DNA of 64,000 nucleotides. Source: a virus. Both the position numbers and the translations under genes were made by a program. Below are positions 1-64,000 of this stretch, piece after piece. How positions within the stretch are numbered: the first letter of the stretch is position 1; the number at the start of each line of letters is the position of its first letter. The notes beneath the pieces are model-generated. The model made no database searches. It was not told the DNA's origin and was given only the letters and a program-made list of their open reading frames with translations. The stretch covers positions 66,398 to 130,397 of the IMG/VR virus record IMGVR_UViG_3300042261_001186; one strand, 5' to 3'.

Positions 1-180
1 TTTATCTTTAGTATCAAAACAATCTAAATATGATATATCAAATGGTTTACCTTCAAGTGCTAATATTTCATCAGAAATATTAAGATTTAAACTTTTTAAA
101 ACCTTTTTTAATTTAGGTGAAATTATCAAAGGTGCCTCTGCCGCTTCAAATAAAAATTTGTTATAACTATTTATTTTCAT
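1..180 (-). CDS. 5' part of an SCM/GRALVW/DRIY-family paralog (runs off window)
   Basis: Manual translation MKINSYNKFLFEAAEAPLIISPKLKKVLKK...DISYLD matches the N-termini of the 420, 1498 and 2564 ORFs (FSPKL..IL, SYID). Confidence 0.75.
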   Translation of the reverse strand, partial: MKINSYNKFLFEAAEAPLIISPKLKKVLKSLNLNISDEILALEGKPFDISYLDCFDTKDK

Positions 181-198
181 TTCATCTTTATTTGTTTT

Positions 199-423
199 TT
201 ATTGCCATTCGATATTTTTGTCTTTATATATTTCTAGTTTTTGTAGTTCTTCAATTATTTTATTTGTGGCATCCCTTATAGATCCTGATAACATATGGGC
301 ATTACCATCCTCATCTGCATAAACATCAACATATGACAATATTATGTCATATATTTTAAGTCGTAAGTCATGTTCAGGAAAATCCCAATATGGTTCCAAT
401 TGTTCATTAAATTTGTCTATCAT
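199..423 (-). CDS. small hypothetical protein with C-terminal IEW tag
   Basis: Ends IYKDKNIEWQ; ATGA overlap with upstream ORF. Confidence 0.75.
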   Translation of the reverse strand: MIDKFNEQLEPYWDFPEHDLRLKIYDIILSYVDVYADEDGNAHMLSGSIRDATNKIIEELQKLEIYKDKNIEWQ

Positions 424-1481
424 TTGTTTGTACTTAATCTTTTAAATCCTCCTCCAATTTTTTGCAATTGTAGTCTTTCAAGGGGTTCACCTGTTTTTGG
501 ATTTAATGTTGGTTTACCTCTTGAAGATGATAATCTACCTGTATATGGTGTGTAATAACAAAGAGTATCCAAATAAGGATATTTAGGATATTCTCCAGCG
601 TGTTTCAATCTGGTTGTTATTGGTTTATCCATTATGACATCTTTAAACCAAAAAGTTGTACAATCTTTTGTTTGATGTGTTTTACAGAACCAGTTTTTTT
701 CTTTTGCATAATTAATGAAAATATTGACATCAGATTCTTTTGTATAGTAAATTCTATCCAAGAATGTTCCCTTTGTTGGGTTTTCTGGTTTATCAACTAC
801 ATAAACATCCATCCAAACTAAAGCTCTACCAACTAATAAATTATCTTTATTTAACATAACAAGCATTTTAACATTATCTGGGTTATTTACATATATGTCA
901 AAAAAATCTTGTTTTTCAGGTTGTTTCATACATGATTTCATAAGGACTGTTCTTATGTCAGCTTGACCTTCTGGTGGAGCATCTATAACACCTGGATTAG
1001 GATTAAAATAACTTTTTATATGATAATATTTCCTTATATCTTCACCATCCACCAAAACCATCCTATAGTTTCCTTGATCCAATGCTCCTTTGAAACTATT
1101 TCCAAATTTTTCAAGTTCACTTGTTCCAGCATAATGAGGTAATGTTCTAGCTACAAATCCACCTATTTTAATAGGTTGTCTACCATATTCACCCCAAGCT
1201 GGACTATCTGGACCAGGACTTACCAAATCTTTTTCACTAAGTCCTACAATTCTATTTAATCTATTAGCTGGTAAGTATGATAGAACATCTACATCTTTTG
1301 TTAAATCAATGTATGAAAATGCAAATTTATCATCTTCACTTTCAGTTAAACTTAGTAATTCTCTTGATATTGGTGAATTTATAGATTTCAAAATTTGAGT
1401 CAATTTAGGAGAAAAAAACATTTTCACTTCTTTGACGTTTATTTCGTTTTCAAATAAATAATCCTTATAATTTCTAACCAC
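420..1481 (-). CDS. uncharacterised phage protein, SCM/GRALVW/DRIY/YPYxDT family, capsid-targeting-like leader
   Basis: 353 aa; motifs SCM, FFDIY..NP, GRALVW, FLDRIY, YPYLDT; leader MVRNYKDYLFENE. Confidence 0.85.
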   Translation of the reverse strand: MVRNYKDYLFENEINVKEVKMFFSPKLTQILKSINSPISRELLSLTESEDDKFAFSYIDLTKDVDVLSYLPANRLNRIVGLSEKDLVSPGPDSPAWGEYGRQPIKIGGFVARTLPHYAGTSELEKFGNSFKGALDQGNYRMVLVDGEDIRKYYHIKSYFNPNPGVIDAPPEGQADIRTVLMKSCMKQPEKQDFFDIYVNNPDNVKMLVMLNKDNLLVGRALVWMDVYVVDKPENPTKGTFLDRIYYTKESDVNIFINYAKEKNWFCKTHQTKDCTTFWFKDVIMDKPITTRLKHAGEYPKYPYLDTLCYYTPYTGRLSSSRGKPTLNPKTGEPLERLQLQKIGGGFKRLSTNK

Positions 1482-1497
1482 AATTAATAATTATTTT

Positions 1498-2538
1498 TTA
1501 GTCTACTCTTCCATAACTACCATCAGTAGCTTCTAATTTCAATCTTCTTTTCCCAGGAACTGGATTACCAGCATCAGAACCAAGTCTTCCTGTGTCTGGA
1601 TTGTAATATTTCATTGTATCCATATAAGGATATCTATTGTATTCTCTAGGTGTTAGAGCTATAGCCATAGATTTTTTGACAACTTGTCCATCTTCTACAT
1701 ATCCTGGGTCTCTAGCACTTTGTTGATATTTATACAACCAACCTCTTTCCATAGCATATTTCTTGAATAATTCTTCATCAGATTGTTTGATTACATATAT
1801 TCTATCCATGAAAGTTTTGTCTGTTGGTTTTCTTAATCCTATCCAAACAAGAGCTCTTCCTAAGAGTTTTCCATTATTATCTAATAAAACTAATAAATTA
1901 CATTTATCAGGATTTCTAACATATATGTCAAAAAATGGTTGACAATGTGGATGCCTCATACATGAACCACCTAAACCACCACCAGCATTACCTTGTACAG
2001 CATAACTATTTTCAAGGTAGTATTTTCTAATGTCTTCACCTTTTACTAATTTAAAATTATCAAAAATGAACAATGCTGCAATTTCAGCTTGATAAGCGTT
2101 TCCGAATTTCTGTATTGCCATATCAGTGAAATCATCAAATAATTTAGTAACAAGTTTGTTAACAGCAAATGTTTGTCTACCACTGGCTTTCCAAACTGGT
2201 GAATCATCAGTTGGTTTTACATTAGCTTCTTCTTGAGTTTGAAAATTCATATTTCTCCAAGCTCTAGCTGCAGGCATAAAAGAAATTTCAGTGCCTTTAT
2301 TTCCATCTACAATATCCAAATAAGTAAAATCAAATAATTCATCATCTGATTTAGACAATTGTATAATCCTATTTATGACGGTTTTTGTTTGAAAATCACC
2401 TGTTTTCAACATTTTTGCGAAAATACCTAACAACCTAGATGAAATAAATAATTTCATCAATTTTTTTTCACCTTTTACAAAAGCAGGTTTACCTGACATA
2501 TCTGGCTCTAAATCTTCTTTTATATAATTTTTTCTCAT
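1498..2538 (-). CDS. SCM/GRALVW/DRIY-family paralog
   Basis: 346 aa; SCMR, FFDIYVRNPDK, GRALVW, FMDRIY, YPYMDT. Confidence 0.85.
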   Translation of the reverse strand: MRKNYIKEDLEPDMSGKPAFVKGEKKLMKLFISSRLLGIFAKMLKTGDFQTKTVINRIIQLSKSDDELFDFTYLDIVDGNKGTEISFMPAARAWRNMNFQTQEEANVKPTDDSPVWKASGRQTFAVNKLVTKLFDDFTDMAIQKFGNAYQAEIAALFIFDNFKLVKGEDIRKYYLENSYAVQGNAGGGLGGSCMRHPHCQPFFDIYVRNPDKCNLLVLLDNNGKLLGRALVWIGLRKPTDKTFMDRIYVIKQSDEELFKKYAMERGWLYKYQQSARDPGYVEDGQVVKKSMAIALTPREYNRYPYMDTMKYYNPDTGRLGSDAGNPVPGKRRLKLEATDGSYGRVD

Positions 2539-2563
2539 TTTTTATATATGTTAATTTTTATTT

Positions 2564-3541
2564 TTAATCAATATTTCCATGTCCACCATCTTGATGCCTC
2601 AAATTATATCTTCTAAATGTCCTTGAAGGGTTGTTTGGGTCCCTTGCTGGATTTCCTGCAGTTGATGATAATCTACCAGTTGCTGGAGTATAATATTGCA
2701 TTGTGTCCATATAAGGATATAATGCATGATCAACAGGTTTTACTCTAGTTGTCACAGATGTTGTTTTTCTTTGTCCGTTTAACATAAATGAATCACTTTC
2801 TTTATATAACCAACCGTTTTCAATAGCATATTTTTTAAATAATGGTGGTATAACAGATTGTTTTCCAGATGCTGGATAAACTCTATCCATTAACCAATAA
2901 GGTTCTTTATCTTCTTTTGTATCACCACTAGGTTTTATTAAATTATTCCAAACTAAACATCTACCATAAGCTCTATCTCCACTTTCATCTAAATATACTA
3001 AAAGTCCGCATTTTTCTGGGTTTTTTGTATAAATATCAAAGAATTTTTGACATTTGTCATATCTCATACATGAACCCATTTCACCATTATATTTTTTCTC
3101 ATGATACCAAATTCTAACATCATCACCTCTCATTAATTGGAATCTTTCATCTCCCTTATCATCTAATTGTGGACGATATCTATCATAGAAAGCATCAATG
3201 TCAACATTTGTAAATTTACCAGGAAATAATTTATTAATCATTTTTCCCCAGTTTCCACTATTTCTAAGTGATGTAGTCCAATATTCAGCAGGTGTACATC
3301 TTTTAGATCTATCTGTTGATAATGCTGATACACTTTTGCTGTCATCTTTTACAATATCTAACCAAGAAACATCACTCAAACTTTCACCTTCTGATTTCAG
3401 TAATTCTTTCGCAACTGATGTTGTATCTATTTTTTTGAGAATAGTTTTTAATTTTGGCGAAAAAACAAGAGGACTTGTTTCTCTAACAATTTCTCCCTCA
3501 TTTAAGAAACTATCAAAACCTATAATATAGTCTTTTTTCAT
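2564..3541 (-). CDS. SCM/GRALVW/DRIY-family paralog
   Basis: 325 aa; same motifs; leader FDSFLNE. Confidence 0.85.
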   Translation of the reverse strand: MKKDYIIGFDSFLNEGEIVRETSPLVFSPKLKTILKKIDTTSVAKELLKSEGESLSDVSWLDIVKDDSKSVSALSTDRSKRCTPAEYWTTSLRNSGNWGKMINKLFPGKFTNVDIDAFYDRYRPQLDDKGDERFQLMRGDDVRIWYHEKKYNGEMGSCMRYDKCQKFFDIYTKNPEKCGLLVYLDESGDRAYGRCLVWNNLIKPSGDTKEDKEPYWLMDRVYPASGKQSVIPPLFKKYAIENGWLYKESDSFMLNGQRKTTSVTTRVKPVDHALYPYMDTMQYYTPATGRLSSTAGNPARDPNNPSRTFRRYNLRHQDGGHGNID

Positions 3542-3612
3542 AAAATGCTAATTTAGTTTTTTTTATTTATATATTATATTTTTTTTTTCATTTTTTTACT
3601 TTTATATTGCTT

Positions 3613-4677
3613 TTAAGTAAATATCAAATTGAAATTGATCGTTTGATTGAAATATGTTGAAAAAGTGTATTTTATTATATTGTAATTATATGACCAATCA
3701 CTATCTAGACCAACAGATGTTACAACTTCAGATGATACCCAATCAATAAGATTAAGTTCTGGGTCATTACCTACTATTATTTTTCCATTTGTTCCATAAT
3801 TTGTTGGGGTTATGGCTGGATAACCCAAATATAAATATTTTAAAATGGATGTTGGTCTCATTGTAAATGTTTGATTGGCTTTTCCTTTTATTAATTTACC
3901 ATTTGTAAGTGATGTAGTTTGTGATGCATTTGTATAAAATTGACCATTTAAAAAAGATGATTGAGTTTGTTGAGGACTATATTGACTTAATATCCACAAA
4001 TAAGGGAAATATGCATTTATTGATGTTGATGCTGTTATAGGACCCATACTACAATAATATTTAGCTGTTTCTGTCAAAGTCCAAGAACTTTGTTCATAAT
4101 CCAACGGTTTAAATTCTATTACTGGTGGTGGTTTTCCATTTAAAGTATCATAAGTTAACATATAAGGTTGTGTGTTCCAAGTACTTATAATATTATTATT
4201 TCCTGGATTATAAGGTGGTACACTTGTTTGTATTATGTCTAAATTACTAAAAGAAGTTTCTTCATTTATAGTTGTTTCTCCAGTGACATTGAAACCAGAT
4301 GGTTTTGAACCTATTTCAAATTCATTTTGAACTACTCCATCTTTTAATATGTAACATGTTATTGTTGCACCAGATAATTCCCTAATAGGTCCTACATCTT
4401 TTATCAAAGTTTCATCTGAATCTTTAACCCCAACTTCATTTATTGCATATGCCCTAAATCTATATGTTTTTCCTATTGTTAATCCTGTAACAGTGTCAGT
4501 AAAAATATGTGTTATTGGATTAATTGTACTAACAGGCCATATAGAAGATCCAGCTATATAATATCCAGGTTTTTCTGTACCATTAATATATTCTCTATAT
4601 GTGAAACCAAATTCCAAAAGATTTGCATATCCACCATAATCATCCACTTTTCCTGTTACTGTTGTAGTAATTATCAT
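3613..4677 (-). CDS. putative virion structural protein with FN3-like domain
   Basis: GLTIGKTYRFRAYAINEVG is an FN3-like signature; Thr/Ser rich. Confidence 0.6.
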   Translation of the reverse strand: MIITTTVTGKVDDYGGYANLLEFGFTYREYINGTEKPGYYIAGSSIWPVSTINPITHIFTDTVTGLTIGKTYRFRAYAINEVGVKDSDETLIKDVGPIRELSGATITCYILKDGVVQNEFEIGSKPSGFNVTGETTINEETSFSNLDIIQTSVPPYNPGNNNIISTWNTQPYMLTYDTLNGKPPPVIEFKPLDYEQSSWTLTETAKYYCSMGPITASTSINAYFPYLWILSQYSPQQTQSSFLNGQFYTNASQTTSLTNGKLIKGKANQTFTMRPTSILKYLYLGYPAITPTNYGTNGKIIVGNDPELNLIDWVSSEVVTSVGLDSDWSYNYNIIKYTFSTYFNQTINFNLIFT

Positions 4678-4693
4678 TTATTTTTAATTTTTT

Positions 4694-6802
4694 TTAAGGA
4701 TTTGTTGCACTAATCATAGTCACTGTTGGTAATTTTTTAGTTGTGAAAGTTATAACATTTAGATTTGTTATAGTTTTACCATAACCATATCCAGCTGAAT
4801 TCAATGCATATGCTCTTGAATAATATGTTGTTCCACTTATCAATGAAGTCATATCAACACTAAATAACCCCGTTTGAACAGGTATGGATGCTGAAGAGTC
4901 AACACCAACAGTTGGTAATGTATTAGTTGAAGACCAACAATAACCAATATCTGTTATTATACTATTACCATTGTATGTAACATATCCATATCCAACTGCT
5001 TTTATATTTGTTATAGAACTATCTGGGACAGAATCATTAATTAATATTGGTAGAACAGCTGCAGAAGTAGCAGGAGTTGTAAATGGTTTTGGTGGTGAAC
5101 CTATACCTTCACCTACTGAATTTGTTGCAAAAGCATAATAATTATATGTTGTATTTGCTGATAATGCACCTATAATATTTTGACTAAAAAATGTACCATT
5201 ACTAAGTATAGGAAGTGTCATAGGTGGTAATTGAGTATATAAAGGATTTGTTGATAATTTATAATAAAAACCATAACTTAATATTTGTTGACCATTATTG
5301 TTTTCTAAGAAACCATCTAAGGTTGCTGAATCTGAAGTTGTTGTTGCAGTATATGTTAAAACTTTTGGTAATCCAGGAATAATTGTTTGAGATGTTGTGA
5401 AACTATATAATTCACCATAAGTCATTCCAGTTTTATTAGATACAAATGATTTATAATTATATGTTGTATTTTGAGTTAATCCATTTATTTTAATAGAAAA
5501 AGGACCCATTGTTCCACCATCTGTAACAATTATGGTTGTAGGGTCTCCTATTGTTGGATTAATTGGAGAACCTGCATAACAAAATCCTCTACTTAATATC
5601 ATTCCACCTCCATTATTTGTTACTCTACCATTACCATAAACACTATTTTCTGTGATTGTTGTTGCACTATATGTGACAACTGTTGGTAAATTAACAACAT
5701 TTGATATAGACAATGGTAATAAACTTCCTTCAACTGTATTTACTGACATATAACCATTTTCAAAAACACCATCAAGCCATAGACCATCATAAAAATGACC
5801 ATTTTTGAATGTACCATTTATCCATAAACCATTGTACCATTTTCCATTATTCCAGATACAATTTGTATAATATGTAGAACCTATAGTAGAACCAAAAACA
5901 CCACCATACCATTCACCATTATTAAAATTACCTTTATTAAAATGTCCACCATACCATTTCCCACCATTAAAATTTCCTTTAGTCCATTGTGATAAATTAT
6001 CATTTAAGCTTGGATATGTATTTCCACTAGAATCCATGTTTAGGCCAGAATGAAATTCACCATTAGAAAAAGTTCCACCTAACCAATTTGATTTATAGGT
6101 TGTACCAGTATAAGTCCCAAATCTACTTTTTATATCATTATTTGTTTGATCAAAATATCCAGCATACCAATCACCAACAATAAAATCACCACCATACCAA
6201 TAACCATTGAACCAAGCATATCTTGAAAAAGTACCATTATAGAATTTACCATCACACCAATAAGAATTCTCTATATTACCATTATAAAAGACACCATTAA
6301 GCCAAATAGAATTTTTAAATAATCCATTATGGAATTTGCCATCATAAAAATATGCACAATTTATAGTTTTACTTAAAATAGTATTTTTATCTAAAAATGA
6401 TGTGAAAGTAGAATCTCTATCTCCACTAAATGTACCATTATAGAAATCACCTTGATACCATTTACCATTTCTGAATTCTGAATATTTTTTGTCTTCTTCT
6501 AATATTACAAATTTTTTTGACATTACCATTACTAAATCAAGTAAATAAGAATAGAATTTACCATTTTTCCAAAACCCATCATGCCATATTCCTGAATACC
6601 AAGTACCATTTTCCCATTCACCACATATCCATTCACCAGAATACCAAACTAATCCATAAGAATCTTCACCTATTATACAATTCTTAACACTAGCATTCAA
6701 GAACCAATTGTATTTTATTTTCAATTTTTCTATTGTTAAATCATCTGTCAATAAAATATTATTGAGATTTTCTGAAGTATCTGCTATTTTAACTTTAAAC
6801 AC
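4694..6802 (-). CDS. putative virion protein: G-x-W/F pentapeptide repeats plus three FN3-like domains
   Basis: Long W/F-x-x-G-x repeat tract, then three repeats ending TTYxYxA(F/Y)AxNxxGxxYG. Confidence 0.7.
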   Translation of the reverse strand: MFKVKIADTSENLNNILLTDDLTIEKLKIKYNWFLNASVKNCIIGEDSYGLVWYSGEWICGEWENGTWYSGIWHDGFWKNGKFYSYLLDLVMVMSKKFVILEEDKKYSEFRNGKWYQGDFYNGTFSGDRDSTFTSFLDKNTILSKTINCAYFYDGKFHNGLFKNSIWLNGVFYNGNIENSYWCDGKFYNGTFSRYAWFNGYWYGGDFIVGDWYAGYFDQTNNDIKSRFGTYTGTTYKSNWLGGTFSNGEFHSGLNMDSSGNTYPSLNDNLSQWTKGNFNGGKWYGGHFNKGNFNNGEWYGGVFGSTIGSTYYTNCIWNNGKWYNGLWINGTFKNGHFYDGLWLDGVFENGYMSVNTVEGSLLPLSISNVVNLPTVVTYSATTITENSVYGNGRVTNNGGGMILSRGFCYAGSPINPTIGDPTTIIVTDGGTMGPFSIKINGLTQNTTYNYKSFVSNKTGMTYGELYSFTTSQTIIPGLPKVLTYTATTTSDSATLDGFLENNNGQQILSYGFYYKLSTNPLYTQLPPMTLPILSNGTFFSQNIIGALSANTTYNYYAFATNSVGEGIGSPPKPFTTPATSAAVLPILINDSVPDSSITNIKAVGYGYVTYNGNSIITDIGYCWSSTNTLPTVGVDSSASIPVQTGLFSVDMTSLISGTTYYSRAYALNSAGYGYGKTITNLNVITFTTKKLPTVTMISATNP

Positions 6803-6822
6803 TCTTTAAGTATTATTTTTTA

Positions 6823-7503
6823 TTATATATTATAGTTTAACAACCACCTTTTATTTGATGAAATCAAATCATTTCTTGAATATAAAGAATATACTGAAGG
6901 TTTTCCATTATTAACGCCTGATATATTTATTGTACCATCAGTTGTCATAAATGTATCTGCAATAATGAAAACATTATCTATTTCTGAATTAGATAAATAA
7001 TTATTATATAAATTGATATTTTCCAAATAAATAAGTTTTTCTATATTTATAGTTGTTAATAAACTATTTGGAATTGCAAATTCTTTTAAATATTTTAAAT
7101 TACTTATTGATGCTGACATAACACCACCAGTTGTACCAGATGGTGAAACATAAAAACGTTCTATTTTATTTAAATCACCAAATATCCTAATATCAAAAAT
7201 ATCAGTAGTTGAGTATATGTGTTGATATATAAAAGGTAATGAAATAGTATGTTGTTCTGTTGTACCATCCCCAAAATCAAAAGTGAGACTAGTTGGAAAA
7301 GTAGGTGCAGATAATTCAATCAACAATGTTGAATTACTATAATTAGAATTGAATTGTATATAAAAAGAATCTATTGGTATACCATTATCATTGTCATATT
7401 CTGAAGTTACATTATCATTTAATATAGGTATAGGTATCTTTGTTAATTTATCTATCCCTATATCTAATAACTCTATTGGTTTTAATGTTAATTTAGAATC
7501 CAT
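6823..7503 (-). CDS. PKD-like plus LRR-like protein
   Basis: FDFGDGT (PKD) and LxxLxxINLYNNYL (LRR). Confidence 0.55.
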   Translation of the reverse strand: MDSKLTLKPIELLDIGIDKLTKIPIPILNDNVTSEYDNDNGIPIDSFYIQFNSNYSNSTLLIELSAPTFPTSLTFDFGDGTTEQHTISLPFIYQHIYSTTDIFDIRIFGDLNKIERFYVSPSGTTGGVMSASISNLKYLKEFAIPNSLLTTINIEKLIYLENINLYNNYLSNSEIDNVFIIADTFMTTDGTINISGVNNGKPSVYSLYSRNDLISSNKRWLLNYNI

Positions 7504-7506
7504 GTT

Positions 7507-7845
7507 TTATTTTTTTCTTTTAGATATTTTTGAAATTTTATTATTCAATTCCTCTTTTGTACAATTTTCTAATCCAATTGGTCTTTCTGTTTCATCACAA
7601 TACATTTGAATATAATCATTATTGAATTCAACTATACTAATATTTAATTCATTTCCTTCAGAATCATATGTTCTGAAATCAAAATTTCTTTGAATATTAT
7701 TAAAATCAATATGTTTAATTTCTATATCATTCATACCTTTTAATAAAGTTAAATAATCTTCAATTCCATGAAAATTCCAATTTTCTTCCCCTAAAGGATC
7801 AACATCTGAGTAATCTGTTTCAAACAATTTAAATTTAGTTATCAT
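7507..7845 (-). CDS. leader + DP-tag small protein
   Basis: MITKFKLFE then DVDPLGEENW. Confidence 0.75.
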   Translation of the reverse strand: MITKFKLFETDYSDVDPLGEENWNFHGIEDYLTLLKGMNDIEIKHIDFNNIQRNFDFRTYDSEGNELNISIVEFNNDYIQMYCDETERPIGLENCTKEELNNKISKISKRKK

Positions 7846-7860
7846 TTATGAGAATTTTAT

Positions 7861-7871
7861 TTTAATATATA
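7861..7871 (+). promoter_or_regulatory. putative phage late promoter TTTAATATATA
   Basis: Same 11-mer sits upstream of genes at 16376(-), 24139, 29479(-), 31327(-), 36758, 46097, 48806, 56834, 57786, 58552, 60190. Confidence 0.55.
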
Positions 7872-7894
7872 TATAAAAATAAAAAAGACAAACT

Positions 7895-8506
7895 ATGAAA
7901 CTTTTTGAAGAATTTATACAAGCTGATTATGAGATGGACAGAATTGTCAAACAACTTATTGAAAGAATAAATTATTGGTTTAAAGATGGTTCTTTCTCTT
8001 TAAGTTCATCACCTGTTGATATAACTAAAAGTTCTACACCAAATGCTTCAAAAAGAGCAATCATAACTAATTTTGCAGATGCAGAATTCTATTACCAACT
8101 AATCATAAAAATATACATAGAAGATTTGGAAAATTGTGATGTTATACTGAAAAAATATGATCCAAATAAAATAGATGAACCAAATGGTGGCGAACCAATA
8201 TCACAAATAGATTTGACAAATGATAAACAAGTAAAAATTAATGAAGTTAAAGAAGATTTTATTATAAAGAAAATATCTGAATTGGATGATAAAAAAGAAA
8301 ATCCAGATGAAAATAAAATAGAAACACCTAAAGAAAAAGAAGAAAAACCTGCACAAGGACAACAACCACCAGCTCAAGGTGGAATGCCTCCAGGTTCTAT
8401 GCCACCTCCTGCTCCTGGTGCACAAATGGGTGGAATGCCACCTGCTCAAGGTATGGCTCCTCCAGCACAAATGGGCGGAGCACCTGGTATGCAGACCCAA
8501 ATGTAA
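7895..8506 (+). CDS. hypothetical protein with Pro/Gln/Gly/Met-rich tail
   Basis: Leader MKLFEEFI; C-terminal PPAQ(M)GG repeats. Confidence 0.75.
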   Translation: MKLFEEFIQADYEMDRIVKQLIERINYWFKDGSFSLSSSPVDITKSSTPNASKRAIITNFADAEFYYQLIIKIYIEDLENCDVILKKYDPNKIDEPNGGEPISQIDLTNDKQVKINEVKEDFIIKKISELDDKKENPDENKIETPKEKEEKPAQGQQPPAQGGMPPGSMPPPAPGAQMGGMPPAQGMAPPAQMGGAPGMQTQM

Positions 8507-8531
8507 TTTATATATAAGATAAAAAACATAA

Positions 8532-9017
8532 ATGGAAATTGTAACATCAAGTAATATGATAAGAAGATTTAGAGGAATAAAAGAATTCCAAATGAATCTT
8601 GGATTATCCAAAACAACTGAAATAAATAAAGAAGGTACAAAAAGTGGTCAACAGATAATAATAAAGATTAAAGATCCATTTGTTAAAAGATATCTTATGT
8701 TAACTGGAAATTATTTAGTAAAAAGTGGAAATATAGGTTCTTTGAATTTCTATATGGATAATTCTGTTGGTTATAATAATTTCCTTATATATGATAAGGA
8801 TAAAGAATATAAATTTGATTTTAAGGATACTGGAGATATTAGAAGTTATTTATCAGATATATTAGATAAAATACTTAATAATGAATTAACACCAACCAAT
8901 TTGGAAATGAATATGGAAGAAGAAATAGAATTCAGATTGGATAAGAATTTACCACAAAGAGAATTTTTGGAAAAACAAAAGGAAATGCAAGAGGAAATGG
9001 CAAGAATGAAAATTTAA
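8532..9017 (+). CDS. hypothetical protein
   Basis: 161 aa ORF in operon. Confidence 0.7.
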   Translation: MEIVTSSNMIRRFRGIKEFQMNLGLSKTTEINKEGTKSGQQIIIKIKDPFVKRYLMLTGNYLVKSGNIGSLNFYMDNSVGYNNFLIYDKDKEYKFDFKDTGDIRSYLSDILDKILNNELTPTNLEMNMEEEIEFRLDKNLPQREFLEKQKEMQEEMARMKI

Positions 9018-9034
9018 AAAATAAACAAAAAATT

Positions 9035-9742
9035 ATGGAAAAAATATTATTAGAAGATATAGTTCAAGTAGATTTCCCTGAAAATCAATATTATAGGGAA
9101 GAAACAAATAAAAAACAAATTGTACTACATCATACCGTTTCTGGTGGAAAAGCTGATGGAACAATAAGTTGGTGGAATCAAGATTCTCAAAAAATAGCAA
9201 CTCAATTTATAGTTGATGCTAGTGGTGTTGTATACCAATTATATTCATCTAAATTTTGGGCACATCATTTAGGTATTAAAGCAGATTTTATAAAAAAATA
9301 TGGTTTTACAGATTATGGTAACAGAAATACTCTTTTAAATAAAGAATCCATAGGTATAGAAATTTGCAGATGGGGTGGACTTTTAAAAGATTCTAATGGT
9401 TATCACCCAACATATTGGGATGCTGCTTTGAAAAAAGAAGTTTGTCAAACCAAAATAACAATACCTAATGAAAACGTTCAAGTTTTTGATAAACCTTTTA
9501 GAGGATATTATGCATTTGAAAAATATACACCAGAACAAATTGAATCTGTTGGAAAATTAGTTACTTACTTAGGTGAAAAATGGGGTATTCCACTTGATTA
9601 CAATTCTGATATGTGGGATGTTAATAAAAATTCTTTAGGTAGTGTACCTGGTATTTGGACTCATGTAAGTTATAGAGCTGATAAATCAGATTTAATGCCA
9701 CAACCTGAAATGATTGAAATGTTACAGAATTTAACGGTTTAA
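9035..9742 (+). CDS. N-acetylmuramoyl-L-alanine amidase (Amidase_2), probable endolysin
   Basis: IVLHHT, WAHHLG, SIGIE, THVSYRADKSD zinc-amidase motifs. Confidence 0.85.
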   Translation: MEKILLEDIVQVDFPENQYYREETNKKQIVLHHTVSGGKADGTISWWNQDSQKIATQFIVDASGVVYQLYSSKFWAHHLGIKADFIKKYGFTDYGNRNTLLNKESIGIEICRWGGLLKDSNGYHPTYWDAALKKEVCQTKITIPNENVQVFDKPFRGYYAFEKYTPEQIESVGKLVTYLGEKWGIPLDYNSDMWDVNKNSLGSVPGIWTHVSYRADKSDLMPQPEMIEMLQNLTV

Positions 9743-10303
9743 TTTTTCAGTGTATGCTGATAGTTCATCATCTATATTAATCATTAAATCTTTATCATCT
9801 CTGACGGTGTATTTGTCTATTTCTCTACTATCATATCTGACTACTACCATATATTTTGGTGCTCCAACTTTTCTTCCAACTGGTGGGAATTGCCCAGGGT
9901 ACAGCATTTCTATTTCCATATAAGATTTACCAAATGTTATTCCCATAAAATTATCACTGACATAAAGTTCTACTTCAAATTCACATTTTTCTACATAATC
10001 TTTAACATTTTTTAAAAAAAGATCGTTGAATTTATTATCTTCGAAGATAATGTAGTCTTTCTTGTAACCTGCAGGGTTTATCATTTTCATAATAGTTGGT
10101 CTATTTGTATCATAGAACACAAAAAAACCACCACTTGTATATTTTGTAGTGTATTGTAAGAGACCTATTTCATACATTTTATTGAAGAGACCCCTATCTA
10201 TAAATAATGCCTCACCACTAGGCACACCAATAATATAGATTTTGCTATTATCATTAACAAAATCATAATTTTCCTTTATGTATTTTTTCCTTCTTTTCAA
10301 CAT
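9731..10303 (-). CDS. hypothetical protein
   Basis: IYIIGVPSGEALF shared with 61176 ORF (IYIVGFPSGEIIF). Confidence 0.65.
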   Translation of the reverse strand: MLKRRKKYIKENYDFVNDNSKIYIIGVPSGEALFIDRGLFNKMYEIGLLQYTTKYTSGGFFVFYDTNRPTIMKMINPAGYKKDYIIFEDNKFNDLFLKNVKDYVEKCEFEVELYVSDNFMGITFGKSYMEIEMLYPGQFPPVGRKVGAPKYMVVVRYDSREIDKYTVRDDKDLMINIDDELSAYTEKLNR

Positions 10304-10372
10304 GCAAATATATATAAAATTTTTAAAACATAAAAATACAAAACATAATTTCTTTTTTTTCGTATAAGTTTC

Positions 10373-11992
10373 ATGATTTCAATAACAGAAACCCTAGATA
10401 TCCATTTCCCATTAGAATTAAAGCCAAGAACACAGCAAATAGAGATGCTTAACTTGACTAAAGAATCAGTCAATAATGGTAAGAAATTCATTCTTTTAAA
10501 TGCACCAACTGGTTCAGGAAAATCATATTTCACTATGATGTTCATGAACTGGTATAAAAACTTTGTAAATGACACTGCTAAATTTGATATAATAACCAAT
10601 AGTAAAATACTTCAACAACAATATAAAGATGATTTTGATTTCATATGTGACCTAAGAGGACAATCTAATTATGATTGTGATAGACACAAAACAAATTGTC
10701 ATCTTGGTAAAGAAATGAACAAAGCTTTGAAATTACCACCTTGTGGTAATTGTCCTTATGATTCTGATAAGAAATTTTGGATAGGTGGTGAAATATCCCT
10801 TACCAATTTCCATCTATTCAATAGTTTTGCTTTCTATGTGCCAGAAATAATGGAAGAAAGACATGCCAATGTCCTAATAGTAGATGAAGCACATTCTTTT
10901 GAGGAAGTTTTCTGTGACTTTATATCAATTAAACTAAGTGCAAGGATATTCAAGAATTATGGAATAGAAGAGAAAAATGTTGATAGATTTGTTGCAAGAT
11001 TAGGAAGAATTCAAACAATTAAACAATATATAAATTTTGTAAATGATGAATTTCTACCACATATTAGTAGTCTAAAAGATGAATTTGATATTGCTATAGG
11101 TGAAATGACTAATGATAAAATCAAAGAAACTTATGCTAAATATGTTTCTTATATTGATAGTGCAACAGAGAGATTTGAAAGTTTACTTGATGATTTTGAA
11201 AAACATGAAGAGAATTGGGTTGTAGATTCTACAAAAGACAAAAATTTAAATATAGAATTAACGGTTCAACCAATATGGGGACATTTATACTTAAATGAAG
11301 CTATATGGGATAAATATGATCATGTAATATTTATGTCTGGTACTATTTTAGATAAAAAAATGTTTTCTTACTTAAATGGTTTTGATGAAGAATTAACAGA
11401 TTATTATGATTTAAATTCAACTTTCCCAATACTAAATAGACCATTATATTATATACCAACAGGTAAAATGACTTATACTGAAAAAGAAGTTACATTTCAA
11501 AAACAGATTAAGATAATAAGTAAAATTCTTAAAAAATACGAGAAAGAAAAAGGTATAATTCATACAACCAATTATGAATTATCTAATTGGATAAACAAAT
11601 CAATAAAAGATAAAAGGTTTGTATTCCATGATTCAGAAAATAGGGAAGATCAATTTGAGAAATTTAAAAAGAAAAACAAAGGTATTATGGTTTCCCCATC
11701 TATGATATCTGGTATATCACTTGATGATGATATGAGTAGATTTCAAATAATGATGAAAGTCCCTTATCCAAATATATCAAGTAATAAAATAAAGGCTAGA
11801 CAAACATCCAATAGAAATTGGTATTCTTGGAGAACTGCAGTAGATGTTATACAGGCTTATGGTAGGTCAATAAGAAGTGATGAAGACTGGGCACATACTT
11901 ACATTTTAGATTCTTCATTTGGTGATTTACTTAAATATAATGGTAATTTGTTCCCTAAATATTTCACTGAAGCAATAAGATTAGTAAAATAA
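10373..11992 (+). CDS. DinG/YoaA/XPD-family SF2 helicase
   Basis: Walker A APTGSGKS, DEAH, MSGT, KVPYP, QAYGRSIRSDED; Cys cluster compatible with Fe-S. Confidence 0.9.
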   Translation: MISITETLDIHFPLELKPRTQQIEMLNLTKESVNNGKKFILLNAPTGSGKSYFTMMFMNWYKNFVNDTAKFDIITNSKILQQQYKDDFDFICDLRGQSNYDCDRHKTNCHLGKEMNKALKLPPCGNCPYDSDKKFWIGGEISLTNFHLFNSFAFYVPEIMEERHANVLIVDEAHSFEEVFCDFISIKLSARIFKNYGIEEKNVDRFVARLGRIQTIKQYINFVNDEFLPHISSLKDEFDIAIGEMTNDKIKETYAKYVSYIDSATERFESLLDDFEKHEENWVVDSTKDKNLNIELTVQPIWGHLYLNEAIWDKYDHVIFMSGTILDKKMFSYLNGFDEELTDYYDLNSTFPILNRPLYYIPTGKMTYTEKEVTFQKQIKIISKILKKYEKEKGIIHTTNYELSNWINKSIKDKRFVFHDSENREDQFEKFKKKNKGIMVSPSMISGISLDDDMSRFQIMMKVPYPNISSNKIKARQTSNRNWYSWRTAVDVIQAYGRSIRSDEDWAHTYILDSSFGDLLKYNGNLFPKYFTEAIRLVK

Positions 11993-12009
11993 TTTTTATA
12001 TATAGTTTT

Positions 12010-12576
12010 ATGAAATCTTATGAAAATTTTGTGAAAGAAGGTATTAAACATTGGTTTAGGAAAAATGATTATGTTTTGAATGGATTTATTGGTGAAACAA
12101 TAAATCTTAGGATAACAGGTACTGATCATACTGAACTCAAGACTATAACTGAAAATCCAACTTATGCTAGATCATTGAAAGATGGATTTTATGGTAATTT
12201 TGGTATTTATTTTCATTTTAATAATGATAATGGATTAAAAATAGATGATGATATAGACCCTTTAGGTGAAGAAAATTGGAATGATGAAGAGATAGAAAAT
12301 CTTATCATCAGAAATGCTCAAACTACAAAGAAAATGGTATATAATTATCCTGGGTCATTTGATTGGGATAACGTACCTTATCACATATCTTTGACTTTTG
12401 GAGATGAAGATATACCATTACAAACAGATAAAGCTGGTGTAGAATTGATAGGTAGATTGATAAAAGCTATTGCAGATAAAGAGATATGGACAGATGGTGA
12501 TAGTAAAGGATTCACTCCATTGTTACACTATTATATCGAGGAATTAGAAAGAGGTGATTCAATTTTTAATATATAA
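12010..12576 (+). CDS. leader + internal DP-tag protein
   Basis: MKSYENFVKE; DIDPLGEENW. Confidence 0.75.
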   Translation: MKSYENFVKEGIKHWFRKNDYVLNGFIGETINLRITGTDHTELKTITENPTYARSLKDGFYGNFGIYFHFNNDNGLKIDDDIDPLGEENWNDEEIENLIIRNAQTTKKMVYNYPGSFDWDNVPYHISLTFGDEDIPLQTDKAGVELIGRLIKAIADKEIWTDGDSKGFTPLLHYYIEELERGDSIFNI

Positions 12577-12593
12577 AAATAAATATAAAAATT

Positions 12594-12776
12594 ATGTGGA
12601 ACAAAATTTTAACTTGGTTGAAAGATAATACAGCATCATTTCTCCTATCATTATTGATAGTTGTAGGATTTATATTAATGGTTGCTTTTTTTCCAAAATG
12701 GATTATCATATTGGTAGCAAGTTTATCTTACTTAATTTTATTTGCTTATAAAGTCTGGAAAGATCAACCTTTTTAA
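12594..12776 (+). CDS. small two-TM membrane protein
   Basis: Two hydrophobic stretches in 60 aa. Confidence 0.6.
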   Translation: MWNKILTWLKDNTASFLLSLLIVVGFILMVAFFPKWIIILVASLSYLILFAYKVWKDQPF

Positions 12777-13933
12777 AGAGTTATAGTTAAATATTTATTG
12801 TTGTAATCTGCCCAATAAAATCCATGCCCCATACTTAAAATATGATTTTTTATTCTGTGGAATAAATCTCCATTTGTACCATCTTTAAATGTAAATTGTA
12901 TTGATAATTTTTTAAACCTTACTTTTTCAAAAACATTCTTGAAATATTCAAATTGTCCATTATTTGTTATATGTATTACATAGTAATCCATATCATCTGA
13001 ATAATCATTAAAATATATTTTGTGATCAAAATATAATTCAGAAAAACTTTCTTTTTGAGATAATTTCAATATATTTTCAGATATAAAAGATAATTTCTTA
13101 CTAGTTCTTTGACTATTTATTTCATGATTTAAAAGTGCCATACTTTCCCAATGAATATTTTGAAATATTCTTTTGAAACTATTTATATCTTTTGTTTTTC
13201 TTCTTTCTCTAATTTCATTATTTATTGCTGCAGTATCAGATAAGAAATTATTAGATTCATCAAGTTTTCTTGTTATAGAATCTTCTCTTGTTATGTACAT
13301 ATATAATGCTCTTGGAATATGTAAATATTTACCATATTCTTCCATTTTCATTAAATGCACAAAATCATTAACTATATTTCTTATGTCTATTTTATTATCA
13401 GGATTGAAATCTACATTAATATTTCTCCATGATCTACAATATCCAAGAATGAAACAATCGCTGAACATATCTTTTTCTATAGATGGATCATTTTTCTCAT
13501 TTTCCATCCATCCCCATAAACTTTTATAATTTTCATAATCAAAATAAAGTGAACCACTATAAGAACTTCCTTTGAAATTATTTAATTCTGTTGTTATTAA
13601 AACAACATCAGGGTATTTATTGAAGAAATAATTAATTACTTCTAGGGATTTTGGTACAAAATAATCATCAGAATCTATGTGTGTTATTGTATCACCTTTT
13701 GCATATTTATGTGGATTCCAAAAAATTTCTTTTTTACTTTCTTGTTCAATATATCTTATTCTACCATCTCTTTTAGGTAATGATTTCACTAATTCGCTGG
13801 ATTCCAAATTAGAACTAAAATCATCTGTTATAACCCATTCCCAATTAGTGAATGTTTGCCCAATGACGCTCTCATATAGTTTTTCAATAAAATGTATTTC
13901 TGTATTGTAAAAAGTGGTAATAATACTTATCAT
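12773..13933 (-). CDS. family 2 glycosyltransferase
   Basis: ISIITTFYN, QTFTNWEWVITDDFS, DSDD. Confidence 0.9.
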   Translation of the reverse strand: MISIITTFYNTEIHFIEKLYESVIGQTFTNWEWVITDDFSSNLESSELVKSLPKRDGRIRYIEQESKKEIFWNPHKYAKGDTITHIDSDDYFVPKSLEVINYFFNKYPDVVLITTELNNFKGSSYSGSLYFDYENYKSLWGWMENEKNDPSIEKDMFSDCFILGYCRSWRNINVDFNPDNKIDIRNIVNDFVHLMKMEEYGKYLHIPRALYMYITREDSITRKLDESNNFLSDTAAINNEIRERRKTKDINSFKRIFQNIHWESMALLNHEINSQRTSKKLSFISENILKLSQKESFSELYFDHKIYFNDYSDDMDYYVIHITNNGQFEYFKNVFEKVRFKKLSIQFTFKDGTNGDLFHRIKNHILSMGHGFYWADYNNKYLTITL

Positions 13934-14008
13934 ATAAAAAAATTATTTTTCTTTTATATGATAAAGCTTAATGAAAGATTAATTTATTTTAGACACTCAA
14001 GTATTTCT

Positions 14009-14362
14009 TCAGAACCATTCTATGTCTTCTTCTTTTATTATTTCTTTTGGACCACCCAATATTCTCAGTAATGCTGCTTCTGGATCTTTGTAGCATATAT
14101 TGTCTATCATAACATAACCATTAACATCATTGGCACATGCTTGACAAACAAAGAAAACAGCATATCTCTCCTCGGTTTTTGATATATCTTCTTTTACTTG
14201 CTCAATCCAATTATCCCCTGGTTCATCTTTTTCTATGGAAACTTGCATATTTGCTGAATCATAATATATTAACAAGCAATTGTCTTCACCACACTCATTA
14301 CACCTAGAATCTTTGAAAATCAATCCTTCATTTATGAAACTTGAGTATTTCTTTAGTACCAT
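14009..14362 (-). CDS. zinc-ribbon protein with leader and IEW tag
   Basis: CxxC...CxxC; KYSSFINE; ends IIKEEDIEWF. Confidence 0.75.
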   Translation of the reverse strand: MVLKKYSSFINEGLIFKDSRCNECGEDNCLLIYYDSANMQVSIEKDEPGDNWIEQVKEDISKTEERYAVFFVCQACANDVNGYVMIDNICYKDPEAALLRILGGPKEIIKEEDIEWF

Positions 14363-14730
14363 TCTATATTTTCATCTTTTATTATTTCTGGTGGTTCGGA
14401 CATTGCTATTATTTTCTTAAGAGCTTTGTATGAATCTTTATATCTTTTACCATCAATCACAACACTTCCACTTGATTCATCTTCACATTCATTGCAAGCA
14501 TAAAAAGTATTGTAATTGTTGTTAGTCTCAATATCATTTTTTATGTCATTTAAGGTGATATTTTTCATAGATTGACCATTTGAATTCAAAATTGTACCAT
14601 CTGATTCTATATCGATCTCACCAAGTTTTGTTGACCTATATATTATTACTATAGTATTATTTTCACCACAAACAGAACATTGAGATTTAAATAATCTACT
14701 CTCATTCAAAAATTCTAGGAAATTCCTCAT
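14353..14730 (-). CDS. zinc-ribbon paralog with leader and IEW tag
   Basis: CSVC...CNEC; MRNFLEFLNE; ends IIKDENIEWY. Confidence 0.75.
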   Translation of the reverse strand: MRNFLEFLNESRLFKSQCSVCGENNTIVIIYRSTKLGEIDIESDGTILNSNGQSMKNITLNDIKNDIETNNNYNTFYACNECEDESSGSVVIDGKRYKDSYKALKKIIAMSEPPEIIKDENIEWY

Positions 14731-14753
14731 AACTTAATTTTCGTCTATATTCA

Positions 14754-15464
14754 TTATCTACCACGGGGACCTACTTTACCTAAATATTTATTAAATCTCC
14801 ATTGACGTTTACCAATTTGAACATCATGATTTTGTAAATATTTTAATACCTTTTCAGCAATTTCATCATCTTCTTTTGGTGGATCAGATTTAAATAATCT
14901 ACCTTCATTTATAAATGTTGTATAATTCTTAATTACTCTTTCTTCTATTTTCTGAGGTTGGACTTTTTGTACTTGTGGTTCTTCTTCAGGTGATTGTCCT
15001 TGAATTTTTTGTTCCATACCTCTATTGTTAGGTATTCCTTGAGGTTGGTTTTGTGTTTGTGGAATAACTTTTTGAAGGGTTGTATCAACAACTTCTTTAG
15101 ATAAATCAACATCAAATATTTCACCACCCCTTATTTCACCACCTTCTATTTTACCTCCTATGAATCTACCTCCAAAAATAATTCCATTTTTAAATATACC
15201 ATTATACCAAGTACCATTATACCAGACACCACCTTCCCAAGTACCATATTTCCATTGACCATCTCTGAAAACACCATATACCCAAGTACCATTAAAGAAA
15301 ACACCAGCATTAAACACTAATGTGTTTTTAGTTATTTCTAATCTAACATTTTCAACTTCACAATCTAGGAACCAATCAAATTTACATTTAATAAGTATTT
15401 CCTCAATCTTTGCTGTTTCAGTATAGATTTTGTCTTGATATTTCAGTTCTTTATAACGATTCAT
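14754..15464 (-). CDS. G-x-W repeat protein with internal second leader
   Basis: GTWVYGVFRDGQWKYGTW; N-terminus similar to 4694 ORF; internal IKNYTTFINE. Confidence 0.7.
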   Translation of the reverse strand: MNRYKELKYQDKIYTETAKIEEILIKCKFDWFLDCEVENVRLEITKNTLVFNAGVFFNGTWVYGVFRDGQWKYGTWEGGVWYNGTWYNGIFKNGIIFGGRFIGGKIEGGEIRGGEIFDVDLSKEVVDTTLQKVIPQTQNQPQGIPNNRGMEQKIQGQSPEEEPQVQKVQPQKIEERVIKNYTTFINEGRLFKSDPPKEDDEIAEKVLKYLQNHDVQIGKRQWRFNKYLGKVGPRGR

Positions 15465-15491
15465 AATCCTATATATTAATTTTTTAATTCA

Positions 15492-16370
15492 TTAAATAAA
15501 TGGTGCACAAGTATATCTTTTCATTGGTAATCTATTATAACCAACTTTATCTCTAACATTTTCATAATTGGACAGAAAATATTTGTTACCTTCTGTGTAG
15601 AAATACCTCATAGTATCCATATATGGGTTGAATCTTGGATGACCATAATTTCTTTTCACATAAACTTTGAATATATTATTAGGTGCCCAACCTTGTTTAT
15701 CATCATACATCAACCATTTGTTTTGTCTGGCATAATTAATGAACATTTGCTGAACAGCATAATTAGAATAGTAAATCCTATCCATATAAGTTCTTCCTGC
15801 TGGTTCATCCAATTTCCATACTATGGCCCTACCCAATAGTTTATTATTGTCATCTGTCAATATCAACAAATTTATCTTATCTGGATTTTCTGCATAAATT
15901 CTAAATTTTAATTGTGAGAAAATTCCCCTCATACAAGAACTATGTAATGGTGATCCTCTATCTCTATTTGTGTAATTCCATCCTAGATACCATCTATTTA
16001 TAGCTAAACCATCAACTAATCTAAACCTACTATTTTCTTTATATTGTTTATAAAAACCTTTGTACCTATTAACACACATTTCAACATTATGTTCATTAAA
16101 AACATCTTTTGGAAAAAAGGTTTCTAGGGAATTTAAAAATCTCCCATATTTTATTTCTTGTCTAGCATTAGGTTTATCAACATGAATATAAGATATTACA
16201 TCATCTCTATCTGTGATTTTAAGGTCATATATCTTTCCAGTTTTACCAGCTAATTTTCTCAATTCATAAATTTTTGAGAAAACATTGTCCCAACTGACTT
16301 TATCAAAAGTGACTTCATGAAATAGGTCTTCTTTTGGTTTTCTTTCGAATGTTCTTTTTACTTCTTCCAT
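15492..16370 (-). CDS. SCM/GRALVW/DRIY-family paralog
   Basis: SCMR, IYAENPDK, GRAIVW, YMDRIY, PYMDT. Confidence 0.85.
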   Translation of the reverse strand: MEEVKRTFERKPKEDLFHEVTFDKVSWDNVFSKIYELRKLAGKTGKIYDLKITDRDDVISYIHVDKPNARQEIKYGRFLNSLETFFPKDVFNEHNVEMCVNRYKGFYKQYKENSRFRLVDGLAINRWYLGWNYTNRDRGSPLHSSCMRGIFSQLKFRIYAENPDKINLLILTDDNNKLLGRAIVWKLDEPAGRTYMDRIYYSNYAVQQMFINYARQNKWLMYDDKQGWAPNNIFKVYVKRNYGHPRFNPYMDTMRYFYTEGNKYFLSNYENVRDKVGYNRLPMKRYTCAPFI

Positions 16371-16441
16371 GAAACTATATATTAAATAAAAAATTCAAAC
16401 TTTATATTACATATCATATAAAATAAAATAAAATCATATTT

Positions 16442-17401
16442 ATGCTCGAAGGTAAAAGATTTCAAAATAATGAAAATGGTGATATAGTAGAGGTTATAGC
16501 AGATACTGGAATGTTCTACAACCTAAGTAATGGTTCAAATATTAAAAGAGATATATTTTTTCAAAAATATTCAGAAATGGTAGATCCAACTAGTTTTTTC
16601 CAAAAACAAACGGTTGCAGGTCTTTCAAATTTGGCTGAACAATTCAAAAATTTAGATTCTAGGAATGCTGTAGATGGTGATATGCCACCAACAGTTAGAC
16701 ATATATCAGAATCAACAGGTAATTATTCACCACCAACACCTGAACAAGACAGACAAGAAATGATTAGGAGATATAATGAAAATCAAGCTAAAAAAGATTT
16801 ATCACAATATAAAGTATTTGATAATGAAGATGAAGCAGCATCTGATTTTGAGAGAAGACAAAAAGAAATTCAACAAAATCAAATACAACAAAGAAATAAA
16901 TCTTTAAGACAACAAAAATTAGAAGAAGAAGAGAGATTTTTAAGGGGAGAACAAAACATTCAAAATGTAGAATATACAGAACCAACACCACAAGAATTTA
17001 CACAACCTGCTTATGTATCTAAAGATGAAGAAGCTTATAGATTTTTCAAATCTTTTAAAAGAGTGTATCCTGTAAAGTTGTCCATAGATTTTGATGAAAA
17101 AATTGCAGAACCTAATTTTTTAAAAATGATGGTTACTAATATGGAAGCTGATATTATTCAATATTATACAAAAGAAATTATGAATAGAATTCATAATGAT
17201 CCTGGTTATTTGGAAACAAAAATATATGAAAAACTTAGGTCTATAGTTTTTGAAGAAGAACAAAAAAAACCTAAAAGAACTATTAAACCTAAAGTTGTTA
17301 AAGAAGAAGTTAAAGTTCCAACTAAAAAACAACCTAAGAAAAGAGTTATACCTTCTGTTCCACCTAAGGATAGAGAGAGATTACAAGAGGGGGTTGAATA
17401 A
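16442..17401 (+). CDS. hypothetical coiled-coil protein
   Basis: 319 aa; Q/E-rich centre, K/P-rich tail. Confidence 0.75.
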   Translation: MLEGKRFQNNENGDIVEVIADTGMFYNLSNGSNIKRDIFFQKYSEMVDPTSFFQKQTVAGLSNLAEQFKNLDSRNAVDGDMPPTVRHISESTGNYSPPTPEQDRQEMIRRYNENQAKKDLSQYKVFDNEDEAASDFERRQKEIQQNQIQQRNKSLRQQKLEEEERFLRGEQNIQNVEYTEPTPQEFTQPAYVSKDEEAYRFFKSFKRVYPVKLSIDFDEKIAEPNFLKMMVTNMEADIIQYYTKEIMNRIHNDPGYLETKIYEKLRSIVFEEEQKKPKRTIKPKVVKEEVKVPTKKQPKKRVIPSVPPKDRERLQEGVE

Positions 17402-17419
17402 AAAATAATATATAAAATT

Positions 17420-17791
17420 ATGATAGATAAATTACTTGAAGACGCCTTTAAAATATTTGGGTGGGAAGTTGAATATTTCATTACAGAACAAAGTAAAGAA
17501 GAAACATTAGATAATTATAAATTAACAAATATAGTTGATAAGGTATGTATTAAAGTTTTAATTGATGATAATATAAATAATGTAAAAAACTTTAAAATAA
17601 AAATTTTAAAGAGTACATTTTTAGAAAACAAAAAACCTAGTGTAAATGACATAATTTATATACCAGGTGTCAAAAGACTTTATTATGTTGAAAAAGTATT
17701 GGATGAAGATGAAAATATGATGTCAGGAGGAATTTGCTTTTTTAATGTTGAATTGTCTCAATATGAAATTAAATTTAAAATAAATGGATAA
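17420..17791 (+). CDS. possible head-closure/neck (T4 gp14-like) protein
   Basis: KPSVNDIIYIPGVKRLYYVEKV resembles the P..GDLIY.P....LFEI..V pattern of gp14-like proteins. Confidence 0.35.
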   Translation: MIDKLLEDAFKIFGWEVEYFITEQSKEETLDNYKLTNIVDKVCIKVLIDDNINNVKNFKIKILKSTFLENKKPSVNDIIYIPGVKRLYYVEKVLDEDENMMSGGICFFNVELSQYEIKFKING

Positions 17792-18134
17792 AAAATTTAT
17801 AGAACAAGCTAAGAACATTAGAAGAGAATACATTAAAAGTGTTAATGACATATTGTCTTGTGAGGATAAAATAAATTATTATAAAACTAAATTATCTGAA
17901 GTTCAACTTAATATGCAAAGTACTAGTAAAGATGATATACGTATTAAAATGATGGATATAGAGAAAAATATAAAAGTTATTGAAAATCTAATGAATCCTC
18001 ATACAAATAAAGTAAAATCTCTTGAAAAAGAAGCTGATATTTTGTTTGAAAATATAATGGAAAGACATCCAAATTATACTAAGGAAGATATTCAAAATGA
18101 ACTTATTCCACACCTAAAAGAAATCAAATTTTAA
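17784..18134 (+). CDS. hypothetical coiled-coil protein
   Basis: 116 aa, overlapping operon arrangement. Confidence 0.7.
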   Translation: MDKKFIEQAKNIRREYIKSVNDILSCEDKINYYKTKLSEVQLNMQSTSKDDIRIKMMDIEKNIKVIENLMNPHTNKVKSLEKEADILFENIMERHPNYTKEDIQNELIPHLKEIKF

Positions 18135-18458
18135 ATGGAAGAATTAGACTTAACCTCTTATGATGATTTGATGAAATCATATCACCTTGTAAGAAAAATA
18201 TATGAAATTCATAATAAATTCAAAGATTTGGAAGATGATCCAATAGAATATAAATCTATTAATGTTAATTTAGATTTACTTGATATAATAATGGAAGTAA
18301 ATTTTGTATTTTCACCAAAAATTGGTATATTGAGTAAGATTGATAAAGTAACAAAAGTGGGTGTATTACTTAATATTGAGGTTTTCTTGGAACCAGGTTT
18401 AGAGAATAAAGTAGTTTTTAATGGAAGAGAAAACTATGAATTAATAGTTAAAATATAA
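18135..18458 (+). CDS. hypothetical protein
   Basis: 107 aa abutting previous ORF. Confidence 0.65.
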   Translation: MEELDLTSYDDLMKSYHLVRKIYEIHNKFKDLEDDPIEYKSINVNLDLLDIIMEVNFVFSPKIGILSKIDKVTKVGVLLNIEVFLEPGLENKVVFNGRENYELIVKI

Positions 18459-18481
18459 TTTTTTATATCAATAATTATGTT

Positions 18482-18489
18482 TATATTTG
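18482..18489 (+). promoter_or_regulatory. Bacteroidota-type -7 promoter element TAnnTTTG
   Basis: TATATTTG; similar intergenic elements at 20312, 21283, 31404, 32298, 37614, 39696, 46060(-), 60172, 61153; TTTG 19-20 bp upstream at 20312, 31404, 60172. Confidence 0.6.
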
Positions 18490-18512
18490 TATAATAAATA
18501 AAATTTTTCAAA

Positions 18513-18851
18513 ATGGCAACATTGTTCAGACCAGTTGGGTTAAAAGAACTTCTTCTGATAAAAAATTCTGGCTGGACAAAATTTCCACCTAGATTACCAG
18601 AACAGCCAATATTTTATCCTGTCTTAAATGAAGAATATGCTACACAAATAACTAAAGATTGGAATGTTAAATCAACTGGTTTTGGATTTGTCACAAAATT
18701 CAATATTGATGATGAATATTTTAATACTTTTGAAATACACAATGTTGGGGCAAAAATTCATAATGAACTTTGGGTTCCAGCTAGACAACTTAATGAATTT
18801 AATAAACATATAATAGGAAAAATAGAAATCACTAAATCTTTTAAAAAATGA
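18513..18851 (+). CDS. conserved small protein of the family often annotated ADP-ribosylation/Crystallin J1 (possible ART-like fold)
   Basis: LFRPVG.KEL.LI..SGW.KFPPRLPEQPIFYPVLNEEYA..I..DWN. Confidence 0.6.
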   Translation: MATLFRPVGLKELLLIKNSGWTKFPPRLPEQPIFYPVLNEEYATQITKDWNVKSTGFGFVTKFNIDDEYFNTFEIHNVGAKIHNELWVPARQLNEFNKHIIGKIEITKSFKK

Positions 18852-19390
18852 AATTCTTCGATAGATTTATTTTAGCACCTTATATAATGAAGGCTACATC
18901 CCTTATAGGTGTTCATCGTAGATGTGGTGGAAATCAATTCAGACACCAATTTGCAACACTTGGAATTTTATTGGACTATAAATATTTTGATGATAGTGTC
19001 TTACTCAAGGCTTCACTCATTCACGATTTACTTGAAGATTGGGGTGATGAACAAATTGAAGCAATAAGAAACCTTGATGAAGATGGATACCAAGTTATTG
19101 AATTGGTTAAAGAAGTCACCAAGAGTAAAGATGAACCTAAAGAAGTGTATCTTAAAAGAATACTTGATAGTGGTTCAGATAGAGCTAAAATCCTTAAATG
19201 TGCAGACAGAATAAGTAATTTAACAGACTTACATTTAGATACACACACATCAGGAAAAATAGCATTATATTTAGATAATACTGAAAAATTTATTATTCCA
19301 ATGGCATTAGCTGTATCTAATATAGATTTTGTGAAAGAACTTGCAGATTTAATTATAGAAAGAAGATTATTAATTGAAACCAAAAAATAA
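18848..19390 (+). CDS. HD-domain hydrolase, Mesh1/SpoT-like
   Basis: LIHDLLED, KCADRISN. Confidence 0.8.
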   Translation: MKFFDRFILAPYIMKATSLIGVHRRCGGNQFRHQFATLGILLDYKYFDDSVLLKASLIHDLLEDWGDEQIEAIRNLDEDGYQVIELVKEVTKSKDEPKEVYLKRILDSGSDRAKILKCADRISNLTDLHLDTHTSGKIALYLDNTEKFIIPMALAVSNIDFVKELADLIIERRLLIETKK

Positions 19391-19396
19391 ATAGAT

Positions 19397-19615
19397 ATGA
19401 AAAACAAATATTTTGAAAATTGGACACCTAATGTTATAAATAGAAATTATAATGAAATGTATGTATCATATTTGAAAAGTAAAATAAATAATTATCCTGA
19501 AATTAAATTAAAATATGATAATATTGATTTAGATTCAATGAATAAAGATGATATTAGTATTGAAGCCAAGAAAATAGATGAAATGATAACTGAAATTAAA
19601 AATAAAAACAAATGA
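19397..19615 (+). CDS. hypothetical protein
   Basis: 72 aa in operon. Confidence 0.55.
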   Translation: MKNKYFENWTPNVINRNYNEMYVSYLKSKINNYPEIKLKYDNIDLDSMNKDDISIEAKKIDEMITEIKNKNK

Positions 19616-20061
19616 TTGAAAACACAATTAACACAGACATCAAGAATGCAATGATGGAAAAAAATGCAATGAGACTAGAAGCTCTCAGAACCATCAAAAC
19701 AGCAATTCAATTAGAAAAAGCTAAAGAAGGAACTGAATTGACTGATGAACAAGTTATTAAAATTATACAAAAACTAGTCAGTCAAAGAACAGAATCAGCA
19801 GTTCAATATGCAAGTGCTGACAGAGTAGACTTAGTTGAACATGAATTGGATTTGGTTACGGTTTTCAAACTTTACTTACCAGAACAAATGTCTGAAGCTG
19901 AAATCAATGCTAAAGTAAAGGAAATCATTACTAATGTTGGAGCAACATCTGTAAGGGATATGGGTAAAGTTATGTCTATTGTAAATAAAGATTTGGCTGG
20001 AAAAGTAGATGCTAAAGCAGTAGGACAATTAGTAAAACAATTATTAACCTTAAAAACTTAA
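19612..20061 (+). CDS. yqeY: GatB/YqeY domain protein
   Basis: DIKNAM, LEALRTIK, QRTESAVQY, YLPEQMSE, DMGKVM. Confidence 0.9.
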   Translation: MIENTINTDIKNAMMEKNAMRLEALRTIKTAIQLEKAKEGTELTDEQVIKIIQKLVSQRTESAVQYASADRVDLVEHELDLVTVFKLYLPEQMSEAEINAKVKEIITNVGATSVRDMGKVMSIVNKDLAGKVDAKAVGQLVKQLLTLKT

Positions 20062-20065
20062 AATT

Positions 20066-20293
20066 ATGATTTTATTTATTGCAGAAGTAATATTGACCAT
20101 TTTTGCATGGAGAAATGGTTGGAAATGGTTGGCTTTGATACCAATGGGTGTTATTTTCTTAATTGGTATGATTATTGGTTCTAGTGTGGCTATGTCAGGT
20201 GGGTCAATGGACAATTTAGGAGGTCTCTTTATGTTCGATCTTATGGCTATTGTGGTTTTGATCATTATGGTATGTAAGAAAAGAAAAATTTGA
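20066..20293 (+). CDS. small membrane protein
   Basis: Three hydrophobic segments. Confidence 0.65.
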   Translation: MILFIAEVILTIFAWRNGWKWLALIPMGVIFLIGMIIGSSVAMSGGSMDNLGGLFMFDLMAIVVLIIMVCKKRKI

Positions 20294-20332
20294 TAATTCA
20301 AAAAATTGTTGTATCTTTGTTAAAATTATAAA

Positions 20333-20488
20333 ATGAAAAATATAAAACTTTTATTGGCTGGATTAGTGATAGGATTTGTGGTTTCTGAAGCTGTCGTTCA
20401 ATATAAAAAAATGAAAAATGAAAAAGAAATTGAAGACAAGGAAATCAGTGAATTACTCAAGTTGAAAAGAAAATACCCTAAAGTTTAA
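20333..20488 (+). CDS. small single-TM protein (51 aa)
   Basis: MKNIKLLLAGLVIGFVVSEAVVQYKK...; just downstream of TATCTTTG promoter. Confidence 0.55.
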   Translation: MKNIKLLLAGLVIGFVVSEAVVQYKKMKNEKEIEDKEISELLKLKRKYPKV

Positions 20489-20534
20489 ACTTTTTGGAAA
20501 TATGTGACTATTAAGAGATAATATATAGTAATAT

Positions 20535-20552
20535 ATTGTTCTTTGAAAATAT
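20535..20552 (+). promoter_or_regulatory. boxA-like element (18-bp repeat, copy 1)
   Basis: ATTGTTCTTTGAAAATAT identical at 20718-20735; variant TGTTCTTAAAAATAT at 31422; each precedes an ncRNA. Confidence 0.55.
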
Positions 20553-20555
20553 TTA

Positions 20556-26970: not shown

Positions 26971-29473
26971 TCACATTTGGTTTCATATAATTTAATGTCT
27001 TATCCAATTTTTCTTTATCTAAATATTTTTCTATTTCTTCTTCGGTGGCTCTCCTGTGCCATCTATCATCATAGTTTGTTTGGCAAGTTGGTACTTTTCC
27101 TTTGTTTGGAGACCTTTTGTCAACTTCCCATATGTACCTTCTGCTAGCAACACCATTGTAGTGCATATGTAGGACAACATGAATCATAGGTTTACATTGG
27201 CCAAAACCGACTATGAAAGGGGAATACATAATGTAAAAAAATTCTTCATCATCATCCCAATCATCTTCACCATATGGGTCAACTTCACTATATACTGATT
27301 CTTTGAACATTTCTGGTTTATCTATATATCTTCCACCTTTTAAATACAACCAATGATTGTTTACATAAAGTCTATATAAACTTCCAAAAATATCTGTTAA
27401 AAATTGTAATCTAGGATTACCATCAGTTAATATTGAACCATATAAATCTAATTTATCTGCTAATGTATCAACATATTTCCTGAACCTATCATATGCTATG
27501 TCATATGGACTATTTTCTTTATTATAATAAAGTTCATATTCTTTAAAAAGATCTTTTATTTCATCTTCATCAAGTCCTATTTTTCTTAACCAATCTATGA
27601 CTTTTTCATCTTTTCCTTTAGGTATATAATTATATTTCCAATTTTCTTCTTCAAATGGGTCAACATCACTATGATTTTCATTTATTCTTTTTGTGAAACG
27701 TGGATCAGTGTACCCACCATCATACCAATAATGATCTTTATTTTTTATTTTTATCATTAATACGCCTTCGTCATTCACATACTTGTTTTCTATTTCATAG
27801 ATATCTTTATTATTGAAATAACTATTAGGTGTTGCTAACCATTTAACTTTGTCACCTATTTTAAAATTATCATAATCTATGTCATCCCAATCTTCTTCAT
27901 TATAAGGATCTACTTCTTCTTTGTTTTCATTTATAACATTTAAAATTGTGAATGAACTAATAGGTATTTCATAAAATTCCATTTCTCCTGCTGTTTTAAA
28001 TTTATCAAAAGTGAATTCAATATAATCTCCTTTTTGTTCAGTTATATTAATAATATATTTTTGATTTCTGTTTAAATGTAGATAATTGCCACCATGATAA
28101 TATACATAAAAATCCTGGTCTTGATTATTCCAGTTGTATCTATAGGCAGGTGTTTCTTGATCTTTCAACATTAAAATTTCACATTCTCCAATAGGTATTT
28201 CAACATCATTCCAATCTTCTTCACTATATGGGTCTACATCTAAATGACTTTCATTTATTATTTTGGTAAAATAATTACCTATATTACCATAATGGAAAAT
28301 TACTCTAGCATTAGCATCATTCCTCACATAAAGATAATGATCTGGATGTAGTTTACTAAGTTCAATTACTTCATATGTCTTACCTACATAAAAATGTAAC
28401 CCTCCTATTTGTCTGATACATTTCAATTTGTCACCGACTTTGTATGTTGGTCCATATTCCCAGTTATCAACATCATCTATTTTTTTACCTAAAACCCACC
28501 ATTTATCATTACTTTCATTGAGTTTTTTGATAAATAATTCAGGATGCCAACCTCTGTCAATATCAAATTTATTATTTTTCTTAACTGGTTCTACATTAAT
28601 ATAATATGTTTTAAATCCATGTGGTTTATAAACATCAAGTACAACATAATCATATCCTTTTTGTAAATATTTTGGTCCCATATTATGTCCATCAATACAA
28701 GTGACTATATCACCTATATCAAAAGGACCTTTTTCTTCTATTTCATTCCAATCTTCTTCACTAAATGAATCGACATCCAAATGTGATTCATTGAGTTTCT
28801 TTTTTTGTAATTTGAAATCGAATTCAACAAGTTCCCACTTTTCAATCCACCTACCTTGACTGATAAAGTATTTTATAGTTTTGTAATATTCTGGGTCCCT
28901 TATTTCCTTTATTTCCCCCATATATACACCATCCCAATCATAAATTATATCTCCTATGTTTATTTCAGTATCTATATTTATTTCAGATATTTCTTCATTT
29001 CCATCCCAATTATCCTCACCTAATGGATCAATATCCAAATGTGATTCAAGTAAATCTTCAATCCAATCTTCTTCACCATATGGATCATTTTCACTTATTA
29101 CTGAAGTTGGTTTTATCAATATGTCATCTAAATTCAAAAACCTTTCACGTATGGTTCCATATCTACTTTTGTAATTTATTCTTATGGGGTATTTAATTAA
29201 ATGTGTTGACCCTACTTCTTTATCTTTAGTTTTTTCAAAAGAAATTGGAATTATTTTTTCATCAACAAAAAGTCTTATGTTATGTCTGTCCACAGGGTGT
29301 TCTTTACCATAAAAATGAACTTCTTCTAATGTAAAATTTTCATTTAAATAATATATGACTTTATCCAAATCTCCAAACTTATCATAAATGTCCATTATCT
29401 TGACTTTCATAACTCGTTCTTTGTCAAAATCAAAACTTAATTGAGTTTCATATGTTTTGAAACGTTTAATCAT
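26966..29473 (-). CDS. large modular DP-tag polyprotein (835 aa)
   Basis: About eight modules separated mostly by [LI]NE[SN] + D(P)xxEE[DN]W; several F/YxIGDxVxC SH3-like modules. Confidence 0.85.
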   Translation of the reverse strand: MIKRFKTYETQLSFDFDKERVMKVKIMDIYDKFGDLDKVIYYLNENFTLEEVHFYGKEHPVDRHNIRLFVDEKIIPISFEKTKDKEVGSTHLIKYPIRINYKSRYGTIRERFLNLDDILIKPTSVISENDPYGEEDWIEDLLESHLDIDPLGEDNWDGNEEISEINIDTEINIGDIIYDWDGVYMGEIKEIRDPEYYKTIKYFISQGRWIEKWELVEFDFKLQKKKLNESHLDVDSFSEEDWNEIEEKGPFDIGDIVTCIDGHNMGPKYLQKGYDYVVLDVYKPHGFKTYYINVEPVKKNNKFDIDRGWHPELFIKKLNESNDKWWVLGKKIDDVDNWEYGPTYKVGDKLKCIRQIGGLHFYVGKTYEVIELSKLHPDHYLYVRNDANARVIFHYGNIGNYFTKIINESHLDVDPYSEEDWNDVEIPIGECEILMLKDQETPAYRYNWNNQDQDFYVYYHGGNYLHLNRNQKYIINITEQKGDYIEFTFDKFKTAGEMEFYEIPISSFTILNVINENKEEVDPYNEEDWDDIDYDNFKIGDKVKWLATPNSYFNNKDIYEIENKYVNDEGVLMIKIKNKDHYWYDGGYTDPRFTKRINENHSDVDPFEEENWKYNYIPKGKDEKVIDWLRKIGLDEDEIKDLFKEYELYYNKENSPYDIAYDRFRKYVDTLADKLDLYGSILTDGNPRLQFLTDIFGSLYRLYVNNHWLYLKGGRYIDKPEMFKESVYSEVDPYGEDDWDDDEEFFYIMYSPFIVGFGQCKPMIHVVLHMHYNGVASRRYIWEVDKRSPNKGKVPTCQTNYDDRWHRRATEEEIEKYLDKEKLDKTLNYMKPNVN

Positions 29474-29549
29474 AAACCTATATATTAAATTTTTTAAAGA
29501 ACTTTTTTAATTTTATATATACATATAATAAAAAATAATCAATTTAATT

Positions 29550-29843
29550 ATGTATATCTGGAACGACATTATATCACGCGATAAGCATTCTAAAATATTT
29601 GAAGTGGACATAAATCAATATAATCCTAATGATCCTGATTTCCCAAATAGACATTTTGTTGGATTTAAAAATGGTATAGTTAAAATGACAGAAGAAGAAA
29701 TAGTTGAAAGAATAAAAAATGGGGAAACCTTCTATACACTTGATAAAAGTGCTAAGGTTTTAATTTATGATGAAAAACATATTATTTCTAAAAAAGATAA
29801 AAAATTGGATAATAATATAAATAGATTACCATTAATGGATTAA
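29550..29843 (+). CDS. DUF3892-like protein
   Basis: IVERIKNGETFYT...KDKKLDNNINRLP pattern. Confidence 0.5.
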   Translation: MYIWNDIISRDKHSKIFEVDINQYNPNDPDFPNRHFVGFKNGIVKMTEEEIVERIKNGETFYTLDKSAKVLIYDEKHIISKKDKKLDNNINRLPLMD

Positions 29844-30122
29844 TCACAATTTATTGGTATTTTCTTTTATAATTTTTTTAACTACATCCAATTGTTTCTG
29901 ATAATCATTTTCATCAAAAAACCATTCATCATCAAACCCAAATTTCTTATTCAAAATATTATTTATAGAATCTATATCTAATGTTAAATTACCATCTCTA
30001 TCTATATAGTTTTTATATTTTAGGAAAGAAAATACTCTGAACAATTCTGAAAAAGAATCAACATAATCTAAATCTCTAACATTAAAGAGATCTTCTAGTA
30101 AAAATAATTTTAAATGTTTCAT
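29844..30122 (-). CDS. leader-bearing small protein
   Basis: MKHLKLFLLE. Confidence 0.65.
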   Translation of the reverse strand: MKHLKLFLLEDLFNVRDLDYVDSFSELFRVFSFLKYKNYIDRDGNLTLDIDSINNILNKKFGFDDEWFFDENDYQKQLDVVKKIIKENTNKL

Positions 30123-30136
30123 ATATTTTCTTTTTT

Positions 30137-31321
30137 TTAGTCTTCCAAATTATCTTCTCCCAATGGATCTATATCTGAATGTTCAAATCCAAAAGGTTCA
30201 TAAGACAAACAATTATCATGTCTACTGAATCCAGTCATTTTACCATAATCCCCCAATGCTTTACAAGAATACATTGGACTACTTCCCCTAAGGAATTTAT
30301 GTGGACTATTGTCATATGTTGTTATGTCTGTTATTTTCCACAAGGTGTTTCTATAATTGTCTTTGGCTTTGCTGTCATCTTCAATTATTCCACTATCATA
30401 AGCATTCCTACCTTTGAAATATACTACATCCCCAATCTTGAATTTAGGTATTGGAAATTCAGCACTTTCATTTGTTTTCTTTAAAAAGACACCATCTAAA
30501 GTTTCTTGATAAAAACCATTATATTTAGGACTATCATCATCCCAATTCTCTTCACCTAAAGGATCTACATCTATATGATTTTCATTTAATTTTTTCTTAG
30601 CAAATCTTTCCTTTGCCCAAAATTTGTCAATACCTCTAATTTTCAGAAATTCATGTCCTAATCCAAATTTTTCAGTGTCCACAACCTCATAATCTTTACC
30701 AGTTTTCAACAAATTTTCTGTTCCCCTCGGTACATTGGATTCATAATCATTTACACAAGTCACAATGTCACCAATTTCTATATTACTTAAATCATAATCA
30801 TTCCAATCTTCTTCTTCAAAAGGATCAATTTCTGTGTGACTTTCATTCAATTGTTTCCTAATAAACCTATTATTGTTCCAATATCTATTCAAACAACCAT
30901 CTATATCTAATATGACATGTTTACCATCTAGGTGAACTTCTAATACTTCATAATCATCACCATGATATAGTATATCATCAGAACCTGCACTATTTATACA
31001 GGTCAATATATCACCTCTTCTGAATGGATTGTCATCATCCCAATTTTCTTCACCAAGTGGATCTACTTCATTATGATTTTCATTCAATATTTTTTTGAAT
31101 CTAGATGGGTCCCAATAACCATCATCACCTTTGATTTTTATTGTTGGTTCACCTATAAAAATAACTATATCATCTACTATATATTGTTGATTTTTAAATA
31201 ATCTTATTCCGTCATAAGTACCTCTAACACAAATAACAGAATCACCAACTTCTATTTCATCCCAATTTTCTTCATTATATGGATCTATTTCTGAGTGAAA
31301 ATTTTCAAAAGATTTTATCAT
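30137..31321 (-). CDS. modular DP-tag polyprotein (394 aa, 5 tags)
   Basis: Repeated LNE[NS]H..[IV]DP..EE[ND]W followed by GD.[VL].C...L..G..Y.V modules. Confidence 0.85.
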   Translation of the reverse strand: MIKSFENFHSEIDPYNEENWDEIEVGDSVICVRGTYDGIRLFKNQQYIVDDIVIFIGEPTIKIKGDDGYWDPSRFKKILNENHNEVDPLGEENWDDDNPFRRGDILTCINSAGSDDILYHGDDYEVLEVHLDGKHVILDIDGCLNRYWNNNRFIRKQLNESHTEIDPFEEEDWNDYDLSNIEIGDIVTCVNDYESNVPRGTENLLKTGKDYEVVDTEKFGLGHEFLKIRGIDKFWAKERFAKKKLNENHIDVDPLGEENWDDDSPKYNGFYQETLDGVFLKKTNESAEFPIPKFKIGDVVYFKGRNAYDSGIIEDDSKAKDNYRNTLWKITDITTYDNSPHKFLRGSSPMYSCKALGDYGKMTGFSRHDNCLSYEPFGFEHSDIDPLGEDNLED

Positions 31322-31440
31322 AAACCTATATATTAAATATTATTTTGGAAAAATGAGATTAAAAATAAATAATATATAATTTGGTAGATATAAATATTTG
31401 TTGTATATTTGTATTGAAATGTGTTCTTAAAAATATTGAA

Positions 31441-31657
31441 GATTTAAATTGACTGAAAACGACAAGCTTGGAAACAAGTGATGACACTGAACTTAGGAGA
31501 AAACTGCGGTCTTGTACGGTTTTTTGTGATTAACCGGTGGTCAAGAGGTTCCTGGAATTGCCTTAACTGCCAGCGTTAGTAGTAAAACGAAAACTTACTA
31601 TATGGGAAAATTTTTCCTTGTTACAGCGGAAACTCACAAACTGGCTGTAACTTTTTT
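31441..31657 (+). ncRNA. structured ncRNA, raiA-motif-like (copy 2); ends approximate
   Basis: Own TAnnTTTG promoter (31404) and boxA-like element (31422); blocks AAAACGA, CTTG-GAAA-CAAG, CTTAGGA, TTAGTAGT, CGAAAACTT; terminal stem GTTACAGC/GCTGTAAC + T run. Confidence 0.6.
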
Positions 31658-32243
31658 ATTTTACCAAAGGACCATTTGGATGTAATTTCACTTCTCTATC
31701 TACAGACCCATCTATGTAAGTTTTACCTTTCATTTGAGTTTGCATTGTTATGTTATAAGTTTTTGGATTCACTTTTTCAAATATGACTATAACCGTGTAA
31801 AGTGAAGCATCTTTTGATTTTATCATAACTCTACTCTGATTTCTTATTTGATTTGTGTCTATCATAAAAGTTATGTGATTTATATTATTGTAAATTATAT
31901 TAATTCCTTCAAATGGTCCAGGAGTGAGATATCTATCTGCTTCATATTCTTTTCTTAGGAATTTAACATACCAATGTTGTGTTGTATATAAATCATAATT
32001 GATAGATCTTATTTGTCCAGTTTTTTCATTTTTATAACTTCCAATAAAAGGATTTATCTCATCTAACTTTTTTTCAACAATATTTTCAATTTCCCTTAGT
32101 TTCATTTTATTTTCACTTGAAATAATAGTATCTTTATTATAATATTTAAAGTCAAATTGCTCTAAAATATAATCCCAATAAGGTCCATTTATAACCTGAA
32201 TTATGACATTATTTTTAATAAAACTATTGTATTCTAGTAACAT
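31656..32243 (-). CDS. hypothetical protein
   Basis: 195 aa; leader-like MLLEYNSFIK. Confidence 0.7.
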   Translation of the reverse strand: MLLEYNSFIKNNVIIQVINGPYWDYILEQFDFKYYNKDTIISSENKMKLREIENIVEKKLDEINPFIGSYKNEKTGQIRSINYDLYTTQHWYVKFLRKEYEADRYLTPGPFEGINIIYNNINHITFMIDTNQIRNQSRVMIKSKDASLYTVIVIFEKVNPKTYNITMQTQMKGKTYIDGSVDREVKLHPNGPLVK

Positions 32244-32323
32244 TGAAAATAATTTGTTTTTGTTATATATTAAATTTTTTAATCAACATTTATCGATTAT
32301 CTTTGTATATAATTATAAAAACT

Positions 32324-32482
32324 ATGTTAAAAGTAGAAGGACATTTTCTAAATATTTTTGCAAATGAATTCTCTTTAGGAGTGTATACTTTGAATGGAGA
32401 AGATGAAACTGGGTACTTTAGATCTATTAACATAGGATTTATAATATTTGAATTAAACATTTTTAATTACCCTGAATTATGA
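32324..32482 (+). CDS. small hypothetical protein
   Basis: ATG just after TATCTTTG promoter. Confidence 0.55.
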   Translation: MLKVEGHFLNIFANEFSLGVYTLNGEDETGYFRSINIGFIIFELNIFNYPEL

Positions 32483-32868
32483 CAAAAGAAGAATTAGATG
32501 AAAAAATCAATGAACTTAAACGTTCACATTATGAATTGATAAGTTCAATCGAAGAAGATATCAAACTCGAAGAAGAACTTTGGGAAGATACTGATATTAG
32601 TGATAAATTGGACATATGTCCTAAACAAATGAGACAAATGAGAAATCATTATGTTCCACTCTCAGATATGTATCCTGATATAAAAATTATAAATATACCA
32701 CCTGACAATGGTGGACAACCTTCTAAAGATGATTTTGTAAAAAAAATTATGCTTCAACTTTATACTGAAAGAATGCAGTTAAAGAAAAAAATTGAAGAAG
32801 GTGAAAGAATCCTAAAATACAACAACGAATTACTTAAGAACTCTGATCCAAATGGTGATTGGGATTAA
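32479..32868 (+). CDS. hypothetical protein with degenerate DP tag
   Basis: Ends SDPNGDWD. Confidence 0.7.
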   Translation: MTKEELDEKINELKRSHYELISSIEEDIKLEEELWEDTDISDKLDICPKQMRQMRNHYVPLSDMYPDIKIINIPPDNGGQPSKDDFVKKIMLQLYTERMQLKKKIEEGERILKYNNELLKNSDPNGDWD

Positions 32869-32880
32869 TATTTAAAATTA

Positions 32881-33183
32881 ATGGAACTCAGTAGTTATCA
32901 GATAAAAGCTATTTTAAGACACATACCAGGTATTTTACATGTATTGTATTTGGGGAATAATAAATATGTTTTCAATTACAAAAAAGAAAATGGTACAAGT
33001 TATCAAACTAGAATGATTATTCAAAAAAAACAATATGTACCAATTCATCTTAGACATTTGAGTATGGAATCTCTTTTTTTTGTAAAAACAGAAATTGAAA
33101 GAAGTGTTAGAAAACATATAGAGATGCGTAATATTTTTGGAAGAAAAGAAGAGTATAAAGAGGAGAACATAGAATGGATGTAG
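32881..33183 (+). CDS. IEW-tagged protein
   Basis: Ends YKEENIEWM. Confidence 0.75.
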   Translation: MELSSYQIKAILRHIPGILHVLYLGNNKYVFNYKKENGTSYQTRMIIQKKQYVPIHLRHLSMESLFFVKTEIERSVRKHIEMRNIFGRKEEYKEENIEWM

Positions 33184-33425
33184 GTATTTACAAACCAAAA
33201 GATATGTATTATGGATTGGATTCTGTTAAAATAAAAAAAGTAGTTTATTTTTTAAGAGATCAACATGATTGGACCAATAGGAAATTCAAGACTTATGAAG
33301 ATTGTTTGGAATTCAAAACACATTTCAGTAGTGATGTGTGGGATGAATTTGTTAAATATTTAGAGAAATATCAAAACATAACTATTATAGAGAAAATCAA
33401 AGAGGAGGATATAGAATGGCTTTGA
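33174..33425 (+). CDS. IEW-tagged protein
   Basis: Ends IKEEDIEWL. Confidence 0.75.
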   Translation: MDVGIYKPKDMYYGLDSVKIKKVVYFLRDQHDWTNRKFKTYEDCLEFKTHFSSDVWDEFVKYLEKYQNITIIEKIKEEDIEWL

Positions 33426-33694
33426 TATTGGAAAACATAGCGATTATTTCGAAATATTTGAAAAGTGCCAAAGTGAATTACACTGGTAACAACATGTATT
33501 CAATTATCATTCGCGATTTGTATGTCAATGTTTTGATAGATGAACACTTATATGATTTGGAATTAATGACGATGGTCAGGTTTGCGTTCAAAGAAAAATA
33601 TGGAGTTGATATTTTGAAGACAACACTTGAACATAATTTGAAACGTTTGAATGATAAAGAAACTTATAAAGAGGAGGATATAGAGTGGTTATGA
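33416..33694 (+). CDS. IEW-tagged protein
   Basis: Ends YKEEDIEWL. Confidence 0.75.
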   Translation: MALILENIAIISKYLKSAKVNYTGNNMYSIIIRDLYVNVLIDEHLYDLELMTMVRFAFKEKYGVDILKTTLEHNLKRLNDKETYKEEDIEWL

Positions 33695-33963
33695 GACAAA
33701 CTACAGTTTTGATACAAAATAAATTACCGAATGGGTTCAAAGTTGATTACCAACTAGGTGGGTCTCAATTGATTGTTTATACACCAAATTGGAAATCTGT
33801 AACAATTAGATTGAGTTCCTTAGAAATAAGACATGCGCACAGGTTGATAGATTCTATTGTCAGAAGAATAGAGTCAAAATTCAAATACAAACACAACATT
33901 TATCTTAATGTGGAACCTAGGTACATTGAAACATATAAAGAGGAGAATATAGAATGGATATAA
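33691..33963 (+). CDS. IEW-tagged protein
   Basis: Ends YKEENIEWI. Confidence 0.75.
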   Translation: MRQTTVLIQNKLPNGFKVDYQLGGSQLIVYTPNWKSVTIRLSSLEIRHAHRLIDSIVRRIESKFKYKHNIYLNVEPRYIETYKEENIEWI

Positions 33964-34301
33964 GTCCTAGAAGAGCATGTGAATTGATAAAGGACAAGCT
34001 TCCTAATGGATATGAAATCAGTTATAAAATATAACCAGGATGGAGAGGCTGAGGAGAAGCTGGATTTTGGATTACTTCCTTATCAGGAAGTGGGGTTTTC
34101 TCTATTGTTACCAATGATAAAAAATCAATTAAAGTATCAGTTTATTATCATGAAATAATGCAATTGGAAAGCAATTATATATTGGAAAGTGTTATCAATA
34201 GAATTAAAAAGAATTTTGAAATAAAATATGAAACTTTAGCTCCAACATGGCTCCATGAAAATCTTGAAAATTACAAAGAGGAGGACATAGAATGGTTATG
34301 A
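33954..34301 (+). pseudogene. IEW-tagged gene interrupted by an in-frame insertion of about 48 nt with two stops
   Basis: MDISP...KLPNGYEISYKI*PGWRG*GEAGFWITSLSGSGVF...YKEEDIEWL in one frame; paralog of 33691 (KLPNG). Confidence 0.65.
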
Positions 34302-34561
34302 CAAAAGATGTTCTAGAAAAAGTTAAATCTTTACATGGAATAAATTATATTTTTCATGATGGAATGTGTAGATTGGAATATAATGGATATATGGTTCAGT
34401 TCAAACTCTATAAAAGTTATTCTAGTACTATTAAAATAATTGGATTAATAAAGAAACATTTTTATCAAAAACATAGATTACATTTCAATATGAGAGATGT
34501 TGCAGAATTATTTAAAAATGGTATAGAACATTATAAAGAGGAGAACATAGAATGGCTATGA
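34292..34561 (+). CDS. IEW-tagged protein
   Basis: Ends YKEENIEWL. Confidence 0.75.
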   Translation: MVMTKDVLEKVKSLHGINYIFHDGMCRLEYNGYMVQFKLYKSYSSTIKIIGLIKKHFYQKHRLHFNMRDVAELFKNGIEHYKEENIEWL

Positions 34562-34809
34562 CAAAAAATCAGATTGCTGATATGATAGAAGATTCTTTTG
34601 AAGGGACATTGGTGAGGTTCTTATCAGATAATGTCATAAAACTCCATTATGATCTTAAATGGGGTAATCGAAAAAAAAGGACTATTGTGATAGGTATAGA
34701 TTCTTCTTTTAAATATGAAAGTAAAGAAAAACTTTTGGTTAGGATAGAGAAAATTTTGGAAGAATATAAAGAAGAAAAATATGATGAATCAAACATAGAA
34801 TGGTTATGA
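34552..34809 (+). CDS. IEW-tagged protein
   Basis: Ends YDESNIEWL. Confidence 0.75.
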   Translation: MAMTKNQIADMIEDSFEGTLVRFLSDNVIKLHYDLKWGNRKKRTIVIGIDSSFKYESKEKLLVRIEKILEEYKEEKYDESNIEWL

Positions 34810-35063
34810 TGGATCAATTGGAAGTATTAGAACAAATAGATAAAATGCATGGAATAGAATCAGTTAATTACATTGGTTTAAATACATATTCTATACATAT
34901 CAAAGACAACAGAAAAATTTCAATAAAAATAAATCATGAAAAAATAAGTTTGACTCATATGGATTTACTTAAAGAATCTATATACCGTGATTTTAGGATG
35001 AAATATGGTATCAATTTACACAACATAGAAAAATATGATGATTCAAATATAGAATGGTTATGA
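34800..35063 (+). CDS. IEW-tagged protein
   Basis: Ends YDDSNIEWL. Confidence 0.75.
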   Translation: MVMMDQLEVLEQIDKMHGIESVNYIGLNTYSIHIKDNRKISIKINHEKISLTHMDLLKESIYRDFRMKYGINLHNIEKYDDSNIEWL

Positions 35064-35383
35064 AAAGAGAATATTTAAAATACGTGAAAAACGCTGGTGA
35101 AATTATACGTAGGAATTTCAACATACCAGAACTTGACAAACCTTTGAATAGATTAAATGAAATGTATAATCAAAGTGGTGGTCAAATTTACAATGAAAAT
35201 AAGGTAAAGCTGGATCCTTTGGGAGAAGAAGATTGGGGAGATGAAAATGAAGAAAACAACATAGACATAAATGAAGTAGAAACTATAGCCAAATACTTTG
35301 AATATGTAATTGAAAATAGAATGAAAGATATGAAAAAAAATGTGGTTTTGAAAGAAGCCATAGAAAATAGATTTGACTTATGA
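35054..35383 (+). CDS. protein with internal DP tag
   Basis: YNENKVKLDPLGEEDW. Confidence 0.7.
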   Translation: MVMKREYLKYVKNAGEIIRRNFNIPELDKPLNRLNEMYNQSGGQIYNENKVKLDPLGEEDWGDENEENNIDINEVETIAKYFEYVIENRMKDMKKNVVLKEAIENRFDL

Positions 35384-35427
35384 TAATTATACCTAGATTA
35401 TTAGCATTTACATTTAAAAAACACAAA

Positions 35428-35637
35428 ATGGAACCTAAGAAAGCATTAAATAATTATGCTAAATATTCAAGTATTGCAATACAAATGATAGTAATTATAT
35501 TACTTGGTGCATTTGGTGGGATAAAACTAGATCAATGGTTAAATACATCACCAATATTTACGGTTATTATTTTACTATTATCTGTTGTATTATCTATGTA
35601 TTTAGTAACAAAAGATTTATTGAAATTCAAAAGTTAA
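35428..35637 (+). CDS. atpZ: AtpZ/AtpI (ATPase gene 1) family membrane protein
   Basis: YAKYSSIAIQM...GAFGGIKLDQWL..SPIFTV, Bacteroidota-like. Confidence 0.75.
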   Translation: MEPKKALNNYAKYSSIAIQMIVIILLGAFGGIKLDQWLNTSPIFTVIILLLSVVLSMYLVTKDLLKFKS

Positions 35638-35648
35638 TATATACTTCT

Positions 35649-36200
35649 ATGAATATAGAAAAAGTTAAGGAAGATGCATTCAAGGCACATTCTGATATCA
35701 ATCATTTATATGATGGTAATAAACCATATAGTTTTCATTTAAATATGGTTGCTTTGAATGGAATATCTTTTAAGAAATTAATACCAAATAAAGATTGGTT
35801 GAATGTTCTTGCTGCTATTTATCATCATGATACACTTGAAGATACTGCTATGACTTATGATGAAATAGTATCTACAACAAATGATATTGTTGGTGAAATA
35901 GTATTTGCTTTAACTAATACTTTTGGTAGGGGTAATGATAAGTATTATGAAGGTATGAAAAAAGTTGAATATGCAACTTTTGTTAAATTGGCAGATAGAA
36001 TAGCTAATGTTCAATATAGTCTTGATCAAGCAAGAAAGACAGGTAATGACAGAAAATTAAAGATGTATAAGAAAGAGAATGAACATTTCAAACAAATGTT
36101 ATACACATCTGAATATGAATCTATGTGGAATTACTTGGATTACTTGTTTACAATGGAATTCACTGAGTTTTTAACTTTAGATGGTGATAAGTTATGGTAA
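35649..36200 (+). CDS. second HD-domain Mesh1/SpoT-like hydrolase
   Basis: AH...PY..HL..V, HHDTLEDT, VKLADRIAN. Confidence 0.8.
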   Translation: MNIEKVKEDAFKAHSDINHLYDGNKPYSFHLNMVALNGISFKKLIPNKDWLNVLAAIYHHDTLEDTAMTYDEIVSTTNDIVGEIVFALTNTFGRGNDKYYEGMKKVEYATFVKLADRIANVQYSLDQARKTGNDRKLKMYKKENEHFKQMLYTSEYESMWNYLDYLFTMEFTEFLTLDGDKLW

Positions 36201-36499
36201 CACTTATTGTTCTTTCTTTTTTTTATATATTATTCACTGGATTCTATTTCTATATGATGTATACAGAAAATGATTTCAGTGAATTCAAATGGCTTTTGTT
36301 AACACCATTGAATTTGATGTTTACTCTTTTTTTCATAGCAATGTTCATTAAAGAGAAAATAGATGATAGGAAGAATAACAGAATAAGAAAACATATAGAA
36401 AAATTGAAAATTATCGATAGGGAAGAAAAAATAAAATCAGGGTTATTGAAAACCAATCCACTTGATCCTTATTTTGAAGAAAATTGGGATGAAAATTAA
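36194..36499 (+). CDS. two-TM protein with C-terminal DP tag
   Basis: Ends PLDPYFEENWDEN. Confidence 0.7.
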   Translation: MVTLIVLSFFYILFTGFYFYMMYTENDFSEFKWLLLTPLNLMFTLFFIAMFIKEKIDDRKNNRIRKHIEKLKIIDREEKIKSGLLKTNPLDPYFEENWDEN

Positions 36500-36510
36500 A
36501 ACTAAAAAAT

Positions 36511-36741
36511 ATGAGAACGGTAGAATTTAAAGCAGAAGTTTGGGTATCTATAGATGTAGAAGATGATGAAATGACTAATGAAGAAATAATACAATCATTG
36601 GAAGATGGTGTTTATGTTGCTGATTTGTTACATATAGGTGATCCTATTGTTCAAGAAGGTGATGTCATGCAATCTATTTTATTAAAATCTGATAGTCTTA
36701 TAAGAGAAGATGATGATATAGTCTGGCAATATAATAAATAA
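36511..36741 (+). CDS. small acidic protein
   Basis: 76 aa ORF. Confidence 0.6.
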   Translation: MRTVEFKAEVWVSIDVEDDEMTNEEIIQSLEDGVYVADLLHIGDPIVQEGDVMQSILLKSDSLIREDDDIVWQYNK

Positions 36742-36767
36742 AAATTCATAAACATTTTTTAATATAT

Positions 36768-37265
36768 ATGGTTATGAAAAATTTCAGTAATTTTTTAAAT
36801 GAAGATTTTATGGATGTGAATGATCATCTATTTATGGGTTATTATCAAGGTATGACTTATGAAAATGCATTCGAGGAATTATTAAATGCTGTTAATATTG
36901 ATGATTCAGGTAATTACAACACCATAAAAAGTGGTGCTAGATTAGCTTTTGCATTCACTGAGAAAAAAGGTTCTGATAAATCAGCTTTTGTTATAAAACA
37001 TAGTTCAAGTTATTATGTATTTGAAAATTATTGTGGTAGTAAAAGAACCTTTAAAACCATAGATACTAGTCAACCTATGGAAAAATTATCTGTTTTAAGA
37101 AGTGTATTAGTATCTTTTTATGATGATAATGATTTAGTATCTTCTGAAAAGAATAATAAAATGGTTAAGAAATTTGATAGATTTTTTGGTATAAAAAGTT
37201 ATATAAGAAAATTTGATCCAATTGTGGATCCATATGGAGAAGAGAATTGGGAAGAAGATGATTAA
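36768..37265 (+). CDS. leader + C-terminal DP-tag protein
   Basis: MKNFSNFLNE; VDPYGEENWEEDD. Confidence 0.75.
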   Translation: MVMKNFSNFLNEDFMDVNDHLFMGYYQGMTYENAFEELLNAVNIDDSGNYNTIKSGARLAFAFTEKKGSDKSAFVIKHSSSYYVFENYCGSKRTFKTIDTSQPMEKLSVLRSVLVSFYDDNDLVSSEKNNKMVKKFDRFFGIKSYIRKFDPIVDPYGEENWEEDD

Positions 37266-37577
37266 TTAGCCCAGTCTTCCTCACCATAAGGGTCTAATTT
37301 ACTGATTATTCTTTTTGGTTCAAAATTTATTTTTTTACCTGCCATTCTCAATCCTAATATAATTCCACTTAAAAAACTATATGTCGCATCCAATCCTTCT
37401 GTATTATAACCACAAGTAAAACACATCTGATCATTTTCAACTTTAACTTCTATTTTACCATTTTCAAGAAACACCTAGTTTTGGGTAATGTTCCCAAATC
37501 GCTTTACATACTCTTTTAAGATCATCTACTGATGCAGATTCATTTAATTTTTGATATTTTTCATATTTTAGTATCAT
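37262..37577 (-). pseudogene. leader + DP-tag gene with frameshift near 37470
   Basis: MILKYEKYQKLNES... continues in a shifted frame to KLDPYGEEDWAN. Confidence 0.6.
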
Positions 37578-37638
37578 ATTGATATATTATTTTTTATTTT
37601 TGGTTTTTTTTCTTACATTTGTAAAAATTGCAATAATT

Positions 37639-37947
37639 ATGACAGATAGAGAAAAAATAGAGGTATTTTTAGCTTATGTTAGGAATAAATTATTGGATAA
37701 ATATCCTAATATAGTAATTAATACAATAATTTTTGAAGATGAAATTACATATGGTTTTACTTTTTTTGATATTGAAAATAAAAGAATGATGGGTCAAAAT
37801 TATGTAGGTCTACATTGGTTATCTTCTCATTGGGATTCTTTAGTAAATCATATGGAAAGGACATTAAATGTTCATTTTTTCAAACCAAAAACAAAACAAG
37901 TTTTCTGTGAAGTTGATCCATTTGGAGAGGAGGAATGGGAATGTTAA
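37639..37947 (+). CDS. DP-tagged protein
   Basis: Ends KQVFCEVDPFGEEEWEC. Confidence 0.75.
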   Translation: MTDREKIEVFLAYVRNKLLDKYPNIVINTIIFEDEITYGFTFFDIENKRMMGQNYVGLHWLSSHWDSLVNHMERTLNVHFFKPKTKQVFCEVDPFGEEEWEC

Positions 37948-38210
37948 CAAAACCTCAAGACATAAAGGATAAATTACAAGGTAATTATCCAAATATTTAT
38001 TTTACATATGATGATATCATGCCAAGTATTACCTGTTGTAAAATTGAAAATACTGAAAAACCAAAAGTACAAAAATTTAAATTGAGACACACTAATAATA
38101 CTTATGATCTTGAATTGTATTATGCCCTTATCGTTAATTACTTGATAGATATAAATTACATTAAAAAATCTGTTCAAGAATATAAAGAGGAGGACATAGA
38201 ATGGTTATGA
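37935..38210 (+). CDS. IEW-tagged protein
   Basis: Ends YKEEDIEWL. Confidence 0.75.
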   Translation: MGMLTKPQDIKDKLQGNYPNIYFTYDDIMPSITCCKIENTEKPKVQKFKLRHTNNTYDLELYYALIVNYLIDINYIKKSVQEYKEEDIEWL

Positions 38211-38761
38211 GAATCCTCATATTAATTTTATCTTTTCTGTCATTATATACATATGGTCAGAAAAGAATTTTTGTGTTTGGTGACTCACATGTCTTTAGTG
38301 GAATAGGTCTTTATTTAGGTGAGGATTTGAAAAAACAAAATAATATTTATGAATATTATGGTGTTAGTGGTTCTAGTTTTACCAATAATTTTATGGGTAA
38401 GAAAAAAGAATTACTAAACAGAATAAACAAATTCAAACCAGATATTATTATTTGTTTTATGGGAACTAATGAAATGTACTATAATAAAAGTGGTTATAGT
38501 AATTTATTAAATAGTGTTAATTTATTTTTAAAGGATATAGATAAGAAGAAACTTATCATAGTTAGTTTACCTTATTATGAATATAAAAGTGCTAAAAATG
38601 TATCTGAGGGATTAAAAACATTTTCTAAAAAAAATAATATAAAATACATTGATATTTTTAATAAAAAATATTCAGAATTAAACTTATTAAGTGATAAATA
38701 TCATTTCAATCAACAAGGATATAAAAATATATCAGAACATATAAATACTTTATTAAAATGA
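38207..38761 (+). CDS. SGNH/GDSL hydrolase with signal peptide
   Basis: FGDS, GxSG, GTNE, DKYH blocks. Confidence 0.85.
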   Translation: MRILILILSFLSLYTYGQKRIFVFGDSHVFSGIGLYLGEDLKKQNNIYEYYGVSGSSFTNNFMGKKKELLNRINKFKPDIIICFMGTNEMYYNKSGYSNLLNSVNLFLKDIDKKKLIIVSLPYYEYKSAKNVSEGLKTFSKKNNIKYIDIFNKKYSELNLLSDKYHFNQQGYKNISEHINTLLK

Positions 38762-39096
38762 CATTAACAGAATTTAGAGATAAACATAGATGTGGACCAG
38801 CTTTCATTATTTATTACCTAGATAGAGATGGTAATCGTGGGGATATGAATCTAAAAACAAGGACAATGATGCTGAGTGAAGGTAACATCAGACACAATCA
38901 AGATATAATAAGACATATTAGTGAAGATCAAAATTTTGAGCGTTTCTGTGGTGACACTGCAACTGATATATTACTTATTAATGGAGTGATGGATAATCCA
39001 GTACAATTACCAATTGGGGTTAGACTTAAACCAGTATTTCCTTCTATTGCAGTATTATCAAATGAATATGATGACAAAAACATAGAATGGGTATGA
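38758..39096 (+). CDS. IEW-tagged protein
   Basis: Ends YDDKNIEWV. Confidence 0.75.
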   Translation: MTLTEFRDKHRCGPAFIIYYLDRDGNRGDMNLKTRTMMLSEGNIRHNQDIIRHISEDQNFERFCGDTATDILLINGVMDNPVQLPIGVRLKPVFPSIAVLSNEYDDKNIEWV

Positions 39097-39389
39097 CAAT
39101 AGATGTGTTTCGATATAAATATAGTGGTAAACCAATTCCAGCTACAACTATTTCTATTTATTATGAAGTTTATTCCACTGGACCTGGTGGGACTACTGAA
39201 GATGAAAGATCTTTCAAGTTAACTTACAATGATCTTAGTGAAAAACTGAATGAAACTAAAGAGTATTTAAAGTATATTGAAAACAGTCGACATTTTGTCA
39301 GATGGAAAACACCTACAAGAGTAATGGACATCCATTCTTTGAAAATTGAAAGAGAAATATATGAAGAAGAAAATATAGAATGGGTATGA
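39087..39389 (+). CDS. IEW-tagged protein
   Basis: Ends YEEENIEWV; paralog of neighbours. Confidence 0.75.
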   Translation: MGMTIDVFRYKYSGKPIPATTISIYYEVYSTGPGGTTEDERSFKLTYNDLSEKLNETKEYLKYIENSRHFVRWKTPTRVMDIHSLKIEREIYEEENIEWV

Positions 39390-39667
39390 CATTAGGAGAA
39401 TTCAAATCAATATATTCTTTGGGAGAGTACATCCATATAGTTTATAGGGAATATAATAATCTTTATCATTATGAAGAAATGAGGACCATAAGAATACCTG
39501 TTGTTGATTTGGATGTCAATCTTAATTATTGGAAAGCAGATTTGAAATATGTTGAGAAAAGAGCATCTTTCAGAAGATGGGAAACCCATAAAACTGTAAA
39601 TGACATATATAGTTTGACTAAAGATAGTTTGGAAATTTACAATGAAGAAAATATAGAATGGGTATAA
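39380..39667 (+). CDS. IEW-tagged protein
   Basis: Ends YNEENIEWV. Confidence 0.75.
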   Translation: MGMTLGEFKSIYSLGEYIHIVYREYNNLYHYEEMRTIRIPVVDLDVNLNYWKADLKYVEKRASFRRWETHKTVNDIYSLTKDSLEIYNEENIEWV

Positions 39668-39721
39668 ATTATTTTTTTTATAATAAAAAATGTATTATAT
39701 TTGTATAAATAAAGTTGTGTT

Positions 39722-39922
39722 ATGGATGAAAAAGGTGGAATAATAGTTAAATCTAGAACGGTGAAACATAGATTGGAAATACCATTTGGTATGACGGTTC
39801 ATTATGTTTATTTAGCCAGTAATTTCATAGATCTTAATGATTCTGAATATAAAAAAGAAAAAGAAGGTAAAAGAATATTTAATGAAGTAGACCCATTTGG
39901 GGAAGAAAATTGGGAGGTTTAA
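39722..39922 (+). CDS. DP-tagged protein
   Basis: Ends GKRIFNEVDPFGEENWEV. Confidence 0.7.
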   Translation: MDEKGGIIVKSRTVKHRLEIPFGMTVHYVYLASNFIDLNDSEYKKEKEGKRIFNEVDPFGEENWEV

Positions 39923-39923
39923 T

Positions 39924-40322
39924 ATGGCACTCAAATATTTGATAGTAAATAGAAGTAGAGTAAGAAATGTAAGGGGAGAATATATCCTTTATAGGTATAC
40001 TCTTCAGAATTACAACAATAAATTAATTAGGTATCATGAGAAAGTTGTTGATCATGATTCATCTAGTTATTTGATTAAACATATTGTTATAACTCAAACA
40101 TATGTAAATAGATTCCAAGGACATATAGACAAAATGGCAAAAATAAAATTTTGGACACCTTGGACATTAAAAAAATATGAAAATGAAATAATAAATTTCA
40201 CATATTTCGGTCAACTTCAAGAAGTATTAAACATGTTTAAATATTTGGATTATAATGAAGTAAAAGGGCAAAAATTCATACCGGAACTTGACCCATTCGG
40301 TGAAGAAAATTGGGAGGGATAA
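39924..40322 (+). CDS. DP-tagged protein
   Basis: Ends GQKFIPELDPFGEENWEG. Confidence 0.75.
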   Translation: MALKYLIVNRSRVRNVRGEYILYRYTLQNYNNKLIRYHEKVVDHDSSSYLIKHIVITQTYVNRFQGHIDKMAKIKFWTPWTLKKYENEIINFTYFGQLQEVLNMFKYLDYNEVKGQKFIPELDPFGEENWEG

Positions 40323-40326
40323 AATT

Positions 40327-40701
40327 ATGATGAGACTTAACTTAGAAATGCGACAGAAAATAGGACAACTGCAAGCTGTCTTAAATGATTTGAAAGATTT
40401 GCAAAGCAAATTGGAAGAAAATGTAATTCATTACAAGATTAAAAATATTGAATATGATCAGGTTAATGAACTTATAAATAAAAATATAGAAATTTTAGAA
40501 ATTGAAATAAATTTCTTTAGTAATTGTTCATATAAGTATAGTAAAAAAATAGATGATAGAATATCTATGTTTAACCATACTAAAAATGGATTACTTGAAA
40601 ATTATAATTATATGTTTTATATGGAACCTAAAGGTCAAAACATAACTGATGAAGATCCTTTTGGTGAAGAAAATTGGGATTCAGATGATGATAATATTTA
40701 A
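40327..40701 (+). CDS. DP-tagged coiled-coil protein
   Basis: GQNITDEDPFGEENWD near C-terminus. Confidence 0.75.
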   Translation: MMRLNLEMRQKIGQLQAVLNDLKDLQSKLEENVIHYKIKNIEYDQVNELINKNIEILEIEINFFSNCSYKYSKKIDDRISMFNHTKNGLLENYNYMFYMEPKGQNITDEDPFGEENWDSDDDNI

Positions 40702-41152
40702 CATAATACTTGGTAGTGTAATTCTTATTGTTTTTGTTTCTCTTATTTCTCTTTATTTATATTTTAATATGAAAGATAATAAATTTAAGAAATATATAAA
40801 ATATTTTTTTAGAGAAGAAAGATATGTGAATAGTTTGAAACGTACTTTTACTTTAATTAATGAAGATTTAAAAGAAATTGAATTCAAATTAGTAAATGTT
40901 CGTTATGATAAAGATATTATTGTAAAAGTATGGAATTTAGAATTCAGTATAGCTAGGACTCTTAAAGAATTTAATGATGTTGATTTTTGGACTAAAGGAA
41001 AATATTATAAGTTTTATGAAAAATTCAAAAAATATGAAAGAGAATTAATAGTAATACGAAAATTAAATGATATTTTAAATGATAACACTCCAAGAGGTCA
41101 AAGATTTATACCTATTGATCCATTTGGAGAAGAAATTTGGGAAGATGATTAA
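40685..41152 (+). CDS. membrane-anchored DP-tagged protein
   Basis: N-terminal TM; ends IDPFGEEIWEDD. Confidence 0.75.
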   Translation: MMIIFNIILGSVILIVFVSLISLYLYFNMKDNKFKKYIKYFFREERYVNSLKRTFTLINEDLKEIEFKLVNVRYDKDIIVKVWNLEFSIARTLKEFNDVDFWTKGKYYKFYEKFKKYERELIVIRKLNDILNDNTPRGQRFIPIDPFGEEIWEDD

Positions 41153-41410
41153 ACAAATTCTGAATACTCTGAAAATTATGGCATACACTTATCTGCCAGC
41201 ATATGTTGTCATATCTGTGTTTTTTGAGATTATGGGTTGGCCAATAAGTGTATGGTGGTCTAGCGCAATAAGGTTTTTGTAGCATATTCTTTTTACCTTT
41301 GGATAAATCATATTGTTGAAAAAAAGAAAAAAAGAAAAGAATTAATGAAAGTTGAAGGTCGAAGAATTAGTTCAATAAATCCACTTGGAGAAGAAAATTG
41401 GGATAAATAA
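41145..41410 (+). pseudogene. two-TM DP-tagged gene with frameshift near 41270
   Basis: Second frame ends GRRISSINPLGEENWDK. Confidence 0.6.
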
Positions 41411-41417
41411 AATAAAT

Positions 41418-42059
41418 ATGAAAGAGAAAATTAAAATATGTGTAATATCTGATACTCATGGTGAACATGGTGAACTTGTTATTCCACCATGTGATATCAT
41501 TGTACATTGTGGTGATAGTACCTCACTTGGTAAAGAACATAGTGTTAGGGAATTTCTTAAATGGTTTACTGAACTTGAACAATGTAAAAACAAAATTTTC
41601 ATTGCAGGTAATCATGATTTCTTTTTTGAAAGGAAGGGTGAATATGCTAGGGGATTGGTGCCAGAAAACATCATTTATCTTGAAGATAAAATGGTTGAAG
41701 TTGAAGGTATAAAATTTTATGGAACTCCTGTTACTCCAGTATTCCATAATTGGGCTTTTAATAAAACTGAAGAACAATTAAAAGATTATTGGAGGGATGT
41801 TCCTGAAGGAATTGATGTTTTGGTCACTCATGGACCACCTTTAGGGATATTGGATGTATCCCCTTGGACAAAGAAGAATTGTGGTTCTACAACCTTGAAA
41901 GAGGAAATCTTTGGAAGAATCAAACCAAAGTATCATTGTTTTGGACATATCCATGATTGTTATGGTATGGAAGAAGTAGATGGTGTAACATTTATTAATG
42001 CATCAAGTTTGAATGAACAATATGAAGTAGCAAATGAACCTATACTAATAGAAATATAA
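41418..42059 (+). CDS. calcineurin-like metallophosphoesterase
   Basis: SDTHG, HCGD, AGNHD, THGPP, FGHIH. Confidence 0.9.
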   Translation: MKEKIKICVISDTHGEHGELVIPPCDIIVHCGDSTSLGKEHSVREFLKWFTELEQCKNKIFIAGNHDFFFERKGEYARGLVPENIIYLEDKMVEVEGIKFYGTPVTPVFHNWAFNKTEEQLKDYWRDVPEGIDVLVTHGPPLGILDVSPWTKKNCGSTTLKEEIFGRIKPKYHCFGHIHDCYGMEEVDGVTFINASSLNEQYEVANEPILIEI

Positions 42060-42060
42060 A

Positions 42061-42237
42061 ATGGAACGAAAAAATTTAGAAAAATTGACAAAGAGGGAAC
42101 TGATCGATTTGATGATGGAACACTATGATTGTCTGAAAAGAGTTGCTAAACGACATAAAGATGATTATGATAAAGGAAATTCTGATATGAATGATTGGAA
42201 TTTTACTTATTATGCTGGAAAAAATTTCTGTGAATGA
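42061..42237 (+). CDS. small hypothetical protein (58 aa)
   Basis: MERKNLEKLTKRELIDLM..., abuts previous stop. Confidence 0.5.
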   Translation: MERKNLEKLTKRELIDLMMEHYDCLKRVAKRHKDDYDKGNSDMNDWNFTYYAGKNFCE

Positions 42238-42317
42238 ACACATCCTGGTCGGAAAGAAATATCCCGATGCAAATAGGTTTAGGAATACTTGTGAAGTGAA
42301 AACTTTAAATAGACAAC

Positions 42318-42575
42318 ATGAAAAGAGTTAAAGAAATAGTCCTTGATTTCAACACCAAAATGCACTTGTTTTTCCCACAAGTAACTAAAACATATATTGG
42401 TGGTAGGAAATTATTGGTGGAAAATTTATATTTCTCTAATGATGATGATGAATGGGTATCTATAAACAAAAAAGGTGAATTATTTACTTTAGAAGAAGCT
42501 AAGGAATTTCTAAATAATATAGATAAATATTTAGGGAGTAAAAAAGACATAACAATAATATATCATGAATTGTAA
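42318..42575 (+). CDS. hypothetical protein
   Basis: 85 aa. Confidence 0.6.
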   Translation: MKRVKEIVLDFNTKMHLFFPQVTKTYIGGRKLLVENLYFSNDDDEWVSINKKGELFTLEEAKEFLNNIDKYLGSKKDITIIYHEL

Positions 42576-42798
42576 AGTAACTAGGGAACAAGTAGAGGAT
42601 TTAAAGAATTTTCATATGGGTATAGATGTAGTTCAAGCTCTTGAAGCACAATTGATTAAGGAGTTAACTGAAAATATTTCAGAAAATATAAGAGTTAGGA
42701 TTCAAACCATAAGAAGTTATGATTATCCTGAGTTAAAGAAATACAAACAAGTGTTTAATGAAGTAGATCCTTATGGAGAAGAAATGTGGGAGGAATAA
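42565..42798 (+). CDS. DP-tagged protein
   Basis: Ends KQVFNEVDPYGEEMWEE. Confidence 0.7.
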   Translation: MNCKVTREQVEDLKNFHMGIDVVQALEAQLIKELTENISENIRVRIQTIRSYDYPELKKYKQVFNEVDPYGEEMWEE

Positions 42799-42800
42799 TT

Positions 42801-43037
42801 ATGAAAAATGTTATGATAGTGGAAAACGTAAATCCGACCGGCGAAATCGTATTGAAAGGGACGTTCGTGACTTTCTCAATTAAGAATTCCGGTAGGTTCT
42901 ATGATGTTGAGATGTATAAATCCGCGTTGGCCGAGATATTGGCCAGAAAAGCCGAAAACGAGGAAAAGAAAAAACAGGCTTTCTGCCAGGTGTTCAGCGA
43001 TGTGGACCCATACGGGGAAGAAGAATGGGAGGCTTGA
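42801..43037 (+). CDS. DP-tagged protein (first gene of CpG-rich island)
   Basis: Ends QVFSDVDPYGEEEWEA. Confidence 0.7.
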   Translation: MKNVMIVENVNPTGEIVLKGTFVTFSIKNSGRFYDVEMYKSALAEILARKAENEEKKKQAFCQVFSDVDPYGEEEWEA

Positions 43038-43038
43038 C

Positions 43039-43524
43039 ATGGCATTGGTTAAAATGACGAACGCGACGCAGGAATTCAAGGACAACCTGACGGCGCAAGC
43101 GAGGTACCTCGAAATAGAAAACACTTACTTAGGCAGCGTGAATAGGGATTGCTGGGTATGGACTGGCAGGTGCTTCGCGCAGACTCTGAAAGGCAAAAAC
43201 TTGAATTTGGATGGACACCGCGATTTCGGATGGATGAATTTCAAGGGATTCTCAAGAATAGACGGGTGCCCGGTTTTCTTAGTGCCTGAGAATTTCGCTG
43301 CAGGGGATAGATATGCTAGGATGATAGAAGTGTTCGGATTGATGACTTTGAACGCGGACGGAACGGCGAAGCATTATCAAAAAAACGATTTGCGGTTCCA
43401 ATTGATAGAGCCTGTTTTTGAGGTGAGATATGCGCCCGGATACAAGCCTCTCCCTATGAAAAAATACAAGCAAGTCTTCAGCGAAGTCGATCCTTTCGGC
43501 GAAGAGAACTGGGAGGAGGATTGA
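43039..43524 (+). CDS. DP-tagged protein
   Basis: Ends KQVFSEVDPFGEENWEED. Confidence 0.75.
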   Translation: MALVKMTNATQEFKDNLTAQARYLEIENTYLGSVNRDCWVWTGRCFAQTLKGKNLNLDGHRDFGWMNFKGFSRIDGCPVFLVPENFAAGDRYARMIEVFGLMTLNADGTAKHYQKNDLRFQLIEPVFEVRYAPGYKPLPMKKYKQVFSEVDPFGEENWEED

Positions 43525-43747
43525 TAGACGACAGGGAATACGTGAAAAGGCTGAAGTTTTTCAGGGAGCTGAAAATGACAAAGACAAATGGGCATCTTTC
43601 AGCGACGCAGAAAGGGGCCTGCTTTTGGAAAAAATGAGGGAAGTCTCCGATTATTCCGCGAATTTCAGGAAAAACAGAAAATTTAAAAAACTGCAAAAAT
43701 ATAAAGAAATAGACCCTTACGGGGAAGAAAACTGGGAGGACGATTGA
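43521..43747 (+). pseudogene. DP-tagged gene with frameshift near 43575
   Basis: MIDDREYVKRLKFFRELK joins DKDKWASF...EIDPYGEENWEDD if one A is added to the A run. Confidence 0.6.
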
Positions 43748-43748
43748 T

Positions 43749-43982
43749 ATGGGCGGGAGCTTAAGGATTACGACTAAATTCAACAAATATGCGATCGCGG
43801 AATCAAAAGGCATAGACATGCTGAAAATAATAGAAGACGATTTGATAAGGCAGATGAAAAACTTAGGTTATCACAAATACGAAGTGATTAGGCACGATGA
43901 TTCTATCGTCGTTCAATCCTGCACCGGAACAAGGATTTTTTCAGAAGTCGATCCTTTGGGCGAAGAAATATGGGAGGACTGA
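43749..43982 (+). CDS. DP-tagged protein
   Basis: Ends RIFSEVDPLGEEIWED. Confidence 0.7.
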   Translation: MGGSLRITTKFNKYAIAESKGIDMLKIIEDDLIRQMKNLGYHKYEVIRHDDSIVVQSCTGTRIFSEVDPLGEEIWED

Positions 43983-44437
43983 TGGCCAAATACGAATTCG
44001 AGACCACCGACGCGAGAAGGGAAATCATGAAAAAAATAAAAGCCAAGGACACGAAAACGGAAGTGGCTTTCAGGAAAGAATTGTGGAGGCTCGGAATAAG
44101 GGGGTACAGGAAAAACAGCAAGAAAGTCTTCGGAAAGCCGGATCTGTCTTTTTCGAAGAAAAAAATAGCGGTTTTCATAGACGGGGAATTCTGGCACGGA
44201 TTGGAATTTGAAAAGACGGCGAAGATAAAATCGAACGCCTCTTATTGGTTGCCCAAAATAGAAAGGAACATCCAACGGGACAAAGAGGTTAACGAAAGAT
44301 TGAAAGAAGAAGGTTGGACGGTCTTGAGGTTTCCGGAAAAGAAGAAAACCAAAAAAGACATTATCTCGGCGGCGAACAAAGTGATCGAGGCGCTGGGACA
44401 AAAAATAAAAGACGCAGATGGGATTGTTAAATGTTGA
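43982..44437 (+). CDS. vsr: very-short-patch repair endonuclease
   Basis: M..I..KDT..E, GKPD, FIDGEFWHG, YW.PKIERN..RD, GWTVLRF. Confidence 0.92.
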   Translation: MAKYEFETTDARREIMKKIKAKDTKTEVAFRKELWRLGIRGYRKNSKKVFGKPDLSFSKKKIAVFIDGEFWHGLEFEKTAKIKSNASYWLPKIERNIQRDKEVNERLKEEGWTVLRFPEKKKTKKDIISAANKVIEALGQKIKDADGIVKC

Positions 44438-44471
44438 AAAAAAAGAGGAAGATTAATCTTCCTCTTTTTTT
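44437..44471. terminator. bidirectional intrinsic terminator
   Basis: A-run GAGGAAGATT/AATCTTCCTC T-run. Confidence 0.85.
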
Positions 44472-44597
44472 ATTCTATCCAATACATTTTGTTTTTCTTC
44501 ATTAGTATATTTATTCCATTTGGATATTTCTTCTTTTGTTCGTTTACAACCTATGCATACACCTTCTTCTAAAATGCATATATGTTGACAGGGACTT

Positions 44598-44837
44598 TTA
44601 ACTTCCATTTTTATTATCTGGTATTTCTATTATTTTTGGTTTATCTGGTATTTCTGGATTATCTGGCATTAATGGAATTTCTTCTACATCAGGTTTTTGT
44701 GGTAATATTTCTACACTTGAAAATGTAAAAAATTTTCTAGTTAATTTAGCAGGTATAGGTTTTCCTTCTTCATAAAGAGTGTTTATTTCCTTGTGTTTCT
44801 TAATAAGTTTCTTTAATGCTTTTATATTTATTTTCAT
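44598..44837 (-). CDS. hypothetical protein with EIPD repeats
   Basis: PDNPEIPDKP..EIPDNK. Confidence 0.55.
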   Translation of the reverse strand: MKINIKALKKLIKKHKEINTLYEEGKPIPAKLTRKFFTFSSVEILPQKPDVEEIPLMPDNPEIPDKPKIIEIPDNKNGS

Positions 44838-44847
44838 TTAGTTTTTA

Positions 44848-45225
44848 TTATTTTTTAGACAATTTAGCCTTATATCCAAAATCAAATGGGGAACCTTCTT
44901 GCCATTCTTGTGTTTGTCCATTATAAACTCTGGGTATTTCATTCATCATCAATGAATCTTTAAATAAATCACAATCTACACCAACATTAGAATTCAAATC
45001 TAATGTATGTTCTTCATCACATAATTCAAGATTCATTTTTAGAACTTTGATTTCTTCTTCCAATATCCTCTGACTACTGGCAAATTTTTCTAAAATTGCA
45101 GGAGATTGTTGAAAAGATATAGTTTTTTCAACTAACCCATTCAATATTTTTATTTCTCTCTCTTTCTTAGCGATTTCTTCAGAAATACTAAGTGATACTT
45201 CTTCGTAATTAATTCGGTCTTTCAT
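44848..45225 (-). CDS. hypothetical protein
   Basis: 125 aa overlapping DHFR end. Confidence 0.65.
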   Translation of the reverse strand: MKDRINYEEVSLSISEEIAKKEREIKILNGLVEKTISFQQSPAILEKFASSQRILEEEIKVLKMNLELCDEEHTLDLNSNVGVDCDLFKDSLMMNEIPRVYNGQTQEWQEGSPFDFGYKAKLSKK

Positions 45226-45724
45226 AGATTTCGTATGTATAATTATATTCGTTTTTTTCGTCTTTTTTATGTTCTTCCTTGAATGTTATTCTCCAATCAT
45301 CATCATTGATATAAGGAAAATAAGTATCTCCTTCAATATTACAATCTATCCTAGTTATATACATCTTATTTGCATAAGGCATAAATTGTTTATAAATAGA
45401 ACCTCCACCAATAATGAAGATTTCATCTTTTAATTCACCCATTTCATTATTAATGAAATTAGCATCTTCTATAGCATCTTTGATACTATTAACTACAACA
45501 CATCCTCTGATATTCTTATCTTTTTCATCACTGATAACTATGTTGTACCTATTGGGTAAAGCAGACCCTATGGAATCAAATGTTTTCTGACCCATTATAA
45601 CAATATGTTGAGTGGTCAACTCTTTGAATCTTTTTAAGTCAGCTGATTGTTTCCATAGGAGGGTGTTATTCCCTCCTATGCAACCATTGTTTGATATTGA
45701 AACTATTATACTTATGTCTTTCAT
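45209..45724 (-). CDS. folA: dihydrofolate reductase
   Basis: IG.NN.L.W...DLKRFK..T, MGQKTFDSI...LPNRYNIV, IIGGGSIY, GDTYFP. Confidence 0.95.
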   Translation of the reverse strand: MKDISIIVSISNNGCIGGNNTLLWKQSADLKRFKELTTQHIVIMGQKTFDSIGSALPNRYNIVISDEKDKNIRGCVVVNSIKDAIEDANFINNEMGELKDEIFIIGGGSIYKQFMPYANKMYITRIDCNIEGDTYFPYINDDDWRITFKEEHKKDEKNEYNYTYEIYERPN

Positions 45725-46008
45725 GATAATGATTTATATAAATTTAGAATTTTTGTGTCATAATGTTTGTCTATTTCCCTAGAATCAAAAAGGAATTCAG
45801 CAGTGTTCAGTGCTAATTTCATATCAGCAATTCTTTCACACATTGTGTTGTAAGATTCAGAGTATTTGGTGTAATCTTCTTTGAAATCAATGTTTTTATG
45901 TTCTTGTATTGTTACAGATAATTTTAAGCAGTTATCTAAAATTTGTTCCAGCATCATAGCTTCACCAAATTTCATTACTAAGTCTTGGGTTAAATCTTTG
46001 TTGTTCAT
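45721..46008 (-). CDS. possible degenerate MazG-like protein
   Basis: FG...; ERIADM recalls EEIADV but acidic ligands are largely missing. Confidence 0.3.
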   Translation of the reverse strand: MNNKDLTQDLVMKFGEAMMLEQILDNCLKLSVTIQEHKNIDFKEDYTKYSESYNTMCERIADMKLALNTAEFLFDSREIDKHYDTKILNLYKSLS

Positions 46009-46134
46009 AATTTTTTAGTTTTAAATTAGTTTGTTAATTTTCTTTAAAATTATATGTTACAAAGATAACATAGTTTTAAAAATATAAAAAATTTTATTTA
46101 ATATATAGTTTTATAAAATTATATATAGGGTTAT

Positions 46135-46587
46135 ATGAATAATTTGAAAACATACAATAGTTACTTGAATGAAGGTAGGTTAATGGCTCAAAAAGAATAT
46201 GATGAAGTGTTGATAAAGATAATGAATAATATGAAAAAGTTTGTGAATGTTGCTAAAATTGAAGTAACTAAAACTAGTACAGCTAGGTATGATAAGATAA
46301 ATTATTATTATGAATATAACAAAAGTGATTATAAAGAAAGAGCACATATGGATGTTGATCCCTTAGGTGAAGATGATTGGGATGATGACAATGTTAAAAA
46401 TAGGACATTGAATTTGAGAGCAAAATATGAAGAAGATGTTGGGTTTTTTCATAAAATAAAAGAATATGATTTTTGGATAAACAATGAAAAGCTTCAAATA
46501 TCAACCTATCTTATCAAGGATTTTATAAACTTATTGAAAAAGGCTAAATCAGATAGTATTAAAAAAAAATTTTTAGAAGATGTATAA
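46135..46587 (+). CDS. leader + internal DP tag, tandem paralog 1
   Basis: MNNLKTYNSYLNE; DVDPLGEDDW. Confidence 0.8.
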   Translation: MNNLKTYNSYLNEGRLMAQKEYDEVLIKIMNNMKKFVNVAKIEVTKTSTARYDKINYYYEYNKSDYKERAHMDVDPLGEDDWDDDNVKNRTLNLRAKYEEDVGFFHKIKEYDFWINNEKLQISTYLIKDFINLLKKAKSDSIKKKFLEDV

Positions 46588-47143
46588 ATTAAAAACATAT
46601 GAAGAATACCAATTAAATGAAGCTAAGTACTTCAATAAACAAATGTATGATCCATTAATCACTAAAATTTGTGACATACTAGAAACAGGTGTCAGGTTGG
46701 ATAGGTTAAGGGTGAATAAAGATAGTCAGGGACTCCTGGGCATGAGAGTGTATAATAGAGTTTGTAATGATCATTATCAATATACATACATAAAAAATGA
46801 TTACATTAAAAGGAATCACACAGAAAATGATCCTTATGGTGAAGATGAGGAATTGAATCCTGCAGAAACACTTGTCATAATAGCTAGAAAAGTCACCACT
46901 AGAATTTGGAAAAGAAAACTTCAGGAGTTTGTGAAATACCCTAGTTATAAGATGAGTATAAATGGTTATGATATCAGAGTTTCAAATTACTTAGTTAAAA
47001 GGTTTATATATATAATGGAGAATGCCAAGAAGATAAAGGAGAGAGAAGATAAGAATTATCAAAAACAAAGAGAAATTGAAGCAAAAATAAGAAGAGAACA
47101 AGAAGACCTTGAAAAAAGGGATAAATGGATGAGTTCAATATGA
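46580..47143 (+). CDS. tandem paralog 2
   Basis: MYKLKTYEEYQLNE; ENDPYGEDE. Confidence 0.8.
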   Translation: MYKLKTYEEYQLNEAKYFNKQMYDPLITKICDILETGVRLDRLRVNKDSQGLLGMRVYNRVCNDHYQYTYIKNDYIKRNHTENDPYGEDEELNPAETLVIIARKVTTRIWKRKLQEFVKYPSYKMSINGYDIRVSNYLVKRFIYIMENAKKIKEREDKNYQKQREIEAKIRREQEDLEKRDKWMSSI

Positions 47144-47544
47144 AAAACTTGATAACATATAAACAATACCTCAATGAAGGTTGGTTCAGTGGTAAACATG
47201 ATGGTATAGGCAGGAAAATATATCAATATGTCTTTGATAGAGATGATATAGAATATGTTTATAGTGGAGGTGGTGATTATTACACTTTTTATTTAAAACC
47301 TACTGCTATACAAAACCCAGAGGCTGATCCTTTAGGTGAAGATGATTGGAATGAAAATATAGATAATCATCCTATACGAATTTATGTAAGTGGTGAATAT
47401 AAATTGAGATTAGATGGTGAAAACATAGATGTTTCTTCAGGTATAGTTAAAAAAATATACAAAGAACTCAAAAATAAAGCTAAAAAAATAGCAGACAAGA
47501 AACTACAAGATAAAATAGATAGAGCAGAAAAATTATTAAGATAA
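47140..47544 (+). CDS. tandem paralog 3
   Basis: MKNLITYKQYLNEGWF; EADPLGEDDW. Confidence 0.8.
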   Translation: MKNLITYKQYLNEGWFSGKHDGIGRKIYQYVFDRDDIEYVYSGGGDYYTFYLKPTAIQNPEADPLGEDDWNENIDNHPIRIYVSGEYKLRLDGENIDVSSGIVKKIYKELKNKAKKIADKKLQDKIDRAEKLLR

Positions 47545-47558
47545 AAAAAAATATTAAT

Positions 47559-47981
47559 ATGAATAATCTAAAGACATATGAAGAAATGGGTTGGTTTTCT
47601 AAAAAACCAAAATTTCTTGTAAAACCAGATGATGATGTTGCAACTAAACTTTTAGATTTTATAGTTAAACATTGTGATGAAATAGATTTACGAAATGATG
47701 CTGGTGATTACAGAATAAAAGTTTTCAGTATAAAACAAAAATCAGAGAATCCAGCAGATGATCCTTTAGGTGAAGATGATTGGGATGAAGAATCAACGGT
47801 AATTGTAAAATTAGACTCTAGATATGAAAGATTGACTATTGATGATCAACTTCTAGATGTTTCTGTAGACCTTAAACTTAAAATTAATGATGCTTTAGAT
47901 AACATATTAACATTGAGAGCGAACAAGATAAAACAGGCTAAGATAGACAAAATGCATAATCTTTTAAAAAAATTTGACTAA
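47559..47981 (+). CDS. tandem paralog 4
   Basis: MNNLKTYEEMGWF; DDPLGEDDW. Confidence 0.8.
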   Translation: MNNLKTYEEMGWFSKKPKFLVKPDDDVATKLLDFIVKHCDEIDLRNDAGDYRIKVFSIKQKSENPADDPLGEDDWDEESTVIVKLDSRYERLTIDDQLLDVSVDLKLKINDALDNILTLRANKIKQAKIDKMHNLLKKFD

Positions 47982-48394
47982 TGATGAAAAATTTGAAAAC
48001 ATATGATGAATTATATGAAGGTTGATTTAAGTCAACTCCGAAACCAGATGATGCTGCAGCTGAAAGGCTCCTACAATACATAGTAAATCATTGTGATGAA
48101 ATAGATTTGATATCAACACATGGTGGATATCATTACAATTTTGACATAAAAGAGAAAATACATAATGAAGAAGATCAATTAGGTGAAGAAGATTGGGGAG
48201 AAGTTATTCCAGTACATTTTGAAGGTGATAGATGGCTTTCTATTGATGGAGAAACATTGGATTTGTCTAAGAAAATGGGTTGGAAAATAAAAGATGCTTT
48301 GAAAAATCTAGATATATTGAAAAAAAACAAGATAAAACAGAGCAAGATAGATAGGATGGATAATTTAATAAAAAAATTAAATAAACATGAATAA
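47981..48394 (+). pseudogene. tandem paralog 5 with in-frame TGA at 48023-48025
   Basis: MMKNLKTYDELYEG-TGA-FK where paralogs read GWF; frame otherwise open. Confidence 0.7.
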
Positions 48395-48800
48395 TTTAAA
48401 GACATATGATGAATTAAATGAAGAACTGTTTTTCAAGAAAAAGAAGAAGGAAGATGATGTATTCGGTCAAAAATTGTTGGATTTCATAGTGAATCATTGT
48501 GATGATATAGATTTGAAAAAACAAGGACGTTATTACACTTTCATCTTAAGAGCTGACAACAGAAATGAAAATGATCCATTGGGTGAGGAAGATTATGATA
48601 CTGATGTCAAAATAGTATATTGGGATTCAGATAGCACTTTTCATGACACCTTGGAAATTGATGGAGATGAAATAGATTTGTCAAGAGATATGAGGCATAA
48701 AATATTAAAAGCCCTTAAAAACCTTGATCAATTGAAGAAAAACAAGATCAAGAGAGGCAAGATGGAGAAAACAGAGAATTTATTGAAAAAATTCGATTAA
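48387..48800 (+). CDS. tandem paralog 6
   Basis: MNNLKTYDELNEE; ENDPLGEEDY. Confidence 0.8.
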   Translation: MNNLKTYDELNEELFFKKKKKEDDVFGQKLLDFIVNHCDDIDLKKQGRYYTFILRADNRNENDPLGEEDYDTDVKIVYWDSDSTFHDTLEIDGDEIDLSRDMRHKILKALKNLDQLKKNKIKRGKMEKTENLLKKFD

Positions 48801-48836
48801 TTATATTTAATATATACTAAAAAATAATAAAAAATT

Positions 48837-49223
48837 ATGGCAAAAGAAACCTTACACAATATGATCAAGTTCAGCGAATTCGATCATCTACAACCGGTTC
48901 AGAAACCTACAAAGAAAACCGAAATAGGTGGATTTGCAGTATTGGAAAAAATGTCTATAAAAGACCTTCTTAAAATAGCTAAGAATAAAACCGGTCAATC
49001 AAAGAAAGAATTAAAGAAACTTTCTCCTAAAAAATTGAAGAAACTTGTTCTTAAAGATATGCCTAAAAAAGGTGAAGAAAAAGAACCAGAAGAAAAAGAA
49101 ACTTCTGAAGGTTTACTTTATGAGAAGAAAAAAGCTTCTGCTAAACAAAAAGCTGCAAGAGCTAATTTTATGGCTATGATAGGTAAAAAGAAGAAATGTA
49201 AACCTTGTGATGATGAGGAATAA
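48837..49223 (+). CDS. Lys-rich protein, possible head core/DNA-binding
   Basis: KKKASAKQKAARANFMAMIGKKKK; VLE and LYE candidate cleavage sites. Confidence 0.6.
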   Translation: MAKETLHNMIKFSEFDHLQPVQKPTKKTEIGGFAVLEKMSIKDLLKIAKNKTGQSKKELKKLSPKKLKKLVLKDMPKKGEEKEPEEKETSEGLLYEKKKASAKQKAARANFMAMIGKKKKCKPCDDEE

Positions 49224-49252
49224 TTTAAATATAAAAAATAAAATATAAAAAC

Positions 49253-49579
49253 ATGGAAAAATTCACAAAGAAACTCAATACATTTGATACCCGTAAATAT
49301 ACGGATAAAACAAAAAATGAGATTTATTCTTTAATAAAAGAAAATATGACCGTTAGAATTGATGGAAACATTGGTTATATTGATGGTAATGCTGATATCT
49401 CCTTGAATGGGATTGAAGACTTAACAGATGTTTTGTATAACTATGTACAACAAGAAAAAGCTAAACAAGAAGTTCTTACTTTGGAAAAAGTTAAATTGAA
49501 CTTTGCTTTAGGTAAAGCTTTCAACATCAAAGAAGTTAATGAGCACATCGAAATGATTAATGAAAAATTAAATAGCTAA
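49253..49579 (+). CDS. hypothetical protein
   Basis: 108 aa. Confidence 0.65.
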   Translation: MEKFTKKLNTFDTRKYTDKTKNEIYSLIKENMTVRIDGNIGYIDGNADISLNGIEDLTDVLYNYVQQEKAKQEVLTLEKVKLNFALGKAFNIKEVNEHIEMINEKLNS

Positions 49580-49581
49580 CA

Positions 49582-50250
49582 ATGAATAATTTGAAATTGT
49601 TTGAACAATGGGTTTCTCAAAATGAAGGACTCAGCTCTTCGATAAGTGTCGATAAGTTGAATCGTTATTTAAATGATCCTAAATTTGTTAATCCAATTAT
49701 GAAATCTTTCAATTCACTTGGTGGTAGATATAAAAAAATATTATTTGATTTTGCTAAGAAAGAAACTCTTGATCTTCCAAAAATAACTAGAATTATTAAA
49801 AAATTCAATTTGATTGAAAGATTGAAAAGTAAAAAAGGAGATTTGAATGACAAAATAGATCAAGTTACTTCAGATGTAAATAGTACAAATGAAGAATTTT
49901 TTATTGAAGCTTTTTTTATATTTATTTGTGTTGTAGTAACAGCATTACTTTTAGGTGGTGGAATAACTTTGATAATCATTAATAATGATGATGGTTTTTT
50001 AATAGGTATTGGTATATTTTTAATATGTCTTTGGATTCTATTAAGTGGTGTTTTTTATGAAATAAATAAACAATCATTTTCAAATTCAAAAGAAAAAGAA
50101 AAAACTGAAATAGTAACAAAAAATACTGACAATATGGCAATAGATAGTGATACTACAATTGTTAAACAAGTTAAAACAGATGATGGTAAATTAATAAATT
50201 TAGTTATAATAAAAAAAGGCAACACTTACCTTGTTGAAGAAGTAAAATAA
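49582..50250 (+). CDS. leader-bearing two-TM protein
   Basis: MNNLKLFEQWVSQNE; TM pair after internal TNEE. Confidence 0.75.
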   Translation: MNNLKLFEQWVSQNEGLSSSISVDKLNRYLNDPKFVNPIMKSFNSLGGRYKKILFDFAKKETLDLPKITRIIKKFNLIERLKSKKGDLNDKIDQVTSDVNSTNEEFFIEAFFIFICVVVTALLLGGGITLIIINNDDGFLIGIGIFLICLWILLSGVFYEINKQSFSNSKEKEKTEIVTKNTDNMAIDSDTTIVKQVKTDDGKLINLVIIKKGNTYLVEEVK

Positions 50251-50258
50251 TAAATATT

Positions 50259-50777
50259 ATGAATAATCTTAAAACATTTGAACAATTTGTATTTGAAGGA
50301 TCTGGTGATGCTTGTGCTGGTGTCATGAAAAAGAAAAAGAAACCAATTAAAAAAACTTCTCTAAAACCTAATAAATGGATGAAATGGGAAGATGTGAAAG
50401 AAGATTTTGATTTTTTCAACAGACCTAAAATGGAAAATACCATACATAATATTTTCAAAAAAATCAAAGATGAATTCAAAACTGAATTTACAGTTAATAA
50501 ATTGACTACTGGATATGAAGCAGGAGAATCAAGATTAAAATACTATGAATACATAATGCAAGGTGGAGATAGAATATCTGTTAGTGAAGGTGGTGGTGAA
50601 TATCATAGAAATCCAGTTTTATACTTAAATAACAAGAATGTTTCTGAAGATGTAAGTAAAAATACAATAAAAATCATTTATAATTTCTTTGATGATAAAT
50701 ATAATAATATTGAAAGAAATCCTATCAATATAATAAAAAGAATAAGAAGAGGAGATACAATAAAATCTATGGAATAA
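50259..50777 (+). CDS. leader-bearing protein
   Basis: MNNLKTFEQFVFE. Confidence 0.75.
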   Translation: MNNLKTFEQFVFEGSGDACAGVMKKKKKPIKKTSLKPNKWMKWEDVKEDFDFFNRPKMENTIHNIFKKIKDEFKTEFTVNKLTTGYEAGESRLKYYEYIMQGGDRISVSEGGGEYHRNPVLYLNNKNVSEDVSKNTIKIIYNFFDDKYNNIERNPINIIKRIRRGDTIKSME

Positions 50778-50804
50778 AAAAAACCACCTTAAAGGTGGTT
50801 TTTT
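50776..50804. terminator. bidirectional intrinsic terminator
   Basis: A-run CCACCTT/AAGGTGG T-run. Confidence 0.85.
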
Positions 50805-50807
50805 CAT

Positions 50808-51509
50808 TTAATCTTTATCTTCCGCTGTAGTTAAGAATGCTCCTATAAATACTACTAATCTTTTATCTATATTTCCAGAAATTGTAATATCATATTCTGG
50901 AGTTAAAGAAATTATTTTCTTCCTTGCAAATACAACTATATTTCCATTTGTGTCATATATTTCAACCGTTTTAGTGAACAAATTCAATTTTTTTGACTTT
51001 GCAATAACCCTTCCAGTTGCATCCTTTATAGAATAAATATTATATACAGATACCAAGGATTCCAACACCTCTTGTTCCAATGAACCTATCAATGTACCCC
51101 TAGCATCTGATATCTTTATAACAGTGTATAAATTTAAAGGTTTTTGATGTGCCTTTGCTATCAAATTACCATTTGCATCTAAATATTCAAAAGTTTTACC
51201 TATTGACAAAATTTTCTCATCTATTTTACCTAAATCATTTCCATTAGCATCCTTAATATCCATTACTGTTCCTATCGATATTATTTCCTTTGTTAAAGTA
51301 AATTTATTTGGTAATTCTGCAGATTTAGAAGTTGGACTCCATGATGATTCTGTGTCAGGTCCAGACCAATTTATGTTTTTAAGAATGCCTTTATTTCCAA
51401 GAGTAATTGCCCCTGCAGCTATACCTAAACCAACTAATCCAGCAGCTAAAGTTTTTTTACCTAACTCTTCATTAAGACTATATTCTTCATATGATTTTAG
51501 TTTATTCAT
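50808..51509 (-). CDS. LURP-one/scramblase (Tubby-like) protein with leader and hydrophobic anchor
   Basis: Repeated I.D..G..(I/L)(G/A) strands, ending IDKRLVV; MNKLKSYEEYSLNEE. Confidence 0.65.
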   Translation of the reverse strand: MNKLKSYEEYSLNEELGKKTLAAGLVGLGIAAGAITLGNKGILKNINWSGPDTESSWSPTSKSAELPNKFTLTKEIISIGTVMDIKDANGNDLGKIDEKILSIGKTFEYLDANGNLIAKAHQKPLNLYTVIKISDARGTLIGSLEQEVLESLVSVYNIYSIKDATGRVIAKSKKLNLFTKTVEIYDTNGNIVVFARKKIISLTPEYDITISGNIDKRLVVFIGAFLTTAEDKD

Positions 51510-52404
51510 TTCCATATATTTCATTTTGCATTGCTTCCATAGCCATAACTACAGCAGCAAAAGTTCCTTCTATAACATAACCATAAAGACTTTCCACACC
51601 TACTTCTTCATCATAGAAATCATTATCTGCCAATATCTGATCTACATCATTTTGGTATTTCAAATAAAAATCAAAAATGTCAGCATCTTCAATAAAACCT
51701 TCAAGTACTTCTTCTGAATCCTCATTAACATAACTATCTATGAAATCCTGTACTTTTGTAATATCACCATCTAATTGTTTATCTAATAACTCTAATATAC
51801 CTCTTTTAAGAGATGTATAAGTGTTGGATACCTTATCCCTTAACTCATCAGTGATAGCTTCATTAACAGAAGGATTGACCTGTTTAAATGACTTCAGGCC
51901 TTCATTTGAATTCATTATTTCAATGAGACTTTTTCTTAAATCCATAGTTTTGAAAGTCTTTTTAGGTTTTTCTTCACCATCATTCCAATCTTCTTCACCA
52001 AAAGGATCTCTTTCATCATAAACTCTTTGAGATTGTGATATAAGACCATTGAATGATTTGACTTTTTCATCCATTTGTTTAATATTAACCATAATCTCAT
52101 AATTCTTTATTATGTCATATAAATTCTCTATATCTTCATAAACACTATCTATTATTTGATCATTACCTTCTTGATCAGTAACTTTCTTTTTTACTGCATT
52201 AATAGTGTAGTTTTTCTTACCTTCTCTATTAAAATTCAATTTGAAACCAGTTTTGGTTTCTTTAAAAGAATCAAAATAATCACTTTTTATAACATCATGG
52301 TTATAAACATAATCACATACTTCCTTAGCTAGACTAAGTAGATCACCAAATGAATGATGATTAGTATAATGTTGTTCGAAAAATTTTGAAAAATTTAGTG
52401 TCAT
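51502..52404 (-). CDS. leader + internal DP-tag protein
   Basis: MTLNFSKFFE; ERDPFGEEDW; internal VNEA. Confidence 0.75.
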   Translation of the reverse strand: MTLNFSKFFEQHYTNHHSFGDLLSLAKEVCDYVYNHDVIKSDYFDSFKETKTGFKLNFNREGKKNYTINAVKKKVTDQEGNDQIIDSVYEDIENLYDIIKNYEIMVNIKQMDEKVKSFNGLISQSQRVYDERDPFGEEDWNDGEEKPKKTFKTMDLRKSLIEIMNSNEGLKSFKQVNPSVNEAITDELRDKVSNTYTSLKRGILELLDKQLDGDITKVQDFIDSYVNEDSEEVLEGFIEDADIFDFYLKYQNDVDQILADNDFYDEEVGVESLYGYVIEGTFAAVVMAMEAMQNEIYGNE

Positions 52405-52434
52405 ACAACTATATATTATATTTTAATATTCATT

Positions 52435-53460
52435 TTATTTAAACACTGAAGCTTTTGTATCCCATCTTGTATATAATTCACAATCACTTCTTAATATTAA
52501 ATATCTAATTTCACCAACAGAGTGTTCTGCCATACAATCGCGATCAACCACAATAGATAAATTACCTAATTGGAATTTAGGATAACTAGTATTCATACTT
52601 TTACCATTTTCCATACAATACATTTCTATATCATCTACAAATTTATCAGATACTTTATTTCCTTTTATCCATCTACTTATTTCATTATCATCTTTACCAG
52701 ACCATAAAACTCTAAATGTTGCTTGATCAATACCTAATTCATGTAGTCTATTAACTATATCTTCTGGTGAATGTTTTTCATAACCTGATACTAAATTAAG
52801 TGATAATCTAAGTAAAAATCCTTTTGATTTTATTCTATGACACAAATCTAACATATTAAACCTAACATTTTTATGCATTTGTATTATACTTGCATTTACA
52901 TCATCATCAAATATATCTGATACTGAAAGTGATATAAGGTAAACACCTACTTCATTTTTTAAAAAATCAAGATTAGCATCATTAAGCATAACACCAGATG
53001 TTTGTATTTCTAATTTAAAAGGATTTTCTAATCTCCTATTAAATTCTCCTATCATTCTAAGAAATGGTTTGTTTTGTATAGGTTCACCTGTACCTGTGAG
53101 AATTGCATAAGTACAACCCATTTTACTAACTCTTTCAAATTTTTTGAAATATTCTTCTTTGAACATTTCTTCTTTAGAAAGATCTGAATATTCGTCTTTT
53201 AATTGAGATATTTTAGAAACACAGAATTTACATGAATTAACACAACCATGAGTTGGAACTAATATTGACATGGATCTTACATCAACATTATATCTAGGGG
53301 CTTCTCTAACACCAACTCTATTTTTAGCTCTACGCATAGGTTGTTCTTCCATTTCTACACCTTCAGATATATTCCTAACTTTTATCATATTAAGATAATT
53401 ATCTAGACAATAAGGACATATGGTGTTTTTATTAACATATTCATTATATTTATAAATCAT
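52435..53460 (-). CDS. radical SAM protein
   Basis: CVNSCKFC (CxxxCxxC), LTGTGEP, IQTSG. Confidence 0.88.
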   Translation of the reverse strand: MIYKYNEYVNKNTICPYCLDNYLNMIKVRNISEGVEMEEQPMRRAKNRVGVREAPRYNVDVRSMSILVPTHGCVNSCKFCVSKISQLKDEYSDLSKEEMFKEEYFKKFERVSKMGCTYAILTGTGEPIQNKPFLRMIGEFNRRLENPFKLEIQTSGVMLNDANLDFLKNEVGVYLISLSVSDIFDDDVNASIIQMHKNVRFNMLDLCHRIKSKGFLLRLSLNLVSGYEKHSPEDIVNRLHELGIDQATFRVLWSGKDDNEISRWIKGNKVSDKFVDDIEMYCMENGKSMNTSYPKFQLGNLSIVVDRDCMAEHSVGEIRYLILRSDCELYTRWDTKASVFK

Positions 53461-53514
53461 GAAATAATGTTTTTTTATTTTTATATATATATATTAAAAA
53501 ATATTTCTATTAAA

Positions 53515-54030
53515 ATGAATAACTTAAAAAACTATGATGAGTACCTAAATGAAGGAAAGTTTAAAAATCTTGCATTAGCTGCAGGATTAGCTACAACTAT
53601 GGGTTTAGCAAGTTGTTGTGGTGGTGGGGATCATTTGGCTTATGATGTCACCAAAAATCAACCTATAGAGATGTCAGATAGGGAAAATACAACTATATAT
53701 GGAAAAATACTAAGTATAAGAGATGAACACATATCTAAATATACCCATTATGCAGTTGTTTTGATAAAAGGTAAAGATGGAATAACTTACAAAGTTGTTC
53801 TTGATGATGCTAGGAAATTTTGGGGCTGGAATGAATGGCCATTAAAAAAAGGTGATGCTGTAGCCATAGTTGTGTTGAATGGTGCTGGTTACATAAAATT
53901 CTCAGATAAAAAAGGTAAAGAAGGTGAATATTTTCCTTTATTAACAGATGTTTGGGGTTGTGTTGAAAATGATGCTGAGAAACAATACCAAGAATTACCA
54001 AAAGAAACAAAAACCAAAGACCAATGGTAA
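53515..54030 (+). CDS. leader followed by lipoprotein-like signal
   Basis: MNNLKNYDEYLNE-GKFKNLALAAGLATTMGLASC. Confidence 0.7.
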   Translation: MNNLKNYDEYLNEGKFKNLALAAGLATTMGLASCCGGGDHLAYDVTKNQPIEMSDRENTTIYGKILSIRDEHISKYTHYAVVLIKGKDGITYKVVLDDARKFWGWNEWPLKKGDAVAIVVLNGAGYIKFSDKKGKEGEYFPLLTDVWGCVENDAEKQYQELPKETKTKDQW

Positions 54031-54031
54031 T

Positions 54032-55717
54032 TTAAAAATCATCTGGATCATCGAATACATCATCAGCATTAAACATAATACCTAAATCTGGTGTATCGTC
54101 TTCAACCTCTTCTTTTTTAGGTTGTTTTAATTTGAAATCAAATAAAGAACCAAGTACAGACATTCTTTTATTTACCATAGGTAAATCAAGTGCTTTCAAA
54201 AAACCATTACAAATACTTAAAACGGTTTTATCAAATTGTGCATCATAATCAAATTGTACACCTTCTTTTTCTGTTATCTCATTTGGGTGCATACCTCTAA
54301 CATATCCAAATACATTATTCTTGTCATGTTTACAATAATAATATTTTATCTTACCACCTCTAATAATATCATATTTTGTTTTGTATTCAGAATTTTTATT
54401 AAGTATGTAATTATAAAGACCTGCAGCTTTTATAGAGAAATGTGCACCCTTAATTGTTTCTAACCCTGTTGTATCATTCATTATTTTTTCATTATAATTA
54501 GTACAACTTGTTTGACTAGAAATATTGTCATAATCTTCCAAATCAAATTCTTTTCTAATTTGTTTAATGATTTTGAGAATGTCTTTAATATTCAAATCAT
54601 CTGCATTAGCAAATAGATATTTTATAAATTCCCAAATACCACCACTTTGGTCTTTACCTCTAACAAAATTAGGTGTTTCACTTCTAACAATTTTAATACC
54701 AGTTGGTGAGAAATATGTTAAATCATCAAAGAAAATACCTTCTTCCCATGCAACATTCTTCAAGTAGTTTTTCTTTTCAAAGAATAATATGGATTTACTT
54801 ATGGTTTCAAGTTCAAAGTCTTGTATGTTCTTAACCCCATATCTTTTAGCATATACATCTAAGAAATCTTTATGAAGTTTTTTCATTGCAACTTTATCAA
54901 AATGTAATATAAATTCCAATTCATTACCTTCATAATTTAAAGATTCCATTAATGGTTTATAAGAAAAGTAATAAGAGTCTGTATCACAATATTTAGTAAC
55001 ACTATTATTACCTGCATAGAATACAACACCAGTATCTAAATCTTTTACCCATTTTGGATTAGTATCAAGTTGTTGAATATTATCTGTATCAAATAATTTA
55101 TATTCATACATTAATTCATAATCACCAACAATTCCTTCAATTTTCTTTAGTTTACTAATAGAAATTTTCCTTGAAAGTAATATATCTCCTTGTTCATGTG
55201 TATTAAAATGTGGATATGGTCTGTCTACTTTAACATAATTTTTATTAAGGAAATAGTATTTACCATCTTTATTTGATTTTGCAATATATTCTGTTCCAAG
55301 TAATTTATGTAATTCTGTGTCAAGGTGCCATTTATTATAGAAATAATCTTCTGATGTAACAACCATATATCTAATTAAATCTCTACCCATACCAGTAATT
55401 GCATTAGCAATTTTGGAATTGGATAATACAAAATATTTATTAGCAAATGCACCATAGGTTGCATTCAGAATAGTTTTATAAGCAAGTTGAAGTGCTTTGT
55501 TATAAGAGTATGCTGCTGTTTTCTCAGTGATTTTCTTTTTTATCCCAATGATGTTATTGAGTTTTTCAACTATTAGGGTTGGGTATTCTGATCCTGGTTT
55601 TAATTCAAGTGCTTTAAGATAAAGTGACAATGCATCATCATAGTCTTTTATCTTACAAAGTTCATCTGCTTTCTTGACTGATTCATTATATGTTCTATTT
55701 ATTAAAGCTATTTCCAT
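54032..55717 (-). CDS. family B DNA polymerase, C-terminal subunit of a split enzyme
   Basis: KTILNATYG (motif B), YCDTDS (motif C), KKNY, GIKIVRSETP; no exonuclease or motif A; N-terminal TPR-like helix pair. Confidence 0.85.
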   Translation of the reverse strand: MEIALINRTYNESVKKADELCKIKDYDDALSLYLKALELKPGSEYPTLIVEKLNNIIGIKKKITEKTAAYSYNKALQLAYKTILNATYGAFANKYFVLSNSKIANAITGMGRDLIRYMVVTSEDYFYNKWHLDTELHKLLGTEYIAKSNKDGKYYFLNKNYVKVDRPYPHFNTHEQGDILLSRKISISKLKKIEGIVGDYELMYEYKLFDTDNIQQLDTNPKWVKDLDTGVVFYAGNNSVTKYCDTDSYYFSYKPLMESLNYEGNELEFILHFDKVAMKKLHKDFLDVYAKRYGVKNIQDFELETISKSILFFEKKNYLKNVAWEEGIFFDDLTYFSPTGIKIVRSETPNFVRGKDQSGGIWEFIKYLFANADDLNIKDILKIIKQIRKEFDLEDYDNISSQTSCTNYNEKIMNDTTGLETIKGAHFSIKAAGLYNYILNKNSEYKTKYDIIRGGKIKYYYCKHDKNNVFGYVRGMHPNEITEKEGVQFDYDAQFDKTVLSICNGFLKALDLPMVNKRMSVLGSLFDFKLKQPKKEEVEDDTPDLGIMFNADDVFDDPDDF

Positions 55718-55786
55718 GTGGAATATATAATCTTTTTTTTAGGAATTGTTTGAAAAAACGAATTTTAAATTTAAATATATATGTGC

Positions 55787-56809
55787 ATGAGATATGTAAA
55801 AACATTTGAAGAGTTTGATATTCTAAACCTATTCAAAGGAAAAGAAAAAGTTGTGGCAACTGCATTAAATTATGATAATGACACTATTTATCTGTCTAAT
55901 AATTTAATAAACACATTGAAAAATGTTGGGAATAATAACATATGTAGTTTGTTTTTCACACTTAAAATGATAGAAGAAGACAAATTGATTCCTAATCATG
56001 CCAATTATTTGGATGTTGATGGTAAAGGAAATGTTTCTTATTTAGATGGTAAATATCTTCTTGAAGAAACTGAATTTAATCCTGAAGGATTTACAAATCC
56101 TAAAAGACAAAATATTAAGGTTACAAAGGTATTCACTAAAATATTGAAGCCAGAGTATTTACCAACTGATCAAAGAGATATAGAATCTTTCATAAATAGT
56201 TGGAAAGGTATATTTGAAAATGAATTAAGAGTTGAAGAATTTACTGGTGAAGATATATTGAGAGCATATAATTATAAAAATGAAATGCCATCTAGTTATG
56301 GTTCTTGTGCTGTATTCACAAAAGGTAGTAGTCATGTGAAAAAAGAAATGTTTGATATTTTAACAAAGAACCCAGAAACTTTTTCAGCATTTGTTGTTTT
56401 CAGAGGAGACAAAATTATAGCCAGACAAATAGGTATTAAAGGTATACAAACTAAAACACATGGTGAATTGAAAGAAGGTGAATATTACAAAATTCTTAAC
56501 AATTATTATGGTGAAGGTGGTACTAAATCTAAAGCTGGAATGATGATTTTGAAATATGCAAAAAATTGTGGTTATAAGTACATAAATTATGGTAATCTAT
56601 ATGAAATAGATTCAGATTATAAGAAAATGGCCAGTAAGGATTCTATATTTAGGGTACATGCTAACACTAGACAAAAATCAACATACCCAGCATTTGATGG
56701 TTGTTATGTCAATTTTCACACTAATGAAATAGCAACAAGAATTCCAAAAGAGAATGGTAATGGTAAATGGCAAGGGATGTATCATGCAAGATGTCCAGTT
56801 TTTCTATAA
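55787..56809 (+). CDS. divergent SCM-family paralog with leader
   Basis: MRYVKTFEEF; GEDILRAY, GSCA, FDILTKNPE, IARQI, YPAFD. Confidence 0.65.
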   Translation: MRYVKTFEEFDILNLFKGKEKVVATALNYDNDTIYLSNNLINTLKNVGNNNICSLFFTLKMIEEDKLIPNHANYLDVDGKGNVSYLDGKYLLEETEFNPEGFTNPKRQNIKVTKVFTKILKPEYLPTDQRDIESFINSWKGIFENELRVEEFTGEDILRAYNYKNEMPSSYGSCAVFTKGSSHVKKEMFDILTKNPETFSAFVVFRGDKIIARQIGIKGIQTKTHGELKEGEYYKILNNYYGEGGTKSKAGMMILKYAKNCGYKYINYGNLYEIDSDYKKMASKDSIFRVHANTRQKSTYPAFDGCYVNFHTNEIATRIPKENGNGKWQGMYHARCPVFL

Positions 56810-56862
56810 ATAAAATTTAATCCATATTAGGTTTTTAATATATAAGTAAAAATAATTTTGAA

Positions 56863-57441
56863 ATGAGCCCGCACGAACACGAGATATATGACAGATTAAA
56901 ACATATTGTTGAGTTATATAGGAAAAAAGGTCTTTCTTCAATAGAAATAAGACAGCATTTTTTAAAACCAAAAAATTTCAATGGTAAGTTAATACATAAT
57001 ATGAGGGATTTAAAACATATTTATGATGAACAACATTACCCTTTAGATTTTGAGACAACCGTTTATAATTGTTTATTTTATAGAGTATTGATGGATAGGA
57101 TATATTATGAGAAAGACAATCCACAAGCTCAAGATGAATCTGTTGTTAAGAATTTTAGAGATTATTTGAATGAATCAAACAAGAAACTGATAAAGGAAGC
57201 AAAGAAAATGAATATGGATGATTTAGAAAAAATGAGGATGGATAACATCTCTACAAGGCAATTAACATCAATAATTGCAAATTATGAATTTAAGGCATCT
57301 AAGGCAGATGCTAAAACAGCCAAGAATTACAAAGAGATGGCTAAAGTTTATAAAGAAGAATTGGAAAAAAGACAAGGGGAATTACATAAAAAAATGATGT
57401 CTAAAATAGATAGTGAGGGACGATGGATAAAATCGCCTTGA
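56863..57441 (+). CDS. hypothetical protein with internal leader
   Basis: Internal VKNFRDYLNES. Confidence 0.7.
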   Translation: MSPHEHEIYDRLKHIVELYRKKGLSSIEIRQHFLKPKNFNGKLIHNMRDLKHIYDEQHYPLDFETTVYNCLFYRVLMDRIYYEKDNPQAQDESVVKNFRDYLNESNKKLIKEAKKMNMDDLEKMRMDNISTRQLTSIIANYEFKASKADAKTAKNYKEMAKVYKEELEKRQGELHKKMMSKIDSEGRWIKSP

Positions 57442-57499
57442 AGGTCATTGAAAACAATGATTAAAGAGATCAGAAAACTAGTTTTTTGATCTTTTTTAT

Positions 57500-57769
57500 T
57501 TATATCTCAAATTTTTCAAATAAATCTTTAACAGGTGGGAGTACAGTGAATATCTTCATTAATAAATCTTCTAAATGTTCATATTCATATATTGTTGTAA
57601 TATTTAATAATTCTGTAAGTTTTTCATCTGTGGTTAAAACGTATTTAGATTTTGAATTGAACCAGAATATCATTTGATATATTTTATCATCTATGTTAAG
57701 TGATAATAACACTGCAACTCCGTTTTTAACTTTACCAATGTAGTCGACTATAGATATACTAACTTCCAT
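57500..57769 (-). CDS. hypothetical protein
   Basis: 89 aa from ATG 57769. Confidence 0.65.
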   Translation of the reverse strand: MEVSISIVDYIGKVKNGVAVLLSLNIDDKIYQMIFWFNSKSKYVLTTDEKLTELLNITTIYEYEHLEDLLMKIFTVLPPVKDLFEKFEI

Positions 57770-57823
57770 ATTTAAACAAGTAATTTTTAATATATATAGA
57801 AAATAAAATGTTCGTTTTTTACA

Positions 57824-58165
57824 ATGATTAATAAATTCCATATGTTTGAAAATAAAAGAAGAGACATAGATCCTTATGATGAAGAAATTTGGGATGATGT
57901 AGATTATGAGATGATGTTTGTAAAGTTCCTAATTCAAAATAAATTGGTGAATAAATATGTACCAAATTTATTGACATCTAAATTAGTCAAAGTAGAGACA
58001 GTAAAAGAATTTATGGATCAATTCCCACCAGAAAGATGGGTAAGAAACGCTTTTCGTTGGACAGACACTTCTCAAGATTTTATGTTTTGGAATAATATAG
58101 ATATAATGTGGAATCAAATATTGGTCAATCACAATTATGATTTTGAAGAACATGCATATGAATAA
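57824..58165 (+). CDS. leader + DP-tag protein
   Basis: MINKFHMFEN; DIDPYDEEIW. Confidence 0.75.
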   Translation: MINKFHMFENKRRDIDPYDEEIWDDVDYEMMFVKFLIQNKLVNKYVPNLLTSKLVKVETVKEFMDQFPPERWVRNAFRWTDTSQDFMFWNNIDIMWNQILVNHNYDFEEHAYE

Positions 58166-58182
58166 TAAAATAATATAATTAT

Positions 58183-58551
58183 ATGGTACTAGATTTTAAA
58201 GATTTATACATAAAATATGATGGGCACCCTAGGTTTCATTCTGAAAGAATAGTTGAGGATGATGTCTTAGAAGTTATTGTCCAGAAATTGGAAATGGTTC
58301 TTTTTACTATGAAAGGAGATTTATATGGTGGACAAAATTTAGGTACTAATTTAGAATATTATTTATGGGAAACCAAATTACCAGTTGGTGATATTAAAAA
58401 TGTAGTTGTAGAACAAATAGATAATTATATACCTGAACTTAATGAAATAGGGTATGATTTTACAGTTAATTTGTATGAAGGAACTTATAGAGATATATTA
58501 TATTTGAATTTTGTTATTAAAGGTTATAATTTCGAAATGTTATTAAAATAA
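58183..58551 (+). CDS. baseplate wedge gp25-like protein
   Basis: LFTMKGD...LGTNLEYYLWE...QIDNYIPE matches the L.T.kGE...fG..L...LfE...I..y.P pattern. Confidence 0.6.
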   Translation: MVLDFKDLYIKYDGHPRFHSERIVEDDVLEVIVQKLEMVLFTMKGDLYGGQNLGTNLEYYLWETKLPVGDIKNVVVEQIDNYIPELNEIGYDFTVNLYEGTYRDILYLNFVIKGYNFEMLLK

Positions 58552-58567
58552 TTTAATATATATCTTT

Positions 58568-59008
58568 ATGAATAATTTAAAATCTAGAGATCAATATATA
58601 GTTGAGATGCAAATAATAAGGAAAGAAGTTCAAAAAGAACCTGAAGAAAATTTCACTCAAAAAGAAAAAAGAACCTTGGAAAATTGTGAGGGTATGAATT
58701 TTGATGTCATACATAGAAATAAAGCAGTTTTCCAATATGGTAAATATAAAATTTCTATTTATAAAAGAAAAGTAGATGATTTTTTCTATAGAGTTAGGAA
58801 TACATCTAATGCATTCAACAAAGTCATGATGGAAGGTATTGGTAAAGACCTTAATACTTGTCTTTTTGATATAGATAGTTATATGTTCGATCTTATTAAA
58901 GAAGATAAAGCCAGAGCTAAAGAAGCTGCTGAACAAGCTAAATTAGATAAATTAAACCCACCTCAAGTCTTTGGTGGTAAATCATTTGGTGGAAAATTTA
59001 ATTATTGA
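58568..59008 (+). CDS. leader-bearing protein
   Basis: MNNLKSRDQYIVE. Confidence 0.7.
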   Translation: MNNLKSRDQYIVEMQIIRKEVQKEPEENFTQKEKRTLENCEGMNFDVIHRNKAVFQYGKYKISIYKRKVDDFFYRVRNTSNAFNKVMMEGIGKDLNTCLFDIDSYMFDLIKEDKARAKEAAEQAKLDKLNPPQVFGGKSFGGKFNY

Positions 59009-59085
59009 AAATAATATACCTTATGATGTTTTAAAAGATTCTTGACTTAGGAGTAGAACTTTTTTTAAATTAAATATTTTTATAT

Positions 59086-59724
59086 ATGAAATTAGAAGAT
59101 TTTATAAAAATAGTGGAACCATACTCTATGACTAGTAGAGATAGGATAAGAGAATTGTTTTTTTCTTTAGAATACATCAGAATAAATGACATAAAAGGGG
59201 ACTTAGTTGAATGTGGTGTTTGGAAAGGTGGAAATATATTGGGTATATTGGAATATTTGGAATTTTATAAAATGTATAATTTTAATGTATGGTTATATGA
59301 TACATTCAAAGGAATGACAGAACCAGAAGGAGTTGATGTTGATTTTCAAGGAGTCAAAGCTGATGAATGGAAAGAAACCTGTTATTCATCTTTAGAAGAG
59401 GTTAAAGGAAACCTATCTAAATCATATTTCAAATCAGAAAATATTAAATATGTTGTTGGAGATGTTGAATATACACTGGATGTAAAAGAAAATTTACCAG
59501 AAAAAATATCATTGTTGAGATTAGATACAGATTGGTATAAATCCACAAAGAAAGAATTAGAAGTGTTATATCCTTTTCTGAATAAAAATGGAATATTGAT
59601 AGTTGATGATTATGGTCACTGGAAAGGATCTAAAAAAGCAGTAGATGAATATTTTGAAAAAAATAACATAACTAATTTTGAATATATTGATTATACTGCA
59701 ATAAAGATAATGAAAAATAAATGA
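59086..59724 (+). CDS. TylF/MycF/NovP-family O-methyltransferase
   Basis: GDLVECGVWKGG, YDTFKGM, LLRLDTDWYKST, VDDYGHWKG. Confidence 0.9.
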   Translation: MKLEDFIKIVEPYSMTSRDRIRELFFSLEYIRINDIKGDLVECGVWKGGNILGILEYLEFYKMYNFNVWLYDTFKGMTEPEGVDVDFQGVKADEWKETCYSSLEEVKGNLSKSYFKSENIKYVVGDVEYTLDVKENLPEKISLLRLDTDWYKSTKKELEVLYPFLNKNGILIVDDYGHWKGSKKAVDEYFEKNNITNFEYIDYTAIKIMKNK

Positions 59725-59767
59725 AATATTTTGGTAAACATTTCTATTTCATTTCCATATATATTTT

Positions 59768-60160
59768 ATGAATTTTATAGATATAATAAATAGGATATTT
59801 TACTTCAAAAACCAATATTCAGAAGTGTCTGATGAGGATAAGGTGGCATCTTTCTTTATGATTAATCGTAAATTAGGTAAAGGTTGTCCAGAATTAGCAA
59901 TGAAATTCAATGATAAGAACATAGACAAGGCATCTGCAGTTGATATGTGGTTTGAGCATTTCAAAGATGTTAATATAATACCAGATTGGTATTGGGATCC
60001 TAAAAATAGAAAAACAAACAATAAATCTAAAAAATTAGGAGATTATCAATTAGTTAAGGAAAGACATGAATTAAGTGATAATGATATGGAATTCCTTGAG
60101 AAATATTATGAAGATGATCTTAAAAGTGAAATGAAAAAGATTAATAAGTTTGAAGTTTGA
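59768..60160 (+). CDS. hypothetical, weakly like clamp-loader small subunit (T4 gp62)
   Basis: FMINRKL...A..FN pattern only. Confidence 0.3.
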   Translation: MNFIDIINRIFYFKNQYSEVSDEDKVASFFMINRKLGKGCPELAMKFNDKNIDKASAVDMWFEHFKDVNIIPDWYWDPKNRKTNNKSKKLGDYQLVKERHELSDNDMEFLEKYYEDDLKSEMKKINKFEV

Positions 60161-60218
60161 TAATTTTCAATTATATTTGCATATTGGAATTTAATATATA
60201 AACTAAAAACTTTTTTTA

Positions 60219-60743
60219 ATGGAAATATTATCAGACAAACCACAAGAGAAAGGTGCTAAGAGTTGGATTAAACTCAATCAATTAAAACTTCAAGGTAGAA
60301 AAGGTGAACTCACTAGAGAATATATGAATTCTAAAGGTGCTGTTGCTGCTGTAGTTTATGATACTATCAAAAATAAATATATTTTTGTTAAACAATTCAG
60401 ACCTGGACCTAAGAAAGAAATACTTGAAATTGCAGCAGGTATGAGAGATCATACTGGTGAAGATCAAAGTAAGACTATGATTAGGGAAATAGAAGAGGAA
60501 TTGGGATATAAAACTGATACTATTAATATTATAGTTAAATCTTATTATACATCACCTGGACATTCAAATGAGACTATGATTATTTATTTTGCAACAGTTT
60601 CTAAAAAAATTGGTGAAGGTGGTGGTTTAGAAGAAGAAAATGAAGAAATAGAAATTGTTGAATTAACTAAAGAAGAAATAAAGAGAACAGAATTTGTAGA
60701 TGGTAAAACATTACTTGCCTTAGCAGTTTTAAAATTAAAATAA
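60219..60743 (+). CDS. Nudix hydrolase, ADP-ribose pyrophosphatase-like
   Basis: KQFRP, EIAAG....REIEEELG, YTSPG, DGKT. Confidence 0.9.
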   Translation: MEILSDKPQEKGAKSWIKLNQLKLQGRKGELTREYMNSKGAVAAVVYDTIKNKYIFVKQFRPGPKKEILEIAAGMRDHTGEDQSKTMIREIEEELGYKTDTINIIVKSYYTSPGHSNETMIIYFATVSKKIGEGGGLEEENEEIEIVELTKEEIKRTEFVDGKTLLALAVLKLK

Positions 60744-60767
60744 TTATCAGAAATAAAATCTAATCTT

Positions 60768-61115
60768 ATGAAAACATTTGAAAATTTTAAAGAGGAAAGC
60801 ATAATTGTTGAAGACTCTTTCATTATATTTGAAGTCCATAAAAAATTTAATGGTGTTACAGATAATACTCTTGAGTTCATGGTTAAAAAAATGGCTCGTA
60901 AATATTTGCGAATAAGAGGAGAAACCATATATTGCAAGGACATTGTAATCAAAATGACAGGTATAATGAATCAAGATAATACTTACATGAAAAATTTGAA
61001 TTTTGCCTATGTGGACAAAGATTCAAATGAACATGGTCTACCAGTAAGGGAAAAAATAGAGGTTTTGAGAATAACTTCTTCAGTGGATCCATATGGTGAA
61101 GAAGATTGGGAATAA
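60768..61115 (+). CDS. leader + C-terminal DP-tag protein
   Basis: MKTFENFKEE; VDPYGEEDWE. Confidence 0.75.
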   Translation: MKTFENFKEESIIVEDSFIIFEVHKKFNGVTDNTLEFMVKKMARKYLRIRGETIYCKDIVIKMTGIMNQDNTYMKNLNFAYVDKDSNEHGLPVREKIEVLRITSSVDPYGEEDWE

Positions 61116-61175
61116 AATTCACAAAATATTTTTTATTTAAAAATATTGTTTCTATCTTTGTAGAAATAAATTACA

Positions 61176-61505
61176 ATGGTTGGACAGATAATAATGTGGT
61201 TATTTGTTGGGTTTATCTGTTTTCTTATTTTTATTTTTCCATTGATACTCCTTGTATTACATATTTGGAATAAAATTCTGAATAAGTTTGATGAATGGGA
61301 ATATAGGAAAAATATTTATAAGTTAAGTAAAATATATATAGTTGGGTTTCCTAGTGGTGAAATTATATTTTTAGGACAATATAGTGATTATGATTTTTTA
61401 ACAAAACATAGTTTAATTTGGTATGATAAAGAATATAAATGTAATATGTACCAAGACCATGAAAAAAGATATATAAAGAAAATTTTAAAAAATAAAGAAA
61501 GATAA
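61176..61505 (+). CDS. membrane-anchored protein
   Basis: N-terminal TM; motif shared with 9731 ORF. Confidence 0.65.
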   Translation: MVGQIIMWLFVGFICFLIFIFPLILLVLHIWNKILNKFDEWEYRKNIYKLSKIYIVGFPSGEIIFLGQYSDYDFLTKHSLIWYDKEYKCNMYQDHEKRYIKKILKNKER

Positions 61506-61861
61506 TGAAATATACAAAAGTACAAAGAAAAATGTTGTTTAACATTGTTGAAAACACAGTATTCAAAAATATGGATTCTAATGTTGTCAAGAGAAATAAA
61601 ATTGAATATAGAGATGAACAATATGAAATAACTATTAGAGCACCAAGGGATTTATTTTCAACTACATTATTCATTGATTTAAAAGAAATACAAACTGGAA
61701 AAGAAATACATTTTAATTCTTATGATTATTTTTTCCAACCTAAAGATGTAAGTGCAATGTACAAAAAAGTACGTTCAATATGTTTAGATACTACAAAACA
61801 TATGATTGAAAATGAAATTAAATTAATAAATGAAGTATTAACAAATTATAAAAATAAATAA
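61505..61861 (+). CDS. hypothetical protein
   Basis: 118 aa. Confidence 0.65.
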   Translation: MKYTKVQRKMLFNIVENTVFKNMDSNVVKRNKIEYRDEQYEITIRAPRDLFSTTLFIDLKEIQTGKEIHFNSYDYFFQPKDVSAMYKKVRSICLDTTKHMIENEIKLINEVLTNYKNK

Positions 61862-61867
61862 GAAATC

Positions 61868-62071
61868 ATGGCAAAATCAAAGAAATTAGGGAGGTGCGAA
61901 TTCAAGCACAATGGGTACAAAGTTATGCCAATATTTGATGGTAGTAAACCAACAGGTAAATATGGAGTAGTAGCAGGTAAAAATTTAGTAAGTGAACCTA
62001 TGTCACTTAAAGATGCAATTGAAACTTTAAAAAGTGATAATTTTACCCCAAAGAAAAAAATTAAAAGATAA
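61868..62071 (+). CDS. small basic protein
   Basis: 67 aa. Confidence 0.6.
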   Translation: MAKSKKLGRCEFKHNGYKVMPIFDGSKPTGKYGVVAGKNLVSEPMSLKDAIETLKSDNFTPKKKIKR

Positions 62072-62204
62072 TTAATTTTAATTTAAACTTTTTTAAAACA
62101 GTAATATATTCTATATATGAAAAAAGCAGAAAGGTCAATGTTATTGGTCTTTCTTTTTTTATTAACAAATAAAAACAATTATTAACAAAAAAAAAACAAA
62201 TTTT

Positions 62205-63770
62205 ATGAAACAAGTGATTAAATTTATCAAACAAACTGCCATCGTGATGGCAATTTTTGCGATGGCTGTATTTGCTACAAGTTGCAAGAAAGATCAACCT
62301 ACCACTCCTACAAACGGAGACACCGAATTAGTTTTTGATATTAATTCTATTTTAGAAACAGGTAATTTGAAATCAACAACTGTTGATCCACCACCATGTA
62401 GTCAATTAAAAGCAACTACAGTTAAAGTAACACTTAATGGTCCTAGCTACACTACAGATACAGAAGTAACATTAGATGTATTTTATATTAATGTTGGTGG
62501 TATAGATAAACCATACACCAAAGGTTTAAAAGTAATACCAGGTACTTATACTGTTAAAGAATTTTTAGTATTTAATAATAGTACTTCTACACCAAGTGTT
62601 GCAACATTGTTATCTGCAACACCACATTTAAATGCACCTTATGCTGAATTTTTAAGTAGTCCAACAAAATCTGTTAATTTAACATTTCCTGTAGAAGCTT
62701 TCAAGAAAAATGAATTTAAAATGGAAGTAGTTTGTTATACCCCAGAGGTATATGAAAACTTTGGTTTTAATTATTTCCAAATTGAAGATATTATTGTAAG
62801 AACACAATATTTTTTTGGTGACCTTTGTATTAAAGATGTAAATGAATATACTGGAACTTTATATTCTACACAAGGTTTGAAACTTGATTTGGCTGCAATT
62901 TTCAAAATTAAAGTAAAAAGAGTTACTGCTGGTGGAGTTGTTCAAAATTATGAATATACTAACAATGTTGTTGCAGATATTCCTGGTCTTGGGGTACGTA
63001 ATCCTGGAGAATATCCTGTTAAAGTAGAATATGGTGATTTCAAAAATTCAACTGACCATTTTACTTTTGAACTTTGGGTTCTTGTCCGTCAAGGAACTGG
63101 AACAGATTATAAATTATTCCAAACTTGGAATTTTGATGATATTTCAAATATCACAGAAGGTACTGATAATGTAGTGGATTTTGTAATTGGTAATTGTGTA
63201 CAATCTGAAACAGATTATCATTTTGAACCTTATATTAATTTGCCAAATACTTGTTCTTTCTCTGTAGTTATGGGAACAAACTCATATTTAGATGCAACTC
63301 TTGGTAACTTTTCACCTGCTGGTAATTATGATATTTATCCAGGATTGAATCAAGTATATTGTGGTGACTTGGGTAATTTTGTTTCTCTTAACACACCTTA
63401 TACTATGAAAGTTTATTCTTCATTATATACTCAAGATATTCCAGCAATTTACACTATTGCTAAAGGAATGCACTGGGGTAGATTGAATTGGTTGATTAAC
63501 AACCTTGATCAATTCCCAGGTCATACATGGCAAGATGTTCAGGCTGCTATTTGGAGACAAAACAACAACTGGACTGGTCCAGCTCAAAATGGTATAACTT
63601 ATAGTACAACAGCTCAAAATATGTACAATGAAATGGTTATTCATGGTGGTACTTTAGCTGATCCTACAACATGGTTTTCACCATTACCAGGTGGATGGGC
63701 TTGTGTAATCTTCATTGATTCTAATGCAGGTAATGCAACTCAATTGGAAATTATAAAAATAGATCCATAA
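62205..63770 (+). CDS. Bacteroidota-type surface lipoprotein
   Basis: Signal ending FATSC-KKDQ; LNWLINN...DVQAAIW in C-terminal domain. Confidence 0.75.
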   Translation: MKQVIKFIKQTAIVMAIFAMAVFATSCKKDQPTTPTNGDTELVFDINSILETGNLKSTTVDPPPCSQLKATTVKVTLNGPSYTTDTEVTLDVFYINVGGIDKPYTKGLKVIPGTYTVKEFLVFNNSTSTPSVATLLSATPHLNAPYAEFLSSPTKSVNLTFPVEAFKKNEFKMEVVCYTPEVYENFGFNYFQIEDIIVRTQYFFGDLCIKDVNEYTGTLYSTQGLKLDLAAIFKIKVKRVTAGGVVQNYEYTNNVVADIPGLGVRNPGEYPVKVEYGDFKNSTDHFTFELWVLVRQGTGTDYKLFQTWNFDDISNITEGTDNVVDFVIGNCVQSETDYHFEPYINLPNTCSFSVVMGTNSYLDATLGNFSPAGNYDIYPGLNQVYCGDLGNFVSLNTPYTMKVYSSLYTQDIPAIYTIAKGMHWGRLNWLINNLDQFPGHTWQDVQAAIWRQNNNWTGPAQNGITYSTTAQNMYNEMVIHGGTLADPTTWFSPLPGGWACVIFIDSNAGNATQLEIIKIDP

Positions 63771-63790
63771 TCCTTGTAAATCTAAAAATT

Positions 63791-63821
63791 AAAAAAACCA
63801 GAGAAATCTGGTTTTTTTTTT
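63791..63821. terminator. intrinsic terminator
   Basis: A-run CCAGA-GAAA-TCTGG T-run. Confidence 0.85.
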
Positions 63822-63851
63822 GAAAATAATGTTGAATTATTTTTTTTCACG

Positions 63852-64000
63852 TTGAAAAATGGATTTGTAGATTCTGGAACACAAAGTTTTAATACAACTG
63901 TTGCAGGTACATATACAGTATGTGTTACTAATACCAATGGTTGCACTGGTACTGGTTCTGGAACTTTAGTTGTAAATTCTATTCCAACAGTAACAGTTAA
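63852..64000 (+). CDS. partial SprB/Ig-like repeat coding sequence (runs off window; start uncertain)
   Basis: AGTYTVCVTNTNGCTG...LVVNSIPTVTV. Confidence 0.5.
   Translation, partial: MKNGFVDSGTQSFNTTVAGTYTVCVTNTNGCTGTGSGTLVVNSIPTVTV

Follow-up and report, generated by a model that had tools for sequence, protein, structure and literature searches.

The acidic-aromatic tip at the C-terminus of SSB is a peptide through which one protein meets many partners, and proteins described as polyvalent in phages and conjugative elements (Iyer and colleagues, 2017; PMC5512222) are reportedly multi-module. In T4, the capsid targeting sequence (CTS) is carried by IPI-III and Alt, and gp21, the prohead protease, cuts it off. 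Its sequence reads MKTYQEFIAE (PMC8442874). As stated in PMC9026906, residues 4 and 7 of the CTS serve targeting and residues 8 and 10 processing, the cleavage motif of the gp21 protease is L/I-X-E with very few determinants beyond P3-P1 in T4-type proteases, and Alt and gp21 possess C-terminal propeptides. The highly diverse defence proteins that T4 injects are also described as sharing a conserved tag (PMC3012670), and the cargo-loading peptides of encapsulins, which are short and terminal, as sufficing to direct unrelated cargo into the interior of a protein shell (PMC7925596).

We analysed a window of 64,000 nucleotides from a 130,397-bp contig of an uncultured giant bacteriophage, in which one common peptide of eight residues, Asp-Pro-x-Gly-Glu-Glu-x-Trp, is encoded by about one quarter of the genes, either terminally or between domains. 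The consensus is DP[YLF]GEE[DN]W; the residue in front is hydrophobic, and one to three acidic residues come behind. This tag is real and non-random: DPxGE occurs 38 times in the whole contig, whereas 50 shuffles averaged 0.08 occurrences and never exceeded 2, the strict 30-nt form of the tag pattern matches five times in the window and 0 times in 100 dinucleotide-preserving shuffles, and a six-frame scan placed all 29 window occurrences of DPxGE in ORF sense frames. A looser pattern, which admits DPY[NSDE]EE.W, DSLGEE.W, and DQLGEE.W, detected 41 copies in 29 ORFs of the window (Table 1), or 42 in 30 when the Trp-less DPYGEDEEL of ORF 46580-47143 is counted, compared with the approximately 45 copies in over 30 ORFs of both strands given in a preliminary description. 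The pattern census proposed there for the genome and its relatives also returned 103 DNA matches in LR756501, a syntenic 735-kb phage, and 0 in the reversed control.

The locations named in that description (after a leader, internal, and at extreme C-termini) were borne out as well. Eight of the 41 window copies are near the N-terminus (e.g., ORFs 7507-7845 and 57824-58165), 19 are internal (ORFs 12010, 26966-29473, 30137-31321, 46135-48800, and 51502), and 14 are at most 16 residues away from the C-terminus (ORFs 36194-43982, and 61086). C-terminal copies are often preceded by [KG][QR][VI]F.E[VI], the matched upstream segment of this class being [KG][RQ][VI][FI][SNT]; 39 of 51 end at exactly Trp+2, and Trp is never the final residue of a carrier. 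Most of the seven copies in ORF 26966-29473 come after [IL]NE[SN]H.[DE]V.

Table 1. Tag copies in the window. "To stop" marks peptides given up to the stop codon.
Position	Strand	ORF	Peptide	Context
7777..7800	-	7507-7845	DPLGEENW	Residue 16; adjoins leader MITKFKLFE
12256..12279	+	12010-12576	DPLGEENW	Internal
25050..25073	+	24942-25295	DPYGEEDW	Residue 37
25540..25563	-	25276-25605	DPFDEENW	Variant behind leader
26075-26098, 26321-26344, 26681-26704 (span 26075..26704)	-	25892-26737	DPY[ND]EENW	Three variants
27257..29086	-	26966-29473		835 aa; seven copies at module junctions, starting at 27257, 27638, 27887, 28211, 28748, 29006, 29063
30146..31285	-	30137-31321		394 aa; five copies alternating with small beta-rich modules, starting at 30146, 30542, 30803, 31040, 31262
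35213..35236	+	35054-35383	DPLGEEDW	Internal
36464..36487	+	36194-36499	DPYFEENW	C-terminal variant; hydrophobic segment at N-terminus
37227..37250	+	36768-37265	DPYGEENWEEDD	C-terminal, to stop
37271..37294	-	37262-37474	DPYGEEDWAN	C-terminal, to stop
37915..37938	+	37579-37947	DPFGEEEWEC	C-terminal, to stop
39890..39913	+	39722-39922	DPFGEENWEV	C-terminal, to stop
40290..40313	+	39897-40322	DPFGEENWEG	C-terminal, to stop
40654..40677	+	40288-40701	DPFGEENWDSDDDNI	Near-C-terminal, to stop
41117..41140	+	40649-41152	DPFGEEIWEDD	C-terminal, to stop; membrane-anchored protein
42766..42789	+	42565-42798	KQVFNEVDPYGEEMWEE	C-terminal, to stop
43005..43028	+	42786-43037	DPYGEEEWEA	C-terminal, to stop
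43489..43512	+	42901-43524	DPFGEENWEED	C-terminal, to stop; true start probably near 43039
43712..43735	+	43625-43747	DPYGEENWEDD	End of 40-aa ORF, to stop
43950..43973	+	43749-43982	DPLGEEIWED	C-terminal, to stop
46357..46380	+	46135-46587	DPLGEDDW	Internal
46829..46852	+	46580-47143	DPYGEDEE	Degenerate, no Trp; paralogue of 46135-46587
47326..47349	+	47125-47544	DPLGEDDW	Internal
47760..47783	+	47559-47981	DPLGEDDW	Internal
48173..48196	+	48107-48394	DQLGEEDW	Variant
48573..48596	+	48387-48800	DPLGEEDY	Variant
51985..52008	-	51502-52404	DPFGEEDW	In 52-aa insertion at domain junction
57869..57892	+	57824-58165	DPYDEEIW	Variant behind leader MINKFHMFE
61086..61109	+	60768-61115	DPYGEEDWE	C-terminal, to stop; CTS-like leader MKTFENFKEE at start

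The data support a portable tag carried by mostly unrelated proteins. Motif-masked blastp among 32 contig carriers linked three small paralogue groups only, and outside these groups the earlier statement that carriers are unrelated holds. No carrier has a known function; most are small, poorly conserved accessory proteins, and a homologue in the 634.8-kb huge phage LR745206 is present for 10 of 86 carriers versus 197 of 954 other proteins. In orthologue pairs with LR756501, where 86 of 1040 ORFs bear the tag, gains and losses are always terminal or at domain junctions: the 52-aa tag-bearing insertion of ORF 51502-52404 is missing in the LR756501 orthologue, and in a PRTase-like pair the flanks have diverged and the tag is kept. 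Single proteins can hold many copies, with four in a deaminase/CCA-adding/HD protein of LR756501 and 12 in the 1537 aa of P0040. The membrane carriers reported previously stand for ORFs 36194-36499 (read from the sequence) and 40649-41152, whereas the hydrophobic start of ORF 37579-37947 needs a doubtful TTG start. Membrane proteins account for 7 of 86 carriers and 99 of 954 non-carriers in LR756501, which is the background rate.

Database searches support the specificity of the tag to one lineage of Mahaphage-type huge phages. Three other huge phages of >630 kb had 0 matches, 185,579 cellular genomes (596 Gb) yielded 10 single stray matches, the 101 tag loci in IMG/VR cluster in ~25 large contigs, and 502 of 1.84 billion cluster representatives matched. 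LR745206 has its own C-terminal tag, RDxK[IL]xx[IL]L (about 80 copies of RD.K[ILV]), which is similar in lying mostly ≤10–15 residues from the C-terminal end of small proteins that are unrelated, some copies being internal or N-terminal, and in belonging to a genome with the same kind of N-terminal leader. However, it is of opposite chemistry, being basic and hydrophobic and having no Trp, and the two tags do not overlap between genomes, with 0 DPxGEExW matches in LR745206. A different tag in this phage fits a reader that would co-evolve with the lineage.

The phage has a T4-type head module, comprising a gp23 MCP (PF07068, E = 3.5e-26), a gp20 portal (E = 7.9e-72), and an 823-aa protein whose N-terminus matches the head maturation protease phrog_207 (E = 2.5e-28; the match to Peptidase_S77, E = 5e-4, is below the cut-off). 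This protein continues as ~13 tandem 14-residue repeats, SEY[IV]AEN.DKSI.Y, whose richness in [IV]AE fits the gp21 motif. A leader of the pattern [FYW]xx[FYW][LIVFM]xE within the first ~20 residues was found in 18 of 187 ORFs of the contig (1.2 expected) and in 55 of 1040 ORFs of LR756501 (3.3 expected), in the exact T4 CTS register in six and 12 ORFs, respectively. Treated as incidental in the preliminary description, the leader is instead a T4-CTS-like second element, statistically linked to the tag both on the contig (16 of 35 carriers versus 25 of 152 other ORFs; p = 5e-4) and in LR756501 (25 of 86 versus 122 of 954; p = 1.5e-4), and this enrichment takes in carriers with an internal or C-terminal tag. 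TM segments are rarer in leader-bearing proteins (4 of 147 versus 102 of 893). LR756501 also encodes a 178-aa paralogue of the protease domain with the tag at its end; a similar tail is found at IMG/VR locus L073, and P0071 has the order protease fragment, tag, MCP N-arm fragment, tag. In the tagged paralogue, Tyr and Arg-Pro replace the His and Ser-Ser that 32 of 32 main proteases share, and judged on these residues it is probably inactive.

The tag resembles the T4 CTS in being a short portable peptide on diverse, fast-evolving accessory proteins, in its statistical link to a leader fitting the CTS pattern, and in its occurrence in a phage with gp23/gp20/gp21-type head genes, and T4 too has C-terminal propeptides. 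Nonetheless, it is acidic with an invariant Trp and nothing like MKTYQEFIAE, is mainly internal or C-terminal (33 of 41 window copies), occurs on membrane proteins at the background rate, is usually without an adjoining L/I-X-E site, and marks 8%–24% of genes, compared with a handful for the CTS. Encapsulin C-terminal targeting peptides are likewise short terminal peptides on unrelated cargo, although the tag is also internal and on membrane proteins, and we know of no sequence similarity between the two motifs. The earlier analogy to the SSB tail stands as a conceptual likeness (an acidic stretch around a key aromatic, frequently on a flexible segment at the very C-terminus) and fails in its particulars: two thirds of copies lie away from the C-terminus (the window has 14 C-terminal copies among 41), one to three residues follow Trp, and the one-to-many logic is reversed, with many proteins sharing one tag. 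Polyvalent proteins are similarly multi-module proteins from interchangeable domains in phage conflict loci; in contrast, the tag is one conserved junction peptide found also on dozens of single-domain proteins, which to our knowledge does not feature in the description by Iyer and colleagues.

Together, the features of the peptide support its reading as a putative portable docking tag, whereas the one hub to which all carriers would be recruited in the preliminary description is hypothetical. With a probability of about 0.38, we propose a lineage-specific tag for docking or addressing in trans, whose most likely destination would be the T4-type prohead assembly core. The tag would be accessible on fast-evolving accessory proteins, at their termini and between their modules, and bound in trans by a putative phage-encoded partner co-evolving with the lineage, and tag and T4-CTS-like leader together would load cargo into the prohead core, where it may later be trimmed by the gp21-like protease and then delivered with the DNA. 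We infer trans binding, the identity of a reader, capsid loading, and any cleavage. The prohead is suggested as the destination because the gp23/gp20/gp21-like head genes and the [IV]AE-rich scaffold are present and T4-CTS-like leaders co-occur with the tag. The head-related fragments that bear the tag, the excess of [LI]xE sites upstream of it (29 of 131 copies against 13 expected), and the tagged injected proteins and C-terminal propeptides of T4 also speak for this reading. Several observations count against it. Integral membrane proteins cannot be capsid cargo, so the membrane carriers argue against a capsid destination, as do the size of the carrier set, which far exceeds any known cargo set, and the lack of a cleavage motif near most copies. 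Unlike the T4 internal proteins, carriers are not basic (median pI without the tag 6.9, versus 6.3 for other proteins), and they have the head-gene promoter-like motif at the background rate (13 of 86 versus 135 of 954 others). The leader already resembles a capsid signal and is present in tag-less LR745206, so the tag may do something else, and the tagged protease paralogue, being probably inactive, need not enter proheads.

At P, G, E, and E of the motif, codons are used as in the genome background (chi-square p = 0.72, 0.12, 0.95, and 0.09), with a mild GAC excess at D (14 of 54 versus 7 expected; p = 0.004), and since synonymous codons track genome usage, selection acts on the peptide rather than on the DNA, as previously claimed. 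Module exchange does take place at the tag, and another window motif, ..EE[DN]IEW. before a stop, does act like a DNA element; however, an element that acts as DNA (at recombination junctions, in regulation, or as a translational signal) and is translated by chance is contradicted by this codon usage, by the confinement of all copies to ORF sense frames on both strands, and by the many third positions at which copies differ, leaving identity too low for homologous exchange, and is thus extremely improbable. Also unlikely is a polyprotein junction, in which the tag with its preceding [IL]NE-type site would mark cuts between modules by the gp21-like head protease or another, terminal copies being leftovers of modules encoded as separate genes. 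Consistent with such cuts, every module boundary is tagged in the bead-like proteins (ORFs 26966-29473 and 30137-31321, and P0040) and the LR756501 deaminase protein has its four tags, window junctions [IL]NE[SN]H.[DE][VI]DP match L/I-X-E, multi-domain phage proteins of the polyvalent kind have been described, and [LI]xE lies ≤10 residues upstream of 29 of 131 copies against 13 expected (2.2-fold). The remaining 102 of 131 copies nevertheless have no [LI]xE in that range, and 76 of 131 not even [LIVFM]xE; a cut at the 39 copies ending at Trp+2 would free a short peptide only, cleavage would not benefit membrane proteins with a single terminal tag, and an invariant D, P, G, E, E, and W downstream of any Glu site is at odds with T4-type proteases needing little beyond P3-P1.

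We are similarly doubtful of a structural element in cis, a turn, cap, or metal-binding loop insulating modules or stabilizing small domains with no trans partner. The tag is always at domain boundaries, D-P-x-G is turn-prone, the upstream segment and fixed W+2 end would suit a hairpin, and AF2 modelling of a 36-residue tail gave a pLDDT of about 75 over the tag, yet DSSP assigned only coil to this model, with no hairpin. The EF-hand/DxDxDG pattern does not match either, as Y/L/F occupies position 5 and E position 8. It is difficult to see why dozens of unrelated folds, with the cytoplasmic tails of membrane proteins among them, would share one identical cap; orthologues function with and without the tag, and a chemically opposite tag occupies the same positions in the sister lineage (LR745206). 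Less probable still is a turnover or chaperone tag, a degron or adaptor motif timing the removal of early accessory proteins and read by a phage ClpA/B-like AAA+ protein or a host protease. The contig does encode a ClpA/B-type AAA+ protein (AAA_2 E = 1.1e-62; ClpB_D2-small), the window contains a tmRNA gene (Rfam RF00023, 69.9 bits), a sign that the phage invests in tagging and proteolysis, most carriers are small and poorly conserved, and degrons act from either end and on membrane proteins. However, the AAA+ protein is also found in tag-less LR745206, whose copy is 52% identical to that of the contig compared with 40% for LR756501, the motif is unlike the ARAGORN-called tmRNA tag and all three tmRNA reading frames, and degrons seldom occur in several internal copies within one protein. 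We think it no more probable that the small beta-rich modules are themselves the readers, forming a multivalent [Tag-reader]n network or condensate that would recruit single-tag clients, some of them membrane-anchored. This would accommodate the membrane carriers, and tag and ~70-aa beta-rich module strictly alternate in ORFs 30137-31321 and 26966-29473 and their five homologues, and the protease-scaffold has a comparable small beta segment in its conserved C-terminal part. Against this, architecture is its sole basis, AF2 yielded an uninformative model (mean pLDDT 40.4), and other bead proteins join quite different modules (GNAT, zinc ribbon, enzymes) by the same tag.

The DP[YLF]GEE[DN]W-type tag is a genuine, peptide-selected, portable, and lineage-specific short linear motif. 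The preliminary description reported this eight-residue peptide on dozens of unrelated proteins, an observation borne out by counts far above those in shuffled sequence. The contig (130,397 bp, 28.6% G+C, with the window as its second half) has 38 copies of the core DPxGE, 29 of them in the window, and each is read in the sense frame of an ORF, against a chance mean of 0.08 over 50 shuffles, and a strict 30-nt pattern matched five times in the window versus none in 100 dinucleotide-preserving shuffles. With variants admitted, 41 copies lie in 29 window ORFs, plus one copy lacking the Trp; eight of the 41 are near the N-terminus (first 40 residues), 19 are internal, and 14 are C-terminal. Selection had also been placed on the peptide, not the DNA, and a codon-conservation test aimed at refuting this left it standing: because codon choice at Pro, Gly, and the two Glu positions follows genome usage (p = 0.72, 0.12, 0.95, and 0.09, respectively), the constraint is on the peptide, and the reading as a DNA element was rejected. 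The Asp codon shows a mild excess of GAC (p = 0.004).

Motif anatomy was derived from 131 strict copies in this contig and in LR756501, a tagged 735-kb huge phage, with the invariance of D, P, G, E, E/D, and W built into the search pattern. Y, L, or F occupies position 3, and N or D precedes W; after W come D/E/N and then D/E, and the D of the tag is preceded by L, V, or I and, one residue further upstream, by E or D. C-terminal copies share an extended upstream consensus, [KG][RQ][VI][FI][SNT][EP][LV], and 39 of the 51 found in the two genomes terminate exactly at W+2. SSB-type acidic tips are located at the extreme C-terminus with an aromatic or hydrophobic residue last, a pattern not matched by a tag that is C-terminal in 14/41 window copies and has Trp last in 0/51. 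In EF-hand (DxDxDG) calcium loops, positions 1, 3, and 5 are acidic or polar ligands, position 6 is Gly, position 8 is hydrophobic, and position 12 is Glu; this reading was likewise rejected, as the tag places Y/L/F at position 5 and Glu at position 8, and just 71 of 131 copies have D/E at position 1.

After masking of the motif, blastp linked only three small paralogue groups among the 32 contig carriers, and none of the 25 window carriers scanned (of 29) reached a Pfam cut-off. Among 39 carriers scanned against PHROGs, matches were confined to two bead-like proteins (multi-module carriers), to families of unknown function and, weakly, to one 'DNA binding protein'. Comparison with orthologues illustrates how portable the tag is: one window protein bears it on a 52-residue insertion at a domain junction, absent from the 48%-identical LR756501 orthologue; one contig gene has the tag at its end versus a Lys-rich tail in its orthologue; another has the tag together with a differing C-terminal module; and in a PRTase-like pair it occupies the same junction in both, with diverged flanks. 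In bead-like proteins the modules set apart by the tag differ widely in kind (small beta-rich domains, GNAT, zinc ribbons, deaminase, CCA-adding enzyme, and HD domains), and one metagenomic protein has 12 copies in 1537 residues. Window junctions typically read [IL]NE[SN]H.[DE][VI]DP.GEE.W.

DNA relatives among 50,697 phage records were restricted to LR756501 and LR756503 (735-kb uncultured huge phage), at 67% identity across window positions 459–7522, with weak matches to three other genomes above 630 kb. The contig is syntenic with LR756501 (50%–90% protein identity, blastp), and excerpts of Al-Shayeb et al. (PMC7162821) assign genomes of 634–735 kb to the 'Mahaphage' clade with predicted Bacteroidetes hosts, without mention of the peptide in those excerpts; nor did a full-text string search for it give a phage-related description among the matches listed. 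LR756501 yielded 103 DNA matches versus 0 for a reversed control, and 100 strict peptide copies, all DPYGEExW, in 86 of its 1040 greedy ORFs (18 N-terminal, 43 internal, and 39 C-terminal). In IMG/VR, at least 152 loci matched one pattern and 101 the strict one, clustering on about 25 large contigs. Searching with a profile built from the C-terminal module recovered, at E <= 0.001, 502 of 1.84 billion cluster representatives (one, P0057, was a false positive, an unrelated repeat protein); of the top 150, the 88 largest include 85 without a Pfam family. A tblastn search for cultured phages with a bead-like protein found only LR756501 and LR756503. Scanning one representative cellular genome per species (185,579 species, 596 Gb) yielded only single hits, 10 in total, from unrelated high-G+C organisms, which we read as chance rather than host mimicry.

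Tag matches numbered zero in LR745206, LR756504, and LR756502. The 634.8-kb huge phage LR745206 (loci L309–L340) instead has about 80 copies of another portable tag, RD.K[ILV] (full form [IL]RDxK[IL]xx[IL]L), mostly at the C-termini of unrelated small proteins. Since this tag is chemically unlike DPxGEExW, tag identity switches between lineages while usage stays constant.

Common to all three genomes is not the tag but an N-terminal leader, [FYW]xx[FYW][LIVFM]xE, found in 18/187 contig ORFs (1.2 expected; for example MKKFQEFLNEA, MRNFLEFLNES, and MIKNFKLFE, with further forms MKxFxxFLNE and MNNLKTYEE), 55/1040 LR756501 ORFs, and 26/969 LR745206 ORFs. It resembles the T4 capsid targeting sequence (CTS), MKTYQEFIAE (excerpt of PMC8442874), in which residues 4 and 7 serve targeting and residues 8 and 10 processing (excerpt of PMC9026906), the determinants being an aromatic at 4 and 7, L/I at 8, and Glu at 10 (excerpts of both). 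T4 gp21 cleaves after L/I-X-E (excerpt of PMC9026906), and T4 internal proteins are described as highly diverse defence proteins with the CTS as their sole common feature (excerpt of PMC3012670). Leader-bearing proteins are depleted in transmembrane segments, and tag carriers are enriched for the leader with odds ratios of about 3–4 (p = 5e-4 in the contig and 1.5e-4 in LR756501), including carriers whose tag is remote from the N-terminus. The tag itself is not a CTS: only 8/41 window copies and 18/100 in LR756501 are N-terminal, these come after the leader and do not form it, and DP.GEE.W does not fit residues 4/7/8/10, unlike the leader that these proteins carry separately.

Locations of features discussed in the text
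Feature	Location	Evidence
Gp23-like major capsid protein	contig, beyond window	PF07068, E = 3.5e-26
Gp20-like portal	contig, beyond window	PF07230, E = 7.9e-72
Protease-scaffold, 823 aa	contig 55710-58181 (-), beyond window (L156:3713-6181)	phrog_207, E = 2.5e-28
Tandem paralogues, 316-353 aa	window 420-3541 (-); contig 65627-66577 (-)	
Leader-bearing ORFs, examples	window 12010, 14353-14730(-), 24155, 46135, 47559, 48387, 49582, 50259, 60768	N-terminal pattern
Membrane-anchored carriers	window 40649-41152, 36194-36499	
Carrier with 52-residue insertion	window 51502-52404	
Carrier with tag versus Lys-rich tail	contig 10762-11250	
Carrier with differing C-terminal module	contig 36751-37482	
Tagged protease paralogue, 178 aa	LR756501 11314-11850 (-)	
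RimK-like ATP-grasp protein	contig 42747-44159 (+), beyond window	
Family B DNA polymerase, apparently split	contig 37621-39132 (+); window 54032-55717 (-)	
tmRNA	window 20736-21135 (+)	Rfam RF00023, 69.9 bits
ClpA/B-like AAA+ gene	contig 50662-52866	
Promoter-like motif genes, examples	window 4694-6802(-), 7895, 26966-29473(-), 30137-31321(-), 46135; contig MCP, protease, portal, tail fibre	
Y[KD][ED]E[DN]IEW[LVFMIY] C-terminus genes	window 14009-14730, 21401-22050, 24155-24951, 32881-35063, 37935-39667, 199-423	

A T4-type head module lies on the contig just beyond the window. In its protease-scaffold protein, residues 1 to ~255 match the head maturation protease family (Peptidase_S77, the T4 gp21 family, at E = 5e-4, below the Pfam cut-off), fused to ~13 tandem 14-residue repeats, SEY[IV]AEN.DKSI.Y. 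The repeat region is scaffold-like and rich in [IV]-A-E; it is followed by a Gln/Gly-rich stretch and a C-terminal domain for which most of the 33 metagenomic homologues recovered show 70%–82% identity. As expected of a phage with a T4-type CTS, a prohead protease of the gp21 family thus occurs together with a scaffolding core, here in a fusion that recalls the herpesvirus protease-scaffold. Four tandem paralogues adjoin the module, three with leader-like N-termini; they are conserved in both LR756501 and LR745206 and are candidates for internal, inner-body-like head proteins. Elsewhere, the family B DNA polymerase is apparently split between two genes far apart, and its C-terminal half has a weak TPR-like N-terminus.

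The best reading of the motif is a docking tag, with the prohead core as the leading candidate destination, to which we give a probability of a little under 0.4. Two chimeric or duplicated head-related proteins carry the tag. LR756501 encodes a paralogue of the prohead protease domain with the tag at its end, which is probably inactive because Tyr and Arg-Pro replace the His and Ser-Ser of 32/32 aligned main proteases, and the 149-aa metagenomic protein P0071 consists of a protease fragment and then an MCP N-arm fragment, each followed by a tag; either protein might act as an assembly decoy or regulator. Against pure capsid cargo stand the tagged membrane proteins (two window carriers; in LR756501, 7/86 carriers versus 99/954 non-carriers, so that membrane proteins are tagged as often as others), the sharing of the leader rather than the tag, and the carriers themselves, which show no real charge difference from other proteins and are not basic. 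Nor are carriers preferentially behind the promoter-like motif of head genes.

A rival reading is a multivalent scaffold built from tags and their readers. The tag could also mark a processing junction: [LI]xE falls within 10 residues upstream of 29/131 copies versus 13 expected, while 78% are without it, which also counts against pure capsid cargo. A structural cap acting in cis is another rival; AF2 modeled a 36-residue tail (41-sequence alignment) as coil, with pLDDT 70 and about 75 over the tag, and the lack of regular secondary structure leaves a beta-hairpin unsupported. The 394-aa bead protein, from an alignment of only six sequences, reached a mean pLDDT of 40.4, too low to be informative. 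A turnover tag is a further rival, and the contig encodes both a tmRNA and a ClpA/B-like AAA+ protein. The tmRNA tag is GKNQIL according to ARAGORN, and another frame ends in AKESAELALA, closer to the canonical SsrA ending; nothing like DP.GEE.W appears in its three frames, and an SsrA-type, tmRNA-encoded degron was rejected.

Extending the docking reading, we propose, speculatively and as less likely than not, that lineage-specific 'postcode' systems operate in the huge phages of the Mahaphage group, each lineage placing its own tag (DPYGEExW here and in LR756501, RDxKIxxIL in LR745206) on between about a tenth and a quarter of its proteome, membrane proteins included, and that a co-evolving phage-encoded receptor gathers the carriers into one phage-built assembly. 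This assembly could be the prohead core, from which carriers would then be injected as an effector arsenal, or alternatively a cytoplasmic or membrane-attached factory. A search for the reader returned more than 50 proteins common to the contig and LR756501 and absent from LR745206, among which no single candidate stands out. A RimK-like ATP-grasp protein was dropped because many C-terminal tags end in a residue other than Glu. Its gene lies immediately upstream of a run of tagged genes, encodes a 290-aa N-terminal domain without assigned identity, and is present in LR756501 with no blastp hit in LR745206.

In the largest phages known, one eight-residue peptide would organize a large part of the dark-matter proteome. 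Should it be an address tag, hundreds of ORFans of unknown function would fall into one class (effectors that are packaged or injected, for instance, or phage-assembly clients), and the tag would offer a handle for receptor discovery, with the LR745206 tag as a built-in test of specificity. The T4 CTS has already been used to load foreign proteins into capsids, and the tag could become a natural tool for loading them into huge ones.

Two further motifs were also observed. Many start codons are preceded, at 13 or about 26–38 nt, by a promoter-like motif, T(T/A)TAATATATA(G/A); among genes with 40 nt or more of upstream gap, AATATATA precedes 28/80 in the contig (1.6 expected) and 103/347 in LR756501. 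The form TTAATATATA(G/A) precedes head and tail genes and occurs at background rate before carriers, and promoter timing was rejected; TAnnTTTG is too frequent to help as a promoter signal. A second shared C-terminus, Y[KD][ED]E[DN]IEW[LVFMIY] directly before the stop, is found in 20 small contig genes and in none of LR756501 or LR745206. At the DNA level it is almost invariant (ATAGAATGGnnnTGA/TAA, in many cases preceded by AAAGAGGAGGA), and the ATG within GAATGG serves as start codon for the overlapping gene that follows (MVM.., MGM.., MAM..). This C-terminus looks like a Shine-Dalgarno-plus-start coupling cassette and is therefore probably a DNA-level feature, at least in part.

Follow-up and report, generated by a model that had tools for sequence, protein, structure and literature searches.

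A probable C-terminal peptide label that supplies the start codon of the next gene in small-gene arrays of an uncultured lake phage

In phage T4, the capsid targeting sequence (CTS), given as MKTYQEFIAE in bioRxiv 10.1101/2021.01.19.427310, is described as routing internal proteins to the scaffolding core, with the prohead protease cutting after Glu (PMC3012670; PMC9026906); the C-terminus of Alt is reported to be likewise processed by gp21 (PMC9026906). In the hyperplastic regions of T4-type phages, promoter-early stem-loops (PeSLs) are presented as short repeats which flank ORFan genes, supply expression signals and allow gain, loss and swapping of genes by homologous recombination without an integrase (PMC2839356). 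Two further systems are the ATGA-type stop/start coupling, in which a start codon 1-9 nt from the upstream stop on the same strand recurs along an operon, and the integron arrays (IntI and attC), in which small, mostly promoterless, co-oriented genes are each followed by a repeat. The arrays described here resemble each of these systems in part and depart from each of them.

The source is an uncultured lake phage with a complete 130-kb genome of the tailed type, in which portal and major head protein genes can be found together with a T4-type prohead protease (phrog_207 match, 2.5e-28; the Peptidase_S77 match is weak). Within the 64-kb window, i.e., the whole stretch of DNA analysed, the motif [YI]-x-[ED]-x-[ND]-I-E-W occurs in frame 22 times, namely at 19 ORF ends, in two tag-only mini-ORFs and once internally (Table 1). 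A search with AT[ACT]GA[AG]TGG returned 24 matches, two of which, at 21621 (away from an ORF end) and 45145 (minus strand), were discarded as non-tags. The sequence ATAGAATGG is present in 20 copies (100 dinucleotide shuffles averaged 1.11 and never exceeded 4), and all 20 are in-frame tag copies; the two other tags have the variant cores ATAGAGTGG (33680) and ATCGAATGG (213, minus strand). The repeated tag noticed in the first-pass annotation is thus real, and its placement agrees with that account: eight tags in a row at 32881-35063, groups of four at both 37935-39667 and 21300-22050, a group of three at 24155-24951 and, on the minus strand, two at 14009-14730 and one at 199-423. The 19 tagged ORFs (47-179 aa) end in [ED]x[ND]IEW, exactly one further residue and the stop. 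Trp is the penultimate residue in 21 of the 22 copies, at position -2 in every terminal one, and the last residue of these 21 is hydrophobic or aromatic except for a single Gln.

Table 1. Tagged genes and their neighbours in the window
Feature	Position	Strand	Description
Lone tagged gene	199..423	-	...YKDKNIEWQ; sole copy with ATC for Ile
Family D	14009..14730	-	two Cys-rich paralogues, 14353-14730 and 14009-14362
Array E	21356..22050	+	mini-ORF 21356-21397, gene 21401-21697, mini-ORF 21701-21748, gene 21739-22050
Family C	24155..25295	+	SH3-like modules: gene 24155-24421, fused gene 24412-24951, untagged gene 24942-25295
Array A	32881..35063	+	eight chained units, ends ...Y(K/D)(E/D)(E/S)(N/D)IEW(L/M/I)
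Array A, units 1-4	32881-33183, 33174-33425, 33416-33694, 33685-33963	+	
Array A, units 5-8	33954-34301, 34292-34561, 34552-34809, 34800-35063	+	unit 33954-34301 broken
Broken array A unit	33954..34301	+	three short frames, 26, 50 and 47 aa
Untagged gene (MVMKREY...)	35054..35383	+	start is the ATG within the last tag of array A
Single tagged gene (...EYKEEDIEWL)	37935..38210	+	own start within GAATGG of a preceding ...EEEWEC tail
GDSL-type lipase/acylhydrolase	38201..38761	+	Pfam PF00657, 1.6e-09; no tag
Array B	38758..39667	+	three chained paralogues, 38758-39096, 39087-39389 and 39380-39667, ends ...NIEWV

The bodies in front of the tag are divergent, as had been claimed. Among the tagged proteins, BLASTP links only 14009 with 14353 and 39087 with 39380, plus, weakly, 33416 with 34800, and shuffle Z-scores between arrays are near 0. 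Kinship within array A is weak (Z 3-6.7), and its profile, searched against 1.84 billion representatives, matched its own eight members only, with no outside homologue. In array B, the second and third genes are related (Z 13.7), and an outside homologue can be found in protein P0006 (48% identical), which ends in EEYKEENIEWL. A Pfam scan covering seven of the 19 tagged ORFs and three other proteins gave no match among the tagged ORFs; a PHROGs scan of ten of the 19 gave nothing below E 0.002, two of the ten lying at E 0.002-0.009. On these sequence comparisons, the tag is carried by at least six unrelated ORFan families, so that its position on unrelated bodies, also noted earlier, is borne out.

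The tag is found in various architectures. All four units of array E end in ...DENIEWV, the two mini-ORFs being MQIQYKDENIEWV (21356-21397) and MFKDDEYKDENIEWV (21701-21748). In family C, the fused gene consists of two modules with the internal tag at 24682, followed by FES, and the untagged last gene begins within the final tag of the family; a late-promoter-like TTTAATATATAG ends 5 nt upstream of 24155. Leaders similar to the T4 CTS are found on the family D proteins, whose C-termini read IIK(D/E)E(N/D)IEW(Y/F), and a 9-codon remnant of a third leader comes after the pair. In the broken unit of array A, the first frame is similar to the N-terminal part of the gene before it, and the tag survives in the last piece alone. 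Positions 33976-34052, inside this unit, are uncovered among the listed contigs of run X1.

Since Glu-Trp is written GAA-TGG, every tag contains an ATG. As had been proposed, this DNA also starts the following gene: in 14 of the 21 terminal copies the next gene starts inside the junction, 13 called genes at the ATG of GAATGG and one at the GTG or second ATG of the 33680 copy. The two in-frame ATGs reported previously are likewise correct, the layout being ATG-G-NT-ATG-A, in which the second ATG often overlaps the TGA stop. As downstream genes use the tag ATG, often with a second one on the stop, the arrays are tightly overlapped. A gene outside the tagged families occupies such a junction, in line with what was suspected: the GDSL lipase, which has a hydrophobic, signal-peptide-like N-terminus (MVM...), begins at the ATG within the tag of 37935-38210. 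No gene begins within the tag of the lone gene 199-423. While this recalls ATGA-type coupling, the start codon here is fixed by the conserved Glu-Trp, which makes the overlap stereotyped across unrelated genes, and seven copies carry an SD-like GAGGAG in a phage otherwise without Shine-Dalgarno (SD) sites, an SD-like triplet being absent upstream of 132 of 154 other genes. The leaders of the capsid, portal and protease genes are A-rich. Along the arrays, translation would pass from gene to gene by termination-restart coupling, with SD sites otherwise unused by the phage.

Regarding the DNA of the tag, the GAGGAG tract described in the first-pass annotation is only part of the picture: the complete 27-nt string including it is present at seven of the 19 ORF ends, and the other 12 read GAAGAA, GATGAA and similar. 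The supposed departure of tag codons from background usage is seen for some codons, in figures whose binomial treatment counts paralogous copies as independent although they are not: Ile is ATA in 18/19 ORF ends (background 53%), Glu is GAG in 14/14 codons of the seven K-E-E tags (8.5%), the N/D codon ends in C in 10/19 (about 13.5%) and the stop is TGA in 11/19 (20%); GAA, in contrast, is the ordinary background codon (91.5%). Peptide selection by itself does not account for the retained GAGGAG, the C-ending N/D codons or the preference for ATA. It could be argued from this that the element is primarily an RNA restart signal made up of a purine tract, an A-rich spacer and ATG-G, with the peptide as a by-product. 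GAGGAG is kept in the seven tags while the adjoining N/D codon varies freely; ten of the 12 genes with an upstream SD-like 4-mer start inside an acidic-Trp tag; the same 18-mer lies in unrelated viral contigs, where several of the six matches inspected are situated just 5' of an ORF; the frequent TGA stops suit restart; and both non-ATA copies (213 in the window and L008:3502) have no gene starting inside, although this association of ATA with start use is not significant (Fisher p = 0.125). Nevertheless, 12 of the 19 tags lack GAGGAG, SD sites are not used by the phage overall, substitutions in the tag frame are conservative (E/D, N/D, L/V/I/F), and seven terminal copies, as well as the internal one, retain the tag without a gene beginning there. 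Together with the polyprotein and L008 copies considered below, this makes an RNA signal as the primary element very improbable.

Evidence for selection on the peptide comes from tags in other settings. A polyprotein (G000:14037-15329) contains four internal linkers reading Y-x-[ED]-E-D-I-[QKE]-W-[FY]-E-S, i.e., the tag between modules, and in its homologues P0020 and P0021, which are read as deriving from two other phages, the linkers are invariant columns between diverged modules. P0006 and gene 39087, 48% identical overall, share seven of their last nine residues. In a second lake-phage lineage, represented by metagenome contigs L007 and L008, the tag reads ...EEDIEWIAEKK; across 11 junctions of the form ...IEW(I/V)AEK..., with 3-8 further residues after the tag, synonymous changes are seen in the tag frame (ATA/ATC/GTA, GCG/GCA/GCT, GAG/GAA, AAA/AAG), and these alter the overlapping frame or introduce a stop there. 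Such linkers, their homologues and the L008 copies with an immediate stop in the +2 frame likewise keep the tag without a gene beginning there. Selection on the tag thus appears to act mainly at the peptide level. Some DNA-level constraint is suggested in addition by GAGGAG and by one junction that seems younger than its gene bodies, and it fits restart signals plus homologous exchange. That the repeat is a peptide label, [Y/I]-x-[E/D]-x-[N/D]-I-E-W-hydrophobic-stop, with the chaining anatomy described above, can be held with considerable confidence.

The co-oriented genes with a repeat at each 3' end, and the unrelated lipase gene lying exactly in a junction, had invited comparison with integron-like cassettes; the ~30-bp junction would then be a site of specific recombination at which any gene could enter or leave in frame. 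However, no PF00589 or PF00239 match (tyrosine and serine recombinases) was found in the complete 130-kb genome, in a search that matched 14/14 (PF00589) and 12/14 (PF00239) of the control genomes, and ten aligned junctions gave 0 predicted pairs of a conserved hairpin or inverted repeat. The integron reading is a misfit for the junction because there is no attC-like fold, i.e., no folded imperfect inverted repeat of that type. Furthermore, unlike in integrons, the repeat lies inside reading frames, its variation tracks codon positions, its conservation is at the peptide level, and polyproteins, which have no cassette boundary at these sites, conserve this peptide internally. Taken together, these observations leave the integron-like claim with next to no likelihood.

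PeSL-like modular shuffling deserves more attention, the tag junctions also being short repeats that flank accessory ORFans. The ~37-54-nt junction (the tag plus the first codons of the next gene) would then be mainly a substrate for phage homologous recombination, by which modules are duplicated, deleted, swapped or excised as mini-circles, a reading compatible with a peptide label; the PeSL repeats of T4-type phages are reported to do such shuffling and to form mini-circles (PMC2839356). Within array A, the junctions of 34552-34809 and 34800-35063 are identical at 34 of 36 positions and have the derived YD(E/D)SN form in common, but their bodies are dissimilar (Z -0.7); the 34800 body comes nearest to that of 33416 (Z 6.7), yet the 33416 junction matches at only 26 of 36. 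This pair is compatible with gene conversion or homologous exchange at the junctions and speaks for the part of the earlier proposal in which the repeat is a recombination module, although the conserved DNA core is just 9 nt within a ~37-nt repeat (62-95% identity). Similarly, junctions 24388-24441 and 24918-24971 share 93% identity across 54 nt before running into unrelated downstream sequence, one junction in L007/L008 is followed by alternating Cys-rich and SH3-like modules, and P0021 is without the first two modules of P0020 and has a decayed linker in its N-terminus. On the other hand, exactly identical runs are short (the 9-nt core, most junction pairs being 62-81% identical over 37 nt). 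The two array E mini-ORFs look like deletions broken within the gene body and not at the repeat, as both gene ends are kept, which goes against the expectation that breakpoints fall at the repeat. Contigs of two studies equal the window over the parts listed, with no array indels among the matches listed, and the listed joints, with sides of 21-43 nt and mostly between different tag copies, may be mapping effects. Unlike PeSLs, which are intergenic and bring a promoter and a terminator, the junction is coding, dual-frame and without a stem-loop, and sigma-70-like sites are no commoner than in shuffled sequence (97 vs 85.6 ± 9.5). Shuffling as the main role of the junction is therefore a possibility to be kept in mind, albeit a rather unlikely one.

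With regard to what the peptide does, ssrA-type tags and the acidic, aromatic-ended tips of SSB and T7 gp2.5 offer models. By analogy, the tag might be a C-terminal degron or hub-docking tip read by a phage or host protease or hub, e.g., for timed removal of early proteins. The fixed Trp at -2 with a mostly hydrophobic or aromatic final residue would suit this, as would the resemblance of arrays A and B to non-structural accessory genes and the presence in the phage of a ClpA/ClpC-type double AAA+ unfoldase (PF07724, 1.1e-62) and a full-length tmRNA (RF00023, 69.9 bits). But the one-residue spacing is equally demanded by the ATG-A stop overlap, the Clp-like gene is absent from the complete relative G001 and present in G003 (19% complete), where no IEW tag was found, and the free -W-x-COOH end is not conserved, since L007/L008 add 3-8 residues and polyprotein tags are internal. 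A degron or hub tip is accordingly judged improbable.

A further parallel is the T4 CTS, likewise a peptide of ~10 residues that is the sole conserved part of unrelated small phage proteins (the T-even internal proteins). The present phage has the gp21-type protease, CTS-like leaders and CTS-like scaffold repeats: the protease gene contains 13 copies of Y-x-x-Y-[IVL]-[AG]-E, recurring every 14 aa, which resemble, by their sequence, the T4 capsid targeting sequence, and the E-W-I-A-E of L007/L008 matches both this repeat motif and the F-I-A-E end of the T4 CTS. CTS-like leaders are found on 24 proteins, three of them IEW tag carriers, and the leader of a fourth tagged protein (24155) is similar but was missed by the CTS pattern; TTTAATATATAG precedes families C and D and also the portal and polyprotein genes. 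There are differences as well. The IEW tag is C-terminal or between modules and the CTS is N-terminal, stand-alone IEW genes have no cleavable Glu, and W-[FY]-E-S, with its predicted cut between Glu and Ser, departs from the canonical T4 (L/I)-x-E site, which counts against a head role. As families C and D bear both leader and tag, reading the tag as just another capsid address is too simple. Arrays A and B (12 of the 22 copies) have neither CTS-like leaders nor a late-promoter-like motif nearby and thus may be early genes without a head role. In the closest relatives, ranked by their capsid proteins (best-segment identity 62-78%; the record of one, 243 kb long, is complete), no IEW-type tag was found, so that no co-varying reader can be named; a DP..EE.W tag is numerous in three of the five.

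The explanation as a whole, a short C-terminal label selected as protein, is considered somewhat more likely than not. In this T4-head-type phage, small modules with several unrelated folds bear the label, in arrays that may have arisen by tandem duplication and rapid divergence of the bodies. Fusion and fission may have converted separate genes into polyproteins and back, and sporadic homologous exchange or conversion within the ~37-nt junction may have contributed, without a dedicated recombinase. In the polyprotein, the tag precedes a Glu-Ser or Glu-Lys bond of the kind that a T4-type prohead protease would cut, and modules after such predicted cleavage would end almost exactly where the stand-alone genes stop. 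Our best guess, which is tentative, is that the tag may serve as a docking label or module-end marker of a phage head-cargo system.

In the 64-kb window the sequence ATAGAATGG occurs 20 times, against 1.1 expected, and variant copies are found at 33680 (ATAGAGTGG) and 213 (ATCGAATGG). Read in frame, the peptide pattern [YI]-x-[ED]-x-[ND]-I-E-W, or IEW tag, has 22 copies, 21 terminal and one internal, in line with the first-pass annotation, which had counted about 21 copies lying mostly at stops. Nineteen are the ends of ORFs of 47-179 aa, where one residue and then the stop invariably follow; the internal copy sits in the two-module fused gene 24412-24951 and is followed by F-E-S. All 22 are confined to the half of the genome that forms the window. 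Two more pattern matches, at 21621 and 45145, were excluded as not being tags. The tag-only mini-ORFs each directly precede a full-size gene; they may be what is left of paralogues that suffered an internal deletion, and would have been retained for the junction, which serves the gene behind it. Outside the window, at G000:45551 (+), a tag-like junction AAC ATA GAA TGA (N-I-E-stop) has a stop replacing Trp, and the ATG within ATGA opens the following gene (MIKNFKLFEN...).

Coordinates of the tag arrays and associated features (G000, whole 130,397-bp record; other positions refer to the window)
Feature	Position	Strand	Remark
Array A	32881-35063	+	
Array B	38758-39667	+	
Array E	21356-22050	+	
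Family D	14009-14730	-	
Tag-only mini-ORFs, 13 and 15 codons	21356-21397, 21701-21748	+	Little beyond start and tag
Decaying array A paralogue, split into three frames	33954-34301	+	Frameshifts
tmRNA gene, full-length	20736-21135	+	Rfam RF00023, 69.9 bits, E 3.8e-25
Polyprotein, 430 aa, four SH3-like modules	G000:14037-15329		Other genome half
ClpA/ClpC-type double AAA+ unfoldase	G000:50662-52866 (= L011:10662-12866)	+	Outside window
Prohead protease fused to scaffold-like region	G000:55710-58181	-	Outside window
TTTAATATATAG	15469, 16375, 24150, 29478, 31326, 46108, 52409; G000 60129; others		

The gene bodies in front of the tag are as divergent as had been claimed: with tails removed, BLASTP connects only the pairs 14009/14353, 39087/39380 and, weakly, 33416/34800. 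Shuffle Z-scores point to faint kinship within array A (at most 6.7) and reach 13.7 within array B, and between arrays they give mostly nothing, the few exceptions lying at 3.4-3.6, e.g., unit A3 or A6 of array A with unit E2 of array E. Family C (24155-24951) consists of SH3-like modules resembling those of the phage's polyproteins, and family D is Cys-rich. Of the 19 tagged ORFs, the 7 compared with Pfam have no match there and the 10 compared with PHROGs none with E <0.002, and a profile of array A searched against 1.84 billion representatives returned only its own eight members. By these comparisons the carriers of the tag are unrelated ORFans. An AlphaFold2 model of family C built from a 10-row alignment was unusable (pLDDT 43.9), and a search of the ESM Atlas gave no hit of at least 0.9, the Atlas model itself having a pLDDT of 0.51. 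Among the contigs listed for the metagenome run X1, positions 33976-34052 inside the decaying unit of array A are uncovered.

Three lines of evidence show that the IEW tag is under selection as a peptide, as the claim that the junction works as a peptide tag had it: it is kept in polyprotein linkers, in a homologous protein of another assembly and in the junctions of a second phage lineage. Regarding the first, the modules of the 430-aa polyprotein are joined by linkers of the form Y-x-[ED]-E-D-I-[Q/K/E]-W-[F/Y]-E-S, after which an internal MNNLKTFEDFTNEE leader and a conserved core follow. Two proteins from other assemblies, P0020 and P0021, which we read as coming from other phages, are 48-59% identical to it by best BLASTP segment; in their alignment the linkers are invariant columns and the modules between them have diverged, and P0021, which is without the first two modules, starts with a decayed linker. 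Second, gene 39087 and P0006, a protein of another assembly, have 48% identity, yet they agree at 7 of their last 9 positions. Third, on the metagenome contigs L007 and L008, small Cys-rich and SH3-like genes that end in ...EEDIEW(I/V)AEK(K) are arranged in arrays. Their source is a second low-GC phage with no genes detectably common with G000, tblastx against this genome giving only weak matches at noise level. Across 11 of their junctions the changes in the frame of the tag are synonymous (ATA/ATC/GTA, GCG/GCA/GCT, GAG/GAA, AAA/AAG), and in the overlapping frame of the next gene they produce a residue change (G/R) or a stop, the tag being retained.

The same DNA carries a start codon, as a codon ending in A followed by TGG contains an ATG, a situation found at 189 of the 552 Trp codons genome-wide. 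Thirteen called genes start at the ATG within the GAATGG of a tag, and the 33680 copy supplies one further start with its GTG/second ATG. That the tag DNA starts the next gene is true for 14 of the 21 terminal copies, inside which the next ORF (at least 40 aa) begins; after two other terminal tags it starts 3 nt past the stop. This start is also used by genes outside the tag family, among them gene 38201, whose GDSL lipase product has a signal-peptide-like N-terminus, and genes 24942 and 35054, which have the phage's other tag, DP..EE.W. Shine-Dalgarno sites are normally unused by the phage: an SD-like triplet is absent in 132 of 154 other genes, and the leaders of the capsid, portal and protease genes are A-rich. 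Among the genes that do have an SD-like 4-mer, 10 of 12 start within an acidic-Trp tag. The arrays are probably translated by termination-restart coupling; as in translationally coupled overlapping genes, the start overlaps or nears the upstream stop on the same strand. Two other ways of expressing the arrays were rejected. Programmed frameshifting, which would fuse neighbouring products, finds no slippery heptamer, and CTT-TGA at 33411 shifts into the wrong frame; decoding of TGA as Trp leads to read-through frames that reach a stop within a few codons. RegB-like cutting at GGAG was a further idea that was dropped.

Codon choice in the tag was compared with that of genes of at least 80 aa among the 183 called, the last 12 codons of each being excluded. 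The departure from genome-wide usage looked for in the ATA and GAA codons is present for ATA (18/19 against 53%) but not for GAA, whose 18/19 equals the background level (91.5%). Other biases are a C-ending Asn/Asp codon directly before ATA in 10 of 19 tagged ORFs (background about 13.5%), TGA stops in 11 of 19 (20%) and, in the seven K-E-E tags, GAG at all 14 Glu codons (8.5%), with the reservation that the significance of the codon biases is overstated because paralogous copies are counted as independent. The N/D codon lying between two perfectly kept 9-mers may be AAC, AAT, GAC or GAT, all four of which are used, a variability that speaks against mere homogenisation of the copies and in favour of GAGGAG being selected in its own right. 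The conserved 9-mer largely follows from the conservation of Ile-Glu-Trp as a peptide, given an AT-rich genome, and some additional constraint on the junction acts at the nucleotide level.

Integron cassette arrays are accompanied by an IntI-type tyrosine recombinase, and each cassette has an attC site, an imperfect inverted repeat forming a single-strand hairpin, at which cassettes leave as circles and are precisely gained or lost. The likeness to such an array seen in the first pass fails because the complete genome yields no tyrosine recombinase (PF00589, found in 14/14 control genomes) and no serine recombinase (PF00239), so that the lack of an integrase noted for the window extends to the whole record, and because there is no attC-like fold: RNAalifold predicts 0 pairs over 10 aligned 84-nt junctions. 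The repeat is instead a direct one of about 37 nt within coding sequence. A PeSL, a mobile regulatory cassette, comprises an intergenic sigma-70-like early promoter and then a stem-loop terminator, and recombination among such repeats reshuffles the genes of hyperplastic regions. In contrast, both frames of the junction are coding and it lacks a conserved stem; there are 97 sigma-70 promoter-like sites, compared with 85.6 ± 9.5 after shuffling. The likeness lies in the flanking of ORFans by repeats (PMC2839356). Two proteins of the accessory genes adjoining the arrays have no match in five records related by capsid protein.

As for the repeat acting as a recombination module, the junctions of 34552-34809 and 34800-35063 are identical at 34 of 36 positions and have in common a derived YD(E/D)SN form, whereas the two bodies do not resemble each other (Z -0.7); the gene whose body comes nearest to that of 34800 is 33416, and the junctions of these two match at 26 of 36. 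This junction thus appears younger than its gene bodies, and homologous exchange at junctions is plausible. The idea stands to that extent only, as the mini-ORFs keep both ends of a gene, which argues against a strict junction-to-junction mechanism. Where listed, contigs of the runs X1 and X3, which may stem from the source sample, and of X2, from another study, do not differ from the window; run X4 has next to no matching contigs. The joints among those listed have sides of 21-43 nt, mostly link different (paralogous) tag copies and are ambiguous. A back-joint 24952 -> 24394 with 15 extra letters (window 24394-24952, +) and a 473-nt skip 24445 -> 24919, each seen in X1 and X2 contigs, reflect either a difference of one tagged unit between strains or a mapping effect, the junctions concerned being 93% identical.

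Homologues of the capsid protein are found at 67 loci (46-80% identical by best segment). The five largest of these records searched contain no match to the IEW pattern, and a looser pattern gives one match in one and none in the other four. The DP..EE.W pattern (D-P-x-x-E-[ED]-x-W) matches 52 times in G000, 47, 18 and 2 times in the capsid relatives G001, G002 and G005, and not at all in two others, its reversed control giving none in any genome; the IEW tag is thus confined to a narrow lineage, where it accompanies a tag of far wider distribution. Scans of IMG/VR returned 6 loci with GAGGAGRAYATAGAATGG and 70 with GARGARRAYATAGAATGG; among the loci inspected no array of ORF-end tags was present, and in several the 9-mer recurs, the contexts being unrelated. 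A related-locus search with the profile alignment A1 found the pattern in 17 stretches, none confirmed. In a collection of prokaryote genomes the long junction pattern had no match and IEWIAEK had 47 single, scattered ones without arrays, and the region had no blastn match among 50,697 phage records. Protein searches returned only P0006 outside G000 with A1, and only proteins of the L007/L008 type with the alignment A2. No relevant paper on the tag peptide was present in the literature searched.

The record (130,397 bp, 28.6% G+C, rated complete by CheckV), whose right half (66398-130397) is the window, comes from a tailed phage. It encodes a portal (phrog_213, 9.6e-69), a major head protein, a head-closure protein and a family-B DNA polymerase. 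The first ~255 residues of an 823-aa protein match a head-maturation protease (phrog_207, 2.5e-28; Pfam Peptidase_S77, 5e-4, under the family cut-off), and in its scaffold-like part Y-x-x-Y-[IVL]-[AG]-E occurs 13 times, recurring every 14 residues from residue 302 on. This protein also has a Gln/Gly-rich stretch and several (L/I)-N-E-S sites. The motif TTTAATATATAG, a candidate late promoter, ends 5-45 nt upstream of the portal gene, the polyprotein genes, several genes with leaders like the T4 capsid targeting sequence (CTS) and family C. The tmRNA gene lies directly upstream of array E, its tag peptide is predicted by ARAGORN as GKNQIL, and the capsid relative G009 has a near-cut-off tmRNA match (44.3 bits).

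With regard to function, the CTS of T4 (MKTYQEFIAE), a leader of about 10 residues, brings unrelated internal proteins to the core of the scaffold and is cut off afterwards (10.1101/2021.01.19.427310, PMC3012670, PMC9026906), and the C-terminus of T4 Alt is likewise trimmed (PMC9026906). The IEW tag is similar in being a short conserved peptide on otherwise unrelated small proteins, and differs in being C-terminal or internal, whereas the T4 CTS is N-terminal and cut after (L/I)-x-Glu by a protease of the gp21 family. A Glu follows the tag only in the polyproteins (W-[FY]-E-S) and in L007/L008 (W-I-A-E-K), whereas stand-alone genes stop one residue past the Trp; the gp21-type protease family is nonetheless present. 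The phage has CTS-like leaders on 24 proteins besides the CTS-like scaffold repeats, E-W-I-A-E-K of L007/L008 fits the aromatic-I-A-E motif of the T4 CTS, the polyprotein copies sit directly before E-S, and families C and D lie downstream of the TTTAATATATAG motif common to the portal and polyprotein genes. By analogy, this combination suggests that tagged modules are head cargo that would be released with the tag at the C-terminus, the stand-alone genes encoding directly the end product, i.e., the released module. Against it, arrays A and B are without both the leader and TTTAATATATAG, and some carriers have leader and tag together. Complex prediction for the 822-residue protease-scaffold protein with family C gave 0.00 against a mark of 0.32, which counts neither way. 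A degron or hub-tip label is a live rival, in favour of which the phage encodes, besides the tmRNA, the ClpA/C-like ATPase (PF07724 at 1.1e-62, AAA_lid_9, ClpB_D2-small; phrog_4871 'ATP-dependent protease'), a 50%-identical copy of which is found in G003 only among the five capsid-related records.

In a more far-reaching reading, the IEW tag would be the address label of a hitherto undescribed phage cargo or hub system, beside DP..EE.W and the T4-like leaders. A single reader protein, in the prohead or in the host, would gather about 20 fast-evolving mini-effectors, and an ORF landing behind a tag would be expressed at once because the label's Glu-Trp codons supply the restart codon, making a plug-and-play, self-propagating system, reshuffled by homologous exchange at the junction and interconvertible between gene arrays and protease-cut polyproteins; we consider this whole picture improbable. 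The layout itself combines known elements, namely a shared peptide of the T4 CTS type, coupling by stop-start overlap and repeat-flanked ORFans of the PeSL type, and the result corrects the integron analogy. Should the tag prove a genuine address or docking label, it would provide a ready list of about 20 unknown phage proteins with one partner, and a short peptide for fishing out this partner or for loading foreign proteins. Array-to-polyprotein interconversion together with a built-in restart codon suggests a route by which large phages may enlarge and rearrange their sets of small accessory proteins with no need of a dedicated recombinase.

Follow-up and report, generated by a model that had tools for sequence, protein, structure and literature searches.

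A block at positions 42827-44437 of the 64,000-nt stretch of freshwater phage DNA analyzed here (the window) differs sharply in composition from the rest of the genome. It is probably a five-gene cassette that was imported recently from an unsampled relative of the same tag-bearing, huge-phage-related lineage. The block contains 96 CpG dinucleotides and has a GC content of 44.1% and an observed/expected CpG ratio (CpG o/e) of 1.30, compared to 27.8% and 0.27 for the whole window. Outside the block, the window has 235 CpG in 62,389 bases (3.8 per kb), and the rest of the window predicts only 6.1 CpG for the block (Poisson P ~4e-78). An earlier, sequence-only reading had put the content at about 95 in 1.6 kb against a few per kb elsewhere, which agrees with our count, and had also noted that GC is raised apart from CpG. 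Indeed, with every CG deleted, GC is still 0.366 for the block versus 0.268. Elsewhere in the window, CpG forms a strong patch only at 20569-21228, which is a tmRNA gene. Thus, the block has the hallmarks of a horizontally acquired island, namely abrupt edges together with a base composition and codon usage that deviate from those of the genome.

The block consists of five translationally coupled genes, namely four small genes with a DPxGEExW tag followed by vsr, and then a hairpin terminator. Gene 1 (42801..43037, + strand; 78 aa, GC3 0.56, 15 CpG) ends in a C-terminal tag of the DPYGEEEWE type, and its product matches no Pfam family over the cut-off. C-terminal tags are also present in gene 2 (43039..43524, +; 161 aa, GC3 0.60, 31 CpG) and gene 4 (43749..43982, +; 77 aa, GC3 0.49, 13 CpG). 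The placement of four genes plus vsr in the island, as originally described, holds with the caveat that the third gene consists of two overlapping frames. The first (43521..43637, +; 38 aa) stops just past a run of six A, and the second (43625..43747, +; 40 aa) carries the tag. A frameshift of -1 within the A run might fuse them into a product of ~75 aa; the contigs of three runs contain no insertion or deletion in these frames.

The DPxGEExW motif occurs 36 times in the genome, and the subtype of the block tags (C-terminal, W followed by E) is that of the native array just upstream. In the nearest member of the left flank, a native AT-rich gene for a tagged protein of 77 aa (42565..42798, +), the tag codons TGGGAGGA directly precede the start of gene 1, whose ribosome-binding site lies within this tag. 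The last 21 residues of gene 2 are 81% identical to the end of this neighbor. The match in tag and lead-in had been recognized before, and the tag codons quoted at that time are correct. Otherwise, the block proteins resemble the products of other genes in the genome over the tag only, with the exception of a weak similarity between gene 4 and the neighbor at 42565 (33% identity across 61 residues). The tag genes of the block belong to the phage's own tag-bearing, huge-phage-related lineage.

Both edges of the block are steps. The first CpG of the block is located at 42827 and the preceding one at 42265, with no CpG across the 561 bases to the left. The last CpG lies at 44413 and the next at 44541, with one CpG across 127 bases to the right. 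From first to last CpG, the CpG-rich and GC3-rich run occupies 42827..44413. In windows of 100 bases, GC changes in a step-like manner from 0.30 to 0.39-0.53 inside the block and then to 0.24-0.29, and there is no gradient of CpG or GC on either side of vsr. The edges coincide with gene borders, that is, with the start of gene 1 and with the stop of vsr and its hairpin, as is usual for module exchange. The hairpin (44438..44471) comprises 15 pairs flanked by an A run upstream and a T run downstream, has a folding energy of -18.1 kcal/mol (z -4.84), and was matched in stability by none of 200 shuffles. GC steps down at this element, as expected from the proposal that the island ends at the vsr terminator. 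Judged by its structure, the hairpin is likely a two-way terminator common to vsr and the convergent gene on the right flank, a native gene for a DUF1289 protein of 51 aa (44453..44608, -; PF06945 7.5e-17). A promoter and terminator scan missed the hairpin after vsr and returned 64 promoter-like sites versus 65 in shuffles. The conserved tag on the left and the DUF1289 gene on the right might have served as recombination anchors.

Among the Logan runs, only three from two studies contain the stretch, and the AT-rich flanks are present in all of them; next to none of it is present in the run X4. The left edge is spanned with 0-1 differences by contigs of the runs X1 (41598-44467) and X3 (42545-44458) and of X2 (42630-42955), which belongs to another study, and the word depth is the same inside and outside the block. 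One C-to-T (G-to-A) variant at a CpG is present in these data, at 44236. The left junction is physically continuous. At the right edge, bridging contigs came from the probable source sample only and extend across it by only 21-30 bases. Read mapping across both edges had been proposed as a check of the assembly; spanning contigs were found in three runs for the left edge and in one sample for the right. Short contig "joints" with sides of 21-29 letters were considered as alternative forms of the locus and rejected; many are located at tag-coding stretches, and we read them as other tag genes. The record derives from a short-read metagenome assembly, and the right junction lies in a palindromic hairpin, where contigs break; both circumstances, together with the bridging in a single sample, would suit a chimera in which the DNA of another organism was joined into the phage contig. 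The left junction, recovered in two studies at equal depth, the lineage tag on four block genes, the ribosome-binding site of gene 1 inside the tag of a native neighbor, and the need for two exact joints at gene borders make such an artifact extremely improbable.

We compared the block with native genes on the basis of codon contexts, four-fold sites, and the tags repeated inside the genome. The GC contents at the three codon positions are 0.43/0.32/0.56 in the block and 0.39/0.32/0.16 in native genes. The GC3 of native genes averages 0.183 (sd 0.057, maximum 0.38, n = 174), and that of the block genes ranges from 0.49 to 0.60. Third-position bases are A.41, T.43, G.09, and C.07 in native genes and A.28, T.16, G.32, and C.24 in the block. 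The frequency of third-position C before A/C/G/T is 0.68/0.48/0.75/0.40 in the block versus 0.22/0.21/0.04/0.11 in native genes. This C is equally common before A (38/56) and before G (57/76). The block is not native sequence that was spared from CpG decay, as the third-position shift is general and occurs in every context. Purines occupy 95 of 167 four-fold sites in the block, compared to 73.7 expected from native genes (Gly, p = 2e-4; Leu, p = 3e-3). Since this share is non-native, transitions, including repair of T:G to C:G, are insufficient on their own to make the block. Across the conserved C-terminal stretch of gene 2 and the neighbor, we counted by eye ~7 synonymous differences, ~3 of which are transversions.

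These results do not support two explanations that had been put forward from the sequence. The first was that Vsr preferentially protects its own neighborhood in cis. It is at odds with the absence of a gradient and with a shift that affects third positions in general rather than CpG. The second was a mismatch-driven homing, in which Vsr resolves T:G mismatches between the CG-rich flanks and a rival allele in its own favor. The excess of TG/CA-to-CG changes that it predicts was not seen in the counts before A and G, and the four-fold purine share goes beyond what transitions provide.

The last gene of the block, vsr (43982..44437, +; GC3 0.57, 28 CpG), encodes a predicted T:G mismatch endonuclease of the very-short-patch-repair type with 151 aa, and its start overlaps the stop of gene 4. 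The product matches the PF03852 profile over residues 8-77 (1.7e-24; 85.9 bits, cut-off 27), which is the sole match in the genome, and it matches the E. coli Vsr structures 1cw0, 1vsr, and 1odg at low identity (E = 1e-9). It has 34 invariant columns in common with 11 relatives. P53-D54 and F70-W71-H72 are invariant in all 12 aligned sequences and align to the same motifs of 1cw0; based on the E. coli Vsr structure, we take the former to contain the catalytic Asp and the latter to be the DNA-intercalating/catalytic motif. At the Cys/His positions that we take as the zinc-binding set of E. coli Vsr, the aligned residues are E, G/L, and others, and the ligands are missing in 12/12 sequences of the DGEFWHG subfamily. 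The missing zinc set thus appears, from the alignment, to be a mark of the subfamily rather than a defect of this copy. The amino acid make-up is uninformative on the origin of vsr, because its GC at codon positions 1 and 2 (0.36) is inside the range of its homologues (0.32-0.51).

Only 39 of 50,697 GenBank phage records contain vsr. The gene is absent from the records of five of five tag-bearing relatives, most of which are fragments, and from five of five records that are CpG-poor or carry a methyltransferase; as the latter are fragments (8-52% complete), their lack of vsr carries little weight. Absence in relatives and rarity in phages fit a gain of the gene. The relatives of this Vsr reach 43-60% identity at best and are scattered over Bacteroidota, Clostridia, Neisseria, and archaea, which is a sign of frequent transfer. 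Such patchiness would also be expected if Vsr were, or resembled, a free-standing homing-type nuclease that nicks or cuts a vsr-free rival during co-infection, with repair then copying vsr together with the upstream genes. This would be a special mechanism of the same import, and the co-conversion would explain why lineage genes traveled with a vsr that closes the foreign block. The foreign tract, however, is confined to one side of vsr, whereas in T4 homing both sides of the break are usually co-converted. Moreover, the protein has no extra DNA-binding domain and does not stand out from the rest of its Vsr subfamily, and the synonymous divergence of the block from native genes is too large for a heteroduplex inside the block. 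We therefore regard a selfish cassette as unlikely.

Relatives of the block genes are few. A word-based search of 5.8 billion proteins for gene 2 returned only the gene 2 product itself. Four full-length relatives with 29-37% identity and a GC3 of 0.15-0.19 are present in tag-bearing IMG/VR contigs, and among GenBank phages only LR756501 and LR756503 have one. All ten relatives have a GC3 of 0.13-0.25. The family of gene 2 is small, and all of its known members come from tag-bearing phages with AT-rich genomes. A codon-neutral tag pattern was found in at least 118 IMG/VR stretches; among those listed, 116 have a GC of 0.22-0.34, and the two at 0.41 contain a single tag each. A pattern of GC-rich tag codons, which three of the block's own four tags match, retrieved 17 IMG/VR stretches, all AT-rich, and 84 metagenome stretches, 16 of them with a GC of at least 0.386. 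We examined these 16 and five further metagenome loci (L074, L111, L229, L242, and L253). The 21 loci comprised 12 long ORFs with an internal enolase-type motif, five ORFs of 16-49 aa, three with a C-terminal tag, and one with an internal tag. Three of the long ORFs were tested, and all three proved to be enolases. Among the matches listed, the pattern searches of 2.9 million viral and 241 million metagenome records revealed no GC-rich member of the tag lineage.

A donor of the block was not found in Logan runs, IMG/VR, JGI metagenomes, or GenBank phages, nor did the collections searched contain a syntenic vsr-free relative or an empty site. The flanking phosphoesterase has no IMG/VR relative above 52% identity among 49 loci. 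The LR756501 locus has only the DUF1289 gene in common with the phage (82% DNA identity across 138 bases). The nearest relative found, G006, shows ~72% DNA identity across 6 kb; the overlap is confined to positions 53.8-59.9 kb of the genome, outside the block locus. In G006, CpG-rich patches are confined to RNA genes (a tRNA cluster and a GOLLD RNA), and 31 of 31 ORFs have a GC3 of 0.09-0.23. Protein-coding DNA rich in CpG thus departs from the pattern and calls for a source from outside. At the level of titles, a literature search revealed no description of a phage vsr block rich in CpG, which is weak evidence that none has been published.

The evidence favors the proposal of an import from a relative without CpG loss, which had earlier been called plausible; the near-identical donor named at that time as a test was not found in the collections searched. 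Several observations speak against this import. No donor was found and every sampled lineage member is AT-rich, with a GC3 of 0.13-0.25 for the gene 2 relatives. GC1 and GC2 are near native while GC3 is far higher, a disequilibrium unexpected from an old, settled GC-rich donor. In addition, the tag subtype is that of the adjacent native array, which fits an origin in place as well. The narrow bridging of the right edge in a single sample and the lack of a syntenic vsr-free relative in the collections also count against import.

Native genes might instead have been driven GC- and CpG-rich where they are, through biased mismatch repair linked to Vsr or a hotspot of GC-biased conversion. The lack of a GC-rich lineage member among the matches listed in the viral and metagenome pattern searches, the shared tag subtype, and the movement of GC3 alone, as in GC-biased gene conversion, are all consistent with this. 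Furthermore, V.NgoAXIII is a Vsr on record as accepting T:G in any context (PMC6116569), and Neisseria proteins are among the relatives of the Vsr studied here. The edges, however, are steps at gene borders without decay with distance on either side, and a diffusible enzyme has no known way of acting on its own operon alone. The rest of the genome is still at a CpG o/e of 0.19, the shift includes transversions, as seen in the four-fold purine share, and CpG is not favored over CpA at the codon 3-1 junction (0.75 vs. 0.68). An origin in place is unlikely, and we see only a slim chance for this particular route.

Alternatively, the synonymous sites may have been selected to differ from the genome, be it to prevent recombination with paralogous tag genes, to evade a sequence-directed host defense, or to form a signal patch of methylated CpG. 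A native-like amino acid make-up combined with wholesale synonymous change, and the many repeated tag-coding stretches that could misalign, would suit such a recoding. On the other hand, vsr has no paralogue in the genome and is shifted as much as the tag genes, and we know of no precedent for a phage cassette recoded for synonymous unlikeness; we consider it very improbable. Altogether, an enrichment of GC and CpG in place or in very close kin, whether by Vsr-tied biased repair or conversion or by selected recoding, is unlikely, and import of the cassette remains our preferred reading.

The CpG-poor state of the resident genome has a candidate cause. A gene for an M.MpeI-like CpG methyltransferase (22997..24097, -; PF00145, 180 bits) is located 20 kb from vsr and is native in composition (GC3 0.14, 2 CpG). 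Its best solved match, over the full length, is M.MpeI (4dkj; 7e-63). The CG-reading residues of M.MpeI include Gln141, Phe302, Ser304, Glu305, Gly322, Ala323, Ser325, and Arg326 (PMC10899764), and all eight of these named residues are identical in the aligned phage protein. By sequence, the resident enzyme is of the CpG type and M.MpeI-like, in support of the earlier assumption of CpG methylation by the phage. Depletion extends to all 16 NCGN contexts (o/e 0.12-0.38), and the CpG o/e is 0.23 for the 130-kb record and 0.19 for the rest of the genome. A methyltransferase with all of the named CG-reading residues would explain the CpG loss, and we infer that it was the cause genome-wide. Its two nearest IMG/VR relatives (47% identity) are encoded on contigs with a CpG o/e of 0.12 and 0.14. 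Tag-bearing relatives are generally not CpG-poor, with an o/e of 0.60-1.27 in 118 of 118 stretches among the matches listed. TGA serves as a stop in 34 of 178 called genes, which indicates a host with the standard code. The vsr gene is not next to a cognate C5 methyltransferase gene; the sole PF00145 gene is the one 20 kb away on the other strand. None of 16 loci of related phage methyltransferases has vsr within 10 kb, and in these loci and the five records mentioned above we found no second phage with both a CpG methyltransferase and vsr.

In the import that we favor, four tag genes and vsr would have been swapped in fairly recently from a phage of the DPxGEExW-tag lineage with GC-rich synonymous sites and without CpG depletion. 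The resident genome would have carried its methyltransferase for long, and deamination of 5-methylcytosine, with T:G mismatches fixed as TpG or CpA, would have removed about three quarters of its CpG. The cassette may still be CpG-rich because its residence has been too short for decay. Vsr would now supply the missing repair by nicking at the T of T:G mismatches derived from 5-methylcytosine, so that C:G is restored. It would act anywhere in the genome, not just beside its own gene, and slow further CpG loss. The direction and the recency of the transfer are presumed.

The locus would thereby be a natural experiment on what cytosine methylation costs a virus, with the states before and after side by side. 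The resident genome displays the apparent effect of a CpG methyltransferase without repair, with CpG left only in structured RNA genes, and the cassette displays the undecayed state along with the repair enzyme that it brought. A single genome allows one to ask how fast methylated CpG decays in a phage and whether a phage Vsr halts this decay. A further question is whether cassettes are exchanged among huge-phage-related genomes at the stretches that encode the tag. The mechanism, gene import plus a known type of repair, would be ordinary; it would be surprising only if the change had occurred in place. In that case, or in the case of recoding, the block would reflect a local, enzyme-linked drive on composition in a virus.

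The closest known arrangement is the module of Burkholderia phage KL3, which consists of the EcoRII-C endonuclease, Vsr, and the EcoRII cytosine methylase (PMC3091744). There, too, one phage encodes a C5 cytosine methyltransferase and a Vsr, the latter being proposed to repair T:G mismatches that result from the phage's own methylation (PMC3091744). In KL3, the three genes lie side by side and include one for a restriction enzyme, and methylation is directed at CCWGG (PMC3091744). In the phage described here, by contrast, the methyltransferase is of the CpG type and encoded 20 kb from vsr, no restriction gene was seen in the block, and methyltransferase and vsr differ in composition and history. 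With the Dcm-Vsr system of E. coli, the phage shares the protein family and, presumably, the logic of nicking the T at T:G mismatches left by deamination of 5-methylcytosine. VSP repair skews oligonucleotide frequencies genome-wide. The phage Vsr, however, has low identity to the E. coli enzyme and does not conserve the presumed zinc-ligand positions, and vsr does not overlap the methyltransferase gene.

Regarding the methyltransferase, Malacoplasma penetrans shows an under-representation of CpG (Wojciechowski et al. 2013, as cited in PMC11282364). The phage enzyme is similar to M.MpeI/M.SssI over the full length, keeps the named CG-reading residues, and occurs in a genome that is CpG-poor in every NCGN context. 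In contrast to the enzymes of Mollicutes, it comes from a phage whose host uses the standard code, and its CpG specificity is predicted from sequence. Tailed phages are mosaics with modules or "morons," which are compositionally deviant, self-contained blocks with their own terminator between native genes. The cassette resembles them as a deviant gene block with its own terminator and with edges at gene borders. It differs in that the cargo includes tag genes of the recipient lineage, nearly all of the deviation is at synonymous sites, and a donor lineage of this composition is missing from the sampled phages. Finally, the contrast between a sharply bounded, CpG-rich patch and a genome that methylates CpG and has little of it recalls the CpG islands of vertebrates, which are maintained by their lack of methylation in the germ line. 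In the phage, however, all synonymous sites differ and not CpG alone, and nothing suggests an unmethylated state.

The sequence-only reading had proposed a CpG island ending at the vsr gene in a CpG-poor genome, and the dinucleotide counts clearly bore this out. The stretch 42827–44437, hereafter the block, contains 96 CpG compared with 6.1 predicted from the 3.8 CpG per kb of the remaining window, at a GC content of 44.1% and a CpG observed/expected ratio (o/e) of 1.30. The first CpG, at 42827, follows a 561-base gap, the last lies at 44413, and GC content in 100-base windows steps up at ~42800 and down at ~44420. The block comprises five units on the plus strand: a 78-aa gene, a 161-aa gene (gene 2, 43039–43524), a unit spread over two overlapping frames (43521–43637 and 43625–43747), a 77-aa gene, and vsr (PF03852, 85.9 bits). 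Stops overlap or abut the next starts, and each start is preceded by a purine tract within the DPxGEExW-tag codons of the preceding gene. The last tag codons (TGG GAG GA...) form GGAGG-type ribosome-binding sites (42790–42803, 43028–43041, 43512–43523, 43735–43751, and 43970–43984) a few bases upstream of the following start. Through these sites the tag has a second role in coupling translation from one gene to the next, and its codons supply a conserved DNA stretch at every joint. A 15-pair hairpin (44438–44471), with an A run 5' and a T run 3', closes the block. In the third unit, the frames overlap at a six-A run (43629–43634) that immediately precedes the first frame's TGA, and a −1 shift there would give a tagged protein of ~75 aa, similar in length to neighbouring products. 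In this unit (43521–43747), no insertion or deletion was seen among the contigs from three sequencing runs. It is either a true site of frameshifting, a disrupted gene, or a pair of mini-genes.

The stretch was present in these three runs only (X1, X3, and X2, the last from a different study), with AT-rich flanks in each. Contigs of X1, X3, and the independent X2 cross the left edge with 0–1 differences. At the right edge, the X1 and X3 contigs stop 30 and 21 bases beyond the vsr stop, within the hairpin, and another X1 contig begins at 44442; no bridging piece was found among those listed for X2. Position 44236, a CpG at a synonymous site of vsr, is C in the window and T in all three runs, a single-site change of the type expected from 5mC deamination. 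Over 6.5 kb, one further difference was seen, at 45027; it is confined to X2 and lies outside any CpG.

The whole record (130,397 bases, the window being its final 64 kb) has 28.6% GC and a CpG o/e of 0.23, with TpG (1.18) and CpA (1.26) in excess. The standard genetic code applies, because TGA is an ordinary stop in 34 of 178 called genes. CpG depletion is uniform over all 16 NCGN words (o/e 0.12–0.38). A C5 methyltransferase gene of native composition (22997–24097, minus strand; GC3 0.14, 2 CpG) has as its best solved relative 4dkj (7e-63, full-length), the M.MpeI–DNA complex (PMC10899764). All M.MpeI residues named there as reading the CG step (Gln141, Phe302, Ser304, Glu305, Gly322-Ala323, Ser325, and Arg326) align to identical residues in the phage enzyme. 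The closest IMG/VR relatives of this enzyme, two at 47% identity, lie in contigs with CpG o/e values of 0.12 and 0.14, and the contigs of farther relatives (27–40%) range from 0.12 to 1.0. Neither the tag motif nor vsr was found on the phage fragments L259, L260, and L267, with methyltransferase identities of 47%, 47%, and 31% and a CpG o/e (0.12–0.14) lower than that of this record. We infer that methylation caused the CpG loss in this phage. A second CpG patch of the window (20569–21228) is mostly accounted for by a phage-encoded tmRNA gene (20736–21135; ARAGORN tag peptide GKNQIL; Rfam RF00023, 69.9 bits).

Two Vsr-based origins had been considered for the block: repair that preferentially protects the neighbourhood of vsr in cis, and homing, in which T:G mismatches with a rival allele are resolved in favour of the CG-rich copy. 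Codon positions argue against both. GC1/GC2/GC3 is 0.43/0.32/0.56 in the block versus 0.39/0.32/0.16 in 174 native genes; native GC3 averages 0.183 (sd 0.057, maximum 0.38), and the block genes reach 0.49–0.59. The C share of third-position pyrimidines before A, C, G, and T is 0.68, 0.48, 0.75, and 0.40 in the block and 0.22, 0.21, 0.04, and 0.11 in native genes, and the G share of third-position purines in the block (0.29–0.85 by second base) is not highest after C. As the third-position GC rise is thus general, CpG in the block is neutral, with neither avoidance nor specific creation of the dinucleotide. At third positions, T is down by 0.27, whereas C is up by only 0.17, and purines occupy 95 of 167 four-fold sites versus 73.7 expected (Gly, p = 2e-4; Leu, p = 3e-3). 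Transversions have therefore contributed, which T:G-to-C:G repair cannot yield. No composition gradient was found left or right of the block. Even in the tags, G or C fills the third position of 20/36 codons in the block's four, compared with 33/288 in 32 native ones. The next highest GC3 values, 0.38 and 0.36, belong to two small genes (33416–33694, and record positions 65030–65265 just left of the window) with 6–7 CpG each, which may be older, partly decayed imports.

The block genes belong to the phage's own lineage. We counted 36 copies of the tag motif across the genome, and over its C-terminal 21 residues gene 2 matches the AT-rich native neighbour (42565–42798) at 81% identity. For gene 2, four tag-bearing contigs encode full-length relatives (29–37% identity), and the only GenBank phage matches are LR756501/LR756503 (735,411 bases). 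Five tag-bearing records were examined, four fragments of 16.7–163 kb (rated 9–23% complete) and one of 243 kb rated 100%. Because long fragments rate so low (21–23% for two of 152–163 kb), these records are probably huge phages; the 130-kb linear record, itself rated 100% complete by CheckV, may be a piece of a far larger phage. Right of the block, a DUF1289 gene (44453–44608, minus strand) shares 82% DNA identity over 138 bases with LR756501/LR756503, unusually high conservation for such genomes, with nothing else common to both loci.

The third proposal, import from a relative without CpG loss, is the reading we favour, with fair confidence, on the foreign GC3 and the step-like edges; its donor was not found in the sequencing runs, IMG/VR, or the metagenome stretches searched. 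The block's proteins are on record on a second contig as well. A codon-neutral DNA pattern of the tag matched at least 118 IMG/VR stretches; all the matches listed had a CpG o/e of 0.60–1.27, and among them 116 had a GC content of 0.22–0.34 and two, with a single tag, 0.41. A GC-codon version, satisfied by three of the block's own four tags, matched 17 IMG/VR stretches, AT-rich without exception, and 84 metagenome stretches. We inspected 21 loci, namely all 16 metagenome stretches with GC ≥0.386 plus L074, L111, L229, L242, and L253. Each held one tag: 12 were long ORFs in which an enolase-type motif lies internally, five were ORFs of 16–49 aa, three had a C-terminal tag, and one an internal tag. 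Pfam was run on three of these 12 and identified all three as enolases. The phage tag DP[FY]GEExWE is almost identical to the conserved internal enolase motif SIEDP[FY]GEExW, noted in the metagenome and genome contigs L182, L194, L195, L204, L214, L231, L248, L250, L256, L229, and L242, a likeness that may be coincidence or mimicry. All ten relatives of gene 2 (four full-length, six partial) have a GC3 of 0.13–0.25. Import thus needs an unsampled lineage member of unusual composition, its main weakness, and for this reason we still grant an origin in place a slim chance. That GC1 and GC2 stay close to native values suggests a recent GC shift in the donor itself. What remains as a loose end is the lack of a donor together with a shift confined to synonymous sites.

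The nearest relative found, an IMG/VR record of 33,072 bases (L369 + L370; 8% complete), shows ~72% DNA identity to positions 53.8–59.9 kb of the 130-kb record. Its CpG o/e is 0.36, GC3 is 0.09–0.23 in 31/31 called ORFs, and its CpG-rich patches (7500–9100 and 18000–22000) are a tRNA cluster, in a record with 13 tRNA genes, and a region holding a GOLLD RNA (20212–20657; RF02032, 164 bits) in a 4-kb stretch without ORFs ≥80 aa. CpG in this kinship is thus retained only where RNA structure is selected. A CpG-rich coding block stands out against this pattern, and a recent arrival accounts for it best.

The vsr product is an ordinary member of the DGEFWHG subfamily, and the P-D and F-W-H motifs are among the 34 invariant columns it shares with 11 relatives; relatives at 43–60% identity occur in Bacteroidota, Clostridia, Neisseria, and archaea. 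Vsr was present in 39 of 50,697 GenBank phage records; among ten records, mostly fragments, that were either related or CpG-poor, no copy was found. Both kinds involved, the mosaic phage module and the pairing of a phage methyltransferase with Vsr, are already known: phage KL3 is on record with a methylase and Vsr (PMC3091744), V.NgoAXIII as a context-independent Vsr (PMC6116569), and in Malacoplasma penetrans CpG is reported as under-represented alongside a CpG methyltransferase (PMC11282364, citing Wojciechowski 2013).
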